This document shows, one piece after another, positions 1 to 48,533 of a stretch of DNA of 48,533 nt; positions within the stretch are counted from its first letter, which is position 1; every line of letters begins with the position of its first letter. Made by a program: the position numbers and the translations under genes. The DNA is from a virus (Duplodnaviria; Caudoviricetes), in IMG/VR virus record IMGVR_UViG_3300036778_000214, positions 1 to 48,533 of that record; one strand, given 5' to 3'. The notes beneath the pieces are model-generated. The model worked only from the letters and a program-made list of their open reading frames with translations, searched no databases and was not told the origin of the DNA.

Positions 1-111
1 GCAAAACTCCGAAGAGAAAATATGGCAATTCGATTGTAAGCCTCGCCAGTTCTGGCTTTTAGAAACAGTCCGCGTCCATTTTTCTATAACAGATCACACT
101 TCAAAAAATCC

Positions 112-145
112 TTCCCCAAAATCCCCCCAAAACTTTTCCCCAAAA
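112..145 (+). repeat. Three direct repeats of (T/C)(T/C)CCCCAAAA, probable integrase arm-type binding sites of the att region
   Basis: ttccccaaaa 112-121, ccccccaaaa 123-132 and ttccccaaaa 136-145, immediately beyond the int stop codon. Confidence 0.6.
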
Positions 146-155
146 CTGTCGAAAA

Positions 156-1298
156 TTAAATCGCAATATAGGTCCATCTGTTATCGCGCTCGTCGTGATA
201 CATCTCTGTCATTTCCGCCGTTTTATGGCCCAGCAGCGCCTGGGTATTTATGCCCTGATCGTGATAAAGCCGTTCGGCGAGAGAACGCTGCTCGTGGAAA
301 GAGCAGGGTGTTTTGTCTTTCGGTGTGATGATGCCAGCGAGCGCCCGGCAATCCTTAAACATTTTGCTCGCAGTAGCTTTGTTGATCTGTGCGCCCGGAA
401 TCGCTTTACCTGTCCTGACCGTATGATGAATTAGCCAGGGACTGAGCACTTTGTCACGGCACAGTGAAATAGCTTCATCCAGCGTCATGCCGATAGCATC
501 ACAACGCAACGCAGTCGGTATGGCAACCCTGTTCCCTGTTTTGCCTTGTTCGACGTGAAGATAGCCATCCTTGATGTCCTTGAACTGGATCTTCAGCAGG
601 TCAGATAGACGTTGCCCGGTGAGCAATGCCAGACGCAATGCGTTAGCGGCCCAGGGGTTATGGGTTTGGCTGGCGACCCCCAGAATTCTTTTCCAGTCTT
701 CTACCTGCAACCGAGCGCGGGTGACAGAAATTTCGGGTTTTCTCGTCGAAAGTGCAGGATTGAAGCCGGGTGGAACCTCACCTGCGAACTGAGCTTCTTT
801 AAATAGATCTACCCAGCTTGATCTCACATGTTTCGCCATGCTGTTTTTCCCCTCATCAATATACTCTTCGAGAATTGCTGCCATTTCGCGTGATCCGACA
901 CTTGCGAGCGGAGTGTTGCCAATGCGAGAGTCGAGAAGATTTGCAGCAAATCTCCTTTCATCGACGCTGGATTTAGACAATTTTCCTTTAGCATGTCGTT
1001 TTTCCAGCAATTCGATATATTTCTCCACCCATTCTTTCAATCTAATGACAATTGCCGTGTGCGGATCCTGCTTCTGTTTCGCTAGATTTATGAGAGCGAA
1101 GCTCTGCTCAATCAACTGTTCGGAAAAAAGCCTATTCAACTCAATGGCAGCCGCCCGCGCAGCGGCTTCGTCAGTACCGAAACTTTGCCATGATCGCGAC
1201 AGAGGATCTTTGTATTGCCAGTACACTTTGTTATTGCGTTTATCGAGCTTCACATAAAGATTCTCGACATCAATGTTATGTTTGCGGGGTGCGCCCAT
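156..1298 (-). CDS. int: Lambda-family tyrosine integrase with N-terminal arm-binding domain
   Basis: 380 aa; catalytic R (TGQRLSD), HxxR (FHEQRSL), H (LLGH) and Y (TEMYHD); lambda-type N-terminus (NLYVKLDKR..YWQYKDP). Confidence 0.97.
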   Translation of the reverse strand: MGAPRKHNIDVENLYVKLDKRNNKVYWQYKDPLSRSWQSFGTDEAAARAAAIELNRLFSEQLIEQSFALINLAKQKQDPHTAIVIRLKEWVEKYIELLEKRHAKGKLSKSSVDERRFAANLLDSRIGNTPLASVGSREMAAILEEYIDEGKNSMAKHVRSSWVDLFKEAQFAGEVPPGFNPALSTRKPEISVTRARLQVEDWKRILGVASQTHNPWAANALRLALLTGQRLSDLLKIQFKDIKDGYLHVEQGKTGNRVAIPTALRCDAIGMTLDEAISLCRDKVLSPWLIHHTVRTGKAIPGAQINKATASKMFKDCRALAGIITPKDKTPCSFHEQRSLAERLYHDQGINTQALLGHKTAEMTEMYHDERDNRWTYIAI

Positions 1299-1542
1299 TT
1301 CTTACTCTCTCGACAAGTAATTTTGCAGAATCGGTTAGCGAGGATGAAATTTTTAACTTCCCGACGGTACCGATAAATACCGAGTCTTCATCGACAACCC
1401 ATTTCCTCCCATCTTTTCTGGCTGGCGGAGATATTTGCCCGGTTTTAGCCAGATGATTTAGTCGTTCCTGAGATTGCGGGTAATCGAACCCGTTCGGGCC
1501 GACGGCCCAATCTTCAATGAGTACGGTTTTGGTCATGGTCAT
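1276..1542 (-). CDS. xis: Excisionase
   Basis: 88 aa overlapping the int start; Xis-like pattern LIEDWA...GQISPPARKDGRKWVVDED. Confidence 0.88.
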   Translation of the reverse strand: MTMTKTVLIEDWAVGPNGFDYPQSQERLNHLAKTGQISPPARKDGRKWVVDEDSVFIGTVGKLKISSSLTDSAKLLVERVRNGRTPQT

Positions 1543-1556
1543 GTCTCTTCACTACA

Positions 1557-1591
1557 TGACCGCCGCAAACTATACGTGCCTGTGGCGGTCA
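1557..1591. promoter_or_regulatory. Stem-loop upstream of xis
   Basis: tgaccgccgca ... tgtggcggtca inverted repeat in the intergenic gap. Confidence 0.45.
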
Positions 1592-1615
1592 GGGGTTGAA
1601 CATCAATAATCAGGT

Positions 1616-2032
1616 TTAGAAATCAAGTGTTTGCTGTCCACCTCCTTGCTCCAGTTTCAACATCTTCTGGTGCGCGTTCTGGTAGCTGGCCCAATGCCCG
1701 ACTCGTATGATTTCGGCTTGGTCTGCACTGAGGCAGGGTTCCGGGGTGGCTGAGTTCTTGCGGTGTTCGGCGATGCGGATACGCTGGCCTGCTACATGCA
1801 GGCGCTGGCAGATAGGGCAGTAGTCGCGAGTGTCGGCGTAGCCAGCTTTTCCACTGAAGAAAATATTGCCGTGCCAGGTAGCACAGTTGCGGCACATTGG
1901 AGCATCACATGTAAACATACCCCTGCATTTTTGCATTCGACCGTTGTCATCTTCATCAGCGTCCCAGCCGATCAGGCCATCACAAAGCAAAGTCGCCGGT
2001 TCGCCGCAGAACATGCAGGAGGCTTTTTTCAT
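1616..2032 (-). CDS. Cys-rich hypothetical phage protein (probable Zn-binding)
   Basis: 138 aa with CxxC pairs (CMFC, CRNC, CPIC); start overlaps the upstream stop. Confidence 0.7.
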   Translation of the reverse strand: MKKASCMFCGEPATLLCDGLIGWDADEDDNGRMQKCRGMFTCDAPMCRNCATWHGNIFFSGKAGYADTRDYCPICQRLHVAGQRIRIAEHRKNSATPEPCLSADQAEIIRVGHWASYQNAHQKMLKLEQGGGQQTLDF

Positions 2033-2694
2033 AATAAGAATTCTCTCGTTTTTTCTCCTTTCGGATCGGTCCAGCCTAGTTCCTTGAGATGTCGGCGCAG
2101 GCGGTAAATTTCCATGCTGTCAGAACGTTTCTGCTTCTCCAGATCCATGACTTTTTGCGCCTGCTGCTGGTTTAACCGTAGATAGCCTCGCTGTTCCTGA
2201 AGTAACGCGTCAGGGTCACCGACGCGGTGAACCATGTAGGCAAGTAGCCCGCGCTCAACTTCCATGTCTGTATCGTGTCGCCAGAAATTAGCAAGTGGGC
2301 GATTCCCACCCCAGCTATTGCCGACCAGGCAGCAAATATGGCCTGCCATTAGCTTCACGTGACCGCGTTTATTAACCCATAACAAACCCCAGCGGTTCGG
2401 TAGATCGCCTAAATTGATCACGCCTTCAGGACAGATGAAATAGCGGTAATCACCCATGCCACCAGTCTGACGATGTGGTTTTTTACGATCAGCGAGGAAA
2501 TCGGATCGGCTGGTCTTTGACTCGACCAATACGCTGTATCCGTTCCAGCCCCAGCGGTAACCCCATGCGTCAGCCCTTTCCCCATCGCCAACGGCCCCCA
2601 CCTCCACGAAAGCCACTTTACAGCCGGGACCTTTCCCGCTTTCTGCACGTAATAACCAGCGCTTGGCTATGTCGTTTAAATCGGAATGTGTCAT
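2029..2694 (-). CDS. MmcB-like PD-(D/E)XK nuclease-fold protein
   Basis: RADAWG...VLVESKTSRSDFLAD..K...GDYRYFICPEG pattern; ATG at 2694 overlaps the upstream stop (ATGA). Confidence 0.65.
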   Translation of the reverse strand: MTHSDLNDIAKRWLLRAESGKGPGCKVAFVEVGAVGDGERADAWGYRWGWNGYSVLVESKTSRSDFLADRKKPHRQTGGMGDYRYFICPEGVINLGDLPNRWGLLWVNKRGHVKLMAGHICCLVGNSWGGNRPLANFWRHDTDMEVERGLLAYMVHRVGDPDALLQEQRGYLRLNQQQAQKVMDLEKQKRSDSMEIYRLRRHLKELGWTDPKGEKTREFLL

Positions 2695-3101
2695 TTCGGC
2701 TCCCAGATCATAGGATCGCCGCAGTGCGCACAACGGGGCATTTCGCCCGGTTTATCGGAAATTCGGTAGGCGTGGCTGATACAACGACAATTTTCGCTCG
2801 TTCCTACATCACGCGGGCGTCCTTGATACCAGATTTTCAGCTCGAGTTTTTCAGCCAGCGCGTTCTCTGCCCTGGCTCCCGCTGACAGATCCCATCCAGA
2901 CAGCATGTAAACAGCATCAGCGGCGCGAAGCATGGCGCAACAAATGTCCATGTATTGCGCCTGAGTCAGGCCGCTTGGGAGAAATGCTGGATTCAGTACA
3001 ACGTGGCCCTCATCCAGTAGCTGAGATTCAACGTTGTAAAACGCCTGACGGTTGAAGTTTGGCAGTCCGGTCATCGGTCCCGCGATATAAACTCGTGACA
3101 T
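2691..3101 (-). CDS. DUF4406 (nucleoside deoxyribosyltransferase-like fold) protein
   Basis: MSRVYIAGPMTGLPNFN...LNPA...DAVYMLSGWDLSAGARAE signature; start trimmed to the ATG at 3101. Confidence 0.85.
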   Translation of the reverse strand: MSRVYIAGPMTGLPNFNRQAFYNVESQLLDEGHVVLNPAFLPSGLTQAQYMDICCAMLRAADAVYMLSGWDLSAGARAENALAEKLELKIWYQGRPRDVGTSENCRCISHAYRISDKPGEMPRCAHCGDPMIWEPK

Positions 3102-3111
3102 TACGCTTCCT

Positions 3112-3933
3112 CTATTTGTGTAACGCAGCGGAGTTGATCCAGAGACATTCAGTGCGTGGTACGGCACCAGCCTGCCCACATGCTGCAACAGTCCGGGTCG
3201 TTTTCTTCCAGCTCGAGAGTCGGTCGTTGTATAACTCGCTGTCGTAGCCGCAAAGCACTACTTTTCCATCAAGTCCTTCCAGCGCATCGAGAAGGTCAAT
3301 ATGTTGAGCGTCAGTCATCTCAAAGCGGTACGCATTGTTTTTTGCGACGCTGACTCGTGTACCATGAACATAGGGAGGGTCAACAAAATGCAGTGTTGTT
3401 GGAGTATCGTGATCCTGCATGCATTTGATCGCGTCGCGATTCTCTACAAGCACACCAGAAAATCGGCTGGCCACAGCTGCGAGGTTATCGGGTTGGCGGG
3501 CCCAGATAGCTTGCGCGGTTGCACTATTCCTGCGGGTATCAAGCCTAAATCCAGTACATCCCTTTGTAGCTCCCGCAGAACCGAAGCCCATAGTTGCCCG
3601 AACAATCAGGCGACGAGCTAGTTCTACCGGGTTATCCGTCGGTTCATACGCACATCGGAATTCGTCGCGTGAATATGGCGTGAGGGCGCATGCATCAATA
3701 AGTCTTTGACTTTGAGATGGATCCCGCAGCACACGGAAAAGGTTCACCACGTCACCGTCGAGATCGTTATAAACCTCGGCCTCACTTTGTTCTTTTCTCA
3801 GGAGCACAGATGCCGCACCACCGAATGGTTCGACGTAGCAGCGGTGCGCCGGAAAGTGACTGATGATCCACGATGCCAGTCGGAATTTTCCGCCGTGGTA
3901 GCGGATTGCGGGGTGTTTGATTGTGTTCATCAC
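3112..3933 (-). CDS. dam: DNA adenine methyltransferase (D12/Dam class)
   Basis: YHGGKFRLA, YVEPFGGAASV, YNDLD and DPPY motifs. Confidence 0.93.
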   Translation of the reverse strand: MMNTIKHPAIRYHGGKFRLASWIISHFPAHRCYVEPFGGAASVLLRKEQSEAEVYNDLDGDVVNLFRVLRDPSQSQRLIDACALTPYSRDEFRCAYEPTDNPVELARRLIVRATMGFGSAGATKGCTGFRLDTRRNSATAQAIWARQPDNLAAVASRFSGVLVENRDAIKCMQDHDTPTTLHFVDPPYVHGTRVSVAKNNAYRFEMTDAQHIDLLDALEGLDGKVVLCGYDSELYNDRLSSWKKTTRTVAACGQAGAVPRTECLWINSAALHK

Positions 3934-4121
3934 GCACCAGCCTTAACGCACTTGAAGTGTTTGAGGATGACTTTTTCTTCAATAGATTTTCCTGCCTCGG
4001 TTCGCCCGGTAAGCATCTTCTCGCATTCGGTGATGGTCAGTTTTTTATCGGAAAAGCGTATCCAGTTGGTCGGTGCGTTCCCGGCTTTGATAGCAGTGGC
4101 GGTTATTTTGTACATGGTCAT
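3930..4121 (-). CDS. DUF1187-family small protein
   Basis: MYKITATAIKAGNAPTNWIRFSDKKLTITECEKML pattern. Confidence 0.7.
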   Translation of the reverse strand: MTMYKITATAIKAGNAPTNWIRFSDKKLTITECEKMLTGRTEAGKSIEEKVILKHFKCVKAGA

Positions 4122-4152
4122 GTCTCGTTACGCCCTTGATGGGGCGCCTCTG

Positions 4153-4632
4153 TTATTTTGAATGAGTTTTGATGTGCAGCCGTGGCTCTCCGTCTTTTGG
4201 TTCAGGCCATTCACGCGCCATGTTCACTTTCAGCTTTTCTTCCATCGCTGCTGTGATTTCGCCGTCACAAATACCGGCACGGCGCTGGGCATCCCACAGC
4301 AGGAATTGCATGTCTGCCCATTCACTCAGGTCGTCTGGTTTAGCGGCGGCTTCCAGTGCTTCTTTCGACAGATGCTTAAGAGGGCCAATGGGACCAACAT
4401 TGCCAAATGTTTTATCTGACCATTCGGCGTGACGTTGGCGAATCAGATTTCGAAGTTGCAATAGTGACCCCGTTTCTTGTGGTTGAGCATATGCCGGCGC
4501 TGCGAACTCCATCGCCTCTACGAACAGGCACTGAATCTTTGCCTGTAACTGTGCGTAATGCATCGGTGTTTCAATCATTCCCATTACCTGTCGTGATAGC
4601 GCAAGGGCTTTAGTGTCGTGAATGTTGCTCAT
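4153..4632 (-). CDS. DUF550 dATP/dGTP pyrophosphohydrolase-like (MazG-fold) protein
   Basis: WSDKTFGNVGPIGPLKHLSKEALEAA...EWADMQFLLWDA...KLKVNMAREWP signature. Confidence 0.85.
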   Translation of the reverse strand: MSNIHDTKALALSRQVMGMIETPMHYAQLQAKIQCLFVEAMEFAAPAYAQPQETGSLLQLRNLIRQRHAEWSDKTFGNVGPIGPLKHLSKEALEAAAKPDDLSEWADMQFLLWDAQRRAGICDGEITAAMEEKLKVNMAREWPEPKDGEPRLHIKTHSK

Positions 4633-5039
4633 GATTTACCTCCGTTGAGCATGGCGGCGCGGCAGGCGTTCCAGGTGGCAAACTGACCATCCATTGCTTC
4701 ATCGAAATACCCGCCGTCACAGCGCTGATACTCCCAACTTTCAAGCGGTTGACCGTTTTCCCGCTCCCACCACTGCTCGAATGACTGGTAATCAGGATTC
4801 GTCTCCCCACTCGCCGACATCCGGTATTGCTCCAGCTCTGCACGCCCTGCACGAACCATGTCGATTAGAACGCGGACGGTACGTGACAAGCCACCCGCTT
4901 CATCTGTTTTACAAAGCAGGTCAAAGCACGCCGCATCTACATTTGCTCTTTCGAAACATTCAGCAGAAACAGCCTCTTCGTATATTTCCTGCATCAGCTC
5001 GTCCGTTAGGTTGTTATTGGTCATCATTGAGTTGCTCAC
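4629..5039 (-). CDS. Hypothetical phage early protein (Eaa-like accessory)
   Basis: Coupled ORF ending WNACRAAMLNGGKS, typical of lambdoid ea genes; GTG start overlaps the upstream stop. Confidence 0.6.
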   Translation of the reverse strand: MSNSMMTNNNLTDELMQEIYEEAVSAECFERANVDAACFDLLCKTDEAGGLSRTVRVLIDMVRAGRAELEQYRMSASGETNPDYQSFEQWWERENGQPLESWEYQRCDGGYFDEAMDGQFATWNACRAAMLNGGKS

Positions 5040-5575
5040 GCCTTTTCCTCCCGCAGCTGCTCTTTCCAATCATTCAACGCCTGTTCAGCATATTCACCAG
5101 ATAACCCATCCGCAGCAGTTAGCGAGCCATTCGTTAAATCGGTTTTAGCATCCAAAATCATGCGCACCACGTCGCCAACCGCCGCCAGCGGCTTATCGAC
5201 AAATCCGTGATTGAAAGCTGCTGCAAGGCGGCTGGCAGCAAAATTAATACCCTGAATGCGGCCTTTATCTGTCACATCTGCGATAAAGCGAGCCGCTACC
5301 GTGCTTGGATCTGTCATATCGAGGTCGAACACCTCTGGCAGAACCTCATCCCATCCGGCTATTGTGCCGTTCTGGTGCCAGCCGATAATGCCGTCGGACT
5401 GTCCAGCAACAGCGCGAACGGCCTCGATCACTTCGCGTTGGGCCAGGTTCTCAATGGTCAGCGCCCGTATCTGCTGGCGCAGGCCATCACCGCAGTTGTG
5501 AGTCCCGCTTTTGCCGCGCAGCCACGAGTAGCCGCAGTCGCAGCGGAAGGTGTCATTAATTTCGGATACGTTCAC
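5036..5575 (-). CDS. Hypothetical phage early protein (Ead/Ea22-like region)
   Basis: GINFAASRLAAAFNHGFVDKP...DGLSGEYAEQAL segment common in enterobacterial prophages; GTG start overlaps the upstream stop. Confidence 0.65.
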   Translation of the reverse strand: MNVSEINDTFRCDCGYSWLRGKSGTHNCGDGLRQQIRALTIENLAQREVIEAVRAVAGQSDGIIGWHQNGTIAGWDEVLPEVFDLDMTDPSTVAARFIADVTDKGRIQGINFAASRLAAAFNHGFVDKPLAAVGDVVRMILDAKTDLTNGSLTAADGLSGEYAEQALNDWKEQLREEKA

Positions 5576-5952
5576 TTTGCATCTCCTTTGCTCTTGATTA
5601 ATTCGAACGGGATGTCGATCTCGTCGCCGGCCATTGCGGCAATAGCACGACAAATGGCTGTAAGTGGATTTTCTGCTATCCAGCCACGGCGTTTACGTGG
5701 TTCAACCAATTCGTAAACGGCAACCCAGTGAATAACTTTTGCTGTTTCTGGATCCATAGACTGATAACAACTGACGGAATGCCGTTCCATCAACGGGCCA
5801 CATACGCGCCAGCTTGATGACGGATGAAACGCGTCACCCGAAGTCCTAATAAGTGACAACTGCTCGCTGTACTTATTGCCATTCGCTGCGCGGTCTACCG
5901 CGTAATCCAGCGCCGACCCGGTAAGATCCGTCACTTTCATGCGTTTTTTCAT
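5572..5952 (-). CDS. NinX/DUF2591-like protein
   Basis: MKVTDLTGSALDYAV...FHPSSSW..CGPLMERH...NPLTAICRA pattern. Confidence 0.75.
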   Translation of the reverse strand: MKKRMKVTDLTGSALDYAVDRAANGNKYSEQLSLIRTSGDAFHPSSSWRVCGPLMERHSVSCYQSMDPETAKVIHWVAVYELVEPRKRRGWIAENPLTAICRAIAAMAGDEIDIPFELIKSKGDAK

Positions 5953-6281
5953 CTCATCGCTCCTGTAACCGTAATCACCCGGCGGTAGACCTCGCTTTGT
6001 GCCAGAGGCGGCAGGGCAATCACTTGCGGTTTTGGTGAGTAGCTGAAGCGTTGCAGATCGAAGTCGATTGTGGCCCGGAGGTCGCGGAACAATCCGCACC
6101 TGCCGTGACGAACGACTTCGCCAGTTTCCTCGGCTTCTCTGAAATATTTCTCAGTGGTCGAGCGATGTAGGCCGAGTATTTTTGACGCTTCCTTTACTGT
6201 TAGTCGTCCACAGCGCCGGGTTATGCTGATGATCAGCTTTACGGACGCTGCTTTTGCGGCAGAAGATAAACGCTTAGGCAT
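5949..6281 (-). CDS. DUF977-family HTH protein
   Basis: GRLTVKEASKILGLHRSTTEKYF...GLF...IDFDLQRF; start at the ATG at 6281 after GGGGTGAG. Confidence 0.7.
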   Translation of the reverse strand: MPKRLSSAAKAASVKLIISITRRCGRLTVKEASKILGLHRSTTEKYFREAEETGEVVRHGRCGLFRDLRATIDFDLQRFSYSPKPQVIALPPLAQSEVYRRVITVTGAMR

Positions 6282-6283
6282 AC

Positions 6284-6370
6284 TCACCCCCATATCAGCC
6301 AGATAACGATGATCCAGAAAAGCGCACATGATATGAAAACAGCCAGCCATGCCTTGCGCTTAGCACTCAT
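6284..6370 (-). CDS. 28-aa YmiA-like single-pass membrane peptide (not in ORF track)
   Basis: Translated by hand as MSAKRKAWLAVFISCALFWIIVIWLIWG*; fills the gap between the PerC-like and DUF977 genes. Confidence 0.7.
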   Translation of the reverse strand: MSAKRKAWLAVFISCALFWIIVIWLIWG

Positions 6371-6372
6371 TT

Positions 6373-6825
6373 TCATCGCATGCTCTCCTGGCGTTGTTGT
6401 TTTGCAGTCAACAGACATTTTTTGCGGAACATGATGATGCGGCGGGCCTCGCCTTCACTTTTGGCTAGCGCTAACAGCTCGGCGAGTACGGTAGCGGCTC
6501 GCCGGGGAAGTCCGCGTTCGAGCAGGGCGCTGGCTTTGGCCTCACCCGCAGCGATTTTTGAATCCCCGGCATGTAGCTCTGGGACGTATTGCGCTTCGAC
6601 ATAGATGCCGGGACACACCATGTAGACATACTGACGACCATGTTTTTCTCTGGACAAAATCCCGTCATTAACGAGGGTGGTCAGGTGTAAGTGCGCCAGA
6701 CTGGTGTCAATGATCAGTTTTTCGCAAATCTCACTGGCCGTACTGTCCTGGTTGCTTTTAACAAAACCGACGATTAAATTTCTGACGTTTCGTTTTTCTG
6801 TAGTTGTATTCATCGCGTTAATCAC
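6373..6825 (-). CDS. wHTH + PerC-family transcriptional activator
   Basis: N-terminal winged helix; C-terminal ALLERGLPRRAATVLAELL...RKKCL PerC-like motif. Confidence 0.75.
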   Translation of the reverse strand: MINAMNTTTEKRNVRNLIVGFVKSNQDSTASEICEKLIIDTSLAHLHLTTLVNDGILSREKHGRQYVYMVCPGIYVEAQYVPELHAGDSKIAAGEAKASALLERGLPRRAATVLAELLALAKSEGEARRIIMFRKKCLLTAKQQRQESMR

Positions 6826-6856
6826 TGGCGACCGGAGGGCCGCCAGCCTCCAGTAG

Positions 6857-7966
6857 TTATGCGCCGATGTATTCCGGCTTCATGTCATTCAGGGTCACGG
6901 TGTATCCGTCGAAGAGATCACCCAAGTGCTGTTTCATAGCGTTCAGCGCATTTTCCAATGCATTGAATTTTTCAGCGGCTTCTGGTTCGTCCGGATTAGG
7001 CAGTTCGTTGATCATCTTCTCGATGCGGGTTACAGCGTTGAAGCGATGGTGACGACCGACAACCTTGTTCTTCAATTCGGTGTACAGGTCGATGTTAATT
7101 ATGTTTTTCTGGCTTTCGATAACCTTGCGAAGTTCAGTAGTGTCTTCTGTGCTTCCTGCATCATCGATGCGCTGGCGGAAATCTATGACCCAAAAATCCA
7201 TGTCATCCGTGTTGGGAGTATCTTCAGCAACATCGATTACTGAATGGTCGTTAAGCGACTGGATATCAACTCGCTCAGTTGAAGGCGTTGGGTTGATCTC
7301 TTTTTCTAGGTGTCCCTCAAGTTCCTCCTTGGTGTAAACACCGAGAATCACATCAGGCGTATACAGCCGCGCCCAATACTTAAGGGCCAGATAAGCGATC
7401 TGCTGCTTAGGGTTGGAGATCCACAATGGAGAGTTGCGAATCACAACACTCGAAAGGTAAACAGGTTCACCCCATGTAACCTGCTTCTCACCGCGTAGCA
7501 TCGCGCCTACCTTGACGAACACACCCATTTCATCGGCATCAGTCCAGCCGCGCACGCGCTCAGTTGTGGTGTAATCACCTTTGCTGCCTTTTTTCTTAAC
7601 GGTGATCTCTCTGGAACTGGCGCACTTGGACCAGTCACCACCGTATTCGTAATGGAAGCGTCCGGTTACAGCATCTGAGCTTGAGATTACCGCATTCACT
7701 AACTGCGCTTCATAGCCGAGCTTTCCGCTGACCAGATGCGTTTTCTGCGCGACCGCGTAAGGGTTCATTCCCCATTGCATCGCCTGCATAACGATAGCCA
7801 TGCAATCTGCTGGCTTTCCGGCCAGGTGATCCGGTACCGAGACGCGGGAGTCGGCCATCAGGTTTGCGAATGCCGTTAACTGATTGAGCATTGGCACATT
7901 AAAAATGGCACTGCTGGCTGAGATAGTGGCCGGTGCCTGATTCTGATTTTCTGGTAAATTTGTCAT
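6857..7966 (-). CDS. recT: RecT-family ssDNA annealing protein
   Basis: VPDHLAGKPADCMAIVMQAMQWGMNPYAVAQKTH...WARLYTPDVILGVY. Confidence 0.93.
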   Translation of the reverse strand: MTNLPENQNQAPATISASSAIFNVPMLNQLTAFANLMADSRVSVPDHLAGKPADCMAIVMQAMQWGMNPYAVAQKTHLVSGKLGYEAQLVNAVISSSDAVTGRFHYEYGGDWSKCASSREITVKKKGSKGDYTTTERVRGWTDADEMGVFVKVGAMLRGEKQVTWGEPVYLSSVVIRNSPLWISNPKQQIAYLALKYWARLYTPDVILGVYTKEELEGHLEKEINPTPSTERVDIQSLNDHSVIDVAEDTPNTDDMDFWVIDFRQRIDDAGSTEDTTELRKVIESQKNIINIDLYTELKNKVVGRHHRFNAVTRIEKMINELPNPDEPEAAEKFNALENALNAMKQHLGDLFDGYTVTLNDMKPEYIGA

Positions 7967-7977
7967 TATCGGTCTCC

Positions 7978-10914
7978 TTACATTGCCGCCAGCGCTTCGA
8001 AACGGCGCAGGTCGAAATCGTTGAGCTGGTCTGTGTAGTCTTCCGATATCGGAGCAGGCCAGTTGTTCGTCATCATGGCGTCGTTAATCTGGCGCAGCGT
8101 TCGACGGTATTCGAGACGGCCTAACTCCAGGAGGTCTGCGGATGCTTCCACGACAGCTACCCAGTGATAGCCGGGATCCTTGTTCACAAAAATCCAGAAA
8201 AATTGGTCGAGATTTGCCACGTCGCAGTACATTGCGGCACTCAGGTGGTAATCGCGTTCGATGATTTCCCGATGTAGACGGTCACGCAGGCGTTCCTGCT
8301 TCACGTTGCCCATGCTAATAGTTTTCAGATCGCCGCCGAGGCGAGCATGTGGGAGCTGAATTTCGAGATCCGGACGAACGCGTATTTCGAGTCCTGTCTC
8401 GTCGTCAAATCCGAAGTAGCTGACTTCAGACTCGCGTTTCTCGTGGTTGAGTAGTCGGCTTGCGCTCGGGTGAGCGAACACGGCCTTTTCGATTTCTTTG
8501 ACCTGTTGATACATGTCCAGGCTGATGTAAGTGCGCCCGGCGCGGATCCGTTCCTGTTCAGCATCGAAGTCTTCCTGCAACACAGCGTCAGGTCGAAGGA
8601 CTCGCACTATTTCAGCCAGTTGTGCGCGGCTGCCGCTGACGTTGTAAGGTTGCGGTTTGCCGCGTTCCGCGTCCGCCAGCTCCGGTGCGACGGTACCGAT
8701 TTGGTCCAGTAATTGCTCGCGGCTGCCGCTTGTTTTGAGCAGCGGAGGAAGGCTGGCGTTGTACTCTTTGATGCATGCCTTTTGCAGGGTAGCGGTGTGT
8801 TTCGTACCGTCAGGAATGCGCTGAAACTCCTCTGGAAGCGACATGTAAAGCAACCCGGTTTCGTCTGCGTTGGCGCTCAGAGATAGTGGCGGTGTCAAAT
8901 CATTGTTATACGCCTCGATCCACGCCTTCATTTCCTCTGGAGTCATTACGGCAGGCAGGCTGTCGTTGTACTCCTTGATGATTGCGGTCATGTCCGCCGT
9001 CGTGCGAATCAGGTCTTCCGGCGGTGTAATCGGGACGGCATATTCCGCATCGATTTTCCCAGCTTCCAGAATGAACGCATGCGAGTGTCCGCCGAACAGA
9101 AACGCTTTAGTTTCTTCGCGTGGAATAGTTTTCTCAACGTGGCGGGAGCCGTAATACATCAGGCTGATTCTTGCGTCTTTCAGCATAGTGCTGCTGATAC
9201 CGCGAGCGGCGTGGTAAACCTCGTTCGGCACGTTCTCGTAGCGGCCCGGCTCGAAAACGGTAGGCCATTGCTGAACTGGATCCGGTTCGATTTCTGCCGA
9301 ATGTGGTTCAATCTGGTCAACAACTGGCTCGCCTTGGTTCGCGCCAGCGTTATTTTGGTTCGGATCCGTACTTTTCTGGTTCGCCAGGCTAGGCGCGTGC
9401 GCTGCCAAAATCTCAGCGGGTGTAAGCTCTACGGTAGTTTTTTCCGCGTTTTTGCCTTCACAATTTTCGCCTGATGGCAGCGCATCACCAGTCTGTTTTT
9501 CCTCAATATCAGCTTCTTGACTCTGCACATCGTCGAAGGTCTCCACTTCATTTTCGGTTTCATCAATACCAAAATTCGCCAGCGCTTCCTCATCAGAAAG
9601 CTGCTTCGACATTGGCATAGGCATTGAGGATCGGCCGCAAGCGATATCCACCACTAATTCGTCAGGGTTCGCGTGATCAGTTTCGGTCATCACACGATTG
9701 AGATGCTCGCGGTGGCGGGGCGCATTTTTCCACAAACCTTCCGGTGTTGTTTTCACTGTGGCAATGTTGCAGGCGCGAGAAAAATCGAGACTGCCGGGCA
9801 TAGATTTGAACAATTCGACTGTGGCCACAAACTCCGCATCGTCGCGTTTGTTCAGCATGGCATTGGCCTGTGAGTCGATTTCCATCGGCACGTTATAGAT
9901 ATTGAATTCGAACTTGCGGGCCAGGAGCCCGTAAGCGATTTCGCATTCCTGTGCGATTGGGGTAAGGGGAGTCAGGCGATCAGTTTTATTACCGCCGCCA
10001 GCATTCGCACCTGATGGAGTGCGCTGCACGGAAGAAATACGGTTGCCGGCGGCCCATTCGCGTACCAGAATCCCGCGATCGATATGTTCGGCGTTGAGCC
10101 AGACCGCAGTAAATTTGAGAAGGGTGGATAACTCCTGCCGCTTATCTCTTGGAAACACTTTTTTAACGGCCTGGGTATATTTCCATAAGCCCGGAAGGTT
10201 GAATTTTTTGAGTTTTTCATGTTGCGATGCAGCAAGCAAAAGGTTCTGGACGTAGCTATTGTCTGTGTCCATTTCCATCTTGCCCAAGGCGCAACGCTGC
10301 TCCCAGGTGTACTCTGTTACATGCTTTTCGTCGGAAACGAGTTGGGCCAGGAGTTGCTGATTGAAACTGACAAGTGGCAGGCTATAGACACTCTCACCTG
10401 TGCTTGAAGTTCTGCGGACGGCTGTTTCGTCATCAGGTTCAGAGTCTACGCCGTCGTCTTCATCATCAATGACAATGCCATTTTCGACGGTGACGGTAGC
10501 AGTCTCATCAACGCTGCCGGCATTATCCACACCAACTATTTCGCCAGTCTCTATGTCCCTGATGATGTCGCGGCCTTCTACTACCTTTTCGCCTGCCGGT
10601 GGCAGCGGCTCTGCGCCGGGGATGAGCTGGAACGTCATTCCATCTTCACCCAACTGATAACGGTCGCAAAATGTTGTACTGAACACACCCTCATCCGGCA
10701 GGTCGTCCACAACAGGCAAGTTCACGCGGATAGCTTTGGCGAAATCCTCGTCGTTGTAGCCCGCGTCATCCATAGCCAGTGCCATACGGGATTGGGCGAG
10801 GCTCTCTTTTTTGCTGGTACACCAGAAGAACGCGGCTTTGATGTTCAGGCGCTTCCGCGCGGCTTCGTTCTTTACTTTTTGGTACAGGGCAATTTCTTGC
10901 GGCATGTCACTCAT
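7978..10914 (-). CDS. recE: RecE exodeoxyribonuclease VIII
   Basis: Large protein with a C-terminal PD-(D/E)XK domain (ISSTMLK, RVRPD, DLKT, YHLSAAMY); adjacent to recT. Confidence 0.93.
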   Translation of the reverse strand: MSDMPQEIALYQKVKNEAARKRLNIKAAFFWCTSKKESLAQSRMALAMDDAGYNDEDFAKAIRVNLPVVDDLPDEGVFSTTFCDRYQLGEDGMTFQLIPGAEPLPPAGEKVVEGRDIIRDIETGEIVGVDNAGSVDETATVTVENGIVIDDEDDGVDSEPDDETAVRRTSSTGESVYSLPLVSFNQQLLAQLVSDEKHVTEYTWEQRCALGKMEMDTDNSYVQNLLLAASQHEKLKKFNLPGLWKYTQAVKKVFPRDKRQELSTLLKFTAVWLNAEHIDRGILVREWAAGNRISSVQRTPSGANAGGGNKTDRLTPLTPIAQECEIAYGLLARKFEFNIYNVPMEIDSQANAMLNKRDDAEFVATVELFKSMPGSLDFSRACNIATVKTTPEGLWKNAPRHREHLNRVMTETDHANPDELVVDIACGRSSMPMPMSKQLSDEEALANFGIDETENEVETFDDVQSQEADIEEKQTGDALPSGENCEGKNAEKTTVELTPAEILAAHAPSLANQKSTDPNQNNAGANQGEPVVDQIEPHSAEIEPDPVQQWPTVFEPGRYENVPNEVYHAARGISSTMLKDARISLMYYGSRHVEKTIPREETKAFLFGGHSHAFILEAGKIDAEYAVPITPPEDLIRTTADMTAIIKEYNDSLPAVMTPEEMKAWIEAYNNDLTPPLSLSANADETGLLYMSLPEEFQRIPDGTKHTATLQKACIKEYNASLPPLLKTSGSREQLLDQIGTVAPELADAERGKPQPYNVSGSRAQLAEIVRVLRPDAVLQEDFDAEQERIRAGRTYISLDMYQQVKEIEKAVFAHPSASRLLNHEKRESEVSYFGFDDETGLEIRVRPDLEIQLPHARLGGDLKTISMGNVKQERLRDRLHREIIERDYHLSAAMYCDVANLDQFFWIFVNKDPGYHWVAVVEASADLLELGRLEYRRTLRQINDAMMTNNWPAPISEDYTDQLNDFDLRRFEALAAM

Positions 10915-11046
10915 TACTTTTTTCCTCAATCCGTTGTAGAATGAAGGCGATCATTGTTCGCCTTCTTCTCGTTGGTGGTCAGTGGTCATGTCTCTGCTGG
11001 TCGGTTTGGTCGCCGGCCTGCACATCGAGAGATGTTAAATCTGGAA

Positions 11047-11379
11047 TCAGCCCGCCTCGTGCGGGCTTTTTTCGTTTTTAGCCAGCAGGGCAGCAACCAG
11101 AAGAATTCCGAGTACCCCCAGGCCACCTGCATCTTTTGAACTGACATAAATACCGTCATCACCGCAGTGATGTTTAGTCAGGGCTTTAACCGCGTGCTCA
11201 GTGCAGCAGTAATCGCCCAACAACGTTCCGTCGAGAAGAACTATTGATTGTTTTTGTGTTTCGCGGTTTTCTTCTTTGTTTTCGCAAATATAACCGACCA
11301 TCTCATCATTAATGATGGCCTCGGAAACTGATGGGAAAACGGTATTAATGGTTTTAAGTTGAACGATGATGCTTTCCAT
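11047..11379 (-). CDS. Hypothetical protein with C-terminal hydrophobic segment
   Basis: AGAGG RBS before the ATG at 11379; 110 aa. Confidence 0.6.
   Translation of the reverse strand: MESIIVQLKTINTVFPSVSEAIINDEMVGYICENKEENRETQKQSIVLLDGTLLGDYCCTEHAVKALTKHHCGDDGIYVSSKDAGGLGVLGILLVAALLAKNEKSPHEAG
11049..11072 (+). terminator. Intrinsic terminator oriented on the plus strand
   Basis: agcccgc-ctcgt-gcgggct followed by a T run. Confidence 0.6.
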
Positions 11380-11568
11380 ATATAGCCTCTTTTCAGGTAA
11401 TAGAATCCCATGCCATTGCTGGCACATATTTTTTGCAACATTGGAAAGTGCCATTTATTTGACACTTTCAGATGTCGCAATGAATAACAGGTCGCCGGAG
11501 ATTCGAGGCCGTGCGTAATCACGACTACCCTCGCTGTTATTATTGCCCGCTGGCTGCGGAAACTTTAC

Positions 11569-11733
11569 TTATGGCTCATGCGCCATGCGGTCGCATTCAG
11601 CGCACCGGGCGCTACAGTATTCCCGGTCTTCTGTAACCATCACACGGCCTGACAACAGACGCAGGGTAGATTGCACCGCTTTGTTTTTATCGACTAACTT
11701 CTGGCACAGGCCATAAGCACATTTAATTTTCAT
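11569..11733 (-). CDS. YdaE-like small Zn-binding protein (not in ORF track)
   Basis: Translated by hand as MKIKCAYGLCQKLV...EYCSARCAECDRMAHEP*; same position as Rac ydaE, between kil and recE. Confidence 0.75.
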   Translation of the reverse strand: MKIKCAYGLCQKLVDKNKAVQSTLRLLSGRVMVTEDREYCSARCAECDRMAHEP

Positions 11734-11746
11734 TTCGGTATCTCTT

Positions 11747-11947
11747 TCAGTGGACTATTTCTGGTTCACCATCTTTTCCAAGAACAACCTCAATAAACTC
11801 ATCGGTTATTTTTATTTTTTCAAACAGCGTGAAAACGTATAAACCTTTATCTTGTGGATTAGCCGAAGCCTTCCATGTTCTTTTTTGATGTATAATTGTC
11901 ATCCCAGGACGGACGTCAGCGCGAGGGAGTTTTCGTGTGCCGTACAT
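11747..11947 (-). CDS. kilR: Kil (Rac KilR-like) cell-division inhibitor
   Basis: YGTRKLPRADVRPGMTIIHQKRTWKASAN...ITDEFIEVVLGKDGEP parallels Rac KilR; GGAGG RBS. Confidence 0.75.
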   Translation of the reverse strand: MYGTRKLPRADVRPGMTIIHQKRTWKASANPQDKGLYVFTLFEKIKITDEFIEVVLGKDGEPEIVH

Positions 11948-12016
11948 ATAAGCATCCTCCACAAAAAAATTAGTGCGGTAGCCATTTGTGATGTTTCTGC
12001 ATAGATAGCGATTCCT

Positions 12017-12298
12017 CTATTCAATCCAGTGTACTTTCCAGCCCCGGCTCTCCAAATATTCTGCAATTTCCTGAGTAACCAGTTCATCCAGGACATCGAT
12101 CATCTTATTGTTATTGCTTATCCAGGTAGCAACACTGTCAGTGCCGATTACTTCAAGAATTGAGTCATCATCATCAATCTCTTCAATCAGGTCAGATAGT
12201 TCAACACCATCGATTTCCACACGAACATTTCGATAGTCATCTGGTTTGATAACGACGTCTGAACCATTTACTTCAAAGCTGATTTTTTCCATGGTCAT
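12017..12298 (-). CDS. Acidic hypothetical phage protein
   Basis: 93-aa ORF starting within the repeated GAGACATGACCA motif. Confidence 0.7.
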   Translation of the reverse strand: MTMEKISFEVNGSDVVIKPDDYRNVRVEIDGVELSDLIEEIDDDDSILEVIGTDSVATWISNNNKMIDVLDELVTQEIAEYLESRGWKVHWIE

Positions 12299-12328
12299 GT
12301 CTCTGCTGTTAATTAAACAAATTTTACG

Positions 12329-12452
12329 GTGTGGTGCCGGGTGCCTCCCGGTGGCGGCAACCAGTTAACAATCACCACCGATCACTTTTCCACCCACAAC
12401 AATAAGGGATTGTGTTTAACTGAACCGCGTGCGCTAAGCCGCATTCACAACA
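12329..12452. ncRNA. Structured non-coding element of the early leftward operon
   Basis: Intergenic; hairpin ccgggtgcctcccgg and long stem cagttaacaatc...gattgtgtttaactg; GGTGCCGGGTGCCTCCCGGTG is a motif I recognise from other lambdoid prophages. Confidence 0.5.
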
Positions 12453-12475
12453 CCTCAAAATTTGCTTTATTTATT

Positions 12476-13018
12476 CTATTTCCAGCAAGATGCTCGTTGT
12501 TCTATTTCCATAACAGTAAGACTTTCTAGAGGTACCGAAGTGGTGCCGTTGCGATAGACCAGAATTGAACGAACTCCGTCATTCTCGCCTTTATAGTCCT
12601 GATGTGTATGCTTCCAAATCGCGTCCAGCTTTCTCTGTCTCTGGGAGTTGTACACTTCATCAGCTTCGATAATGTGGCGTGCCCGCTCCCATGCAATTGA
12701 GATGATTTCCACCTGTTGCTGGCGGGTTCTGGAGTGAAACAAGCACCAGCGATTGCGTAGCCAATCGAAGCGTTTGTTTTCTTCCAGCGCTTCGGAATGA
12801 ACCATCGTTACTACTATTTTTCGGAAAAGTAAGCTCGCAGAAGCCCAGGAATCTCTATCGTTTGAAATCAATTTCAATGAGGCATCGATCAATTCATTAT
12901 TTTGCAGCGCTTCATAGCGTGCTTTTGCAATCAATTGACGTTGCCAGTCTGGGTTGGTGTAAAAATCAAATTGTTCATCCATGTCCAGCGCTTCGATTTT
13001 TGTGATTGAATTGGTCAT
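12476..13018 (-). CDS. Hypothetical phage protein
   Basis: 180-aa ORF; start directly follows a motif copy. Confidence 0.7.
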   Translation of the reverse strand: MTNSITKIEALDMDEQFDFYTNPDWQRQLIAKARYEALQNNELIDASLKLISNDRDSWASASLLFRKIVVTMVHSEALEENKRFDWLRNRWCLFHSRTRQQQVEIISIAWERARHIIEADEVYNSQRQRKLDAIWKHTHQDYKGENDGVRSILVYRNGTTSVPLESLTVMEIEQRASCWK

Positions 13019-13045
13019 TTGGTCATGTCTCTGTTGGTGGGTTTG

Positions 13046-13474
13046 TTACGCCGCGTTTGGGGCGATCATGTTGAACAAGTGCTCACGAACGCGCAGGCGT
13101 TTATGTTCTGGCATCGCAAGGTATTCCTTGCCGATGGAGATTTGCTTTTCGAAATACTCAGTGATTGCTGCGGTAATAAGATCGGTCATCTTCGGGGAGC
13201 CGCTAAGCAGCATGTGAAGTTCTGTGGGGTTGTGTGCCATGCGATCCATCAGGTTTGAAGCAATTCGGCGGCCATGCGGGATGAAGTCAATCAACTGCTG
13301 GAAGTCAGGGGAGAGGGCGTTCTCGCCGTCTTCGTCAACTGCGGTGTATTTTTCGCCACGGAGCGCAGCTTCACGAACCAAATTCTCTGCTGCCGTGATG
13401 GCATCTGCTTCTGGGATGCAGGCCGGGATGATTTCTACAACTTCGGACTTCTGGTTCAGGATGGTGATTTGCAT
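13046..13474 (-). CDS. Hypothetical phage protein, first gene after the putative leftward promoter
   Basis: GAGG RBS before the ATG at 13474. Confidence 0.7.
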   Translation of the reverse strand: MQITILNQKSEVVEIIPACIPEADAITAAENLVREAALRGEKYTAVDEDGENALSPDFQQLIDFIPHGRRIASNLMDRMAHNPTELHMLLSGSPKMTDLITAAITEYFEKQISIGKEYLAMPEHKRLRVREHLFNMIAPNAA

Positions 13475-13480
13475 TTTTAG

Positions 13481-13570
13481 TAACCTCATAGTTAGAAAAA
13501 ATTTCCATGAGGTTATTTTAGCAATAATTACCTTTCAGTAAAGATAAATTTACCAGAAATGGTAAATAAA
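13481..13570 (-). promoter_or_regulatory. Putative leftward promoter/operator region with RBS-sequestering hairpin
   Basis: Minus-strand TTTACT-N16-TAAAAT; palindrome atttacc-agaaat-ggtaaat; 9-bp inverted repeat taacctcat/atgaggtta at 13481-13515. Confidence 0.5.
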
Positions 13571-13795
13571 TTATCTTTTGGTATTTGCTTTGCTTGCTTC
13601 ATCAAATGGGTCCTCCCCCTCCATTTCGAGGCGGATCAGTCCATTTAAGACTATTTTCCGAACCATTTTTGATGAAACAACCATTGGGTCTTTGATCATT
13701 TCTGCGATCATTGTCTCAGTTAAAGGATATTCAGATTTTTTATCATTTTTTTCAGTAACCATGTATTTTTCAAAGAGTTTTCTCAGAAATTTCAT
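13571..13795 (-). CDS. Small hypothetical protein downstream of Q
   Basis: 74 aa, GAGG RBS, AT-rich. Confidence 0.6.
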   Translation of the reverse strand: MKFLRKLFEKYMVTEKNDKKSEYPLTETMIAEMIKDPMVVSSKMVRKIVLNGLIRLEMEGEDPFDEASKANTKR

Positions 13796-13851
13796 AGGAA
13801 CCTCATATGTTGAAATTGGTATGTATTCGCAGGAGAATGCATTCTCTTATT

Positions 13852-14487
13852 CTACTCATGAGGTTCTTGGCGGGGAGGGTGCAATTCAGTAATCAGATTG
13901 TAACTTTGCTCAGCTATCGCTTCTTGTCGATAGCACCATGCAATGAGTGTCTGATAGAGCGGTGACCAGCGTCTTGAGTAAGTGGGTTGTGAAAGGCTGA
14001 TAATTTTCAATAATGCGTGGTGGCACCTGGTTTCTGTCAGTGGACGTAGTCCTGAGCCTTTGCATCGTGGGCATTTTTTTACCGCCAGATTTTTTTTGTT
14101 TTTCGCGATAGCTACTGTTCCTGTGCCACCACAACGGCATTTTGCACCGGGGGTATCTGATGTGCGGCAAAATTCCTCCAGTGCAAGTGTAGACAGAATC
14201 ATAAAAGCTTCACGCGGAGTATTCCTGCCGTTTTTTGGGATGAACTGACCTGCGACAGAAGCAGCATAGGCATCAATGCCGGCCAGGGCAGTTGAAGCCG
14301 CATGCATATCTTTTGTGTATTTTGCATAAATCAGCGCGAGTCCGTATCGACAGCGCGATTGAGTAATCCCCAACGAGATCACTATATCGTCACGGGTAAG
14401 ATGACTATTGCCCGTTGATCGAGCTTGATAGGAGACGATTTGTGCGGACTTGGGATCTCCGATCGTAATAGCGTATTTTAGTCTCAT
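13852..14487 (-). CDS. Q: Lambda-Q-family antitermination protein
   Basis: MRLKYAIT..DPKS...LTRDDIVISLG..QSR N-terminus and CRCGGTG...CPRCKGSG zinc finger, as in lambda Q. Confidence 0.85.
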   Translation of the reverse strand: MRLKYAITIGDPKSAQIVSYQARSTGNSHLTRDDIVISLGITQSRCRYGLALIYAKYTKDMHAASTALAGIDAYAASVAGQFIPKNGRNTPREAFMILSTLALEEFCRTSDTPGAKCRCGGTGTVAIAKNKKNLAVKKCPRCKGSGLRPLTETRCHHALLKIISLSQPTYSRRWSPLYQTLIAWCYRQEAIAEQSYNLITELHPPRQEPHE

Positions 14488-14488
14488 T

Positions 14489-16192
14489 TTACTTTTTCCA
14501 CTGCCGCTCTGCGGTCAGAATTACCACTGACACGCTTGTCCCTATAAATTCGCCTGATCTTGGTTCTGACCATGTGCAGTTCCACTCAGAAGAGAGAACG
14601 TCGTTTCCTCGCATGCTTGCGGGCAGAATAGCGACAATTCGCGATCCTGTTTTTGTCATTTCAGCTGCGGCATGCAGATGGGCTAAAGCGCGACCGTCAG
14701 CAAAAGGCGGGTTCATTATGATGCGATCAAAACAACCTCCGTGAGCAGCCCATTTCAGGAAATCAGCCTCATAGACCCGTAACCCTTTGCTTTCGAGCAC
14801 TTGGCATTTGAGAGGTGAAACTTCGACACAAATTGTCTGATCAACCGGCATAAACTCGGCGATACCTCCGTGTCCGGCGCTAGGCTCCAGGCACGTATGA
14901 CCCGGTTCGATACCGGCCATTTGCACGCAGTATTCAGCCAGTTCTGGTGGGGTGGGGTAGAACTGGTGAGATTTATCATCGGGCACGCAACCGGACGCGA
15001 TTATTTCCGCCAGCACCCGCGTTGGATCATATTCGAACTCCCACCATGACCAGTTTCCGCTATAGAACTTGGTGCCGCCAACCGAGGAGAGGATGCGCTC
15101 AGATTCCTTCCGAACATGAAGATCCGCTTCAGAACCGCAAAAAACCCGGTTGAAAGGGTTGGTGGTTTTTGGCTCTATCGGGTCACCACCGCGAAATCCC
15201 TGAGTTGGTTTGTACTTATCAATCTCCAGACGACACATGTCGTGTAGAACGGCAACAGGAAGAACATTTTGCATCAACACAAAATCTTTGATTTTTTTCT
15301 TCGATTTAGCGCGGAATTCAGGCGGGATAGCCATCGGGTACAGACTCGCCAAAATATTGTTGAGTCGCCAGGCAATGTCTGGATGCACCTCAAAGTGTGC
15401 GGTGCCTTTCAGGTAGGCTTTGATGCGCATCTCGCCGCCATCAATAGTCATCCATTCACCGGGATAATTACGTGCGGCCTGTAGCGCCTTGTTTGTCAGT
15501 TCGAATGATGGTTCCGGTCGCCCCATGAACTTAGCGATGACCTGTCGCAAATCGAGCACATGATTGACCTGCTTGTAGTTCGTCATTCCCCACTGGTCGT
15601 ACACATCGGACAGGATCATGTACTTGCTGAAACCACTAGGGCGGTTCGTTACATGTTCGCCAGACAATGCGCGGAAAATACCATCCACACGTTCACTGAA
15701 AAATTTGGCGCGAGAGTTGAGCATATCCATGAGCGTTGCTCTGACTGTTTCCTCTTCAAATTCAGGCAGAGGCTCCAGAGTCCATTCTTTCTGGATTTCT
15801 CCGGATTTCAGCTCAAAATGATTGAGTCGCGGGGCTTTGATGCCCTGGGGATTATCGATCTGTTCACGCCACTGTTCCCGACGCTTGGCTGGCATGACAT
15901 CAAGTACGTCGGTCAGCAGTAGCGCTCTCTGCCAGTATGTCGCATTCAGGTGACTTATCGCACCCTCCCGAGCGAATAGGTCGCTAATCGCAGGAAAACT
16001 CCTGAAACGTTCGCCACGGCGGTTTCCACTCATGAAGTGTTCTATTGCCACTTGAGCGTCGTTATCGCTAAGAATCGCCGCTAAGGACTCGATTTTTTGG
16101 CGTTCGAGTGTATACCTACCCATCAGGTTGTCCACCAGGTCGCTTGGTGCGGGTGCGAAAAATTCGCCGGTATTAAATACTTCGCTGGTCAT
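14489..16192 (-). CDS. DUF4942-domain class I SAM-dependent (N6-adenine) DNA methyltransferase
   Basis: C-terminal QFYPTP, LEPSAGHG and IIMNPPF motifs; long N-terminal DUF4942-like region; ATG at 16192 follows the O stop. Confidence 0.82.
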   Translation of the reverse strand: MTSEVFNTGEFFAPAPSDLVDNLMGRYTLERQKIESLAAILSDNDAQVAIEHFMSGNRRGERFRSFPAISDLFAREGAISHLNATYWQRALLLTDVLDVMPAKRREQWREQIDNPQGIKAPRLNHFELKSGEIQKEWTLEPLPEFEEETVRATLMDMLNSRAKFFSERVDGIFRALSGEHVTNRPSGFSKYMILSDVYDQWGMTNYKQVNHVLDLRQVIAKFMGRPEPSFELTNKALQAARNYPGEWMTIDGGEMRIKAYLKGTAHFEVHPDIAWRLNNILASLYPMAIPPEFRAKSKKKIKDFVLMQNVLPVAVLHDMCRLEIDKYKPTQGFRGGDPIEPKTTNPFNRVFCGSEADLHVRKESERILSSVGGTKFYSGNWSWWEFEYDPTRVLAEIIASGCVPDDKSHQFYPTPPELAEYCVQMAGIEPGHTCLEPSAGHGGIAEFMPVDQTICVEVSPLKCQVLESKGLRVYEADFLKWAAHGGCFDRIIMNPPFADGRALAHLHAAAEMTKTGSRIVAILPASMRGNDVLSSEWNCTWSEPRSGEFIGTSVSVVILTAERQWKK

Positions 16193-16196
16193 TTGG

Positions 16197-16943
16197 TCAT
16201 GTCTCGTTAAATTTCTTGATCGCCTGGTGCTCAAGGCTTTTGGCGAAAGTCATTTCCCACTGCTCCTGGAAGCGCAGAGCGTCTTCTGGCTGCCAGTAAT
16301 CGCGGAATTGGCGCAGTTGCGCCGGGGTGAATGGGATTTGGTTGTCGAGCAGATGCCCCCATTCGGTGGCTCGTTTCGAAAAGCCGGGAAGGGGATGCCA
16401 GCCTAGATACATTCGAAATTTCCCGGATGGTTCTAGGGCAAAGTTATCCACAGACTGTTCGCGCGCGTTTATGATCTCTCTCTCTGGTTTTAGATCTTTA
16501 TCTTTATCTTTATCTGTTGTGACATGGTGTGACGCATCGTGACATTCGTGTGACATTTCATTTTTATTTCTGCTCTCTTTTTCCCTTTCACGTTGTTCTC
16601 TTTTTCTTTGAGTAGCTGATTTTGCACCAGTTTTTTTATTTCCATGGTCCTCTTTTTTGGGCTGTCTGTGCTCCCATCCGGTGAGGTGCGTTCCGTCTAA
16701 AACACGCCCCTGCATAGCCGAAATTACCGCTTCAATGTCACGATTTGTCACGTCAAAATGTGACGCTAAATCTTCATTCGTGACATTGGCGTGACCGCGT
16801 GTGACATTTTGTGACGCGCTCACCAGCAGATGTAAGTAAACGGCCTGCACCAATGCAATTGGTTGCCCGGAAAATTTGGCGATCGTCCGCCATTTCGGAT
16901 CATTGGGCATGTCATGCCAAAGGCGCAGCCATGTGTTTGCCAT
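16197..16943 (-). CDS. Replication initiator (O-like) with C-terminal DnaT-like domain
   Basis: WLRLWHDMPNDPKWRTIA N-terminus, DKDKDKD linker, KFRMYLGWHP...FRDYW...QWEMTFAKSL C-terminus. Confidence 0.85.
   Translation of the reverse strand: MANTWLRLWHDMPNDPKWRTIAKFSGQPIALVQAVYLHLLVSASQNVTRGHANVTNEDLASHFDVTNRDIEAVISAMQGRVLDGTHLTGWEHRQPKKEDHGNKKTGAKSATQRKREQREREKESRNKNEMSHECHDASHHVTTDKDKDKDLKPEREIINAREQSVDNFALEPSGKFRMYLGWHPLPGFSKRATEWGHLLDNQIPFTPAQLRQFRDYWQPEDALRFQEQWEMTFAKSLEHQAIKKFNET
16519..16816. repeat. Clusters of GTGAC/GTCAC iterons inside the initiator gene (probable ori)
   Basis: Four GTGAC at about 16520-16555 and seven GTGAC/GTCAC at about 16737-16816, flanking an A/T-tract region. 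Confidence 0.65.
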
Positions 16944-16992
16944 AAAAGCCTCGATTACGTAACGCTGTCGGAGTCACGTGATGAAACGTTAG

Positions 16993-17475
16993 TCATTGGT
17001 CATGTCTCTGCTGCTTATCGCGATAAGCTCTACGGATATCCTTGAGAGCCTTATCCAGTCCATCACATTCTTCCTCAAAGTCTGAGAGCGGAGCGTTGAG
17101 CAGCGCGGCATTAACTACGTCAGCGTGTTCTTTCAGAAGCCTTGATGTAAGAAATTCAATGCTGTTCCCAGCAGTCACCATTGCGCGAATCCCTGGATCC
17201 ATTGCATGAAGAATCGCCGGGGCAAGATCGGTGAGTTTTTCTCGTTGAATCGTGGTCTGGCATTTGCGCCAGCGATGGAAAATATTTTGATTATTGTTCC
17301 GCAAGACATCGTGATCGACGCTGCCATCAGGCTTTACGATGCGTTGAAGCTCGTGGGGTGAGCGCAGGCCCAGATCAAAATATGCGCTGGTTATTCGCAG
17401 CGTCGCTTTGAACTGTGTGGTTTCTCGCGACCATTCCTGGAGCGCGGAACACAGAAGGGGGAGGTTGATTTTCAT
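16993..17475 (-). CDS. CII/YdaT-family regulator
   Basis: ALQEWS..TTQ...NNQNIFHRW...LAPAILHAM pattern; lies between cro and O. Confidence 0.8.
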   Translation of the reverse strand: MKINLPLLCSALQEWSRETTQFKATLRITSAYFDLGLRSPHELQRIVKPDGSVDHDVLRNNNQNIFHRWRKCQTTIQREKLTDLAPAILHAMDPGIRAMVTAGNSIEFLTSRLLKEHADVVNAALLNAPLSDFEEECDGLDKALKDIRRAYRDKQQRHDQ

Positions 17476-17732
17476 TGTTCAACCTCATTACGGCTACGTT
17501 CTGTATGCTCAAGTTCGGACGGGAGCCAGAATCTCTGCCAGTCGTCAGGAAGCATTTCACGCCTGGTAACTAAGCCATTGGTCGCCACTTCAATCGCAAG
17601 GGCGCGGGATGGTGGAATTCGTGTGTAACCCGACGCCATTTGTGACAGAAATGACACAGTGATTCCAACTTGTGCGGCTAGTTTTGAAACGCCGCCGCGA
17701 TCAAGTGAGGCGATGAAACTCTGTAATTGCAT
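17472..17732 (-). CDS. cro: Cro/YdaS-family HTH regulator
   Basis: GGVSKLAAQVGITVSFLSQMASG...IEVATNGLVTRREMLPDDW; divergent from the repressor. Confidence 0.85.
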   Translation of the reverse strand: MQLQSFIASLDRGGVSKLAAQVGITVSFLSQMASGYTRIPPSRALAIEVATNGLVTRREMLPDDWQRFWLPSELEHTERSRNEVEQ

Positions 17733-17828
17733 AATTACCTCTTTGCTTATTTGGTTATTAATTTTAGTTAGTTTTGGTTAATAAGTAAATAGGTTGCCTC
17801 TTTTATTAATGCTAATTAAAATTGGTGT
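17733..17828. promoter_or_regulatory. Divergent cro/cI control region
   Basis: Very AT-rich 96-bp gap between divergent HTH genes; repeated TTATTAAT. Confidence 0.6.
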
Positions 17829-18179
17829 ATGGACGAAAAAGAAACCAGAAGAAGACGCTTGAAAGAATGGTTTGCCGATGGCAAGTACCCTGAGAAAGAT
17901 TCAAGCTACATATCACAAGTCATCAACGGGAAATCCATTGGTGAGAAGGCCGCACGCCGCCTAGAGCGTGATTACGGTATGCCTGAAAAATTTTTGGATA
18001 AACCTTATGACGTACCAGAACACTACCCGGTTGAGCTAACCAGTCGGCAGCAAAAAGTAATCGATCTTTTGGACGCGCTTCCTGATGAGGAAGTCGATGA
18101 CTTTATAGTGAAATTACAGGAGAGAAAGGCATTTTATGATCGAAGGCTTCAGAGCTATCTTAGTAAAAACAAGCTTTGA
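17829..18179 (+). CDS. cI: Short CI-type repressor (RacR-like), no peptidase domain
   Basis: RRRRLKEWF...SYISQVING..IGEKAARRLERDYGMPEKFLD HTH; only 116 aa. Confidence 0.82.
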   Translation: MDEKETRRRRLKEWFADGKYPEKDSSYISQVINGKSIGEKAARRLERDYGMPEKFLDKPYDVPEHYPVELTSRQQKVIDLLDALPDEEVDDFIVKLQERKAFYDRRLQSYLSKNKL

Positions 18180-18252
18180 TTATTACCATTCGGTTGTTTT
18201 ATGAATAAATTTGGCCTAATCTTACCCACATGCTCGACAAGTTGTGCCCACG

Positions 18253-18274
18253 AAACCCGCTCCGGCGGGTTTTT
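18253..18274 (+). terminator. Intrinsic terminator after the repressor
   Basis: aaacccgc-tccg-gcgggttttt. Confidence 0.7.
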
Positions 18275-18409
18275 GTGAGATGAGCACCACACATGCGATG
18301 ACACACATTGCCCCTTAAATTTGTCAAAAATCGGATTAAGTTGATTCTTTGCTGATATTTTAAGAACTCTACCTCTGTTAACATCTCATAATGTGCTTTC
18401 AGCGGAGAC

Positions 18410-18823
18410 ATGGACGTGAAGTTAGAAATTCCCGGAACTGCCAGTGATTATGTCACTGAGCAGGGAAAAGATTGTTTAGGTAAAAACTACAAAGCGAACA
18501 GAGCCAAGATTCGAGATCTTGTGCGAATTCATGGGGAAGCAATTAGAGATGTTATTGCTGATGGCAGTAATGTCCATACGGCTAATCTGGATTTTAACGA
18601 TCAAATCGCTGCTTTTATCGCTGAATTGCCTGTTGAAGCCCAAAGCATTTTTTACGATGTTCTGACGGAGGAGATTAATGCACAAGCATTGTCTACCAAA
18701 GACAAAACAAATGAGATAAATGCAAAAATTGCCGCCGATGCAGAATTTTCTAATAATGTGGGCCTGTGGATAGGCGCAGCAATATTACTGGTTGTTGTGC
18801 TTTTCTTTTTTGGGGTTATTTAG
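18410..18823 (+). CDS. Moron: hypothetical protein with C-terminal transmembrane helix
   Basis: 137 aa, GGAG RBS, ends VGLWIGAAILLVVVLFFFGVI. Confidence 0.75.
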   Translation: MDVKLEIPGTASDYVTEQGKDCLGKNYKANRAKIRDLVRIHGEAIRDVIADGSNVHTANLDFNDQIAAFIAELPVEAQSIFYDVLTEEINAQALSTKDKTNEINAKIAADAEFSNNVGLWIGAAILLVVVLFFFGVI

Positions 18824-18860
18824 CATAAATAAAACAATACTCGCTAAGTTTCTCCCACCT

Positions 18861-18884
18861 AAAGCCCGCGTTCAGCGGGCTTTT
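18861..18884. terminator. Probable bidirectional terminator between convergent morons
   Basis: aaagcccgc-gttca-gcgggctttt. Confidence 0.7.
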
Positions 18885-18903
18885 CCGTTATCTGGATGGA
18901 GGG

Positions 18904-19212
18904 TTAAATTTCCACATATTCCGGTAAGTAACCGTACCAGCGCAGTTGATCCAATACATGCTCCATCACCTGTGATGGCCGCGATACCTTAGTTGTTGAA
19001 ATATTGAAAACGTCAGCATGGAGGCTAAGCCCAGGAGCGTAAGGAACATGACTGAACCCCTGAATATAAACGATATCGTTTTCTGATATTACATTTTGCT
19101 TTTGCAGCATGGTGTTCAAATTTTTTTCAATCTTCTTGCATGCAGCGATTAAATGATTTGCTCCATCAGGGGAAAAACTACCATTAATCAAAATATTAGG
19201 TGTTAGAGTCAT
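18904..19212 (-). CDS. Moron: AT-rich hypothetical protein downstream of hicB
   Basis: 102 aa, AGGAG RBS. Confidence 0.65.
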   Translation of the reverse strand: MTLTPNILINGSFSPDGANHLIAACKKIEKNLNTMLQKQNVISENDIVYIQGFSHVPYAPGLSLHADVFNISTTKVSRPSQVMEHVLDQLRWYGYLPEYVEI

Positions 19213-19257
19213 ATTTTTGCTCCTTGAGAATTCTTTTAGGAATCGACGAAAAACTAT

Positions 19258-19599
19258 TCACGAATGCTTCTGGATCGCAAGATCCACACCTTCATTCAGC
19301 AATTCGTTAATTGACATGCCGGTTGCCTGCGACATTACCGCCAAAGCTTCATGACGGGCAGGGGTAAGCCGAGTAGTGACCTTTCCACTGAATGATTTAT
19401 ACGGCTCTATCCCATCTTTGCGGCATTCATCCAGGAAGATCCGCAATGACTCGGAACCCTCCTTTTTGAGTTCTTCCACGCTGTACGCGTAGAAATCCGC
19501 GCCGCCGTTAAGGCCGACGAACTCGCCGCGAAACATTTCTATCTCAGGGTCGAAAGTGATGACGGCCTGATGGCCGTCGATTTTAAGCGTGTTGATCAT
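19258..19599 (-). CDS. hicB: HicB antitoxin
   Basis: FDPEIEMFRGEFVGLNGGADFYA...GIEPYKSFSGK plus C-terminal RHH. Confidence 0.93.
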   Translation of the reverse strand: MINTLKIDGHQAVITFDPEIEMFRGEFVGLNGGADFYAYSVEELKKEGSESLRIFLDECRKDGIEPYKSFSGKVTTRLTPARHEALAVMSQATGMSINELLNEGVDLAIQKHS

Positions 19600-19850
19600 G
19601 GTTTTACCCCCAAACTGTCTAACCATATCCTGATGGAGTTAACCGCCCCCTTGTCAGTGGTTGGTCTCGGGTGCGGGCGGTGGAAAATTTTCTTTTCACC
19701 TTTGAATAAGACCGCAATCCTCGAACCTTCCCTTTCGTGAACTTCCGCGCCGAGAGCAATAAAAAGTGCTTCGATGTCTGACCATTTTATTGAACCGCTA
19801 ACCGGGCGTTTGAACACATCTGACAGCGTTTTCTGATGTCGTTTGTTCAT
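19596..19850 (-). CDS. hicA: HicA toxin (mRNA interferase)
   Basis: MNKRHQKTL...IKWSDIEALF..LG..EREGSR...FHRPHP. Confidence 0.93.
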   Translation of the reverse strand: MNKRHQKTLSDVFKRPVSGSIKWSDIEALFIALGAEVHEREGSRIAVLFKGEKKIFHRPHPRPTTDKGAVNSIRIWLDSLGVKP

Positions 19851-19855
19851 GAATT

Positions 19856-19895
19856 AATAGTATCACATTGTGACACCATGTAAAGGTGTGGTGTC
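19856..19895 (-). promoter_or_regulatory. Putative hicAB promoter with palindromic operator
   Basis: Minus-strand TTTACA-N16-TACTAT a few nt before the hicA ATG; imperfect palindrome gtatcac-att-gtgacac and inverted repeat gacacca/tggtgtc. Confidence 0.55.
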
Positions 19896-19923
19896 GTTAT
19901 TTAGTGTCATTAAGAGGTGCGAA

Positions 19924-20319
19924 ATGCCTGAACCATCCGTCGGTACGCTGGGTGCCACTTTGCTCGTCAGTGGAGTTTCAGTGGCCGGGCTATTTCCTGG
20001 TATCGATCCGGGGGTGTTAATTGCAGCTATCGGCGGGGGGCTGATATTTGTCCTTACTGACAATGATTATTCGCCATTAAAGAAATGGCTACTTTTGCTT
20101 CCTTCGGTGATCGCAGGGATCGTAGCCTCACCCTTCATAGCCGCACTATTGACAGAATTAACCCCGGTGGCCGTTACTGCTAAACGCCCAATCGGTGCTC
20201 TGATTTCCAGTGCAATTGCAGTGAAAATTCTCATGAAATTTGCCGATAATCCCGGCGCTACATTTAAAACAATCCTGAACCTGTTTCGACCAGGCGGGGG
20301 AGGTGGTAATGCTAAATGA
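19924..20319 (+). CDS. Putative holin
   Basis: Multi-TM protein of 131 aa, first gene of the lysis cassette; GAGG RBS. Confidence 0.75.
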   Translation: MPEPSVGTLGATLLVSGVSVAGLFPGIDPGVLIAAIGGGLIFVLTDNDYSPLKKWLLLLPSVIAGIVASPFIAALLTELTPVAVTAKRPIGALISSAIAVKILMKFADNPGATFKTILNLFRPGGGGGNAK

Positions 20320-20632
20320 ACTCTGGATATTTCTGACGTTTCATTTTTCTCATCTACTTAATCAGACACTCCTCGGCCTTAATACGGTTTCGTGTCTGCT
20401 GATTTTTTTTCGTCTGTTTCACTTCAGGCGACAAGGAGCATCACACCGCCCAGGTGTTTCATTGCTGGCTCTGGTGATGATGCTTGCGGCTGTTTCTATC
20501 CCGATCATGATTTTTGCCGGGTACATCAAACAAACCAGCATTCCCCACACAGTTTTGGGTATCACATTGCTGGTGGCCATCTGGAATTCCAACGGAAATC
20601 TGGCTCAACTTTCTAAACCACTGATGAAGTGA
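20309..20632 (+). CDS. Second holin/antiholin (3-TM phage holin family)
   Basis: RLFHFRRQGASHRPGVSLLA...NGNLAQL pattern. Confidence 0.78.
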   Translation: MLNELWIFLTFHFSHLLNQTLLGLNTVSCLLIFFRLFHFRRQGASHRPGVSLLALVMMLAAVSIPIMIFAGYIKQTSIPHTVLGITLLVAIWNSNGNLAQLSKPLMK

Positions 20633-21192
20633 AATGCATGAAAAATCTCTATTCTGAAGACGACATTTTCAAAGAAATCATCACAAGGGAAGGTGGTTAT
20701 GTTAATCACCCCGATGATAAAGGCGGGGCCACATGTTGGGGGATCGCAAAGAAAACGGCGCGGGCCCACGGATATAATGGAGATATGCGGAATCTGACGC
20801 AAGAACAGGCACTGGCAATCTATAAAGCGGATTACTGGCAGGGACCACGTTACGACGAAATTGCAAAACTCTCGTACCCAATCGCAACTGAACTCTGTGA
20901 TACAGGCGTGAATATGGGGCCATCAGTTCAGTCTAAGTTTTTTCAGCGGTGGCTCAACGCTTTCAACGATCAGCAACAAATTTATCCTGACCTGACGCCT
21001 GACGGGCAGATTGGGCCGCGTACCATCAGCGCCTTGAAATCCTTTCTTTCCCATCGTGGAAGCGAAGGGGAAAACGTTATGCTCCGCGCTTTGAACTGTA
21101 GCCAGGGGCAACGTTATCTGGAACTGGCAGAAGGTCGCGAGGCAAACGAATCCTTCATTTACGGCTGGATCAAAAATCGAGTATCGATATGA
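20629..21192 (+). CDS. Endolysin, glycoside hydrolase family 108 plus peptidoglycan-binding domain
   Basis: EGGYVNHPDDKGGATCWGI catalytic motif; DGQIGPRT; FIYGWIKNRV. Confidence 0.93.
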   Translation: MKCMKNLYSEDDIFKEIITREGGYVNHPDDKGGATCWGIAKKTARAHGYNGDMRNLTQEQALAIYKADYWQGPRYDEIAKLSYPIATELCDTGVNMGPSVQSKFFQRWLNAFNDQQQIYPDLTPDGQIGPRTISALKSFLSHRGSEGENVMLRALNCSQGQRYLELAEGREANESFIYGWIKNRVSI

Positions 21193-21461
21193 CGCAAATT
21201 AAAGCCCTCCTGGCATTTGTCGGGGCTGCAATTCTGATCGCTCTCGGGGCACTTGGCATAGGCAATGCTCGTGGGCGCAGTAAAGCGGAAGGCGAAGCGG
21301 AAAAACAACGTACCGATGAGAACGCTGCCGCCTCAAAAGCTGTAGCAGATCGCCGCGTCGAAGCCACTAGCGAGGCCAGTAATGCACAGCAGACTGTCAA
21401 TCACATGCCTGATGACGATGTTGATCGCGAGCTGCGGGACAACTGGACCCGCAAAAGTTGA
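21189..21461 (+). CDS. Inner-membrane spanin (Rz-like)
   Basis: N-terminal TM helix plus helical periplasmic domain after the endolysin. Confidence 0.75.
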   Translation: MTQIKALLAFVGAAILIALGALGIGNARGRSKAEGEAEKQRTDENAAASKAVADRRVEATSEASNAQQTVNHMPDDDVDRELRDNWTRKS

Positions 21462-21603
21462 AGTAATCGACACAGCATGTGACTGGATTAAGCCCATCTA
21501 TGCCACTTCTCATGATTGGGATGTACTGGACCGACAGACTAAAAAAGACATCCTGACGCACAACAGGGCATGGCAACAGAACTGCCAGGAGCCAGTTAAA
21601 TGA
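21382..21603 (+). CDS. Outer-membrane lipoprotein spanin (Rz1-like)
   Basis: Lipobox LIAS-C; overlaps the 3' end of the i-spanin in another frame. Confidence 0.75.
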   Translation: MHSRLSITCLMTMLIASCGTTGPAKVEVIDTACDWIKPIYATSHDWDVLDRQTKKDILTHNRAWQQNCQEPVK

Positions 21604-22100
21604 CAAAACTCTCTGGTGTTTACACCAACCCCGATGGCGCAATTATTCCCGGCGCAAGAATCACCCTGACACTCGGTGGTAATACAGAAAAATCGTTCAT
21701 CAAACGGACCGTTGAGTTCACAACGGGAATGGATGGGTCGTATTCCGTCGAGCTTACCGCTGGCGGGTATTACGTTGACGCGACATATCAGGGGGCAAGA
21801 CGGCCCGAACGGCTCGGAAATATCGCCATAACTGCGAACTCAGATGACGGCACTCTCAATGACTACCTGATCCTGAACAACGAGCCGTATGACCCGGTAT
21901 ATGACGAGATTCAGCAAGGGTTAAGGGATATGGAAGCCATCAAAAATAATCCTGCAAATGTTGTGCAGTTTGAGGCTGATATTCCTGGCGATCCTTCTGG
22001 CTTTTATCTCGTGCTGAATGATGAACAAAAAAATGCCCCGACGTTGTATCTGTACGCGAATGGGCGTAGGTATTGGCTGGCAATGGTGGACGACACATGA
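21600..22100 (+). CDS. Prophage tail-fibre N-terminal (Stf-N-like) domain protein, short
   Basis: LSGVYTNPDG..IPGARITL...DGSYSVEL..G.Y.V...GNIAI...DGTLNDYL. Confidence 0.75.
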   Translation: MTKLSGVYTNPDGAIIPGARITLTLGGNTEKSFIKRTVEFTTGMDGSYSVELTAGGYYVDATYQGARRPERLGNIAITANSDDGTLNDYLILNNEPYDPVYDEIQQGLRDMEAIKNNPANVVQFEADIPGDPSGFYLVLNDEQKNAPTLYLYANGRRYWLAMVDDT

Positions 22101-22408
22101 GTAATCGATTTCCCGCAGAAGCAACGACAGCAGCAACCGTTGCGACTGATTTTAGTGGCGTAACAACAGCGGGTGCGAGCGTTGAAATTCTCGCATATGA
22201 CGAATCCGGCGTACTAACGTGCATTCAGAACCTGAGTGACAGCGATACGCTTTACCTCAGCATTACCGGCGCGGCCAGCGCTCAGCCAGGCAGTTTTCGC
22301 CTTTTGCCGAATGGTTATCTTGAGTTGCCGGGTATTAATGCTGTGACTGCATACGCAGACATTGCAGCGCCGTTTACTGCTGTGAGGTTCCGCTATGCCG
22401 ATGTTTAA
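22097..22408 (+). CDS. Small beta-rich hypothetical protein
   Basis: 103 aa, ATGA-coupled to the upstream gene; IQNLSDSDTLYLS..G.....GSFRLLPNG pattern. Confidence 0.7.
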   Translation: MSNRFPAEATTAATVATDFSGVTTAGASVEILAYDESGVLTCIQNLSDSDTLYLSITGAASAQPGSFRLLPNGYLELPGINAVTAYADIAAPFTAVRFRYADV

Positions 22409-23714
22409 CCCCGCACAGGAAAAAATCTCACGCCTGTTCACGTCGGTGCTTACTGCGCCGTTGCCGGTCATGGACAATGCGCCAGTCACCACGCTGGCGC
22501 GTGGCGTTGGTCTGTCGTCCGCGAGTATCGTCTCCGGTGGTGCCGGGTATAGCGCCGGGGATAATCTGACGCCAGCAGGTGGCGAGTCCGATTTCACCGG
22601 GCGTATTCGTGTGACCGGCGTCGATGAGAATGGCGTGATCACGTCTGCGGCGGTTCAGACTGCGGGCGTCTATTCAGTCACTCCTTCAAATCCGGTCGAA
22701 GTGACTGGTGGTGATGGTGCAGGGGCACAATTCAATCTCGGCTGGAATGCCAGTACAGCATCATCAATCTACAATCCGAAGCTGTTCAGCCGTGCTGATG
22801 ATTCAGCGTTCGAGTTTCTTGGATACTCGCCGAAAGACCCAACTCCCGGTTCAGGATATCGCGGCAATGGAGTGCAGAACGGCACGCAGGCCGTTATCGA
22901 ATTCTATTCTGATGCAGATTACCTCGAATACCGCTTTTCTGGCGGTAATTATCAGGGTGATGTTTACGTCAATGGGCAGAGAATTGCGGCTAAGGCCGTG
23001 AAAACGGACACATCTGGTGCGTCCTATGTGTACGCAATTGACTGGTCCGGAGCGTCAGAAATTCGACACTATCGGCTGTGCGGCATTAACACTGGCTTCG
23101 GAGGTGTGAACGTCGCGCAACAGTACAGCGTATGGGCACCAACAGGCGCACGTAAGCTACTGGCATGGCAAATGGGTGACAGCTATACAGTTGGCATCGG
23201 CGCAACACAAGGTTCCTTCAACATGTTCCGTGTGATGTGTGATTCGCTAGGAATTGAAGGGATAGCTGATGGCATCAGCGGAGCAGGATGGACATCTATT
23301 CAGGATGGGCGTGTGCCGCCGGAGCGCGTCGACATGAAACTAGGTAGTATCACCCGCGCGCCGGACCTCGTGTTTTTCTCAATGGGCTACAACGACGCCG
23401 CCGTGGGGCGAACTGAGCAGCTAAAAGAGAATATCAGGCTGTCGTACAAACGTGTGCGCGAGCTATGCCCGGCGGCAATCGTCATCAACATTGGCCCTGC
23501 AACACCGCTCGGTCGTGTCGGCATCATCACGACAATCAGGCAGGCAGAAATCGAAGTTTGCGAAGAGCTGAATATACCGTTCGTCGATGTCGATGATTGG
23601 GTCAGCGCCGCTAACAAATCAATGTACACAGGCGGCGACGGTGTTCACCCGACCGATGCCGGTCATTTCTATATCGGCGTGCGTATCGCTCAGGCTGTTT
23701 CCGAAATTATCTGA
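22395..23714 (+). CDS. SGNH/GDSL esterase with Gly-rich beta N-terminal region
   Basis: Blocks GDSY, GISGAG, GYND and DGVHP all intact. Confidence 0.88.
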   Translation: MPMFNPAQEKISRLFTSVLTAPLPVMDNAPVTTLARGVGLSSASIVSGGAGYSAGDNLTPAGGESDFTGRIRVTGVDENGVITSAAVQTAGVYSVTPSNPVEVTGGDGAGAQFNLGWNASTASSIYNPKLFSRADDSAFEFLGYSPKDPTPGSGYRGNGVQNGTQAVIEFYSDADYLEYRFSGGNYQGDVYVNGQRIAAKAVKTDTSGASYVYAIDWSGASEIRHYRLCGINTGFGGVNVAQQYSVWAPTGARKLLAWQMGDSYTVGIGATQGSFNMFRVMCDSLGIEGIADGISGAGWTSIQDGRVPPERVDMKLGSITRAPDLVFFSMGYNDAAVGRTEQLKENIRLSYKRVRELCPAAIVINIGPATPLGRVGIITTIRQAEIEVCEELNIPFVDVDDWVSAANKSMYTGGDGVHPTDAGHFYIGVRIAQAVSEII

Positions 23715-23730
23715 AAAAAGTGAGGGTTTC

Positions 23731-23991
23731 GTGACGGACATTTATCAAATCACAATCACAACAACAAATAGTGAAGAATTCGTAGGACTGATGAGACGTA
23801 GGCAGCCAGAAATTGTCAACGGCTATGTCGCTCTGTCAATGGAGAACGGGGACTGGATGTATTTTTCTCCTGAAGATGTTCGGCGGTTTCACTTTGAGCC
23901 GGTTGCTTCTGACGAGGAAAATGACGAAGAAGCTGCGCTTCCAGAAGATGGATCTACGGAGAACGATGCCCCCGCAGAAGCCTCAGAATAA
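23731..23991 (+). CDS. Hypothetical phage protein with acidic tail
   Basis: GAGG RBS and GTG start at 23731; MTDIYQITITT...RRQPEIVNGYVAL. Confidence 0.7.
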   Translation: MTDIYQITITTTNSEEFVGLMRRRQPEIVNGYVALSMENGDWMYFSPEDVRRFHFEPVASDEENDEEAALPEDGSTENDAPAEASE

Positions 23992-24182
23992 ATCAAACGG
24001 CGGCCGAGTGTGGAGATCGTAATTTTACACAGCGCTCCCCAATCACCTGGCATAGGTATTTGGCAGGAAGCTTCGCGAAAGAGGATGACAGCAGTTATGT
24101 CACAGGAACCAGTTGCGAGTGTACATATGACAAAGTGACGGATTCTAATATAGAATATCCTCAAAAATAACGGGGATTATTT

Positions 24183-24686
24183 ATGAGTGTCTGGCCTGCG
24201 ATCATTGGTGCTCTGAGTGTTTTGAGTGGCGTTTTCATTACGAGTAAACTTGATGAAAAACGATGGGGAAAACAGATTTCTTACGAACGAGAGAAAGAAA
24301 AAAGTAAAGTTCTCAGGGAAAAAGGGGAAGAGCTTCACTCATTGATTTCGAGGTGGCAAAAATACATCGGCATTCACCATTTTGGTCAACTCTCCGTTTT
24401 AGAAGGAAAAATATCGGAGTCTCAACGCGATGAAATTGCAATTAAGAATCAATTAGAAGATGGTTTGCATGATCGGCTTGAAACTCTTCTTTTAGTTTAT
24501 TTTTCTGAGCTTGAGCCTTCATATTCTGGAGTTAAAAAGTCTTTAGAGAATGCCAATGGTTTTTATGGTCTAGCACAGAAGAAGACAATGAAACACATAG
24601 ACCTAATGTTCAACCAGACCACGGTGGACATTCAGAGAGAGTTGCAGAGTATTAATGAAGCTATACGAGAAAAATTAAAGGGTTGA
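24183..24686 (+). CDS. Moron: N-terminally membrane-anchored helical protein
   Basis: 167 aa, AT-rich, N-terminal TM helix, TAGAAT -10-like box upstream. Confidence 0.75.
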   Translation: MSVWPAIIGALSVLSGVFITSKLDEKRWGKQISYEREKEKSKVLREKGEELHSLISRWQKYIGIHHFGQLSVLEGKISESQRDEIAIKNQLEDGLHDRLETLLLVYFSELEPSYSGVKKSLENANGFYGLAQKKTMKHIDLMFNQTTVDIQRELQSINEAIREKLKG

Positions 24687-24740
24687 GCAAGTCAAACTCG
24701 TAGGTGAAGCCTCGCTTATGACGGGCTTCGTTGTTAAAGT

Positions 24741-25109
24741 TCAGAACAAATCAAACTGCGGCGTGGCGTTGGGATCGTATTCTTCCACCGCGATACCCAA
24801 TTCCCGCCGGAACCAACGGGCAACAAGCTGACGGTGGCAGAACTCCCCCGGTAACTCATAACACAGTAGCACTGGCTCGACATTTCCCGTCAGCATGTGC
24901 AGCTCGTTCCATGTCCTTTCTGGGTTCAGTTTCGCCAGTATGTCGTGCTCATACAGTTCGATATAGCGGGAAGTTGAAACCGAGTTAAACCAGTTACCTG
25001 GTGCCAGTTTCCGAAACGTGTGATAACCCGCTGGGGTATTGCGCGGCGCGTACCGGGCGATGCTGATACGGCCTTCGCCTTTGTAGAGTGAAAAACATGA
25101 TGTTTTCAT
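24741..25109 (-). CDS. DUF488-family protein
   Basis: RISIAR..P...LAP...VLLCYE.PGEFCHRQLVARW signature. Confidence 0.78.
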   Translation of the reverse strand: MKTSCFSLYKGEGRISIARYAPRNTPAGYHTFRKLAPGNWFNSVSTSRYIELYEHDILAKLNPERTWNELHMLTGNVEPVLLCYELPGEFCHRQLVARWFRRELGIAVEEYDPNATPQFDLF

Positions 25110-25114
25110 CCGGA

Positions 25115-25309
25115 TTATGCCTCAACAATGAATGATTGCGGGAAACGGTAAACAAAACGACCACTTGGAAGTTGTTGGGTTCCCCAGAATGGTATGCCGC
25201 GTTGTTCACACGCACGTTGGGCATTTGCTTCAGTGGCATAGCTCGTTTTGCTTTGAAGTGAATAATCTTTGCCATCCATCCAACGTGTTGCTGCAAATTT
25301 GGTTTTCAT
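25115..25309 (-). CDS. Small hypothetical protein upstream of the DUF488 gene
   Basis: 64 aa, GAAGGT RBS. Confidence 0.55.
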   Translation of the reverse strand: MKTKFAATRWMDGKDYSLQSKTSYATEANAQRACEQRGIPFWGTQQLPSGRFVYRFPQSFIVEA

Positions 25310-25434
25310 ACTAAGCACCTTCCGTTAAGTGATTGTTTTGTCTATGTATATATCCTACCAAAATGGACCTCTAAGTACAGTTTTACGCACTGAAAAATCC
25401 TTTTAATTCATCGCGTTAGACCGAAAGGCACATT

Positions 25435-26712
25435 ATGTTCATAGGCTCAATACCTAAAAAACTCATCACCCAGATACTCGGCAACATCCACCTAAAACCC
25501 CGCGTTTACATCGGCTGTAGCGGCTCGTTCCGAACTGAGCACGCCATCAAAAATCTGATGCCCGATAAGCAGGTGTACGGCAATGACGTTTCGCTCCTGT
25601 CTTGCGCCGTCGGCAGTCTGCTGACAGACCAGAAAATCGATGTGGAATTTTCCGGCCGACTGGAACCTCTCAACCAACTGCGCGGTGATGCCGTGGCAAA
25701 CACCGCCGCAATTTGTCTCGCTATCACGCTGGCCCGGTTCAAGGGCAATAACCAGTATAGCCAGGCGCATTTTGCTCACATCATGCGGAATCTACCTGAG
25801 TTTTACCGCATTGAGCGGGAGAAGCTGCTGCGCTACACCGACGGATTCACGATTGACGGGTTCCATGCTGGTGACTTTCATCAACAAATTGACGCCGCCA
25901 GGGATAACGATGGCACGGTGATCATGTTCGCTCCGACGTATAAAGGCGGATACGAAAATATCTACAAATTTGTGAACACCAGCGTCAACTGGACCGCACC
26001 GGAGTACGGAATGTGGGATCCGGAAAACACTGAAGAGTTGATTCAGCGTCTACTGGCCGAACGACAGAATTTTGCCATCGTTTCTGACCGCCGCATGGAG
26101 AACGTGGAACCGCGCATCATGTTTGCCGGCAGCAACAAGCCGATTTATATGTATGCTAATGATGCCCGGTCATCACTTCGTCGCGAGCTGAAAAAGTCAC
26201 AGCCATTCAGATATCGCATAGTTGACTCCGATGCTATCACCGCAGAAAGCGTGGTCGAGATAACACTGCTCACATCGCAGCAACTCAATTTTCTGAAGAA
26301 TATCTACCTCGCGAAGGGCATCAATCACAAAGCAGGGATGATGAATTTCGCAGTGCTGGTGGACGGAATGCTGGTGGGCGCATTCATCTTCTCGATGGCG
26401 CAGTACGGTGACAAGATCCACAACATCTACATGCTGAGCGATTTTTCAACGTCACGACACCGCAAGCTGTCAAAGCTGGTGCCGATGCTGGCGACCAGTC
26501 GCAGCGTCATCGACCATGTGAACCGACAGTACATCATCGACATAAAGTCGGTCTACACCACTGCGTTCACGACGAAGCCGGTATCCATGAAATACCGCGG
26601 CATCTATCAGCTAGCGAAGCGCGGCGTGGGATTCCTGAATTATTCCTCGGTGGTACGCGAGCAGACGCCGCAGCAAATATTCGCAGAGTGGTATCGAAAA
26701 TATGCCAATTGA
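25435..26712 (+). CDS. Degenerate Dam-like methyltransferase fold fused to a GNAT/Mom-like C-terminal domain
   Basis: Alpha-class MTase motif order (MFIGS, VYIGCSGSF, YGNDVS, FHAGDF, VIMFAPTY where DPPY is expected); C-terminal FAVLVDGMLVGAF...YMLSDF...KLSKL...VYTTAF...SMKYRG. Confidence 0.6.
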   Translation: MFIGSIPKKLITQILGNIHLKPRVYIGCSGSFRTEHAIKNLMPDKQVYGNDVSLLSCAVGSLLTDQKIDVEFSGRLEPLNQLRGDAVANTAAICLAITLARFKGNNQYSQAHFAHIMRNLPEFYRIEREKLLRYTDGFTIDGFHAGDFHQQIDAARDNDGTVIMFAPTYKGGYENIYKFVNTSVNWTAPEYGMWDPENTEELIQRLLAERQNFAIVSDRRMENVEPRIMFAGSNKPIYMYANDARSSLRRELKKSQPFRYRIVDSDAITAESVVEITLLTSQQLNFLKNIYLAKGINHKAGMMNFAVLVDGMLVGAFIFSMAQYGDKIHNIYMLSDFSTSRHRKLSKLVPMLATSRSVIDHVNRQYIIDIKSVYTTAFTTKPVSMKYRGIYQLAKRGVGFLNYSSVVREQTPQQIFAEWYRKYAN

Positions 26713-27415
26713 AACAGTAATCCGGCGCGTCATTCTTACGGAACTGAAACTGCTAGAAAAAAATGCCCATTACATGGAACCTGGTGAATTTGACCTGCTG
26801 GTGGCGAACATCAAACGGGATGGCGTGATGACCAGCCTCCCGGTCGTTTACCGTGACATTGTGCTCTCAGGGAATCACAGGATGCAGGCGGCAATGAAAG
26901 CCGGGCTGGTGGAAATCGACGTCATCGACATTCTGACCGAACTGACACCCGACGAGCAGATGGCAATTCAGCTCAGCCACAACGCGATCAAGGGAAAGGA
27001 TGACAGCAACGTCCTCCGGGAACTGTACGCATCCATACAGAGCCTCGACCTGAAAATTTACACTGGCCTGACCGACGACGATTTCAAAATCACTGACGTT
27101 GAGGTACAGACACTCTCATTTGCTCAGCCTGCCTACGAAGACCTGGTGATCGCATTCCTTCCGGAAGAGCGGGCGCTGTTCATCGAGGCGCTGGAAAAAA
27201 TAGGGAAGAAGGCGAAAGACCGCCTGATTGTTGCCGGACGCGCCAGCGACTTCGATGCCGTTTTCAACGCCGTCATACAGACCAAAAGCAAGCTGAACAT
27301 CATCAACACAGCCGAAGCACTGAAGACACTCGCAGAACTGGCGCTTCAGAAGCTGGAGGAAACACCCGATGACGCAGCGGATCCTTTACGACAAAGCGAA
27401 AATAGCGAAGGTTGA
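26702..27415 (+). CDS. ParB/Srx N-terminal-domain protein
   Basis: LKLLEKNAHYM...LVANIKRDG...VLSGNHRMQAA...IQLSHN. Confidence 0.85.
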   Translation: MPIETVIRRVILTELKLLEKNAHYMEPGEFDLLVANIKRDGVMTSLPVVYRDIVLSGNHRMQAAMKAGLVEIDVIDILTELTPDEQMAIQLSHNAIKGKDDSNVLRELYASIQSLDLKIYTGLTDDDFKITDVEVQTLSFAQPAYEDLVIAFLPEERALFIEALEKIGKKAKDRLIVAGRASDFDAVFNAVIQTKSKLNIINTAEALKTLAELALQKLEETPDDAADPLRQSENSEG

Positions 27416-27650
27416 AGCACTTGCAGCTACACGGTTAAGTGCGCAGCAAATCGCGGATGTATTAGATATCGACTTTGACGAACTGATAAAGGATCAAGAC
27501 CAACTAATGGAGTTTTTTGGCTCAATTAGAAAAGGGCGGGCGAAAGGTGAAGCTGAATTGAGAACTGCATTGTTCAAACTGGCAAGAGAAGGTGATGCGT
27601 TTGCACTCCGGGAGCTATTGAAGGTGGAGAAGAACCAGGACATTAACTGA
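27369..27650 (+). CDS. Small HTH protein resembling minimal terminase small subunits
   Basis: KVEALAA.RLSAQQIADVLDI...IRKGRAKGEAELRTALFKLA.EGD. Confidence 0.6.
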   Translation: MTQRILYDKAKIAKVEALAATRLSAQQIADVLDIDFDELIKDQDQLMEFFGSIRKGRAKGEAELRTALFKLAREGDAFALRELLKVEKNQDIN

Positions 27651-28630
27651 TGAGTAAACCGGACGAGAGCGCACTCAAAAGAGATTACTGTGCCGGGGTG
27701 CTCTCGATCCAGAAGGTCGCTGACAAGCACTCTGTAGCCAAGTCCACGCTATCGGACATGGCTAAAAAATTTGGATGGCAACGTCCAAAAAAGCCGTCCA
27801 AAAATTCCGTCCAAAACACAAGCGGACGGTCGGACGGACGGATGGACGGACGAGAGATAAGCCGCCAAAAAAATTCTGAAAAAATACCGAGCACTTTATC
27901 AATCGCTGGCAGCACATTCGATCCCGCTGAATTCGGGATTTCCGAACAGCTTGGATTGTTTGCTGAGTACGTCGCGGCTGGAAAGAAATTGACTGAAGCT
28001 TATCGCCTCGCTGGCTACAAAGGCGAAGGAGGAACGGCCAATTCAAACGCCAGTAGGATGCTGAGAAATGCCAGGGTTTCACGCGCCGTCCGATGGCTTC
28101 GTGACCGACGACAGCAACGGCTTGCGTTGACTGAGACTGAAATTATCCATCAGCTTTCTTCTATTGCATCAATGGATCCTAATGACATCTCTCAATTACG
28201 ACGAGTGAATTGCCGATATTGCTGGGGGGATGACCATCATTATCAATGGCGCGACATTGATGAGCATCAGAAGGCTTGCAAGATCGCACTGAAGGACGAG
28301 AAGCCACCACCAGGGATGGCAGGGGGCATTGGTTTTGTTGAATCGGCTGTTCCGAATGAGGATTGCCCGAGGTGTGGTGGTGAAGGCACGATGCAAACTT
28401 TCTGGGCAGATACCACCATGCTAGATGGCCCGGCCCGCTGGGGGTATCTGGGAGTGAAAGAAACAATGAATGGGCTTGAGATTAAAATGGCAAGTCCTGA
28501 AGCCGCCCGCCGTGAACTGTTACGCCTGCTGCTGGCATCAAAGCAGAATACGCCCCCGCTTGATACCAGCATGAATATCGACGAGTTCAGGCAGGCCAGA
28601 AAGGAGATGCTCGACGATGATGACTGCTGA
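27650..28630 (+). CDS. terS: Terminase small subunit
   Basis: N-terminal HTH; TEAYRLAGY...NASRMLRN; CRYCWG / CPRCGGEG; directly upstream of terL. Confidence 0.85.
   Translation: MSKPDESALKRDYCAGVLSIQKVADKHSVAKSTLSDMAKKFGWQRPKKPSKNSVQNTSGRSDGRMDGREISRQKNSEKIPSTLSIAGSTFDPAEFGISEQLGLFAEYVAAGKKLTEAYRLAGYKGEGGTANSNASRMLRNARVSRAVRWLRDRRQQRLALTETEIIHQLSSIASMDPNDISQLRRVNCRYCWGDDHHYQWRDIDEHQKACKIALKDEKPPPGMAGGIGFVESAVPNEDCPRCGGEGTMQTFWADTTMLDGPARWGYLGVKETMNGLEIKMASPEAARRELLRLLLASKQNTPPLDTSMNIDEFRQARKEMLDDDDC
27782..27852. repeat. CGTCC/GGACG repeat cluster in terS (candidate pac region)
   Basis: Three cgtccaaaa followed by five ggacg in the opposite orientation. Confidence 0.45.
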
Positions 28631-30080
28631 GCAAAAATCTTTTGCTCGCAGGGTGGAGTGCGAAGAGGACCGGATGTACTTTGCCCGGTATTTCTTCAAG
28701 CAGCGGATGGGGAGCAAGATGCTTGTTGCCCCGCACCATCAGGTTATCAGCGACACCCTGCACCGAGTAATCGATGGTGAAATTACTCGTCTCGTAATCA
28801 ACGTCCCGCCGGGGTATACAAAAACAGAGCTGGCGACAATCAACCTGATCGCCCACGGCATCGCAATAAACAATCGCGCCCGATTTCTGCACCTGTCCTA
28901 TTCGCACAATCTGGCATTGCTGAACTCGTCCACCGCGCGCGGCATCATTAAATCACCAGACTTTCAGTCAATGTGGCCGATGGCGCTGCGTGAGGATGCC
29001 GATAGTAAAGCTATGTGGTGGACGCAATACGGTGGCGGCGTGTATGCATCATCCGCTGCCGGGCAGGTTACCGGGTTTCGTGCTGGTCATATGGAGCCGG
29101 GTTGGCAAGGTGCGTTGATTCTTGACGACCCGGTTAAGCCCGATGACGCATACAGTGAGACTGTTCGTGATGGTGTGAACAATCGCTTCAACGAGACAAT
29201 AAAATCCCGCCTGGCGCTTGAGTCGACGCCGATGATCGTCATCATGCAGCGTATCCACTATCACGATTTAAGTGGATATCTTCTGCGCGGTGGCTCTGGC
29301 GAAAAATGGCATCACCTGAATCTGCCGGTGATCATCGACAACAGTGTGCCGTATTCCGAGGTCTACCCGGAAAACACTCACTCAATTCCTGTTGATCATG
29401 GCCTGCCTGATGGCTGGCTATGGCCTCTGAAGCACAACGAATCACACCGAACAGCTCTGTTCTCACATCGGCGAACAGCAGAAGCGCAGTACATGCAGAA
29501 CCCTCGTCGTTTCAATGCAGAGGGAGCATTGTGGACGGAAGAGATGATCGCCGCCGCCCGCGCAATGAAAATTACGCAGGAGTTGTCCCGGACGGTCGTT
29601 GGTATAGACCCGCAAGGGACAAACAGTGAAGAGAGCGACGAAACAGGAATTGTGGTCGCAAGCGCATACGGAAGCGGAGACGAAAAGCAATTCACAGCCG
29701 ATGCTGACTACAGCGGCAAATACTCACCGAATGGCTGGGCTACACGTTCAATGGATGCATACAAAATCCATGATGCTGACGCGATCATTATCGAGACAAA
29801 CCAGGGCGGCGATATGGCAGAGGACACGCTGCGTAACGCCGGGTTCAAGGATCGCATCATTCGTGTACATGCAAGCAAAGGTAAATTTGCCAGAGCAGAA
29901 CCCATATCAGCGCTATACGCACAAGGACGCGTAGCGCATCGAGGCAGTCTCTATTATCTGGAAAATCAGATGATGGAGTATGTGCCGGTCACCGCCAAAA
30001 AATCACCTGATCGACTGGATGCAATGGTCTGGGCTATGTCCGAACTAAGCGGCCTGGTCAACGGCGCCTTCTACTTCTGA
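28617..30080 (+). CDS. terL: Terminase large subunit
   Basis: Walker A-like INVPPGYTKT, Walker B LILDDP, nuclease domain VGIDP...DRLDA. Confidence 0.95.
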   Translation: MMTAEQKSFARRVECEEDRMYFARYFFKQRMGSKMLVAPHHQVISDTLHRVIDGEITRLVINVPPGYTKTELATINLIAHGIAINNRARFLHLSYSHNLALLNSSTARGIIKSPDFQSMWPMALREDADSKAMWWTQYGGGVYASSAAGQVTGFRAGHMEPGWQGALILDDPVKPDDAYSETVRDGVNNRFNETIKSRLALESTPMIVIMQRIHYHDLSGYLLRGGSGEKWHHLNLPVIIDNSVPYSEVYPENTHSIPVDHGLPDGWLWPLKHNESHRTALFSHRRTAEAQYMQNPRRFNAEGALWTEEMIAAARAMKITQELSRTVVGIDPQGTNSEESDETGIVVASAYGSGDEKQFTADADYSGKYSPNGWATRSMDAYKIHDADAIIIETNQGGDMAEDTLRNAGFKDRIIRVHASKGKFARAEPISALYAQGRVAHRGSLYYLENQMMEYVPVTAKKSPDRLDAMVWAMSELSGLVNGAFYF

Positions 30081-30089
30081 GGAAACTCC

Positions 30090-31586
30090 GTGAATGAGAA
30101 CGACACCCGCCTGGTAATGGCTGTCAATCAGCTTACCGGGCAGATTCGGCGTGCAAATTACCTTGGGCATTTTTCGCCATATAACGCCAATACCAAACGA
30201 CCCACGATGTACCAGGAGTTCGGCTACCCAGAAGAAATAACCTTTCAGGATTATTACAATATCTACAGCCGCAACGCAGCGGCATTTGCTGGTGTGCATC
30301 GACTTCTGGATGGCTGCTGGCAGGACATTCCCGACATAGTTGACGGCGACGACGAAAAAAAAATGAAGGAATCGACACCGTGGGAAAAGTCGACAAACAA
30401 ATTCATGAAGCGTCTTTGGCCTGCAATCAAAGAAACCGACCGCCGAAATATGATTGGGCACTACTCCGCTGTACTGATACAGCTTAGGGATAGCGGGAAA
30501 TGGGAAGAGGAAATTAACAAAGCAACGGTGAAAAGTGTTGGAGATAAAGCGCTCGTCAGGCTGATCCCAGTATGGGAACCGCAGCTCACGGTTGCAGAGT
30601 GGGAAGAGGACATTAATTCCGAAGAATATGGCCTGCCTAAAATGTACAACTTCAACCAACAGCCTGTTGGCGGCATGGCGTTTCAGGGGCCGGTCAAGCC
30701 AACGAAAATACATCCCTCACGCGTTGTTATTTTCAGTGAAGGTTCAGTCGATGGGGATCCGCTGGCGGGTATACCGCTGCTTAAAGCTGGTTTTAACAAA
30801 TTGCTGGACCTTGAGAAAATCAGTGGCGGCGGTGCCGAGGGGTTCCTGAAAAATGCAAGCCGTCAGATGGTTGCTGAGTTCGACGACAAAGCCAGCATGG
30901 AAGCCATTGAGGCGCTAGCGGTAAAGGCTGGCTATAAAAACCTTGGCGATGCTATGGGGGCGAAATTCGACAAAATGAACAGGGGAACGGATTCCGCCGC
31001 GGTAATGCAGGGCGGGAAAATAAGTGTCTTGTCCGTAGCCCCCGGAGATCCACAACCGACATGGACTGTTACAGCTAACGAATATGCTTCCTCACTACTC
31101 ATCCCTTTTACAATGATGTTTGGGCAACAAACCGGACGTCTGGCGAGCGATGAAGATAAAAGTGATTGGGCGATCCGTAGAAATCAGAGGCGAGGCACTT
31201 TCCTGAGTGAGCAAATCACCGAGCTACTGAATCGATTCTGGGCCATCGGCCTGATGGAGCCGCCTAAAAACGGAGAAGTGACGATTTCATGGGCTGACTT
31301 GTTGGCTCCGAGCGAAAAAGACAAAATTGAAAACATGGGGAAAATGGCTGATGTCGCCGTGAAAACCCAGCAAGCTTTTGGGCAGTCGTCTATTGAACCA
31401 AATGAGGTTCGCGACGTTGGGGAATTGGAGCCATTGCCTGACGCTGAAAATATCCGTGACAGACCAACGGAAGCCGAAGCGGGGAACCCTCTAAATGGTG
31501 ATGAAAACAGCAAAGATGCCGGTAATTCCGGTAAACAAAAAGGATCCGACGCAGAGCAGTCGGGCCGTCAACAGGATGCGGCGTGA
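30090..31586 (+). CDS. Portal protein (DUF1073-type)
   Basis: Position after terL; YQEFGYP, GGAEGFLKNA and FGQQTGRLASDED motifs. Confidence 0.88.
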   Translation: MNENDTRLVMAVNQLTGQIRRANYLGHFSPYNANTKRPTMYQEFGYPEEITFQDYYNIYSRNAAAFAGVHRLLDGCWQDIPDIVDGDDEKKMKESTPWEKSTNKFMKRLWPAIKETDRRNMIGHYSAVLIQLRDSGKWEEEINKATVKSVGDKALVRLIPVWEPQLTVAEWEEDINSEEYGLPKMYNFNQQPVGGMAFQGPVKPTKIHPSRVVIFSEGSVDGDPLAGIPLLKAGFNKLLDLEKISGGGAEGFLKNASRQMVAEFDDKASMEAIEALAVKAGYKNLGDAMGAKFDKMNRGTDSAAVMQGGKISVLSVAPGDPQPTWTVTANEYASSLLIPFTMMFGQQTGRLASDEDKSDWAIRRNQRRGTFLSEQITELLNRFWAIGLMEPPKNGEVTISWADLLAPSEKDKIENMGKMADVAVKTQQAFGQSSIEPNEVRDVGELEPLPDAENIRDRPTEAEAGNPLNGDENSKDAGNSGKQKGSDAEQSGRQQDAA

Positions 31587-32478
31587 TATAGCCGAACGCT
31601 ACTACGGTATTAAAAAAGACCTGTCTGATTTCATCATTCCTCAACTGGTGGGCATGGCTTCGGCAATGAACGCTCAGCGCGGTGCCATAGTGTGTAACAA
31701 CGAAGATAATGATCCGTCGCTATATTGGGTTACTGTCAATGCGTACACCTATGAACTGGATGCATTAAAGCTCGCGCTTCTTTTGCAACGTACTCAGGAA
31801 ATTCTCGATGACTGGCTCTTGGAGGGGGGGCCTGAGCATGTCTGGGCCGGGGAGTATGTTGAGGAGGAATACCGACGGGGAACTCAGTATCAACATACAA
31901 ATCTGGCAGCGCAGTCGACGCCCTATGCAGAAGAAACCACGCTGTCACAGTTGTTGTTCAGCCAGCCATACCAGCGACGAATCGGAATTGCGTACGGTCA
32001 AACGTACAGTGGCTGGAGAGGGCTTTCTGACTCGACACGAACTGACCTGGCCAACGTCATATCTGATGCGGTAGTTCGGGGTATAAATCCGCGTGAAACG
32101 GCGAAAATCATCTCTGACCGTCTCGATGTTTCGATGAGTCGCGCCGAAAACATGGCTCAGACTGAGCAAGTTGGGGCGTATCGCAAGGCCATCTGGGATG
32201 AAGATGAGGACGTTAACCAGCGGCTCGGTATCAGAACACTACTACTTTGGTTGTCGGCACTGAAGCCAACAACACGCAGAACGCATGGCATGCGACATGG
32301 AAACACTTACACCCGACAAGCAGTCATGGATTTTTACGCAACGGGAGGGAATCGCTACCGATGCTACTGCAGCCAACTTTCGGTGCTGGTGGATGAGAAT
32401 GGAACCGTTCTGAATCCGGCGTTGATAAAACGCATGATCAAGCAGCGAAAAGAGTGGGGGGAAGCCGGGACTGCGTAG
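31495..32478 (+). CDS. Minor head protein (SPP1 gp7/Mu F-like)
   Basis: GINPRETAK...AQTEQ...WLSALKPTTRRTH..RHG...RYRCYCS. Confidence 0.85.
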   Translation: MVMKTAKMPVIPVNKKDPTQSSRAVNRMRRDIAERYYGIKKDLSDFIIPQLVGMASAMNAQRGAIVCNNEDNDPSLYWVTVNAYTYELDALKLALLLQRTQEILDDWLLEGGPEHVWAGEYVEEEYRRGTQYQHTNLAAQSTPYAEETTLSQLLFSQPYQRRIGIAYGQTYSGWRGLSDSTRTDLANVISDAVVRGINPRETAKIISDRLDVSMSRAENMAQTEQVGAYRKAIWDEDEDVNQRLGIRTLLLWLSALKPTTRRTHGMRHGNTYTRQAVMDFYATGGNRYRCYCSQLSVLVDENGTVLNPALIKRMIKQRKEWGEAGTA

Positions 32479-32490
32479 GGAATTTTATAT

Positions 32491-32615
32491 TTGCGGTGTA
32501 ACTCAATCGGTAGAGTTGTGCATCAACGCGGCTCTGAAATTTCTGGTCGTGCTCGGTACGGCATGATGCTAATGCCTGACGAGAGTGTCGGTTCGAGTCC
32601 GGCAGCCGCAACCCA
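32491..32615 (+). ncRNA. tRNA-like RNA (125 nt) with non-canonical enlarged core
   Basis: Acceptor ttgcggt/gccgcaa + C-CCA; D arm actc-aatcggta-gagt; T arm gtcgg-ttcgagt-ccggc; about 70 nt between the D and T arms. Confidence 0.7.
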
Positions 32616-32621
32616 TTACTG

Positions 32622-32646
32622 ACCCAGCCATTGAGCTGGGTTTTTT
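32622..32646 (+). terminator. Intrinsic terminator after the tRNA-like RNA
   Basis: acccagc-cattga-gctgggt followed by a T run. Confidence 0.75.
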
Positions 32647-32677
32647 ATTGTCCGAAATCCACCAATGAGGACGCAAC

Positions 32678-32836
32678 GTGACCGAATATTGGTGCTGTGC
32701 ATGCGGAAAGGTCATCCGCTTCGATTATGTTACGCCCCTGAATTACATCCCAAGGCATTGCCGGACCCTGATGCTTAGAAAGGTGGAAACCTTTTCACCA
32801 GCTAAAGGCCCCAAGATTCCACCCATGAAACGATAA
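32678..32836 (+). CDS. 52-aa Cys-rich protein (not in ORF track)
   Basis: GAGG RBS and GTG start; MTEYWCCACGKVIRFDY...PRHCRTLMLRKVE... Confidence 0.6.
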   Translation: MTEYWCCACGKVIRFDYVTPLNYIPRHCRTLMLRKVETFSPAKGPKIPPMKR

Positions 32837-32847
32837 GAGGACCAAGC

Positions 32848-34203
32848 ATGAAACGCAATCGCGTTAACGTGCTGACCGTCGTCAACTCCGCTTCAAACAT
32901 CTCAACTGAAATAATCAACGGACGTGAGCACATCGTTGTTCGCGGCGTCACGCCTGTTGTCGATGACATTGTGATGAATGGCAAGTTGTATCCGGCAGCA
33001 GAAATCGAAAAGGGTTACAGGACTCTCGAACGTAACCCGATGCCCTTGGGCCACCCCAAAGTCAACGGGAAGCATATCTCCGCACGAGACGTACAGGCAG
33101 TTAACGAATACCACGTTGGTGCATGGTTGCAGGACGTACAGCATGTTGATGGCAAAGTGTCCGCCGACATGTACGTTGATAAGCGCTACGCCGAAGGTAC
33201 AGAGAAGGGCCCGCGCCTGCTGAATCGCCTCGACGAGATGGCTGAGAATAAAAACGTTGAGCCGATCCACATTTCAACCGGACTACTTTATTCCGGCATC
33301 GCCGCAAACGGTCAGTCGAAGGGCAAAAAATACCGCGAAATTGTCACCAACATGTTATTCGACCATACGGCGATTCTGTTGGATGAGAACGGAGCCGGTA
33401 CGCCACAGGAAGGCGTCGGGATATTTGTTAATGCGGAGGACGGCGCGGAACTGGAGATAGAGATAGCAAATCTTGCAGATGCATCCGATTGCACACGCGA
33501 AGGGCTGCTCAACAAAACGAGGTTCTTCTTCACCAACGCCTCAAATTATTCCTTTGAAGATATTCGGACTGCCATCTGCGACACCCTGCGTGCAGGCCGA
33601 AGTGATGATTTATGGCTCTATCCGGAAATCGTCTGGCCGGACACCTTTATCTATCAAGAAGGTTCCCGGTTTTTTAAACAGAAATACATCATCGATGACA
33701 ACGGTAAGGCCGTGTTCGTCGGTGAGCCAGCAGAAGTCGTGCGCAAGCCCACTGAGTGGGATGAAGTAACCAACGGAGAAACCAACACAATGAAAGACAA
33801 GATGCTCGCCGCGCTAAACGGTGCTGGCGTTAAAACCGAGGGCCTGAATGATGACCAGGTTTGGGAAGCCTACAACCAGTTCATGAAGACTGAGAGTGAA
33901 AAGCCACCAACGATACCTGTCGTTAACGCAGACGCCATTTCACTGGCAGTGAACGAAGCCCTGAAACCGTTGAATGAAAAGCTCACCTCGCTGGAGGGAC
34001 GGCTGCTGGCAAATTCAGAAAAGGAGATCACAGAGAAACGTGAGGTGGTCAAGGAAGCCTTCAACATGTCTGACGAAGAAGTGGCAGACCTCACAGGAAA
34101 AGCTCTGGACGGATTCTATGCGAAATGCCAGACCACAACAGGGCTGAATGGTGCGTACCGCCATGTCAATAACAGCGAAACATTCACCGATATGCCGGAG
34201 TAA
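32848..34203 (+). CDS. Prohead protease/scaffold (DUF2213-like)
   Basis: PMPLGHPK, HISTGL and FDHTAILLDE motifs; upstream of the capsid genes. Confidence 0.8.
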   Translation: MKRNRVNVLTVVNSASNISTEIINGREHIVVRGVTPVVDDIVMNGKLYPAAEIEKGYRTLERNPMPLGHPKVNGKHISARDVQAVNEYHVGAWLQDVQHVDGKVSADMYVDKRYAEGTEKGPRLLNRLDEMAENKNVEPIHISTGLLYSGIAANGQSKGKKYREIVTNMLFDHTAILLDENGAGTPQEGVGIFVNAEDGAELEIEIANLADASDCTREGLLNKTRFFFTNASNYSFEDIRTAICDTLRAGRSDDLWLYPEIVWPDTFIYQEGSRFFKQKYIIDDNGKAVFVGEPAEVVRKPTEWDEVTNGETNTMKDKMLAALNGAGVKTEGLNDDQVWEAYNQFMKTESEKPPTIPVVNADAISLAVNEALKPLNEKLTSLEGRLLANSEKEITEKREVVKEAFNMSDEEVADLTGKALDGFYAKCQTTTGLNGAYRHVNNSETFTDMPE

Positions 34204-34208
34204 AGAAA

Positions 34209-34631
34209 ATGGCTAAAGACGGAAAACATGTGATCCACGCGGGCGGAATCTTCCCTAATCCGACATTAAATCGTGAGGGGCCTGCATCAATGCCCATTTT
34301 ACCGGGAACGATTGGCGTATTCGCGAGCGGTTTCACGCCCGCGGTTAGCGGTAACGAGGCTGCTATTTTCTATGTGGCCAACTATGACTACCTGCGCTGT
34401 AAAACAGTCGATGATGAGTACCAGCCTTCCGATATGGTCGTCGCTATTCATCCCATTTCCGGCATGTTTCTTAACGTAAGGGCCGCCGCCGGCACATATA
34501 AAAAAGGTGATGAAGTCGGCGTGTCGAATGGAAAAATTGTGGCCGGAGCAACGCTTTTGGGCGTCAGCGCGTTTATGGAAGAAACCATCACGGCGGAAGA
34601 AGACGATCTCGTTCGCATCGTAATTAAGTAA
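34209..34631 (+). CDS. Head decoration/cement protein
   Basis: 140-aa beta-rich protein between the protease and major capsid genes. Confidence 0.65.
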   Translation: MAKDGKHVIHAGGIFPNPTLNREGPASMPILPGTIGVFASGFTPAVSGNEAAIFYVANYDYLRCKTVDDEYQPSDMVVAIHPISGMFLNVRAAAGTYKKGDEVGVSNGKIVAGATLLGVSAFMEETITAEEDDLVRIVIK

Positions 34632-34641
34632 GGGGATAAAT

Positions 34642-35715
34642 ATGTTCGGATTTTCGACGAAAGAAGCGACTGAAAAAGGGTTTATTGAGGCCCAAAATTT
34701 TCAGTTCCGAGAGCTGCGGCTAGCCAGAAATTCAAGCGCTCAGGCAGTGGCAGATTTAATGGCCCGCATTCGTTGGCGTGGTGATGCTGAAGATGTGCCG
34801 ACATTAAACGCGACAAACGCTGTTGATGATATTCGCCGGCTCTATAAAACGTTTGACGGTAAAGTGTTGGATGAATTTAAGCCAGATACCGAATTTACCT
34901 TGCTCAATGATTTGTTGCCACAGGCCCGATCAGTACGTCTTGAAGAGTCAGTTTACGAATACGCCCGTAAAGGCGGTCGTGGTTGGGCGCATACTTCAAT
35001 GACCGGGCAAGTTGGTGCGGCTCTGGACGCTAAATCCTATACGTTTGACGGGACAATGGTACCTATCCACGATTCAGGCTTTAAGTTTACCTGGCGTGAC
35101 CCTATTTTTCAGAAAGGTTCTGCTCTGGCCTCGTTGAAAGATGCTCAGGATGGTTCGGTAGATGATGTTCGCCGTCAATATGTTGACTACATGTGGCAGG
35201 GCTTCCGCGATGACGACAACAATTTCATCAAGTTTGACGACTACACATGGAAAGGCTTACGTGCTGATGAGCGGGTTGCGCAGGTAACGCTGACAATCGA
35301 TTTCTCTACCAGCCAGGACCCGAAGGCAATGCGAAAGGAGGCTATTTCCCTTCGTGATGTTCTGAAGCTGCAAAACTACCAGTACGGCAAGCAGACCTGG
35401 TATGTGTCGAGCGAAATCCTGTCGAACTGGGAACAATACTTTGACGTTAATGAAAACCGTACAGTTCTTGAAGAGATCATGAAGCTGTCCGGCATTTCTG
35501 CGATTAAGGAGGATGCCGAGCTTTCAGGAAATGAAATCCTGATTGTACCTCTGGCCGCGGGCGTTATTGCTCCAATCGTAGGTCAGGCGTTTGGGACGGT
35601 TGCCGACCCTCGCTTGTTCTATAACAGCGATTATGTATGGCGCACCTGGGGAGCTGCTGGCCTGATGGTCAAACAGGATATTAACGGGCATTTCTCTGTG
35701 GTTTATGCAAGCTAA
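34642..35715 (+). CDS. Major capsid protein
   Basis: 357 aa, expected position; DGTMVPIHDSGF, WRTWGAAGLMVK. Confidence 0.85.
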   Translation: MFGFSTKEATEKGFIEAQNFQFRELRLARNSSAQAVADLMARIRWRGDAEDVPTLNATNAVDDIRRLYKTFDGKVLDEFKPDTEFTLLNDLLPQARSVRLEESVYEYARKGGRGWAHTSMTGQVGAALDAKSYTFDGTMVPIHDSGFKFTWRDPIFQKGSALASLKDAQDGSVDDVRRQYVDYMWQGFRDDDNNFIKFDDYTWKGLRADERVAQVTLTIDFSTSQDPKAMRKEAISLRDVLKLQNYQYGKQTWYVSSEILSNWEQYFDVNENRTVLEEIMKLSGISAIKEDAELSGNEILIVPLAAGVIAPIVGQAFGTVADPRLFYNSDYVWRTWGAAGLMVKQDINGHFSVVYAS

Positions 35716-35724
35716 GGGGGCGTT

Positions 35725-36126
35725 ATGGCGTTTGTTAAAATAGTAGCGAGTAACCTTTTTGCAGGACAGCCTGCCAAGAGGTTGACGAAGGGAACGGTAT
35801 ATGACGTCCCGGATGAGTTGGCAGAAAAATGGGTGGGATCCGGTAAAGCGAAGGCAACGGAGAAAAAAGAAGGGGTGGCAATTTTTGCTACCCCTTCTGC
35901 TTTTGTGGTGGAGCAGGAGAAATACATCTCTGGTGAGAGTGGGATCAGCGCCGAAGAATTTGCCGCTGAGAAAAAGCGTGCCGACGAAGCTGTGGATGCG
36001 CTGGCTGCTCTGAAATCCTCGTGGGATGAACGGGAAGCAGCGCATGTAACAGCGCTTGCAGAAGAGAAAAAGCGTGCCGACGAAGCTGTGGATGCGCTGG
36101 CTGCTCTCAACAAAAAGGGGAAATAA
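35725..36126 (+). CDS. Hypothetical virion-associated protein with internal repeat
   Basis: EKKRADEAVDALAAL occurs twice. Confidence 0.7.
   Translation: MAFVKIVASNLFAGQPAKRLTKGTVYDVPDELAEKWVGSGKAKATEKKEGVAIFATPSAFVVEQEKYISGESGISAEEFAAEKKRADEAVDALAALKSSWDEREAAHVTALAEEKKRADEAVDALAALNKKGK
35968..36107 (+). repeat. Perfect 44-bp direct repeat, two copies 96 bp apart
   Basis: gagaaaaagcgtgccgacgaagctgtggatgcgctggctgctct at 35968-36011 and 36064-36107. Confidence 0.9.
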
Positions 36127-36128
36127 CA

Positions 36129-36509
36129 GTGGTAGCCCAGATCACAGCAGATGATGTGAATGCCTATCTCTCTGAGCTGGGCTACACCATCCCAGCAGCA
36201 GTGTTGACACCGATACTTTGCCGAGTGAACTCAATCATTCCGTGCATTGAGGGGGCGGGGTATGACGAATGCACCCAGCAACTCATTTTGTTGTATTGCG
36301 CGGCGTTAATGGCAACCACGTCTGGTGCGAGACGGATTAAATCGCAGGGAGCACCCAACGGGGCTAGTCGTTCCTTTGATTATGGCGATAACCTGGAATT
36401 GCTCAGCGATGCGTTGAAAAAACTCGATCCTAATGGTTGCACTAGCGATCTCCCTCTAAAGGTGGATAACACCGTCGGATATTTCGATGTGGTGGGAGGC
36501 TTTTATTGA
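36129..36509 (+). CDS. Head-tail adaptor/connector
   Basis: Position and size; RRIKSQGAPNGASRSFDY. Confidence 0.7.
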   Translation: MVAQITADDVNAYLSELGYTIPAAVLTPILCRVNSIIPCIEGAGYDECTQQLILLYCAALMATTSGARRIKSQGAPNGASRSFDYGDNLELLSDALKKLDPNGCTSDLPLKVDNTVGYFDVVGGFY

Positions 36510-36874
36510 TGAGCAAAACCGCAGAGTGGGTCTACACCAATGTTGCTACGGTTTATCCCAAGGATTGGGTTGATGATCGCGAGGGTATCACTGATTTTGG
36601 CGTGCCATATCTCATTGCCTGTACATGGGAAGACAACCAGGAAACAGCGAACGACAGTACCGGTACCGAGTTTCTGACTAAATCCATTTTCTACACAGAA
36701 TCAAAGCACCATGGGGCATATGTTCGCCTGCCGGTACGCGGTGATTTCATAAGAAAGGGTGATACCAGGTACGAGGGGGATCCTGTCGATGCAGAAGGCG
36801 ATGAGGTCCGGGCCGTAAAGGATTGGGACATGTCTTTTTTCGGTGAAGATCCGGATTACAAAATACTGACATAA
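36506..36874 (+). CDS. Head closure protein
   Basis: Synteny in the neck module. Confidence 0.6.
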   Translation: MMSKTAEWVYTNVATVYPKDWVDDREGITDFGVPYLIACTWEDNQETANDSTGTEFLTKSIFYTESKHHGAYVRLPVRGDFIRKGDTRYEGDPVDAEGDEVRAVKDWDMSFFGEDPDYKILT

Positions 36875-36884
36875 GGCGGTGGGC

Positions 36885-37280
36885 ATGCCGGTAAGAGGCG
36901 TCAAAGAAGTACAGCGCAATGTATCAAGGTTGCTGGGGAGGGTGCGTGGTCCTATTTCAGAAAAAACGATGGTTGAGGTGCTAATTACCGGCGCAAGTGC
37001 AGCCGCCGCAATAACGCCACGCGATACATCAACACTGGTGAATAGCCAGTATCGGATCATTGCGCTTCTGCCCTCCGGGGTGCAGGGGCGTGTAGGTTTT
37101 GCTACTGAATATGCCCAGGCTGTTAATGATGCCTCTGGCGTTTTGGCAGGTACGCCTAGAAGTGATGATAACGGAAATTATTGGGACCCAGCAGGCGAGC
37201 CGGATTTTCTTCGTAAGGGGTTTGAACGCGATGCTGCGACGGAAATTCGTGCCGTCATCAGGCGAGGCTACAAACTATGA
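36885..37280 (+). CDS. Neck/tail-completion protein (HK97 gp10-like)
   Basis: TPRDTSTLVNS...YWDP.GEPDFLRKGFE. Confidence 0.65.
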   Translation: MPVRGVKEVQRNVSRLLGRVRGPISEKTMVEVLITGASAAAAITPRDTSTLVNSQYRIIALLPSGVQGRVGFATEYAQAVNDASGVLAGTPRSDDNGNYWDPAGEPDFLRKGFERDAATEIRAVIRRGYKL

Positions 37281-37663
37281 AACGCTCTGAAGTTTATAGT
37301 GCGCTGGAAGCCTGGTTGCTTAAACATGGCTTCGATACCGGCTACACAGTTCAGGTGAGATTCTGGACTGAACTCGATGCACCAAAGCGGGATCGCTATC
37401 TGGTTATTCAGCAGAACAATGGAGGAACGACCGAGGAGGCAGTAACTCGGGACTATTTCCGCTTTGTTTTAATTTCCGCGAGGAATGATCGAGGCGTTAG
37501 CGAAGTCGAGGACAATGCTGACGCGATACGTCAGGCAATGATCGACGAGTACAAAACAGAATGCATCGTTTCTATGAAGCCAATCGGCGGAATTCCATCA
37601 AATAAAACCAAAGAGGGCCGCTACCTCTTTGAAATCAATTTTCAGACAATTATCTCAAGATAA
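37277..37663 (+). CDS. Tail terminator protein
   Basis: Immediately upstream of the major tail protein. Confidence 0.65.
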   Translation: MKRSEVYSALEAWLLKHGFDTGYTVQVRFWTELDAPKRDRYLVIQQNNGGTTEEAVTRDYFRFVLISARNDRGVSEVEDNADAIRQAMIDEYKTECIVSMKPIGGIPSNKTKEGRYLFEINFQTIISR

Positions 37664-37677
37664 CTGGAGCAAATACT

Positions 37678-38409
37678 ATGGCAGGATGTGAATCAGGTGC
37701 GTTCACAGGGCGCGACGTGGTTGTTTTATACGCGATTGGCTGCCCTGAAATTCAGCCGCAGGCGGACGATTATGCCCGCCTCGGCATGATGCGAGGTAAA
37801 ACCATCAGTGCTGAGTGGGATACCGCCGACGCTACAGGTGATATGAGCCCTCAGTTCACCAAAGAAAACCTCACAACTTACAAGAGCGTTTCGTTCTCAG
37901 GTGATGGCGTAAGTCGAAAGGAGGAAATTTATGGGCAAAAGGCTATCAAACGGCATGTTTATAACCCACCAGCCACGACCAGCAATCAGCCTTTCGTTTG
38001 GCTGAAAATCATTTCACCGTTAGATATTACCGAGGGACCGTTCCTGGTCAGTAAATGGGAGGATCAAGATCCGCACGATGACATCGCCACATGGTCAATT
38101 GAGGCGTCCAGCGCTGGTTTGGTTGATGTTCGGGATGTCGGCGGGGAAGTGTTTATTACGACTCAGCCAGAAGGAAGGGCGTTGACTGCCGGACAGACAC
38201 TTACTCTGTCTGTCGGAGCAACCTCTACAGATGGTTCGGCGCTGACATATCAATGGATGAAAGACGAGATCGACATTCCCGGAGCTACTAACGCAACATT
38301 CACAATTGAAGAAACCACTGTCGAAGATGCTGGCGAATACAAAGCAGAAATTACTTCAAATACCGCCGGAACTGTTACGTCAGCTTCAGCCACTGTCACT
38401 ATTACATGA
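37678..38409 (+). CDS. Major tail tube protein with C-terminal Ig-like domain
   Basis: LGMMRGK...WDTADAT; ITTQP...LTYQWMKD..DIPGAT...DAGEYKA Ig motif. Confidence 0.88.
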   Translation: MAGCESGAFTGRDVVVLYAIGCPEIQPQADDYARLGMMRGKTISAEWDTADATGDMSPQFTKENLTTYKSVSFSGDGVSRKEEIYGQKAIKRHVYNPPATTSNQPFVWLKIISPLDITEGPFLVSKWEDQDPHDDIATWSIEASSAGLVDVRDVGGEVFITTQPEGRALTAGQTLTLSVGATSTDGSALTYQWMKDEIDIPGATNATFTIEETTVEDAGEYKAEITSNTAGTVTSASATVTIT

Positions 38410-38416
38410 TCCAGGT

Positions 38417-38441
38417 AGGGGCTTAGCGGCCCCTTTATTTT
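38417..38441 (+). terminator. Intrinsic terminator after the tail tube gene
   Basis: aggggc-ttagcg-gcccct followed by a T-rich tail. Confidence 0.6.
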
Positions 38442-39089
38442 ATGAGAGCAATCACTGATATCGGACAGGCAGAAATCAAAGTGAATGGGCGTGTGTATTT
38501 TTTGAGTCCGTCATTTTTGGCTATGACCCGCATTGGTCGCCCGAACGAAATTGTTACGTCGTTAGTCCAAGTAAATGGTGGTCACTATCCTAATCACAGC
38601 ATAAGTGATAAGGCACTGAGAATAAAAGTAATCGCGATATGTTATGCACGGATGGTATCGGCTGCGGTTCGTATATTGCGTGCCTGTTGCGAGGACGATA
38701 TTACGGACGTAATAGGACACTACGACATCATGACTAGTGGCAGGGTTCGTATGCGTGAAGGCTTAATTCCTTGTGATGATGTGATCTGGTTGGCACGAGA
38801 CCTGATAAAGCACGGTGTTCTCGGCGATCAGAAAAATGACGGTGATGAGGAAGTTGCGGGGGAATTCTCGAACAAATTCGACGCCCGCGCTTTTGTTTAC
38901 CTTGCGGTCGCTCACATTGGGATGAGCGAGGAAGAAGCCTGGAATATGACGATGACCAGTTTCCGGGCGGCATTTGCTGCTAAATTTCCGAAGCCGGATA
39001 AACCGAAAATCCCTTCAAAGAACGACTATGACAAAGCGATGGTATGGGCCGATGCGGTATCAAAAAGAGACGCAGCGAGAAAAAAATAA
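38442..39089 (+). CDS. Tail assembly chaperone (DUF6246-like)
   Basis: Between tube and tape measure; PSFLAMTRIG.P.EIV...AHIGMSEEEAWNMTMT. Confidence 0.7.
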   Translation: MRAITDIGQAEIKVNGRVYFLSPSFLAMTRIGRPNEIVTSLVQVNGGHYPNHSISDKALRIKVIAICYARMVSAAVRILRACCEDDITDVIGHYDIMTSGRVRMREGLIPCDDVIWLARDLIKHGVLGDQKNDGDEEVAGEFSNKFDARAFVYLAVAHIGMSEEEAWNMTMTSFRAAFAAKFPKPDKPKIPSKNDYDKAMVWADAVSKRDAARKK

Positions 39090-39151
39090 ATGCAATTTCT
39101 AGAATCAGTCAAGCAACAGAAATATAAGTAACATTCTGAACGCATGACTCA

Positions 39152-39174
39152 GCCCGCTCCGGCGGGTTTTTTTT
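39152..39174 (+). terminator. Intrinsic terminator before the tape measure gene
   Basis: cccgc-tccg-gcggg followed by T8. Confidence 0.65.
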
Positions 39175-39188
39175 CGCCTGGAGAATAT

Positions 39189-42100
39189 ATGGTTCAGAAC
39201 GTTGGAGCTATTGAGTATGTCGTAAATGCTGACACTAGCCAGTTGCTCAGGGCAGATAAGCAGGTTGTGACTGTCACGCAGCACATGGAGCGAGGGTTTA
39301 ATCAGACTGATGCCGCAGTCAGGGAATTAACTGGTTCATTTGGTCGGTTAAGCTCTGTTGCACAGGGCGTGATCGCAGTGTTATCAGCAAATCAGGTACT
39401 TGAATATGCTGATGCGTGGCAGACCGTAAGCAACAAGTTGGTCAACTCTATTAAGTCAAACGAGGCGCTGATCGACGTCACAACTCGAGTGTTTGACATA
39501 GCACAGAACACTCGCACCAGTCTTGATGCCACTGCAACGCTGTACGGAAGGATGGAACGGTCAACGAGAAAATACAACCTCAGTGCAGAACAGCTCGTAA
39601 GCCTGACTTCAACGATTAATAAGGGATTACTGGTTTCCGGCGCAACGACAGAAGAAGCCGCGTCGACAACGGTTCAGTTATCGCAAGCGCTAGCTTCCGG
39701 CGTGCTCCGTGGGGAAGAGTTCAACTCGATTACAGAGAACGGCAGTCGTATAGCGCTTGCGCTTGCCGATTCACTGGGCGTGGATATTGGCCAACTCAGG
39801 AGTATGGCAGCAACAGGGAAGTTGACAACAAAGGTTGTCGTTGATGGGTTACTCAAACAGGCCGTTCCTATAGCTGATGAATTTGCAAAACACACCATGA
39901 CTCTGGGTCAGGCGTTCACTGTGGCGACAAACAACATCACGAAGTTTGTCGGTGAATCAACAACTGCGAAATCGACTATTTCCGGAATATCAACTGCGGT
40001 GGTGGCTGTGAGCGAAAACCTCGACACTTTGTCGACGGTATTTGCCGGACTGGCTGTTGTCATGGGCGCACGTTTTGCCGGTAGTATCGCCGCCAGCACA
40101 ACCGCAATGGCCCAAAATATTATCGCATCAACAGCCCAGGCGAAGGCGTTGGCGCAGGACGCTGCTAACGCGGAGATTGCCGCGAACAGCGCAGTCAGGA
40201 AAGCCACAGCCGACAAAGAAGCCGCTATATCAGCCGCTGCGCTGGCACAGGCAGAATACAACGTTGCTAAAGGGACTCTGGCAGAGGCTACTGCGTTAGA
40301 TAATCTCATTGCCAAAAAATCGGCGGCGTCAGCAGCTTCCGCTGATTTGGCAGTCGCTCAAAGAGCGCAGGCGGCGGCAATGGCTGAATCCGCAATTGCC
40401 GCGCGCGGCGCATCCGTCGCTTTGAATGCTCTGAAAGGAGTAATGGCGATGCTCGGCGGGCCTACTGGTCTCATCCTGCTGGCCGCAGCAGCGTTATTTA
40501 CCTGGTATCAGAATGCGAAGCAGGCGAGGGAAGAGGCGATCGGGCTGGCAGATAACATCGATACGCTGGCTGAATCGTACAAAAACCTCAACCACGCGCA
40601 GTTACTCGGTACCCAGGCAAGGCTTGAAGAATCTGTCATTGCCCAAACAGATGCGATCGCAGACCTCCAGGATGAGGTCGACAAGACCGCCCGCGTAATG
40701 GATCTTTACGGTAAGCGGCTTTCCCGCATCAGTTCCGACAGTCCTGAGTACACGAGCGCACAACGCGCATATGAGCAAGCTGTACGTGACAACAAAATAG
40801 CGGTCGCTGAACTTGATACGGCACAGGAAAAACTCGCGAAAACTGGTGGTCTGCTGCAAAACGTAAATGAATGGCTCGCAAAAGGAATGGATAACCTTTC
40901 AGCCAAGGCAAAACAACTTCGCAGTGATATTGCCGCCATCACAGCGGATCAAACAGAAGAACGAAGCGCGAAGGGTGATCAACTTCTGGAGCGGCTCAAA
41001 GATGAGAACGCCCTCCTGCAAATCACCGACAAGAGGCAGCGTGCGGTTGCTTCTGCCAGACAAAAAGCGCTGAGTGCTGGCGTAGCTGATGGGTCGCAGC
41101 AACTCAAGCAAATTGAGGATCAGGCGGCTGCACTCTACGATCTCCAGCAGGCAGAGAAAACCAGATCCTCTTCTGCTAAATCCGCCGACGCTTCGACAAA
41201 AAAGCATGCAACAGAGCAAGCGGCGATAGCGCAAAAGCTGGAACAACTACGTCAGAAATCAGAGCTGGCAGCTAACTCAACCCAGGAGTTGAGCAGGGAG
41301 CAAGCCATCCTCAATGCTCAGCAGTCGCTCGGCAAATCTGCGACTCAGCAGCAAATAGATCTGGCGGGGAAATACGCTGCGAAAACATGGGATGTCACCA
41401 ACGCGCTAAAAGCACAGCAACAGGCAAAGCAGGGACAGAAATTTGCTCAGCAAGAAATTGTTGCAGCCAAAGTTGATGTTAATCCGCTGACGGGGGTAGC
41501 GGAAGATCCGCTTGCGAAAATCAACCTCCAGGAACAGCAAAAGTTAGATGCTTTAGCAAAATATCAGAAAATTGACACAGACAACCTACAGCTATACGAG
41601 GATGCGAAAACAGCAATAACGCAACAGGCCGCAAACCAGCGAAACCAGATATTACTTGATGAACAAGCGAGACAGCAGCAATACACCAGCCAGGTACTGG
41701 GGATCGCGGCATCAAGTTTTGACTCTATGGCTCAGTTAATTGCAGCGTCCGGAGATGAGACAAGCAGTGCCTACCGGGCATTGTTCGCCATCAGCAAAGG
41801 GTTCGCGATATCGCAAGCGACATTAAACATGTTTACCGCAATTTCTAACGCTCTTGCTCTCCCATACCCGGCCAATATTCCTGCAATGGCTCAGGCCGCA
41901 GCATCTGGCGCACAACTGGCATCTACTATTAGCAGCATCTCTTATAGCGGTGGCCGGAGATACGGCGGTGGAGTTTCATCGGGGAATATGTACCGCGTAA
42001 ATGAGAGCGGAGAATCGGAAGTGTTTCAAACGTCCGGAGGGCAGCAGAGCTTTATTCCGAATAAATCCGGAAAAATTATCCCCGCAGATGGTGCAGCAGG

Positions 42101-42308
42101 TGGGGGAAGTTCAACACCTACGGTCGTCGTTAACAACTACGCGAATGGGGTTGAAGTCCAGCAAACAGGGTGGGACAGGGACAATCGAATCATCACTCTG
42201 GCAGTTCGTGAGTCAACAAAAGAAGTCGCACGGCAGATGAGCAACCGCACCGGGGAAGTATCGCGTGGGCTTGAGTCCGGATATAACGTCACAGGAAAAT
42301 CACAATAA
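39189..42308 (+). CDS. Tape measure protein
   Basis: About 1040 aa, Ala-rich; QLSQALASGVLRGEEFNSI motif; GGAG RBS before the ATG at 39189. Confidence 0.95.
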   Translation: MVQNVGAIEYVVNADTSQLLRADKQVVTVTQHMERGFNQTDAAVRELTGSFGRLSSVAQGVIAVLSANQVLEYADAWQTVSNKLVNSIKSNEALIDVTTRVFDIAQNTRTSLDATATLYGRMERSTRKYNLSAEQLVSLTSTINKGLLVSGATTEEAASTTVQLSQALASGVLRGEEFNSITENGSRIALALADSLGVDIGQLRSMAATGKLTTKVVVDGLLKQAVPIADEFAKHTMTLGQAFTVATNNITKFVGESTTAKSTISGISTAVVAVSENLDTLSTVFAGLAVVMGARFAGSIAASTTAMAQNIIASTAQAKALAQDAANAEIAANSAVRKATADKEAAISAAALAQAEYNVAKGTLAEATALDNLIAKKSAASAASADLAVAQRAQAAAMAESAIAARGASVALNALKGVMAMLGGPTGLILLAAAALFTWYQNAKQAREEAIGLADNIDTLAESYKNLNHAQLLGTQARLEESVIAQTDAIADLQDEVDKTARVMDLYGKRLSRISSDSPEYTSAQRAYEQAVRDNKIAVAELDTAQEKLAKTGGLLQNVNEWLAKGMDNLSAKAKQLRSDIAAITADQTEERSAKGDQLLERLKDENALLQITDKRQRAVASARQKALSAGVADGSQQLKQIEDQAAALYDLQQAEKTRSSSAKSADASTKKHATEQAAIAQKLEQLRQKSELAANSTQELSREQAILNAQQSLGKSATQQQIDLAGKYAAKTWDVTNALKAQQQAKQGQKFAQQEIVAAKVDVNPLTGVAEDPLAKINLQEQQKLDALAKYQKIDTDNLQLYEDAKTAITQQAANQRNQILLDEQARQQQYTSQVLGIAASSFDSMAQLIAASGDETSSAYRALFAISKGFAISQATLNMFTAISNALALPYPANIPAMAQAAASGAQLASTISSISYSGGRRYGGGVSSGNMYRVNESGESEVFQTSGGQQSFIPNKSGKIIPADGAAGGGSSTPTVVVNNYANGVEVQQTGWDRDNRIITLAVRESTKEVARQMSNRTGEVSRGLESGYNVTGKSQ

Positions 42309-42790
42309 TGGCAACCGACATTAACTGGCCTCTTGGCCTACAGACCATACTATCAACCAGTAAATCCCGCTCCCAGTTACCAACATATCAAATGGCAGAT
42401 CCCAGAAGTGGGCCACCTTATAAAAAACGATTGAGTGATGATGTTCCGGTCATTTGGGACGTCACATTTCGTTTTAAGGGCGATGATGCCACGATTTTTT
42501 GGTCATGGTTTGAGAACGCGATTGATCGCGGTCGACTCAATTTTAACCTCGCTATCAAGACTGAGTTTGGGCTTGTTGACCACGAAGTAACATTTCTTCC
42601 TGACTCGCTTTTACCAGTGAACGAGGAAAGTGATGTTTTCACTTATACGGCACAGATTTTAGCCAGAAAACTTATTATCCCGCCGGAGTTTCCCGACGAT
42701 ATCTGGGATGAACCCGATATCTATAAGGATCGAAGTATTCTTGACCCGGCCGTGAATTGGTATTGGCCTAAAGAAAAACGGGAGGAATAA
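42308..42790 (+). CDS. Distal tail protein
   Basis: Follows the tape measure; WDVTFRF...FWSWF...F.LAIKTEFGL. Confidence 0.7.
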   Translation: MATDINWPLGLQTILSTSKSRSQLPTYQMADPRSGPPYKKRLSDDVPVIWDVTFRFKGDDATIFWSWFENAIDRGRLNFNLAIKTEFGLVDHEVTFLPDSLLPVNEESDVFTYTAQILARKLIIPPEFPDDIWDEPDIYKDRSILDPAVNWYWPKEKREE

Positions 42791-43284
42791 TGCCAGTTTC
42801 CGACTCTCAACGCGCATTCTGGAGTCAGAAAAGCCCCGCCGCTGAATTTGATACTGTAACTTTCGAGCATCCAGCGTTTTCTGAACCGATACGTTTAGTC
42901 GCTAACGTCTACTCGGACATGACATTCGGGCGGCTTCTGTATCGTGCATGCGCTATGACCCTCCAGAAGCCCGAGCAGGGCAAAGACCCTATTAGCACGG
43001 CGAGCGTAAAATTCTCACGGCCAGTCGTCGGAGATGAATTCAAGGAAGTGATCGGGAAACTTAACCCCTTCGATTGGTTCACACCAATAACTATACGATT
43101 ACAGCAATTCACTGAACTGAATATGAGCGTGCCTATTCAGGATTGGACGCTTTATGTTACCGAAGATGGGGTAAGAATTAACCCCACAACAATTCAAATA
43201 CAGGCATCAGATGATAATCCGATGATACTCAATACGAGCCAGGTCTACGATATTGAGCGCTATCCTGGACTTGCATATATTTGA
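42790..43284 (+). CDS. Minor tail protein (DUF1833-like)
   Basis: TFEHPAFSEPIRLV...YDIERYPGL. Confidence 0.72.
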   Translation: MPVSDSQRAFWSQKSPAAEFDTVTFEHPAFSEPIRLVANVYSDMTFGRLLYRACAMTLQKPEQGKDPISTASVKFSRPVVGDEFKEVIGKLNPFDWFTPITIRLQQFTELNMSVPIQDWTLYVTEDGVRINPTTIQIQASDDNPMILNTSQVYDIERYPGLAYI

Positions 43285-43292
43285 GAGTTCAC

Positions 43293-43721
43293 ATGAAAAA
43301 AGAAGAGTTTATTAACCGAGCGGTTGGTTTGCCGTGGATTGATCGCGCCTGTAGCTGGAAAGCAATGGATTGCTGGGGAGTGCTCGTCATGTATTTTCGA
43401 TATGTATATGGAGAAGAGCTACCGTGCGTCGAAGGTTATCAGACAGGGCAGATATCAATAACGGATGGGTTCGCTTTTCAACTGTCCAATGGGAAATGGA
43501 AACGTGTGGAAAATCCGGATGGAGACTGCATTGCATTCATGCTGTTCGATGGCAATATTGCATCACATGTTGGTGTGATTGTTGATGGTAAATATGCTCT
43601 TCATTCGGCTGGCATGGCTGGGTATTCAGGCCAGGTACGTTGCGACCGACTCGATGTATTCCGTCGCTTTCACTTAGGTGATATACACTTCTACCGTTAT
43701 GAGGGGTGTCGATGTTTATAG
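43293..43721 (+). CDS. NlpC/P60 tail-tip assembly peptidase
   Basis: GLPW...MDCWG...HVGV...ALHS catalytic pattern. Confidence 0.85.
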   Translation: MKKEEFINRAVGLPWIDRACSWKAMDCWGVLVMYFRYVYGEELPCVEGYQTGQISITDGFAFQLSNGKWKRVENPDGDCIAFMLFDGNIASHVGVIVDGKYALHSAGMAGYSGQVRCDRLDVFRRFHLGDIHFYRYEGCRCL

Positions 43722-46231
43722 TCTACCGTGACCCCAGGGGAATAAGCGGAAGGGAAATATATGAACTGGATTGCTCAATATCAATACAAGAAAACATAGC
43801 GAGGGTATTTCCACATGGTCTCGATGCGAATACCGCACTGCTGAGGCTGAACGGGCAGCAAATCAACCCACTCCAGATAGACCTTTCAAGAAAAGCAACA
43901 AGGCTTGATTTTCTTGAAATAATAATCCGTCAGCAAGGTACGGGACTACTGGTTGGGCTGATCGTTGCTGTTGTGGCAGCGGTAGCTGTTTATGTGTTGA
44001 TGCCCAAGCCTACAATCCCTAACAATCTAGGGGCACAAAAAGACAGTCCGAACAACAGTCTGACAGGCCAAACTAATATTGCACGTTTATACCAGGCGAT
44101 ACCGGATATATACGGGCGGGTAAGGGTATTCCCGGATCTGGTTGAACCATCACTCATCGAGTACAAAGACAACATAAAAACCATAACCGAACTGATGTGC
44201 ATAGGAAAAGGGAACTATGTTGTCGAAAATATGAAATATGCAGATACTCTTTTGAGCACTATAAACGGCGCGTCGCATGAAGTATTCAGTCCTTCAGAAG
44301 TTATTCCGATGGTTTATACCGCTGTTGGATCTCCTGATGTCGATGGGCAAGAAATAACACCGCCAAATCTTGGTGACATTGTTCTTTACGCGGCAGAAAC
44401 TACTAATGTGATATCGTTAAATTACTCAGGAACTGTAGCGACTATAAGGATCGTTAAATCTCAACCATTTGATTATTTTTATGATAAATCTAAGCCCATA
44501 AATGTGCGTTTAACGGTTGATGCAACATACCTCGTAGCTAATTCAAATGGGTCAACTTCGCAAGAAACAGGCCGCTTCACATTGTCAGGAAGTCTCGCAG
44601 GGATGGGAATTAGTGATGATGGCGCAGTCACAAACGCAGAAGAATATTATGACATCAGCATCAATAACATATCCCCAAGCAGTAGTTTTCCGACGGGCGG
44701 AATCGTTCAAAGCACATATCTTAAACTGGAGGATATGGAAGCACTCTACGTTGGGCCGTTCATCATGGCTGCACCATGTGATCAAATCTGGTTCAACGTA
44801 ACGTTTCCTAGAGGATTACAGGGGCGTGCTGAGTTTATTGCCGAATGGTGGCAGGTGGATGTGACGAACGATGTCATCCCTGGAACGCAAGGGAGCTATA
44901 CATTCTGGCATTCTGACGGAACCTATGAACCGCAATACAGGACACACAGAATTACGCCATCCGTTGGCCGTGGGCGCTACGCCTTCAGAGTTGTACGGAC
45001 GAATAATGGATCGGATCAACTGACCGACCAGGCAAAGCTGGAGGAAGTCTACGCCATACAGGCTCGTCGCAATGTGTGGGTGTACGACACGTTGGTTCGG
45101 GTGGTTACCAGGGCAACGGAGCAGGCCACTGGCATCAAAGAACGGAAATTTAATGCAGAAGTGACTCGCAAAACAATTTACTGGAATGGAAATGTTGTTG
45201 TTCATTCTCCCAGGGCATCCAGAGATTTTGCTGACGCGGTTTTGCATTCATTCATCAATATCGCGAACAGAAGAGGCGAACAACTGGACATTGAATCCTT
45301 GTATGCGATAGGCGATTCAATCAAGCAGAGCAATGAACGGCTTGGCTGGTTTGATTTCTCTTTTGACGATAAAGACATTTCGTTAGGGCAGCGGTTACAG
45401 ACGATTTGTAATGCTGCAAGAGTCACGGTATTTCGCGATGGTTTGAAGTGGCGATTTACCCGAGATGAAAAAAAGGATTTTGTGGCGGCTCAGTTTGATG
45501 CGCGTAACCTTGCCAATGATAATGATAGCGGTACTCTGCAATTTAAAGGACACTTGCCAACGAGCTATGACGGGGTTGAGCTTGAGTGGGTAGATTCAAG
45601 CGACACCAACCAGGACGGTACTGACAAGAAAGCCTATATCCGGCTGCGTATTGATGCGGTTAACAAGAAAATAATTGTTGAGCCGGCCTCCCGACCATTA
45701 AAAATACAGTTGGCCGGATGTCGAAATTATGACCAGGCCATGAATCGCGCCCAACTCGAAGCCAGAAGACTTATCTATCAAAGACGCTACGTTGAAGATA
45801 CCGCGCTAAGTGATGCATGGATAGTTCAGATAGGTGACCGTGTCCGGTGGGCAGACGTGTACGATGAGGCTATATCGAATGGTGAAATCCTCGAAATCAA
45901 TGGGGACGTTTTTACGACGTCAGAAACACTTGCTTTTGAGAAAGGCGTCAATTACCGGGTATCGATAACGGATAAATATGGCTATCCATCTGAGTGGCTT
46001 ACTGTCGCGGGGGTTAGCGGGCAAAAAAATGCATTTACAGCTGATTTCAGCACGGCTTTTACAGCTGATAACATCAACTCCATGCTTGGCTCTCGTTTCA
46101 TATTAGTGCCTGCTGTAGCGACCGCTCCCCAGGAATTTATTCTTACTGGTAAGCCATCGGGTGATGACCCTTTAAAAATCAAAATTAGCCTTGCTCAGTA
46201 TGATGAGAGAATGTACGCATTCGATAAATAA
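43712..46231 (+). CDS. Tail tip/host-specificity protein (TipJ-like)
   Basis: SPNNSLTGQTNIARLYQAIPDIYG..RVFPDL; about 840 aa. Confidence 0.85.
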   Translation: MFIVYRDPRGISGREIYELDCSISIQENIARVFPHGLDANTALLRLNGQQINPLQIDLSRKATRLDFLEIIIRQQGTGLLVGLIVAVVAAVAVYVLMPKPTIPNNLGAQKDSPNNSLTGQTNIARLYQAIPDIYGRVRVFPDLVEPSLIEYKDNIKTITELMCIGKGNYVVENMKYADTLLSTINGASHEVFSPSEVIPMVYTAVGSPDVDGQEITPPNLGDIVLYAAETTNVISLNYSGTVATIRIVKSQPFDYFYDKSKPINVRLTVDATYLVANSNGSTSQETGRFTLSGSLAGMGISDDGAVTNAEEYYDISINNISPSSSFPTGGIVQSTYLKLEDMEALYVGPFIMAAPCDQIWFNVTFPRGLQGRAEFIAEWWQVDVTNDVIPGTQGSYTFWHSDGTYEPQYRTHRITPSVGRGRYAFRVVRTNNGSDQLTDQAKLEEVYAIQARRNVWVYDTLVRVVTRATEQATGIKERKFNAEVTRKTIYWNGNVVVHSPRASRDFADAVLHSFINIANRRGEQLDIESLYAIGDSIKQSNERLGWFDFSFDDKDISLGQRLQTICNAARVTVFRDGLKWRFTRDEKKDFVAAQFDARNLANDNDSGTLQFKGHLPTSYDGVELEWVDSSDTNQDGTDKKAYIRLRIDAVNKKIIVEPASRPLKIQLAGCRNYDQAMNRAQLEARRLIYQRRYVEDTALSDAWIVQIGDRVRWADVYDEAISNGEILEINGDVFTTSETLAFEKGVNYRVSITDKYGYPSEWLTVAGVSGQKNAFTADFSTAFTADNINSMLGSRFILVPAVATAPQEFILTGKPSGDDPLKIKISLAQYDERMYAFDK

Positions 46232-46264
46232 GAGCAAGGACTCACAACATCACAAACGAATTAT

Positions 46265-46289
46265 GGCCGGGATAAATTCCGGCCTTTTT
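46265..46289 (+). terminator. Intrinsic terminator before the tailspike gene
   Basis: ggccgg-gataaatt-ccggcc followed by T5. Confidence 0.6.
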
Positions 46290-46301
46290 ATTGGGGTAAG
46301 C

Positions 46302-48533
46302 ATGAGTCGATATTACACATACGATCCTGTGCCATCTAATGCCATGAGGGATCTCAGTGATAACGCAATAATCGTTGACGAACTGGTCCATAAAAAAACA
46401 CCAACAACACCTGATCGCTTCGGCATATTACTCATAACATGGTTTGGGCTGGTTAAAGAGTTCAGGGACTCATTAACCAAAATCGGCTACATAACGACGG
46501 ATTCATTCCAGGATGGTGCCCGACTGGAATTATCTAACCAGGTGCTACGTTGGAAATTGCCGGATGGTGACGGAGACTATTATCGCTGGGATGGCGCATT
46601 TCCAAAAGATGTCCCTGTAAACTCAACCCCGCTGAGCGCTGGCGGAGTAGGAAAGGGGGCATGGGTAAGCGTCGGGGACGCAGCACTTCGTTCTCAACTG
46701 GCCAGCTTCGATGGAACAAGTTTTATTGGTTTGCCTTATGGGACGCTCAGCGATGCCATGCATTTCCTCACTCCTGAGATGTTTATGCATCACTCTGAGG
46801 TGGTAGTTACTCAGGCAATACAGTTATGTGCGGATGCTGCGAAAGCTCTGAACCTGCCTGTATTTGCTTCAGGGACGTATGATCTGACGGAAAGTGTGGA
46901 ATTTGACGGTATCCGCTGGCGCGGTGGAGTCTTCAGAGTTGCGTCTGATGATAGGTCTACGGCAGTTCGTCTGGTCGGGGCTGATGTTGAGGGAGCAACA
47001 TTTGAATGTTGTTATGTCCACATAACCAAATCAGGCAACACACGGTTTTACAAAAACAAACTTCACGGGCAACGCTTCACTGCCGCTGTCTTTATCAGAG
47101 CATTTGATCAAGATGGTAGCGTCGACATTTGTTTTAACGAGTTTTGGGATTGCAACTATGCAATTCTGCAACAGGGTACCAGCACTGCGACTGTCAGATC
47201 CGGGAGAATATCATTTAACCATATTCATGATATTTATGGCGATGGGATCGAATTGAACGTCGTTAATATGCATTATCCGGATGGATTAGTTATTGAAGGC
47301 AACATCATCAGTAACGTTGACAGCATTAACGCGAATAACGGTAATCATGGGGCCTGGGGCATAGGGATTGGGATTGCGGGGAAACCACCATATGGCCTGG
47401 ACAGTGATGTACCGGATTCTCAGTATGTCGCGAAATTTACAATACGTAATAATCACATAACCAAATGTCGGCAGTGTATACATGTGGAGCTTGGGCGCGA
47501 TTTTGTCATTGAAAATAATTATTGCTGGCCTGATACGGCAGTGTCAGGCGATTCCGGGCTTTACTTTGCAGCTATAGCTATTTATGGGTGTAAACGATTT
47601 ACGATCGATGGTGTGACAGGTGAGCCGGTTGGTACTGCGAATCGTTATGTGTTAATTGAGTGGGGTGTTAACAATGGAACGACTTATGCTGGTCCGCCTC
47701 GTGATTTTACGCTGAGGAATATCAATACATATACGGGAGATATTGAGGTCGCCACAGCAGGTGGCGTCAAGTGGACAAATACCACGATTTTGGAGAACTC
47801 GCGATGCAGAATTTTGAAATGGCGTGGACTCCCAACATCTTCTATCTATCGTAACATTTACGCGAACAAAATTGACTATATCGGGGTGCATGACTCAACT
47901 GAGGGGTCTGGTGGCGGGGTTTACACTACGCCATTTTATACTTACACGAACTGGTCAAACGTAATCTGCTTAACAGCAACGGACGCGGATAATCTCGTTT
48001 TTGCCACGCAAGTATCATTTTCTAAAATTTACACTGACAGGATTGACCAGTCAGGGAATAACTTCGAAGTTCCTACTGAAATGCCTGTACCTGGCAATAG
48101 AGGGCCTCAACTGTATTCTGTCGTTGAGCAGTATTTACTCGATGACGACCAAATGGCAGGAGGGCGTGAGTTCTCAAAAGGTACGGTGCTTTGGAAAGCG
48201 TCGGGTGGGTATTTTCTGATAACCACAGCCGGGGCATTCATCAGTCAAAATGGTGATTATGCGGACAAGATACGCCATACAGAGGCAGGGCAATCTTATA
48301 TCGCAGCGATGAACAAAGATTGGTCGCAAGGTGTTGGAGCGAAAGCGGCTGGAACACGACTGGTAATTCCTGGTGCGGGGAAGGGCGGCACTGATCTCAC
48401 TACGACCATCATTAGAGGGGGGCATATCATAGACAACAACTACCGCTGTGACATTGATCCGCCAATAGTCACAGCGACTGAGGATGGCGTCGTTATACGT
48501 GCACTTTATCCATGCGAGTATGTTGAGACGTAA
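46302..48533 (+). CDS. Tailspike: N-terminal virion-binding domain plus WcaM-like beta-helix polysaccharide depolymerase
   Basis: YYRWDGAFPKDVP..STP...GG...GAWVSVGDAALRSQL anchor; GDGIELNV, WGIGIGIAG, CRQCIHVE.G..FVI and IAIYGC..F.IDG motifs shared with E. coli WcaM. Confidence 0.85.
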   Translation: MSRYYTYDPVPSNAMRDLSDNAIIVDELVHKKTPTTPDRFGILLITWFGLVKEFRDSLTKIGYITTDSFQDGARLELSNQVLRWKLPDGDGDYYRWDGAFPKDVPVNSTPLSAGGVGKGAWVSVGDAALRSQLASFDGTSFIGLPYGTLSDAMHFLTPEMFMHHSEVVVTQAIQLCADAAKALNLPVFASGTYDLTESVEFDGIRWRGGVFRVASDDRSTAVRLVGADVEGATFECCYVHITKSGNTRFYKNKLHGQRFTAAVFIRAFDQDGSVDICFNEFWDCNYAILQQGTSTATVRSGRISFNHIHDIYGDGIELNVVNMHYPDGLVIEGNIISNVDSINANNGNHGAWGIGIGIAGKPPYGLDSDVPDSQYVAKFTIRNNHITKCRQCIHVELGRDFVIENNYCWPDTAVSGDSGLYFAAIAIYGCKRFTIDGVTGEPVGTANRYVLIEWGVNNGTTYAGPPRDFTLRNINTYTGDIEVATAGGVKWTNTTILENSRCRILKWRGLPTSSIYRNIYANKIDYIGVHDSTEGSGGGVYTTPFYTYTNWSNVICLTATDADNLVFATQVSFSKIYTDRIDQSGNNFEVPTEMPVPGNRGPQLYSVVEQYLLDDDQMAGGREFSKGTVLWKASGGYFLITTAGAFISQNGDYADKIRHTEAGQSYIAAMNKDWSQGVGAKAAGTRLVIPGAGKGGTDLTTTIIRGGHIIDNNYRCDIDPPIVTATEDGVVIRALYPCEYVET

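Follow-up and report, generated by a model that had tools for sequence, protein, structure and literature searches.

The early arm of the temperate enterobacterial phage in the window (the whole stretch of DNA analysed, 48,533 nucleotides) carries minus-strand genes that include a cII-like gene, O, a DUF4942 methyltransferase, recE, a DUF1187 gene, and xis (Table 1). The 12-mer TGGTCATGTCTC, hereafter the box, occurs as seven exact plus-strand copies at the positions given in Table 1 and nowhere else in the window, leaving the late arm without any copy. The mean count over 100 dinucleotide shuffles was 0.01, and none of the shuffles contained seven copies. Copies with one mismatch are absent within the window, and allowing up to two mismatches adds two matches, both with two mismatches, compared to a chance mean of 4.0. 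All seven boxes share the sense orientation of the minus-strand early genes and lie at the gene junctions named in the initial annotation, which had also correctly described a TGAC continuation in five of the seven. Every box stands immediately 5′ of a start codon (7/7), and GAG(A/G) lies 7–9 nt ahead of the start codon in nearly all copies, while GACCA is the invariant portion.

Table 1. Features of the early arm discussed in the text, with positions in the window.
Feature	Position	Strand	Remark
YdaT/CII-type box across the cII start codon	17465–17482	−	pRE-like, predicted
cII-like gene (YdaT family)	16993–17475	−	
Box, cII end	16997–17008	−	encodes R-H-D of the CII C-terminus; precedes a 13-codon ORF (16996–16955) leading to O
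Box holding the O stop codon	16194–16205	−	ahead of the DUF4942 methyltransferase start (16192)
Box	13020–13031	−	ahead of a 180-aa gene of unknown function (13018–12476)
Box, phrog_7311 gene start	12292–12303	−	phrog_7311 gene is the first before kil
Intrinsic terminator of the antisense RNA	11049–11072	+	
Hairpin with conserved UUUGGUCG loop	10999–11018	+	common to IsrB
Seed of the predicted small RNA	10983–10994	+	on the − strand, the same bases form the recE-leader box, a cis target; short leader ORFs come next
Predicted antisense small RNA, IsrB-like, 124 nt	10949–11072	+	5′ hairpin, seed, loop hairpin, third hairpin, terminator
Predicted −10 box of the small RNA (TAGAAT)	10937–10942	+	context same as upstream of canonical isrB
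recE (exonuclease VIII)	7978–10929	−	leader overlapped by the predicted small RNA
Box, DUF1187 gene start	4115–4126	−	
YdaT/CII-type box upstream of a xis −10-like element	1596–1613	−	pI-like promoter, predicted
Conserved anti-box upstream of xis	1554–1561	−	able to pair with the box
Box, xis start	1536–1547	−	

The position of GAG(A/G) relative to the start codon fits a ribosome-binding site, and the box may be merely a convenient site of this kind or a source of micro-ORFs for translational coupling. The micro-ORFs of the initial annotation are present (MTK followed by a stop codon, twice, and MTND followed by a stop codon, plus a 12-codon ORF), and the reading frame of three copies is that of the next gene. 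Their proposed role is not borne out among relatives, as the frame from the box ATG to the next start differs (0, +1, or +2 nt) and this ATG is missing from other versions of the box. Coupling would need neither 12 exact bases, nor phage-specific versions, nor the antisense unit described below, and this explanation is hardly credible.

The boxes are asymmetric, confined to early genes, and oriented with transcription on both arms, and no homologue of N was found among the 41 ORFs scanned, all of which would suit transcription signals such as nut-like antitermination sites or stoperator-like repressor sites. However, the cI/cro promoters have no box, the copies abut start codons far from promoters, and the version of the box is independent of cI/cro and hence of repressor type, so that signals of this type, including the antitermination signal suggested earlier, are very improbable. 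The 12-mer was also considered as the YdaT/CII operator, an inverted repeat at the cII start whose half-sites are separated by 6 nt (available text of PMC9986795 and PMC11879457), and rejected, as it is not that box. The predicted CII-type boxes lie elsewhere in the window and represent a separate motif, one of them across the cII start codon in the same position as the YdaT-box of Rac.

The recE-leader copy of the box is overlapped on the opposite strand by a predicted small RNA gene, which the initial annotation had missed although a small-RNA target site was among its options and is the best supported of them. The 5′ end of the RNA is a prediction from the position of the −10 box; the −35 is poor, and a generic promoter scan identified no full site at the locus. 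The fold of the RNA is more stable than that of shuffled sequences (z −3.84; 0/200 shuffles). In all 16 loci that were folded, the antisense −10, loop hairpin, and terminator flank the recE-leader copy, and in 14 of these the antisense strand out-folds the sense strand relative to shuffles. Covariation analysis, using a structure derived from the same related sequences, identified two-sided changes in 6 of 18 base pairs, with a score reached by none of 500 shuffles. Within the seed, nt 6–12 are mostly unpaired upon folding (mean 0.59–0.85) and nt 1–3 and 5 are within the 5′ hairpin. The minimum-energy fold of the window's own RNA buries seed nt 9–12, and the open fold is 0.9 kcal/mol higher. 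Four RNA runs yielded 0, 1, 0, and 0 reads, too few to bear on expression, and no run was listed with the locus of a relative.

The predicted RNA resembles IsrB, an 88/94-nt RNA described in the available text as antisense beside sbcA/recE (PMC2330248) and as expressed from Gifsy-2 in strain 4/74 (PMC7067206). IsrB-1 and IsrB-2 (Salmonella Gifsy-2 and Gifsy-1, respectively; RF01386) are likewise antisense to the recE (sbcA) leader and share the −10 context, the UUUGGUCG loop hairpin, and the intrinsic terminator. On the other hand, the RNA in the window is longer (∼124 nt) and has a different 5′ half with the 12-nt seed and an extra hairpin. It falls below the gathering cut-off of RF01386 (35 bits), and no isrB match up to an E-value of 10 was obtained in 10900–13100. 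In three other prophages (L135, L216, and L218), the Rfam isrB occupies this place at the recE leader. The parts of the IsrB literature available give no target of IsrB.

Six or seven copies of the box are kept at the same junctions in six close relatives, where the boxes are exact and their flanks ∼70–80% identical, supporting the earlier view of a phage-wide cis element. In three whole host genomes of relatives, all exact copies (6, 7, and 1) lie inside the prophage. In prophages with divergent arms, the orientation of the box flips along with the transcripts. The box exists in other versions in related prophages, and seven of these have exact repeats. In 23 of 30 regions, exact copies of the version found inside the phage's own RNA stand at further start sites; an exact second copy of the seed version is absent from the remaining seven. 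In L786 (six boxes, one mismatch), L815, L816, and L267, the seed deviates from the boxes of the same phage. An RNA model built from 13 loci led to 12 further loci with the architecture, of which six have exact and four near-exact boxes of their own; seven weak matches (L822–L827 and L829) without the seed were left out of this membership count. Independent transitions in trans boxes are all compatible with G-U pairing (7/7), and the trans-box variants also include five transversions and one inserted base. A wobble test on the flanks was negative (118/390 versus 54/159). Four of 77 cII-anchored loci combine a cII box with a canonical IsrB unable to match it. Comparable start boxes were absent from 16 loci with canonical IsrB and the other common variant, and repeat searches across 132 other RecT loci revealed no other 11-mer present in several copies at junctions.

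The seed and the recE-leader box are the same DNA, and therefore their joint change with the remaining boxes would also be expected from a phage-specific protein or from homogenizing recombination. A phage or host RNA-binding protein may control translation through the boxes, with the structured recE leader offering extra GACCA loops. The invariant GACCA does recur within hairpin loops at the recE leader, and the copy within the RNA has in some cases accumulated more changes than the others. However, the phage-specific middles of the boxes are inexplicable by a host protein, and, because of G-U pairs, it is the antisense strand and not the mRNA strand on which the stems are maintained. Amongst the early proteins of the window, the CII family is the sole one found together with the box in the tabulated loci, yet the box version does not follow CII, being the same at 40% and different at 75% CII identity. 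Protein binding thus appears improbable. Version comparisons across loci also led us to discard CII, CI, the phrog_7311 protein, and the methyltransferase as specificity factors.

Recombination is seen at the boxes, as the initial annotation had proposed, although module shuffling looks secondary. The O module was exchanged box to box, and two loci have inserts of 589 and 492 bp between cII and O with direct copies of the box at both ends. Block edges lie ≤7 nt from a box in 3 of 10 internal cases between L132 and L133 and in 2 of 13 between L132 and L134, whereas none of nine do so between L131 and L211. The flanks of the boxes are similar to those of other copies in the same phage. The boxes could primarily be linkers whose likeness is maintained by recombination and through which early modules are swapped or inserted, for example by RecET. 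Linkers would not explain why the boxes are strictly sense-oriented, keep a fixed spacing to start codons, and are lacking from the late arm, nor would they explain the promoter-hairpin-terminator unit around one copy, and no box-to-box inversion junctions between the two arms were seen among the contexts listed. Twelve bases are also short for efficient annealing by RecT. A primary role as linkers is unlikely, if worth keeping in mind.

Two other RNAs were rejected as the regulator. The STnc100-like RNA (12299–12485) has its matching stretch in a stem, and L338-type prophages keep boxes without it. An OOP-like RNA from the cII-O gap was dismissed from reading the sequence, as the gap is too variable and lacks a conserved antisense promoter and terminator. 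Searches of GenBank phages found neither a relative spanning the arm nor any record containing the box region, and a search of complete E. coli genomes gave no match, leaving an E. coli-type assignment of L143-like prophages unsupported. Pattern scans of genome and metagenome collections gave 2 real loci, both already in the set, among 239 matches, the rest being chance, and the matches of further scans (128 and 69) were mostly chance. The literature matches listed for the exact motif were unrelated by title, and no description of this RNA-box arrangement was found in the literature searches.

The box is likely a common ribosome-binding and start box that is the target of the predicted IsrB-like RNA. 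The seed of this RNA matches all seven boxes and changes with them in related phages, and thus one RNA likely silences the whole early arm. Cofolding with the RNA gave gains of −13.7 to −25.3 kcal/mol for five of the six trans boxes, compared to −1.9 to −12.3 for 21 other start regions; the gain at the xis box was only −6.1. Our favoured reading, with a probability of roughly 0.7, is that an antisense RNA expressed in the lysogen would block the ribosome-binding sites at the boxes and, via polarity, the early arm, with the boxes serving secondarily as points of module exchange. The single-stranded variable heptamer of the RNA, including the anti-SD CUC, would act as the toehold, after which pairing may open the 5′ hairpin of the RNA and extend across GACCA and the second TGAC(C). 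Pairing with all seven boxes would shut down translation of early genes, probably in the lysogen. Ribosomes would be stopped at the opening gene, or the leader ORF, of each cluster, and the uncoupled transcripts would be terminated by Rho. Such termination would matter in a phage in which no N-type antiterminator was detected. On induction, the RNA may be titrated by the fully complementary recE leader plus six more sites. The seed versions would act as specificity groups, and the identical boxes may also be crossover points, in which case swapped modules would arrive already controlled.

At xis, the anti-box competes with an upstream hairpin whose loop contains the −10-like sequence TATAGT. 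Upon folding, the long transcript left the xis box more accessible in 7 of 9 cases, by small margins. A two-hairpin switch may operate here, although this part of the model is weakly supported.

Several phage systems share elements of this arrangement. The c4 RNA of P1/P7 and the CI RNA of P4 pair near ribosome-binding sites, cause a translation block or premature termination, and determine immunity specificity (available text of PMC12197685 and PMC4825925). P4 CI derives by processing from the transcript that also carries its two nearby targets, and c4 acts on one operon, whereas the RNA in the window would be transcribed from the opposite strand, with a promoter and terminator to itself, and would have seven sites spread over 15 kb. 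No match to the C4 family was found in the window. The SAS of cluster K mycobacteriophages are described, in the text available, as asymmetric 12–13-bp repeats in one orientation just upstream of starts, with an SD-like part and extra conserved bases, and whether their binder is RNA or protein is left open there (PMC3203893). The box is similarly asymmetric, in one orientation, and directly upstream of start codons, but the SAS consensus and host differ, and the box has a complementary predicted RNA gene that varies with it. Lambda OOP is an antisense RNA touching the 3′ end of cII, as the RNA in the window would; however, OOP is cis-encoded at cII-O with one target, while the RNA gene considered here lies at recE, so that the cII end would be a trans target.

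To our knowledge, each phage antisense RNA described so far is directed at one gene or operon. More tentatively, and with less than even odds, a widespread group of lambdoid prophages could possess a second, RNA-coded layer of immunity, in which one small RNA silences replication, recombination, excision, and accessory starts on both early arms, at least seven seed versions form immunity groups independent of CI, and boxes are crossovers that pre-wire new genes. The seed-box pairs may represent an orthogonal translation switch and offer clean material for allele swaps, and the seven sites provide a first testable target set for IsrB-like RNAs. If true, the arrangement would point to a way in which lambdoid phages that lack an N gene could govern a long early arm, and one seed wired into seven starts, in phage-specific versions, would allow repressor-independent silencing of the prophage and discrimination between kin and non-kin.

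The box, a repeated 12-mer, has seven exact copies in the window at the positions reported by the initial annotation, against a mean of 0.01 in shuffled sequence, and a mismatch-tolerant search of the window found no copy with one mismatch. All seven are sense to the leftward early genes, as had been claimed, an ATG or CTG lies 0–2 bases after each, and the second TGAC noted after five boxes is seen in 5/7 copies. Family scans identify the 48.5-kb record as a lambdoid temperate phage whose leftward early arm encodes cro, cII, O, a DUF4942 methyltransferase, a Q-like gene, kil, recE, recT, accessory genes, xis, and int; lysis, head, and tail genes lie on the plus strand, and cI also runs rightward. 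Neither an N homologue nor a P/DnaC loader was matched among the 41 window ORFs scanned. The remaining features are listed in the table.

Features of the window and of related loci (window unless stated)
Feature	Position	Strand	Remarks
Boxes	1536, 4115, 10983, 12292, 13020, 16194, 16997		Seven exact copies
Predicted antisense RNA	10949–11072	+	About 124 nt; seed 10983–10994
Candidate −10 box TAGAAT	10937–10942	+	One side of the recE-leader box
Terminator	11049–11072	+	Other side of the recE-leader box
pI-like element	1548–1613	−	Before xis; YdaT-type box, −10-like hexamer in hairpin loop, anti-box
STnc100-like structured RNA	12299–12485	−	Scores 28.5 bits, under the cut-off; immediately precedes the box at 12303
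O, methyltransferase, Q-like gene	13852–17732	−	Unusual order, O directly followed by the other two; arm then runs into kil-recE-recT-xis-int; whole order common to six relatives
HicA/HicB-like toxin-antitoxin pair	19258–19850	−	Between cI and lysis genes
Tail spike	46191–48533	+	Colanic-acid-degradation family match; incomplete at window end
Split cII-like gene	L143, 3350–3844	−	L143-type prophage
Split cII-like gene	L718, 870–1330		L143-type prophage
Insert	L718, 1318–1918		589 bp; a small ORF in each direction
Insert	L385, 152–655		492 bp, different from that of L718; a small ORF in each direction

Comparison with related prophages, sampled around RecT (the best 80 of 598 viral loci and 58 genome loci), bears out the placement of boxes at gene junctions. 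The six closest relatives (RecT 76–80% identical) keep 6, 7, 7, 7, 7, and 6 exact boxes at the same junctions, the sixth with an extra one-mismatch copy. One or two exact boxes occur in 9/132 remaining RecT loci; these have divergent arms in which box direction flips with the transcripts, with exact boxes at the cII stop and recE leader and one-mismatch boxes at xis and the phrog_7311 gene. A count in the relatives' hosts (three whole genomes) placed every exact copy within a prophage, and the 12-mer matched 50/401 family genomes, clustering in only two. At the cII end, the C-terminus QRHD(Q/H) is a reading of the box in 14/14 aligned homologues; in L742 and L743, this copy is lost through a deletion of 8 nt bounded by short direct repeats. 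The CII protein has a separate box of its own, in the YdaT form described in PMC9986795 and PMC11879457, which occurs both upstream of xis and at the start of cII. In L143-type prophages, a conserved −1 shift at a T4-A7 run splits the cII-like gene, possibly a programmed frameshift or slippage; the shifted frame regains homology to the window C-terminus, and L717 is in frame. An STnc100-like RNA variant with a conserved hairpin loop also occurs in box-bearing prophages.

The initial annotation had suggested cassette shuffling at the boxes, and they do serve as crossover points: block edges fall on boxes in 3/10 (L132/L133), 2/13 (L132/L134), and 0/9 (L131/L211) cases between paired loci, the O module is swapped box to box between relatives, and in two loci cII-O inserts are flanked by direct box copies. 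However, shuffling does not account for the orientation, the start-codon spacing, or the antisense unit, and the crossover role is treated as a consequence.

This antisense unit, a candidate −10 box and a terminator around the recE-leader box, precedes recE in most of the RecE prophages examined among those listed, with an Rfam isrB match in L135, L216, and L218. The window unit shares the loop UUUGGUCG, the terminator, and the −10 context with isrB, and its predicted RNA lies in the same place as IsrB, but the Rfam search gave no isrB match for the window version. Its folding z is −3.84, and the antisense strand exceeds the sense strand in folding relative to shuffles in 14/16 loci. Across 13 aligned sequences, 94.9% of cells are paired, changes confined to one side give G-U pairs on the antisense strand, and two-sided changes occur at 6/18 pairs, a covariation that is support rather than a probability because the tested structure was derived from these related sequences. 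A sequence-variable 5′ hairpin closes on seed UGG(UC) in 16/16 folds, while the variable heptamer stays mostly open. The lowest window fold buries seed nucleotides 9–12, which are freed in a fold with a covarying third hairpin that is 0.9 kcal/mol higher. In the RNAs of L790, L791, L792, and L818, an additional hairpin whose loop is a second UUGGUC brings the UGGUC elements to three.

Seed and boxes change together. Prophages with CII homologues carry further box versions (GAGATGTGACCA, GAGGTATGACCA, GAGGAAAGACCA, and GAGGCAAGACCA), each repeated within its own phage and present in that phage's antisense unit. A covariance model built from 13 loci matched 9/151 genomes, 9/101 genomes, and 16 places across 50 loci, adding the versions GAGGCATGACCA and GAGTTTTGACCA. 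The RNA architecture is present in 12/19 matched regions examined; of these 12, six have exact repeats of their own seed at other starts, four have repeats that differ by a single mismatch or inserted base, and two have none, and the seed is absent in seven weak matches. Across 30 regions, which include close kin and are not independent events, 23 repeat their own version exactly one or more times, and foreign versions in exact form are rare, mostly one G-U step off. Version does not track CII, being shared at 40–41% CII identity and different at 75%, and L143-type loci have the window's version although its cI and cro have no match there. The cII and RNA-locus boxes match in 61/77 cII-anchored loci; in four, a cII box stands alongside canonical IsrB, and the others are truncated, deleted, or mutated. 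In L786, L815, L816, and L267, the seed copy is not identical to the phage's own boxes. Genome G126 holds three related prophages, L815 and L816 with different point changes and L814 with an intact seed, whereas the search made found no intact copy elsewhere in the genome of L786. Sixteen loci with canonical IsrB or its commonest variant showed no comparable boxes, and multi-target seeding is therefore, as tested, a trait of this sub-lineage rather than of the family.

Cofolding of the predicted RNA gained 13.7–25.3 kcal/mol with five trans boxes (those away from the RNA gene) and 1.9–12.3 kcal/mol with 21 other start regions, of which three had off-centre windows. The xis box gained only 6.1 kcal/mol because an anti-box of its own, lying upstream, pairs with it; in short transcripts this anti-box could close the xis start. 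Independent one-base variants of trans boxes comprise seven transitions, all G-U compatible, and five transversions, a tally that is weak support because Shine-Dalgarno and start constraints also disfavour G-to-A; one phage has a trans box with an inserted base. A wobble test of the flanks around boxes was negative.

The favoured reading, at a probability of roughly 0.7, is that the predicted RNA is made in the lysogen from its own promoter, docks on the boxes, and blocks initiation at each cluster. The sequence features and the joint change of seed and boxes are observed; the RNA's expression, pairing, polarity, and role in immunity are our inference. The open heptamer would dock on the Shine-Dalgarno part of the box and the 5′ hairpin would unzip over GACCA and the next start codon, blocking the first gene or short leader ORF of each cluster, and Rho would terminate the uncoupled transcripts. 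Once the prophage is induced, the RNA would be titrated by the early transcript, which offers six seed sites in addition to one site of full complementarity.

IsrB itself is an 88/94-nt RNA encoded opposite sbcA that starvation induces (PMC2330248); strain 4/74 expresses it from Gifsy-2, a prophage with silent lytic genes in D23580 (PMC7067206). The predicted RNA may work like P1 c4 and P4 CI (PMC12197685, PMC4825925), but it lies opposite the transcript that carries its targets, with a candidate −10 box and a terminator of its own, and the window gave no C4 family match; the window boxes resemble the mycobacteriophage SAS (PMC3203893). No description of the boxes or of an IsrB target was found in the open-licence literature searched; a table accompanying PMC12197685 holds 38 phage sRNAs without function and may include such an RNA.

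Follow-up and report, generated by a model that had tools for sequence, protein, structure and literature searches.

Phage Mu Mom, as described in PMC13219725, moves glycine from Gly-tRNA(Gly), of any isoacceptor, onto the N6 of adenine, and its activity requires R111, S124 and R151, with D149 also important. The same source calls Mom a new category, that of a DNA-modifying enzyme using a charged tRNA, and states that many GNATs take aminoacyl-tRNA for acceptors other than DNA (PMC13219725). ParB-like partners are known from another class of phage DNA modification: ParB activates the phage T-dioxygenases, with no stable complex seen in the work described there (PMC13229309).

The enzyme considered here is encoded in a 48.5-kb provirus record (hereafter the window), which carries integrase, recombination, replication, lysis, head and tail genes. 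It belongs both to the Pfam family PF22555 (DAM-like-phage1) and to PF22559 (GNAT-phage-like), which stand with PF22751 (DUF488-N3a), and no tested function was found for these three families. Their likely source is Burroughs and Aravind 2023, a probably computational description of these domain families. Our literature search found no description of the cassette, of its activity or of a link with tRNA; the gene neighbourhood may be covered by Burroughs and Aravind 2023 and by Iyer et al. 2013, and passages of PMC5512222, PMC12704722 and PMC12839542 deal with other systems. The domain pair already has Pfam families, and the tRNA link is the addition beyond sequence reading. Here we establish the predicted folds of the two domains, their conservation and gene linkage, and, for half of the lineages, the occurrence of adjoining RNAs of tRNA-Gly identity.

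Gene organization of the cassette

Enterobacteria are the source of the enzyme's closest named relatives, and the cassette is flanked by the lysis region on one side and terS-terL on the other (Table 1). Every open reading frame named in the first-pass annotation was located as given, together with the overlaps and the divergent DUF488 gene, and the motifs MFIGS, YIGCSGSF, YGNDVS, FHAGDF and FAPTY were all found in the enzyme ORF and are conserved. The two other adenine-type methylases attributed to the phage are likewise present with intact motifs. The DUF488 gene has its best match in the N3a subclade (E 1.6e-5), slightly short of the cut-off.

Table 1 Positions of cassette genes, domains and related features (window coordinates unless a homologue is named)
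Feature	Position	Strand	Remarks
Enzyme, 425 aa	25435-26712	+	ORF; PF22555 + PF22559
Dam-like domain (PF22555), residues 1-245	25435..26169	+	SAM-binding motifs retained; conserved F-[AP]-P-[TF]-Y-x-G-x-Y-E in place of DPPY
GNAT-like domain (PF22559), residues about 261-425	26215..26712	+	Conserved YxxSDF, SKL, TTAF, SMKYRG
ParB/Srx-fold partner (SGNHR box), phrog_7405	26702-27415	+	11-bp overlap with enzyme ORF
HTH gene	27369-27650	+	47-bp overlap with ParB-like gene
terS	27650-28630	+	TGATG junction with HTH gene; downstream context
terL	28617-30080	+	Downstream context
DUF488, frequent accessory gene	24741-25109	-	Divergent; LLCYE...CHR (C-x-E...C-H-R)
Small ORF	25115-25318	-	67 aa from GTG, 64 aa from internal ATG
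Other adenine-type methylase	3112-3933	-	Intact DPPY
Other adenine-type methylase	14489-16234	-	Intact NPPF
Intein-like inserts in Dam-like motif IV	P0150, P0153, P0185, P0254, L070:4657-6804		

Two genes that had been counted as cassette members were rejected as core parts. The HTH gene exists and overlaps the ParB-like gene, but is present in just 21 of 155 loci; its top score is to a terminase-small-subunit family (phrog_309, E 3.9e-14), and it is lineage-restricted and probably belongs to the packaging side, not to the modification core. The 64-aa gene exists and is divergent, but was found in one of the 155 loci, the window itself, and shows no conservation with the cassette.

Two further genes lie on the lysis side. 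One (24183-24686, + strand) encodes 167 aa with an N-terminal hydrophobic stretch, has a GC content of 38.5%, converges on the DUF488 gene and has a moron-like look; Pfam and PHROG profile searches found no family match for it. The other (22395-23714, + strand), situated between the lysis genes and the cassette, encodes 439 aa with a GDSL/SGNH esterase domain (phrog_9703, 'head decoration').

A Dam-like domain with an altered catalytic motif

PF22555 matches residues 2-261 of the enzyme (E 4.6e-48, 164.3 bits against a gathering cut-off of 27). An AlphaFold2 model built from 76 sequences (mean pLDDT 87, pTM 0.56) was structurally aligned against 48,161 solved chains. In this predicted model, residues 3-245 have the fold of the Dam group, with Mcbe1 as top match (Z 13.8, rmsd 4.0, 190 aligned), followed by E. 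coli Dam (Z 12.6) and T4 Dam (Z 11.9), which together with the retained motif order upholds the earlier assignment to the Dam class. In a structure atlas the Dam-like part scores 0.94 to a cluster of which 12% is PF02086. Because the top fold match, Mcbe1, is an N4-cytosine methylase, cytosine is a possible target base. PDB sequence searches and an NCBIfam search with the enzyme gave no match, and homologues are annotated in UniRef/NCBI as 'putative antirestriction adenine methyltransferase'.

In amino-methyltransferases, the D, N or S of the catalytic motif activates the exocyclic amine. The (D/N/S)PP(Y/F/W) motif is absent from the window's enzyme, which reads FAPT; of 112 diverse homologues, 97 have an aromatic residue (F, Y or W) at the catalytic position and seven have S or D, so that 105 lack D, N or S there. 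The surrounding residues P167, Y169, G172, Y173 and E174 are present in 120/120 homologues, and the SAM-binding residues C28/S29/G30/F32, D51 and D147 are near-invariant.

The domain had been called 'degenerate', a wording not borne out by the substitution rates: against five relatives, the Dam-like part has a dN/dS of 0.04-0.08 and the GNAT part one of 0.05-0.07, with dS close to saturation, indicating strong purifying selection, and a decaying methylase was rejected on these values. Inteins tend to sit in essential motifs, and an intein-like insert (C...HN-S/T) lies inside the altered motif IV in four of the nine long homologues examined, as read from sequence with weak Pfam support. As far as sequences can tell, the Dam-like domain is therefore altered, not decaying. 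P0254, one of the proteins with such an insert, additionally has an HNH domain; a further homologue, P0253, carries a C-terminal DUF559-type nuclease.

A GNAT-like domain resembling Mom outside the Mom family

PF22559 matches residues 272-423 (E 2.3e-41, 141.8 bits against a cut-off of 27), and residues 269-409 have the GNAT fold, with Mom (8bv8) being the first GNAT among the 48,161 chains. The alignment of Mom to the predicted model (Z 11.0, rmsd 3.0) comprises 134 residues of Mom's 202, and a generic acetyltransferase is tied with it at 10.7; the proposal of a GNAT/Mom-like C-terminal domain is thus supported in its fold and in its closest GNAT, although Mom's lead is small enough to count as a tie. 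The first match of the C-terminal part in the structure atlas, a cluster of which 21% is Mom (score 0.87), serves as a lead only.

When motifs were aligned by eye on the GNAT strands using conservation tables, S124 of Mom was kept (S346) and Y59 and Y159 had counterparts, an invariant Asp (D336) stood at the position of R111, and D149/R151 were not kept. The HTH-like insertion of Mom (residues 175-209) is absent, and the model shows a short beta-hairpin after SMKYRG. The Mom profile PF25680 did not match the enzyme at E up to 1, and hhalign of the GNAT profile against 121 Mom sequences gave no significant result (probability 1.1%, P 0.048). Because the profile comparison is not significant and R111 and D149/R151 of Mom are apparently replaced, the enzyme is, by sequence, not a member of the Mom family, and a Mom-like working of its GNAT domain rests on evidence other than family membership. 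In a separate observation, positions 26221-26625 of the window, within the GNAT domain, match the C-terminal part of phrog_2443 ('amidoligase enzyme', E 7e-10), which hints at another fusion context.

Distribution and gene neighbourhood

The enzyme family comprises 1,369 clusters at 50% identity (E up to 0.001) and ranges from enterobacterial to actinobacterial phages; 17 cultured-phage records carry the gene. We collected 432 cassette loci, including the window and some duplicates, by taking the top-scoring part of the several hundred matches that each scan gave. Clustering at 70% identity yielded 128 groups, and neighbouring genes were counted on representatives having enough flank. The predicted linkage to ParB is confirmed by this survey, since a ParB gene directly follows the enzyme gene in 116 of 124 cluster representatives, and one protein (P0144) is an enzyme-ParB triple fusion. 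The ParB-like protein matches ParB PHROGs, with Pfam ParB_N under the cut-off, and G57 and R60 of its GxxR box are present in 61/61 homologues.

Linkage to DUF488 (47 of 68 representatives) and to the terminase proved common, but not obligatory. At least 66 of 102 representatives have a terminase large subunit, of one of several unrelated types, no more than 4 kb away; the count is a lower bound in that the profiles missed some, such as that of L148. The cultured phages Argie, Taptic and Clawz have the enzyme and ParB genes, and Argie and Clawz also the RNA described below; the cassette stands away from the terminase in Argie and Clawz, and beside it in FP_Brigit. A coupling of the cassette to the packaging motor, as first proposed, is accordingly too strong a statement, and because terminase linkage is incomplete, and absent in these two phages, late co-expression explains the position of the cassette.

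tRNA-Gly-like RNAs beside the cassette

Within 1 kb of the cassette, ARAGORN called tRNA-Gly in 18 clusters, tRNA-Ser in one, which has a Gly-type acceptor stem, and tRNA-Lys in one, compared with Gly in 4 of 17 farther away (70% clusters); the Gly enrichment is significant (Fisher p 2.9e-4, 55% clusters). A lowered ARAGORN threshold produced noise, and a hand-written acceptor-stem scan, which recovered missed RNAs together with chance hits, was used solely to seed a covariance model. This model, R1, was built from 37 RNAs selected for Gly features. Elements of tRNA-Gly identity are G1-C72, C2-G71, U73 and C35-C36, and these and the cloverleaf pairing are present in the 37 sequences, which had been selected for them; in the same set, 95% of cells are paired and two-sided changes occur in 17 of 21 pairs.

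Applied to the 128 representatives, R1 found a Gly-identity RNA in 64. Of these RNAs, 59 have a gene for the enzyme, ParB or DUF488 no more than 1 kb away, and 62 lie on the enzyme's strand. The 96 held-out clusters, outside the training set, gave 35 hits, 24 of which pass a strict NCC anticodon-loop check and 11 fail; the hit in L299 is probably due to chance. Half of the RNAs (32/64) are at most 70 nt long with a reduced D-arm, CCA is encoded in 51/64, and a standard T-loop is found in 30/64. The 52 parsed anticodons are TCC (25), ACC (21), CCC (3) and GCC (3). Because bacterial translation is scarcely known to use tRNA-Gly with an ACC anticodon, a function as carriers away from the ribosome is suggested, and the cassette RNAs are probably dedicated, non-translating carriers. 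Their co-occurrence with DUF488 is not significant (30/46 vs 9/21, p 0.11).

As a control, phage D12-Dam loci, which come from a different phage region, contained a Gly RNA in one of 42 (of 53 fetched), within an ordinary tRNA cluster; among the Mom loci that served as positive control, 6 of 43 (of 80 fetched) had a Gly-type RNA no farther than about 300 bp from mom, five of the six with an NCC loop and two near-identical. Control loci were not dereplicated. The tRNA-Gly-like RNAs adjoining mom homologues (L575, L602, L595, L576, L608 and L557) were mostly missed by ARAGORN.

Neither the window nor seven close relatives has a dedicated Gly-identity RNA by its cassette; one close relative, L006, has an ordinary Met-Gly-Arg tRNA cluster 5.5 kb away. 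Gordonia phage Clawz carries an unannotated tRNA-Gly-like gene upstream of gp29 (L156:6823-6896), 104 bp before the enzyme gene. The homologue in Faecalibacterium phage FP_Brigit (L157) is divergent, with NPPTY and with changes in the GNAT motifs; genes for tRNA-Lys and a SAM synthetase precede it, and it possibly represents a lysine-donor or still-methylating subfamily. The window itself holds a tRNA-like element immediately downstream of the head-morphogenesis gene (32492-32615, + strand), which scores 29.6 bits against the Rfam tRNA model (gathering threshold 29). Its D and T arms are normal, its anticodon/variable region spans about 65 nt, and a terminator-like hairpin follows it; the element is not of Gly identity, has a folding z of -1.07 and gave no match in the phage collection.

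Discussion

Non-methyl modification, already favoured in the first-pass annotation, is the likeliest function of the cassette, and the tRNA-Gly link in 64 of 128 lineages adds support to it. We consider it probable that the cassette carries out a tRNA-dependent glycyl modification of phage DNA, likely at adenine N6, giving a bulky mark of the Mom type against host nucleases. Donor, acceptor, product and the role of ParB are all inferred. Gly-tRNA would be the donor, from which the GNAT domain would transfer glycine to a base of replicated phage DNA, probably the N6 of adenine, in a late, post-replicative step. Many lineages would supply their own carrier RNA, and the enterobacterial lineage of the window would, like Mu, draw on the tRNA-Gly of its host. 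The Dam-like domain, devoid of the amine-activating D/N/S, would find the site and flip the base, replacing the HTH-like insertion of Mom, and probably still binds SAM. DUF488 may be an accessory phosphate-end enzyme, and the bulky mark would stop host nucleases. By analogy with the phage T-dioxygenases described in PMC13229309, ParB may be an activator or a DNA clamp.

The main alternative is a fuller role for SAM, though we think it rather doubtful: the GNAT domain would glycylate the base and the Dam-like domain would then alkylate, for example methylate, the glycyl amine, creating an undescribed base. The near-invariance of the SAM motifs, the inteins within the altered motif in four proteins and a SAM synthetase near the cassette in 2/432 loci agree with such a second step, for which, as an aliphatic amine, the glycyl group would not require the Asp of DPPY; a base-flipping scaffold would, on the other hand, keep many of the same residues, and SAM synthetase neighbours are rare. 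A complete scheme, in which the phage's own stripped-down glycine carrier (short, devoid of a normal D-arm, often ACC) feeds a Mom-like glycylation and the Dam fold adds a SAM-derived second group to give a new base under ParB control, is similarly tentative. That the enzyme is a plain though unusual methyltransferase making m6A or m4C, with an acetyltransferase as accessory and the tRNAs as passengers, is the least probable reading: the complete Dam fold with its SAM motifs, the S or D in seven homologues and the database label would fit, but the predominance of aromatic residues at the catalytic position speaks against it, it leaves Gly-specific RNAs with diverse anticodons unexplained, and the phage already has two intact methylases.

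It is unlikely that Gly-tRNA is used for an acceptor other than DNA, be it a protein of the virion or the host, a tRNA or some small molecule, in the manner of FemX or L/F-transferase-type enzymes. Many GNATs do place aminoacyl groups from tRNA on such targets (PMC13219725), and Mom's catalytic Arg/Asp appear replaced, but the fusion to a Dam-type DNA-binding fold, the ParB partner and the late position near the terminase all indicate DNA. Action at the packaging motor itself, by modifying DNA during packaging or marking the pac site, would account for the overlapping genes running through terS-terL in the window and for the frequent terminase neighbours; we regard it as distinctly improbable, as the cassette is apart from the terminase in two cultured phages, the swapping of terminase families speaks against a specific protein contact, and late co-expression is enough.

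If glycyl modification of DNA is correct, the family would be a second route of tRNA-dependent DNA modification, with an architecture unlike that of Mom, and those phage tRNA-like genes that standard tRNA finders mostly miss would gain a function as a class. The cassette is testable in the cultured phages Argie, Taptic and Clawz.

The cassette combines features of several known systems. Dam/D12 amino-methyltransferases (E. coli Dam, T4 Dam, DpnM, Mcbe1) have fold and motif order in common with the enzyme; they keep the catalytic D/N/S, whereas most enzyme homologues have an aromatic residue there. Staphylococcal Fem transferases use a non-proteinogenic tRNA-Gly that, like the cassette RNAs, keeps Gly identity with relaxed translation features; the cassette RNAs differ in being phage-encoded, often short and devoid of a normal D-arm, and in having a predicted DNA acceptor. 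With the ParB-dependent phage T-dioxygenases, as described in PMC13229309, the cassette shares a DNA-modifying enzyme with a ParB-like partner, often near the terminase, although their catalytic enzyme and chemistry are unrelated. Mu Mom (PF25680, tRNA-dependent N6-carbamoylmethyl-adenine) shares with the enzyme the GNAT fold, the late position of its gene and, by the motif alignment made by eye, counterparts of S124, Y59 and Y159, and some mom genes too adjoin tRNA-Gly-like RNAs; in contrast to Mom, the cassette enzyme has a fused Dam-like domain, apparently has other residues at R111 and D149/R151, lacks both the HTH-like insertion and a PF25680 match, and comes with a near-obligatory ParB and, in half of the lineages, a carrier RNA.
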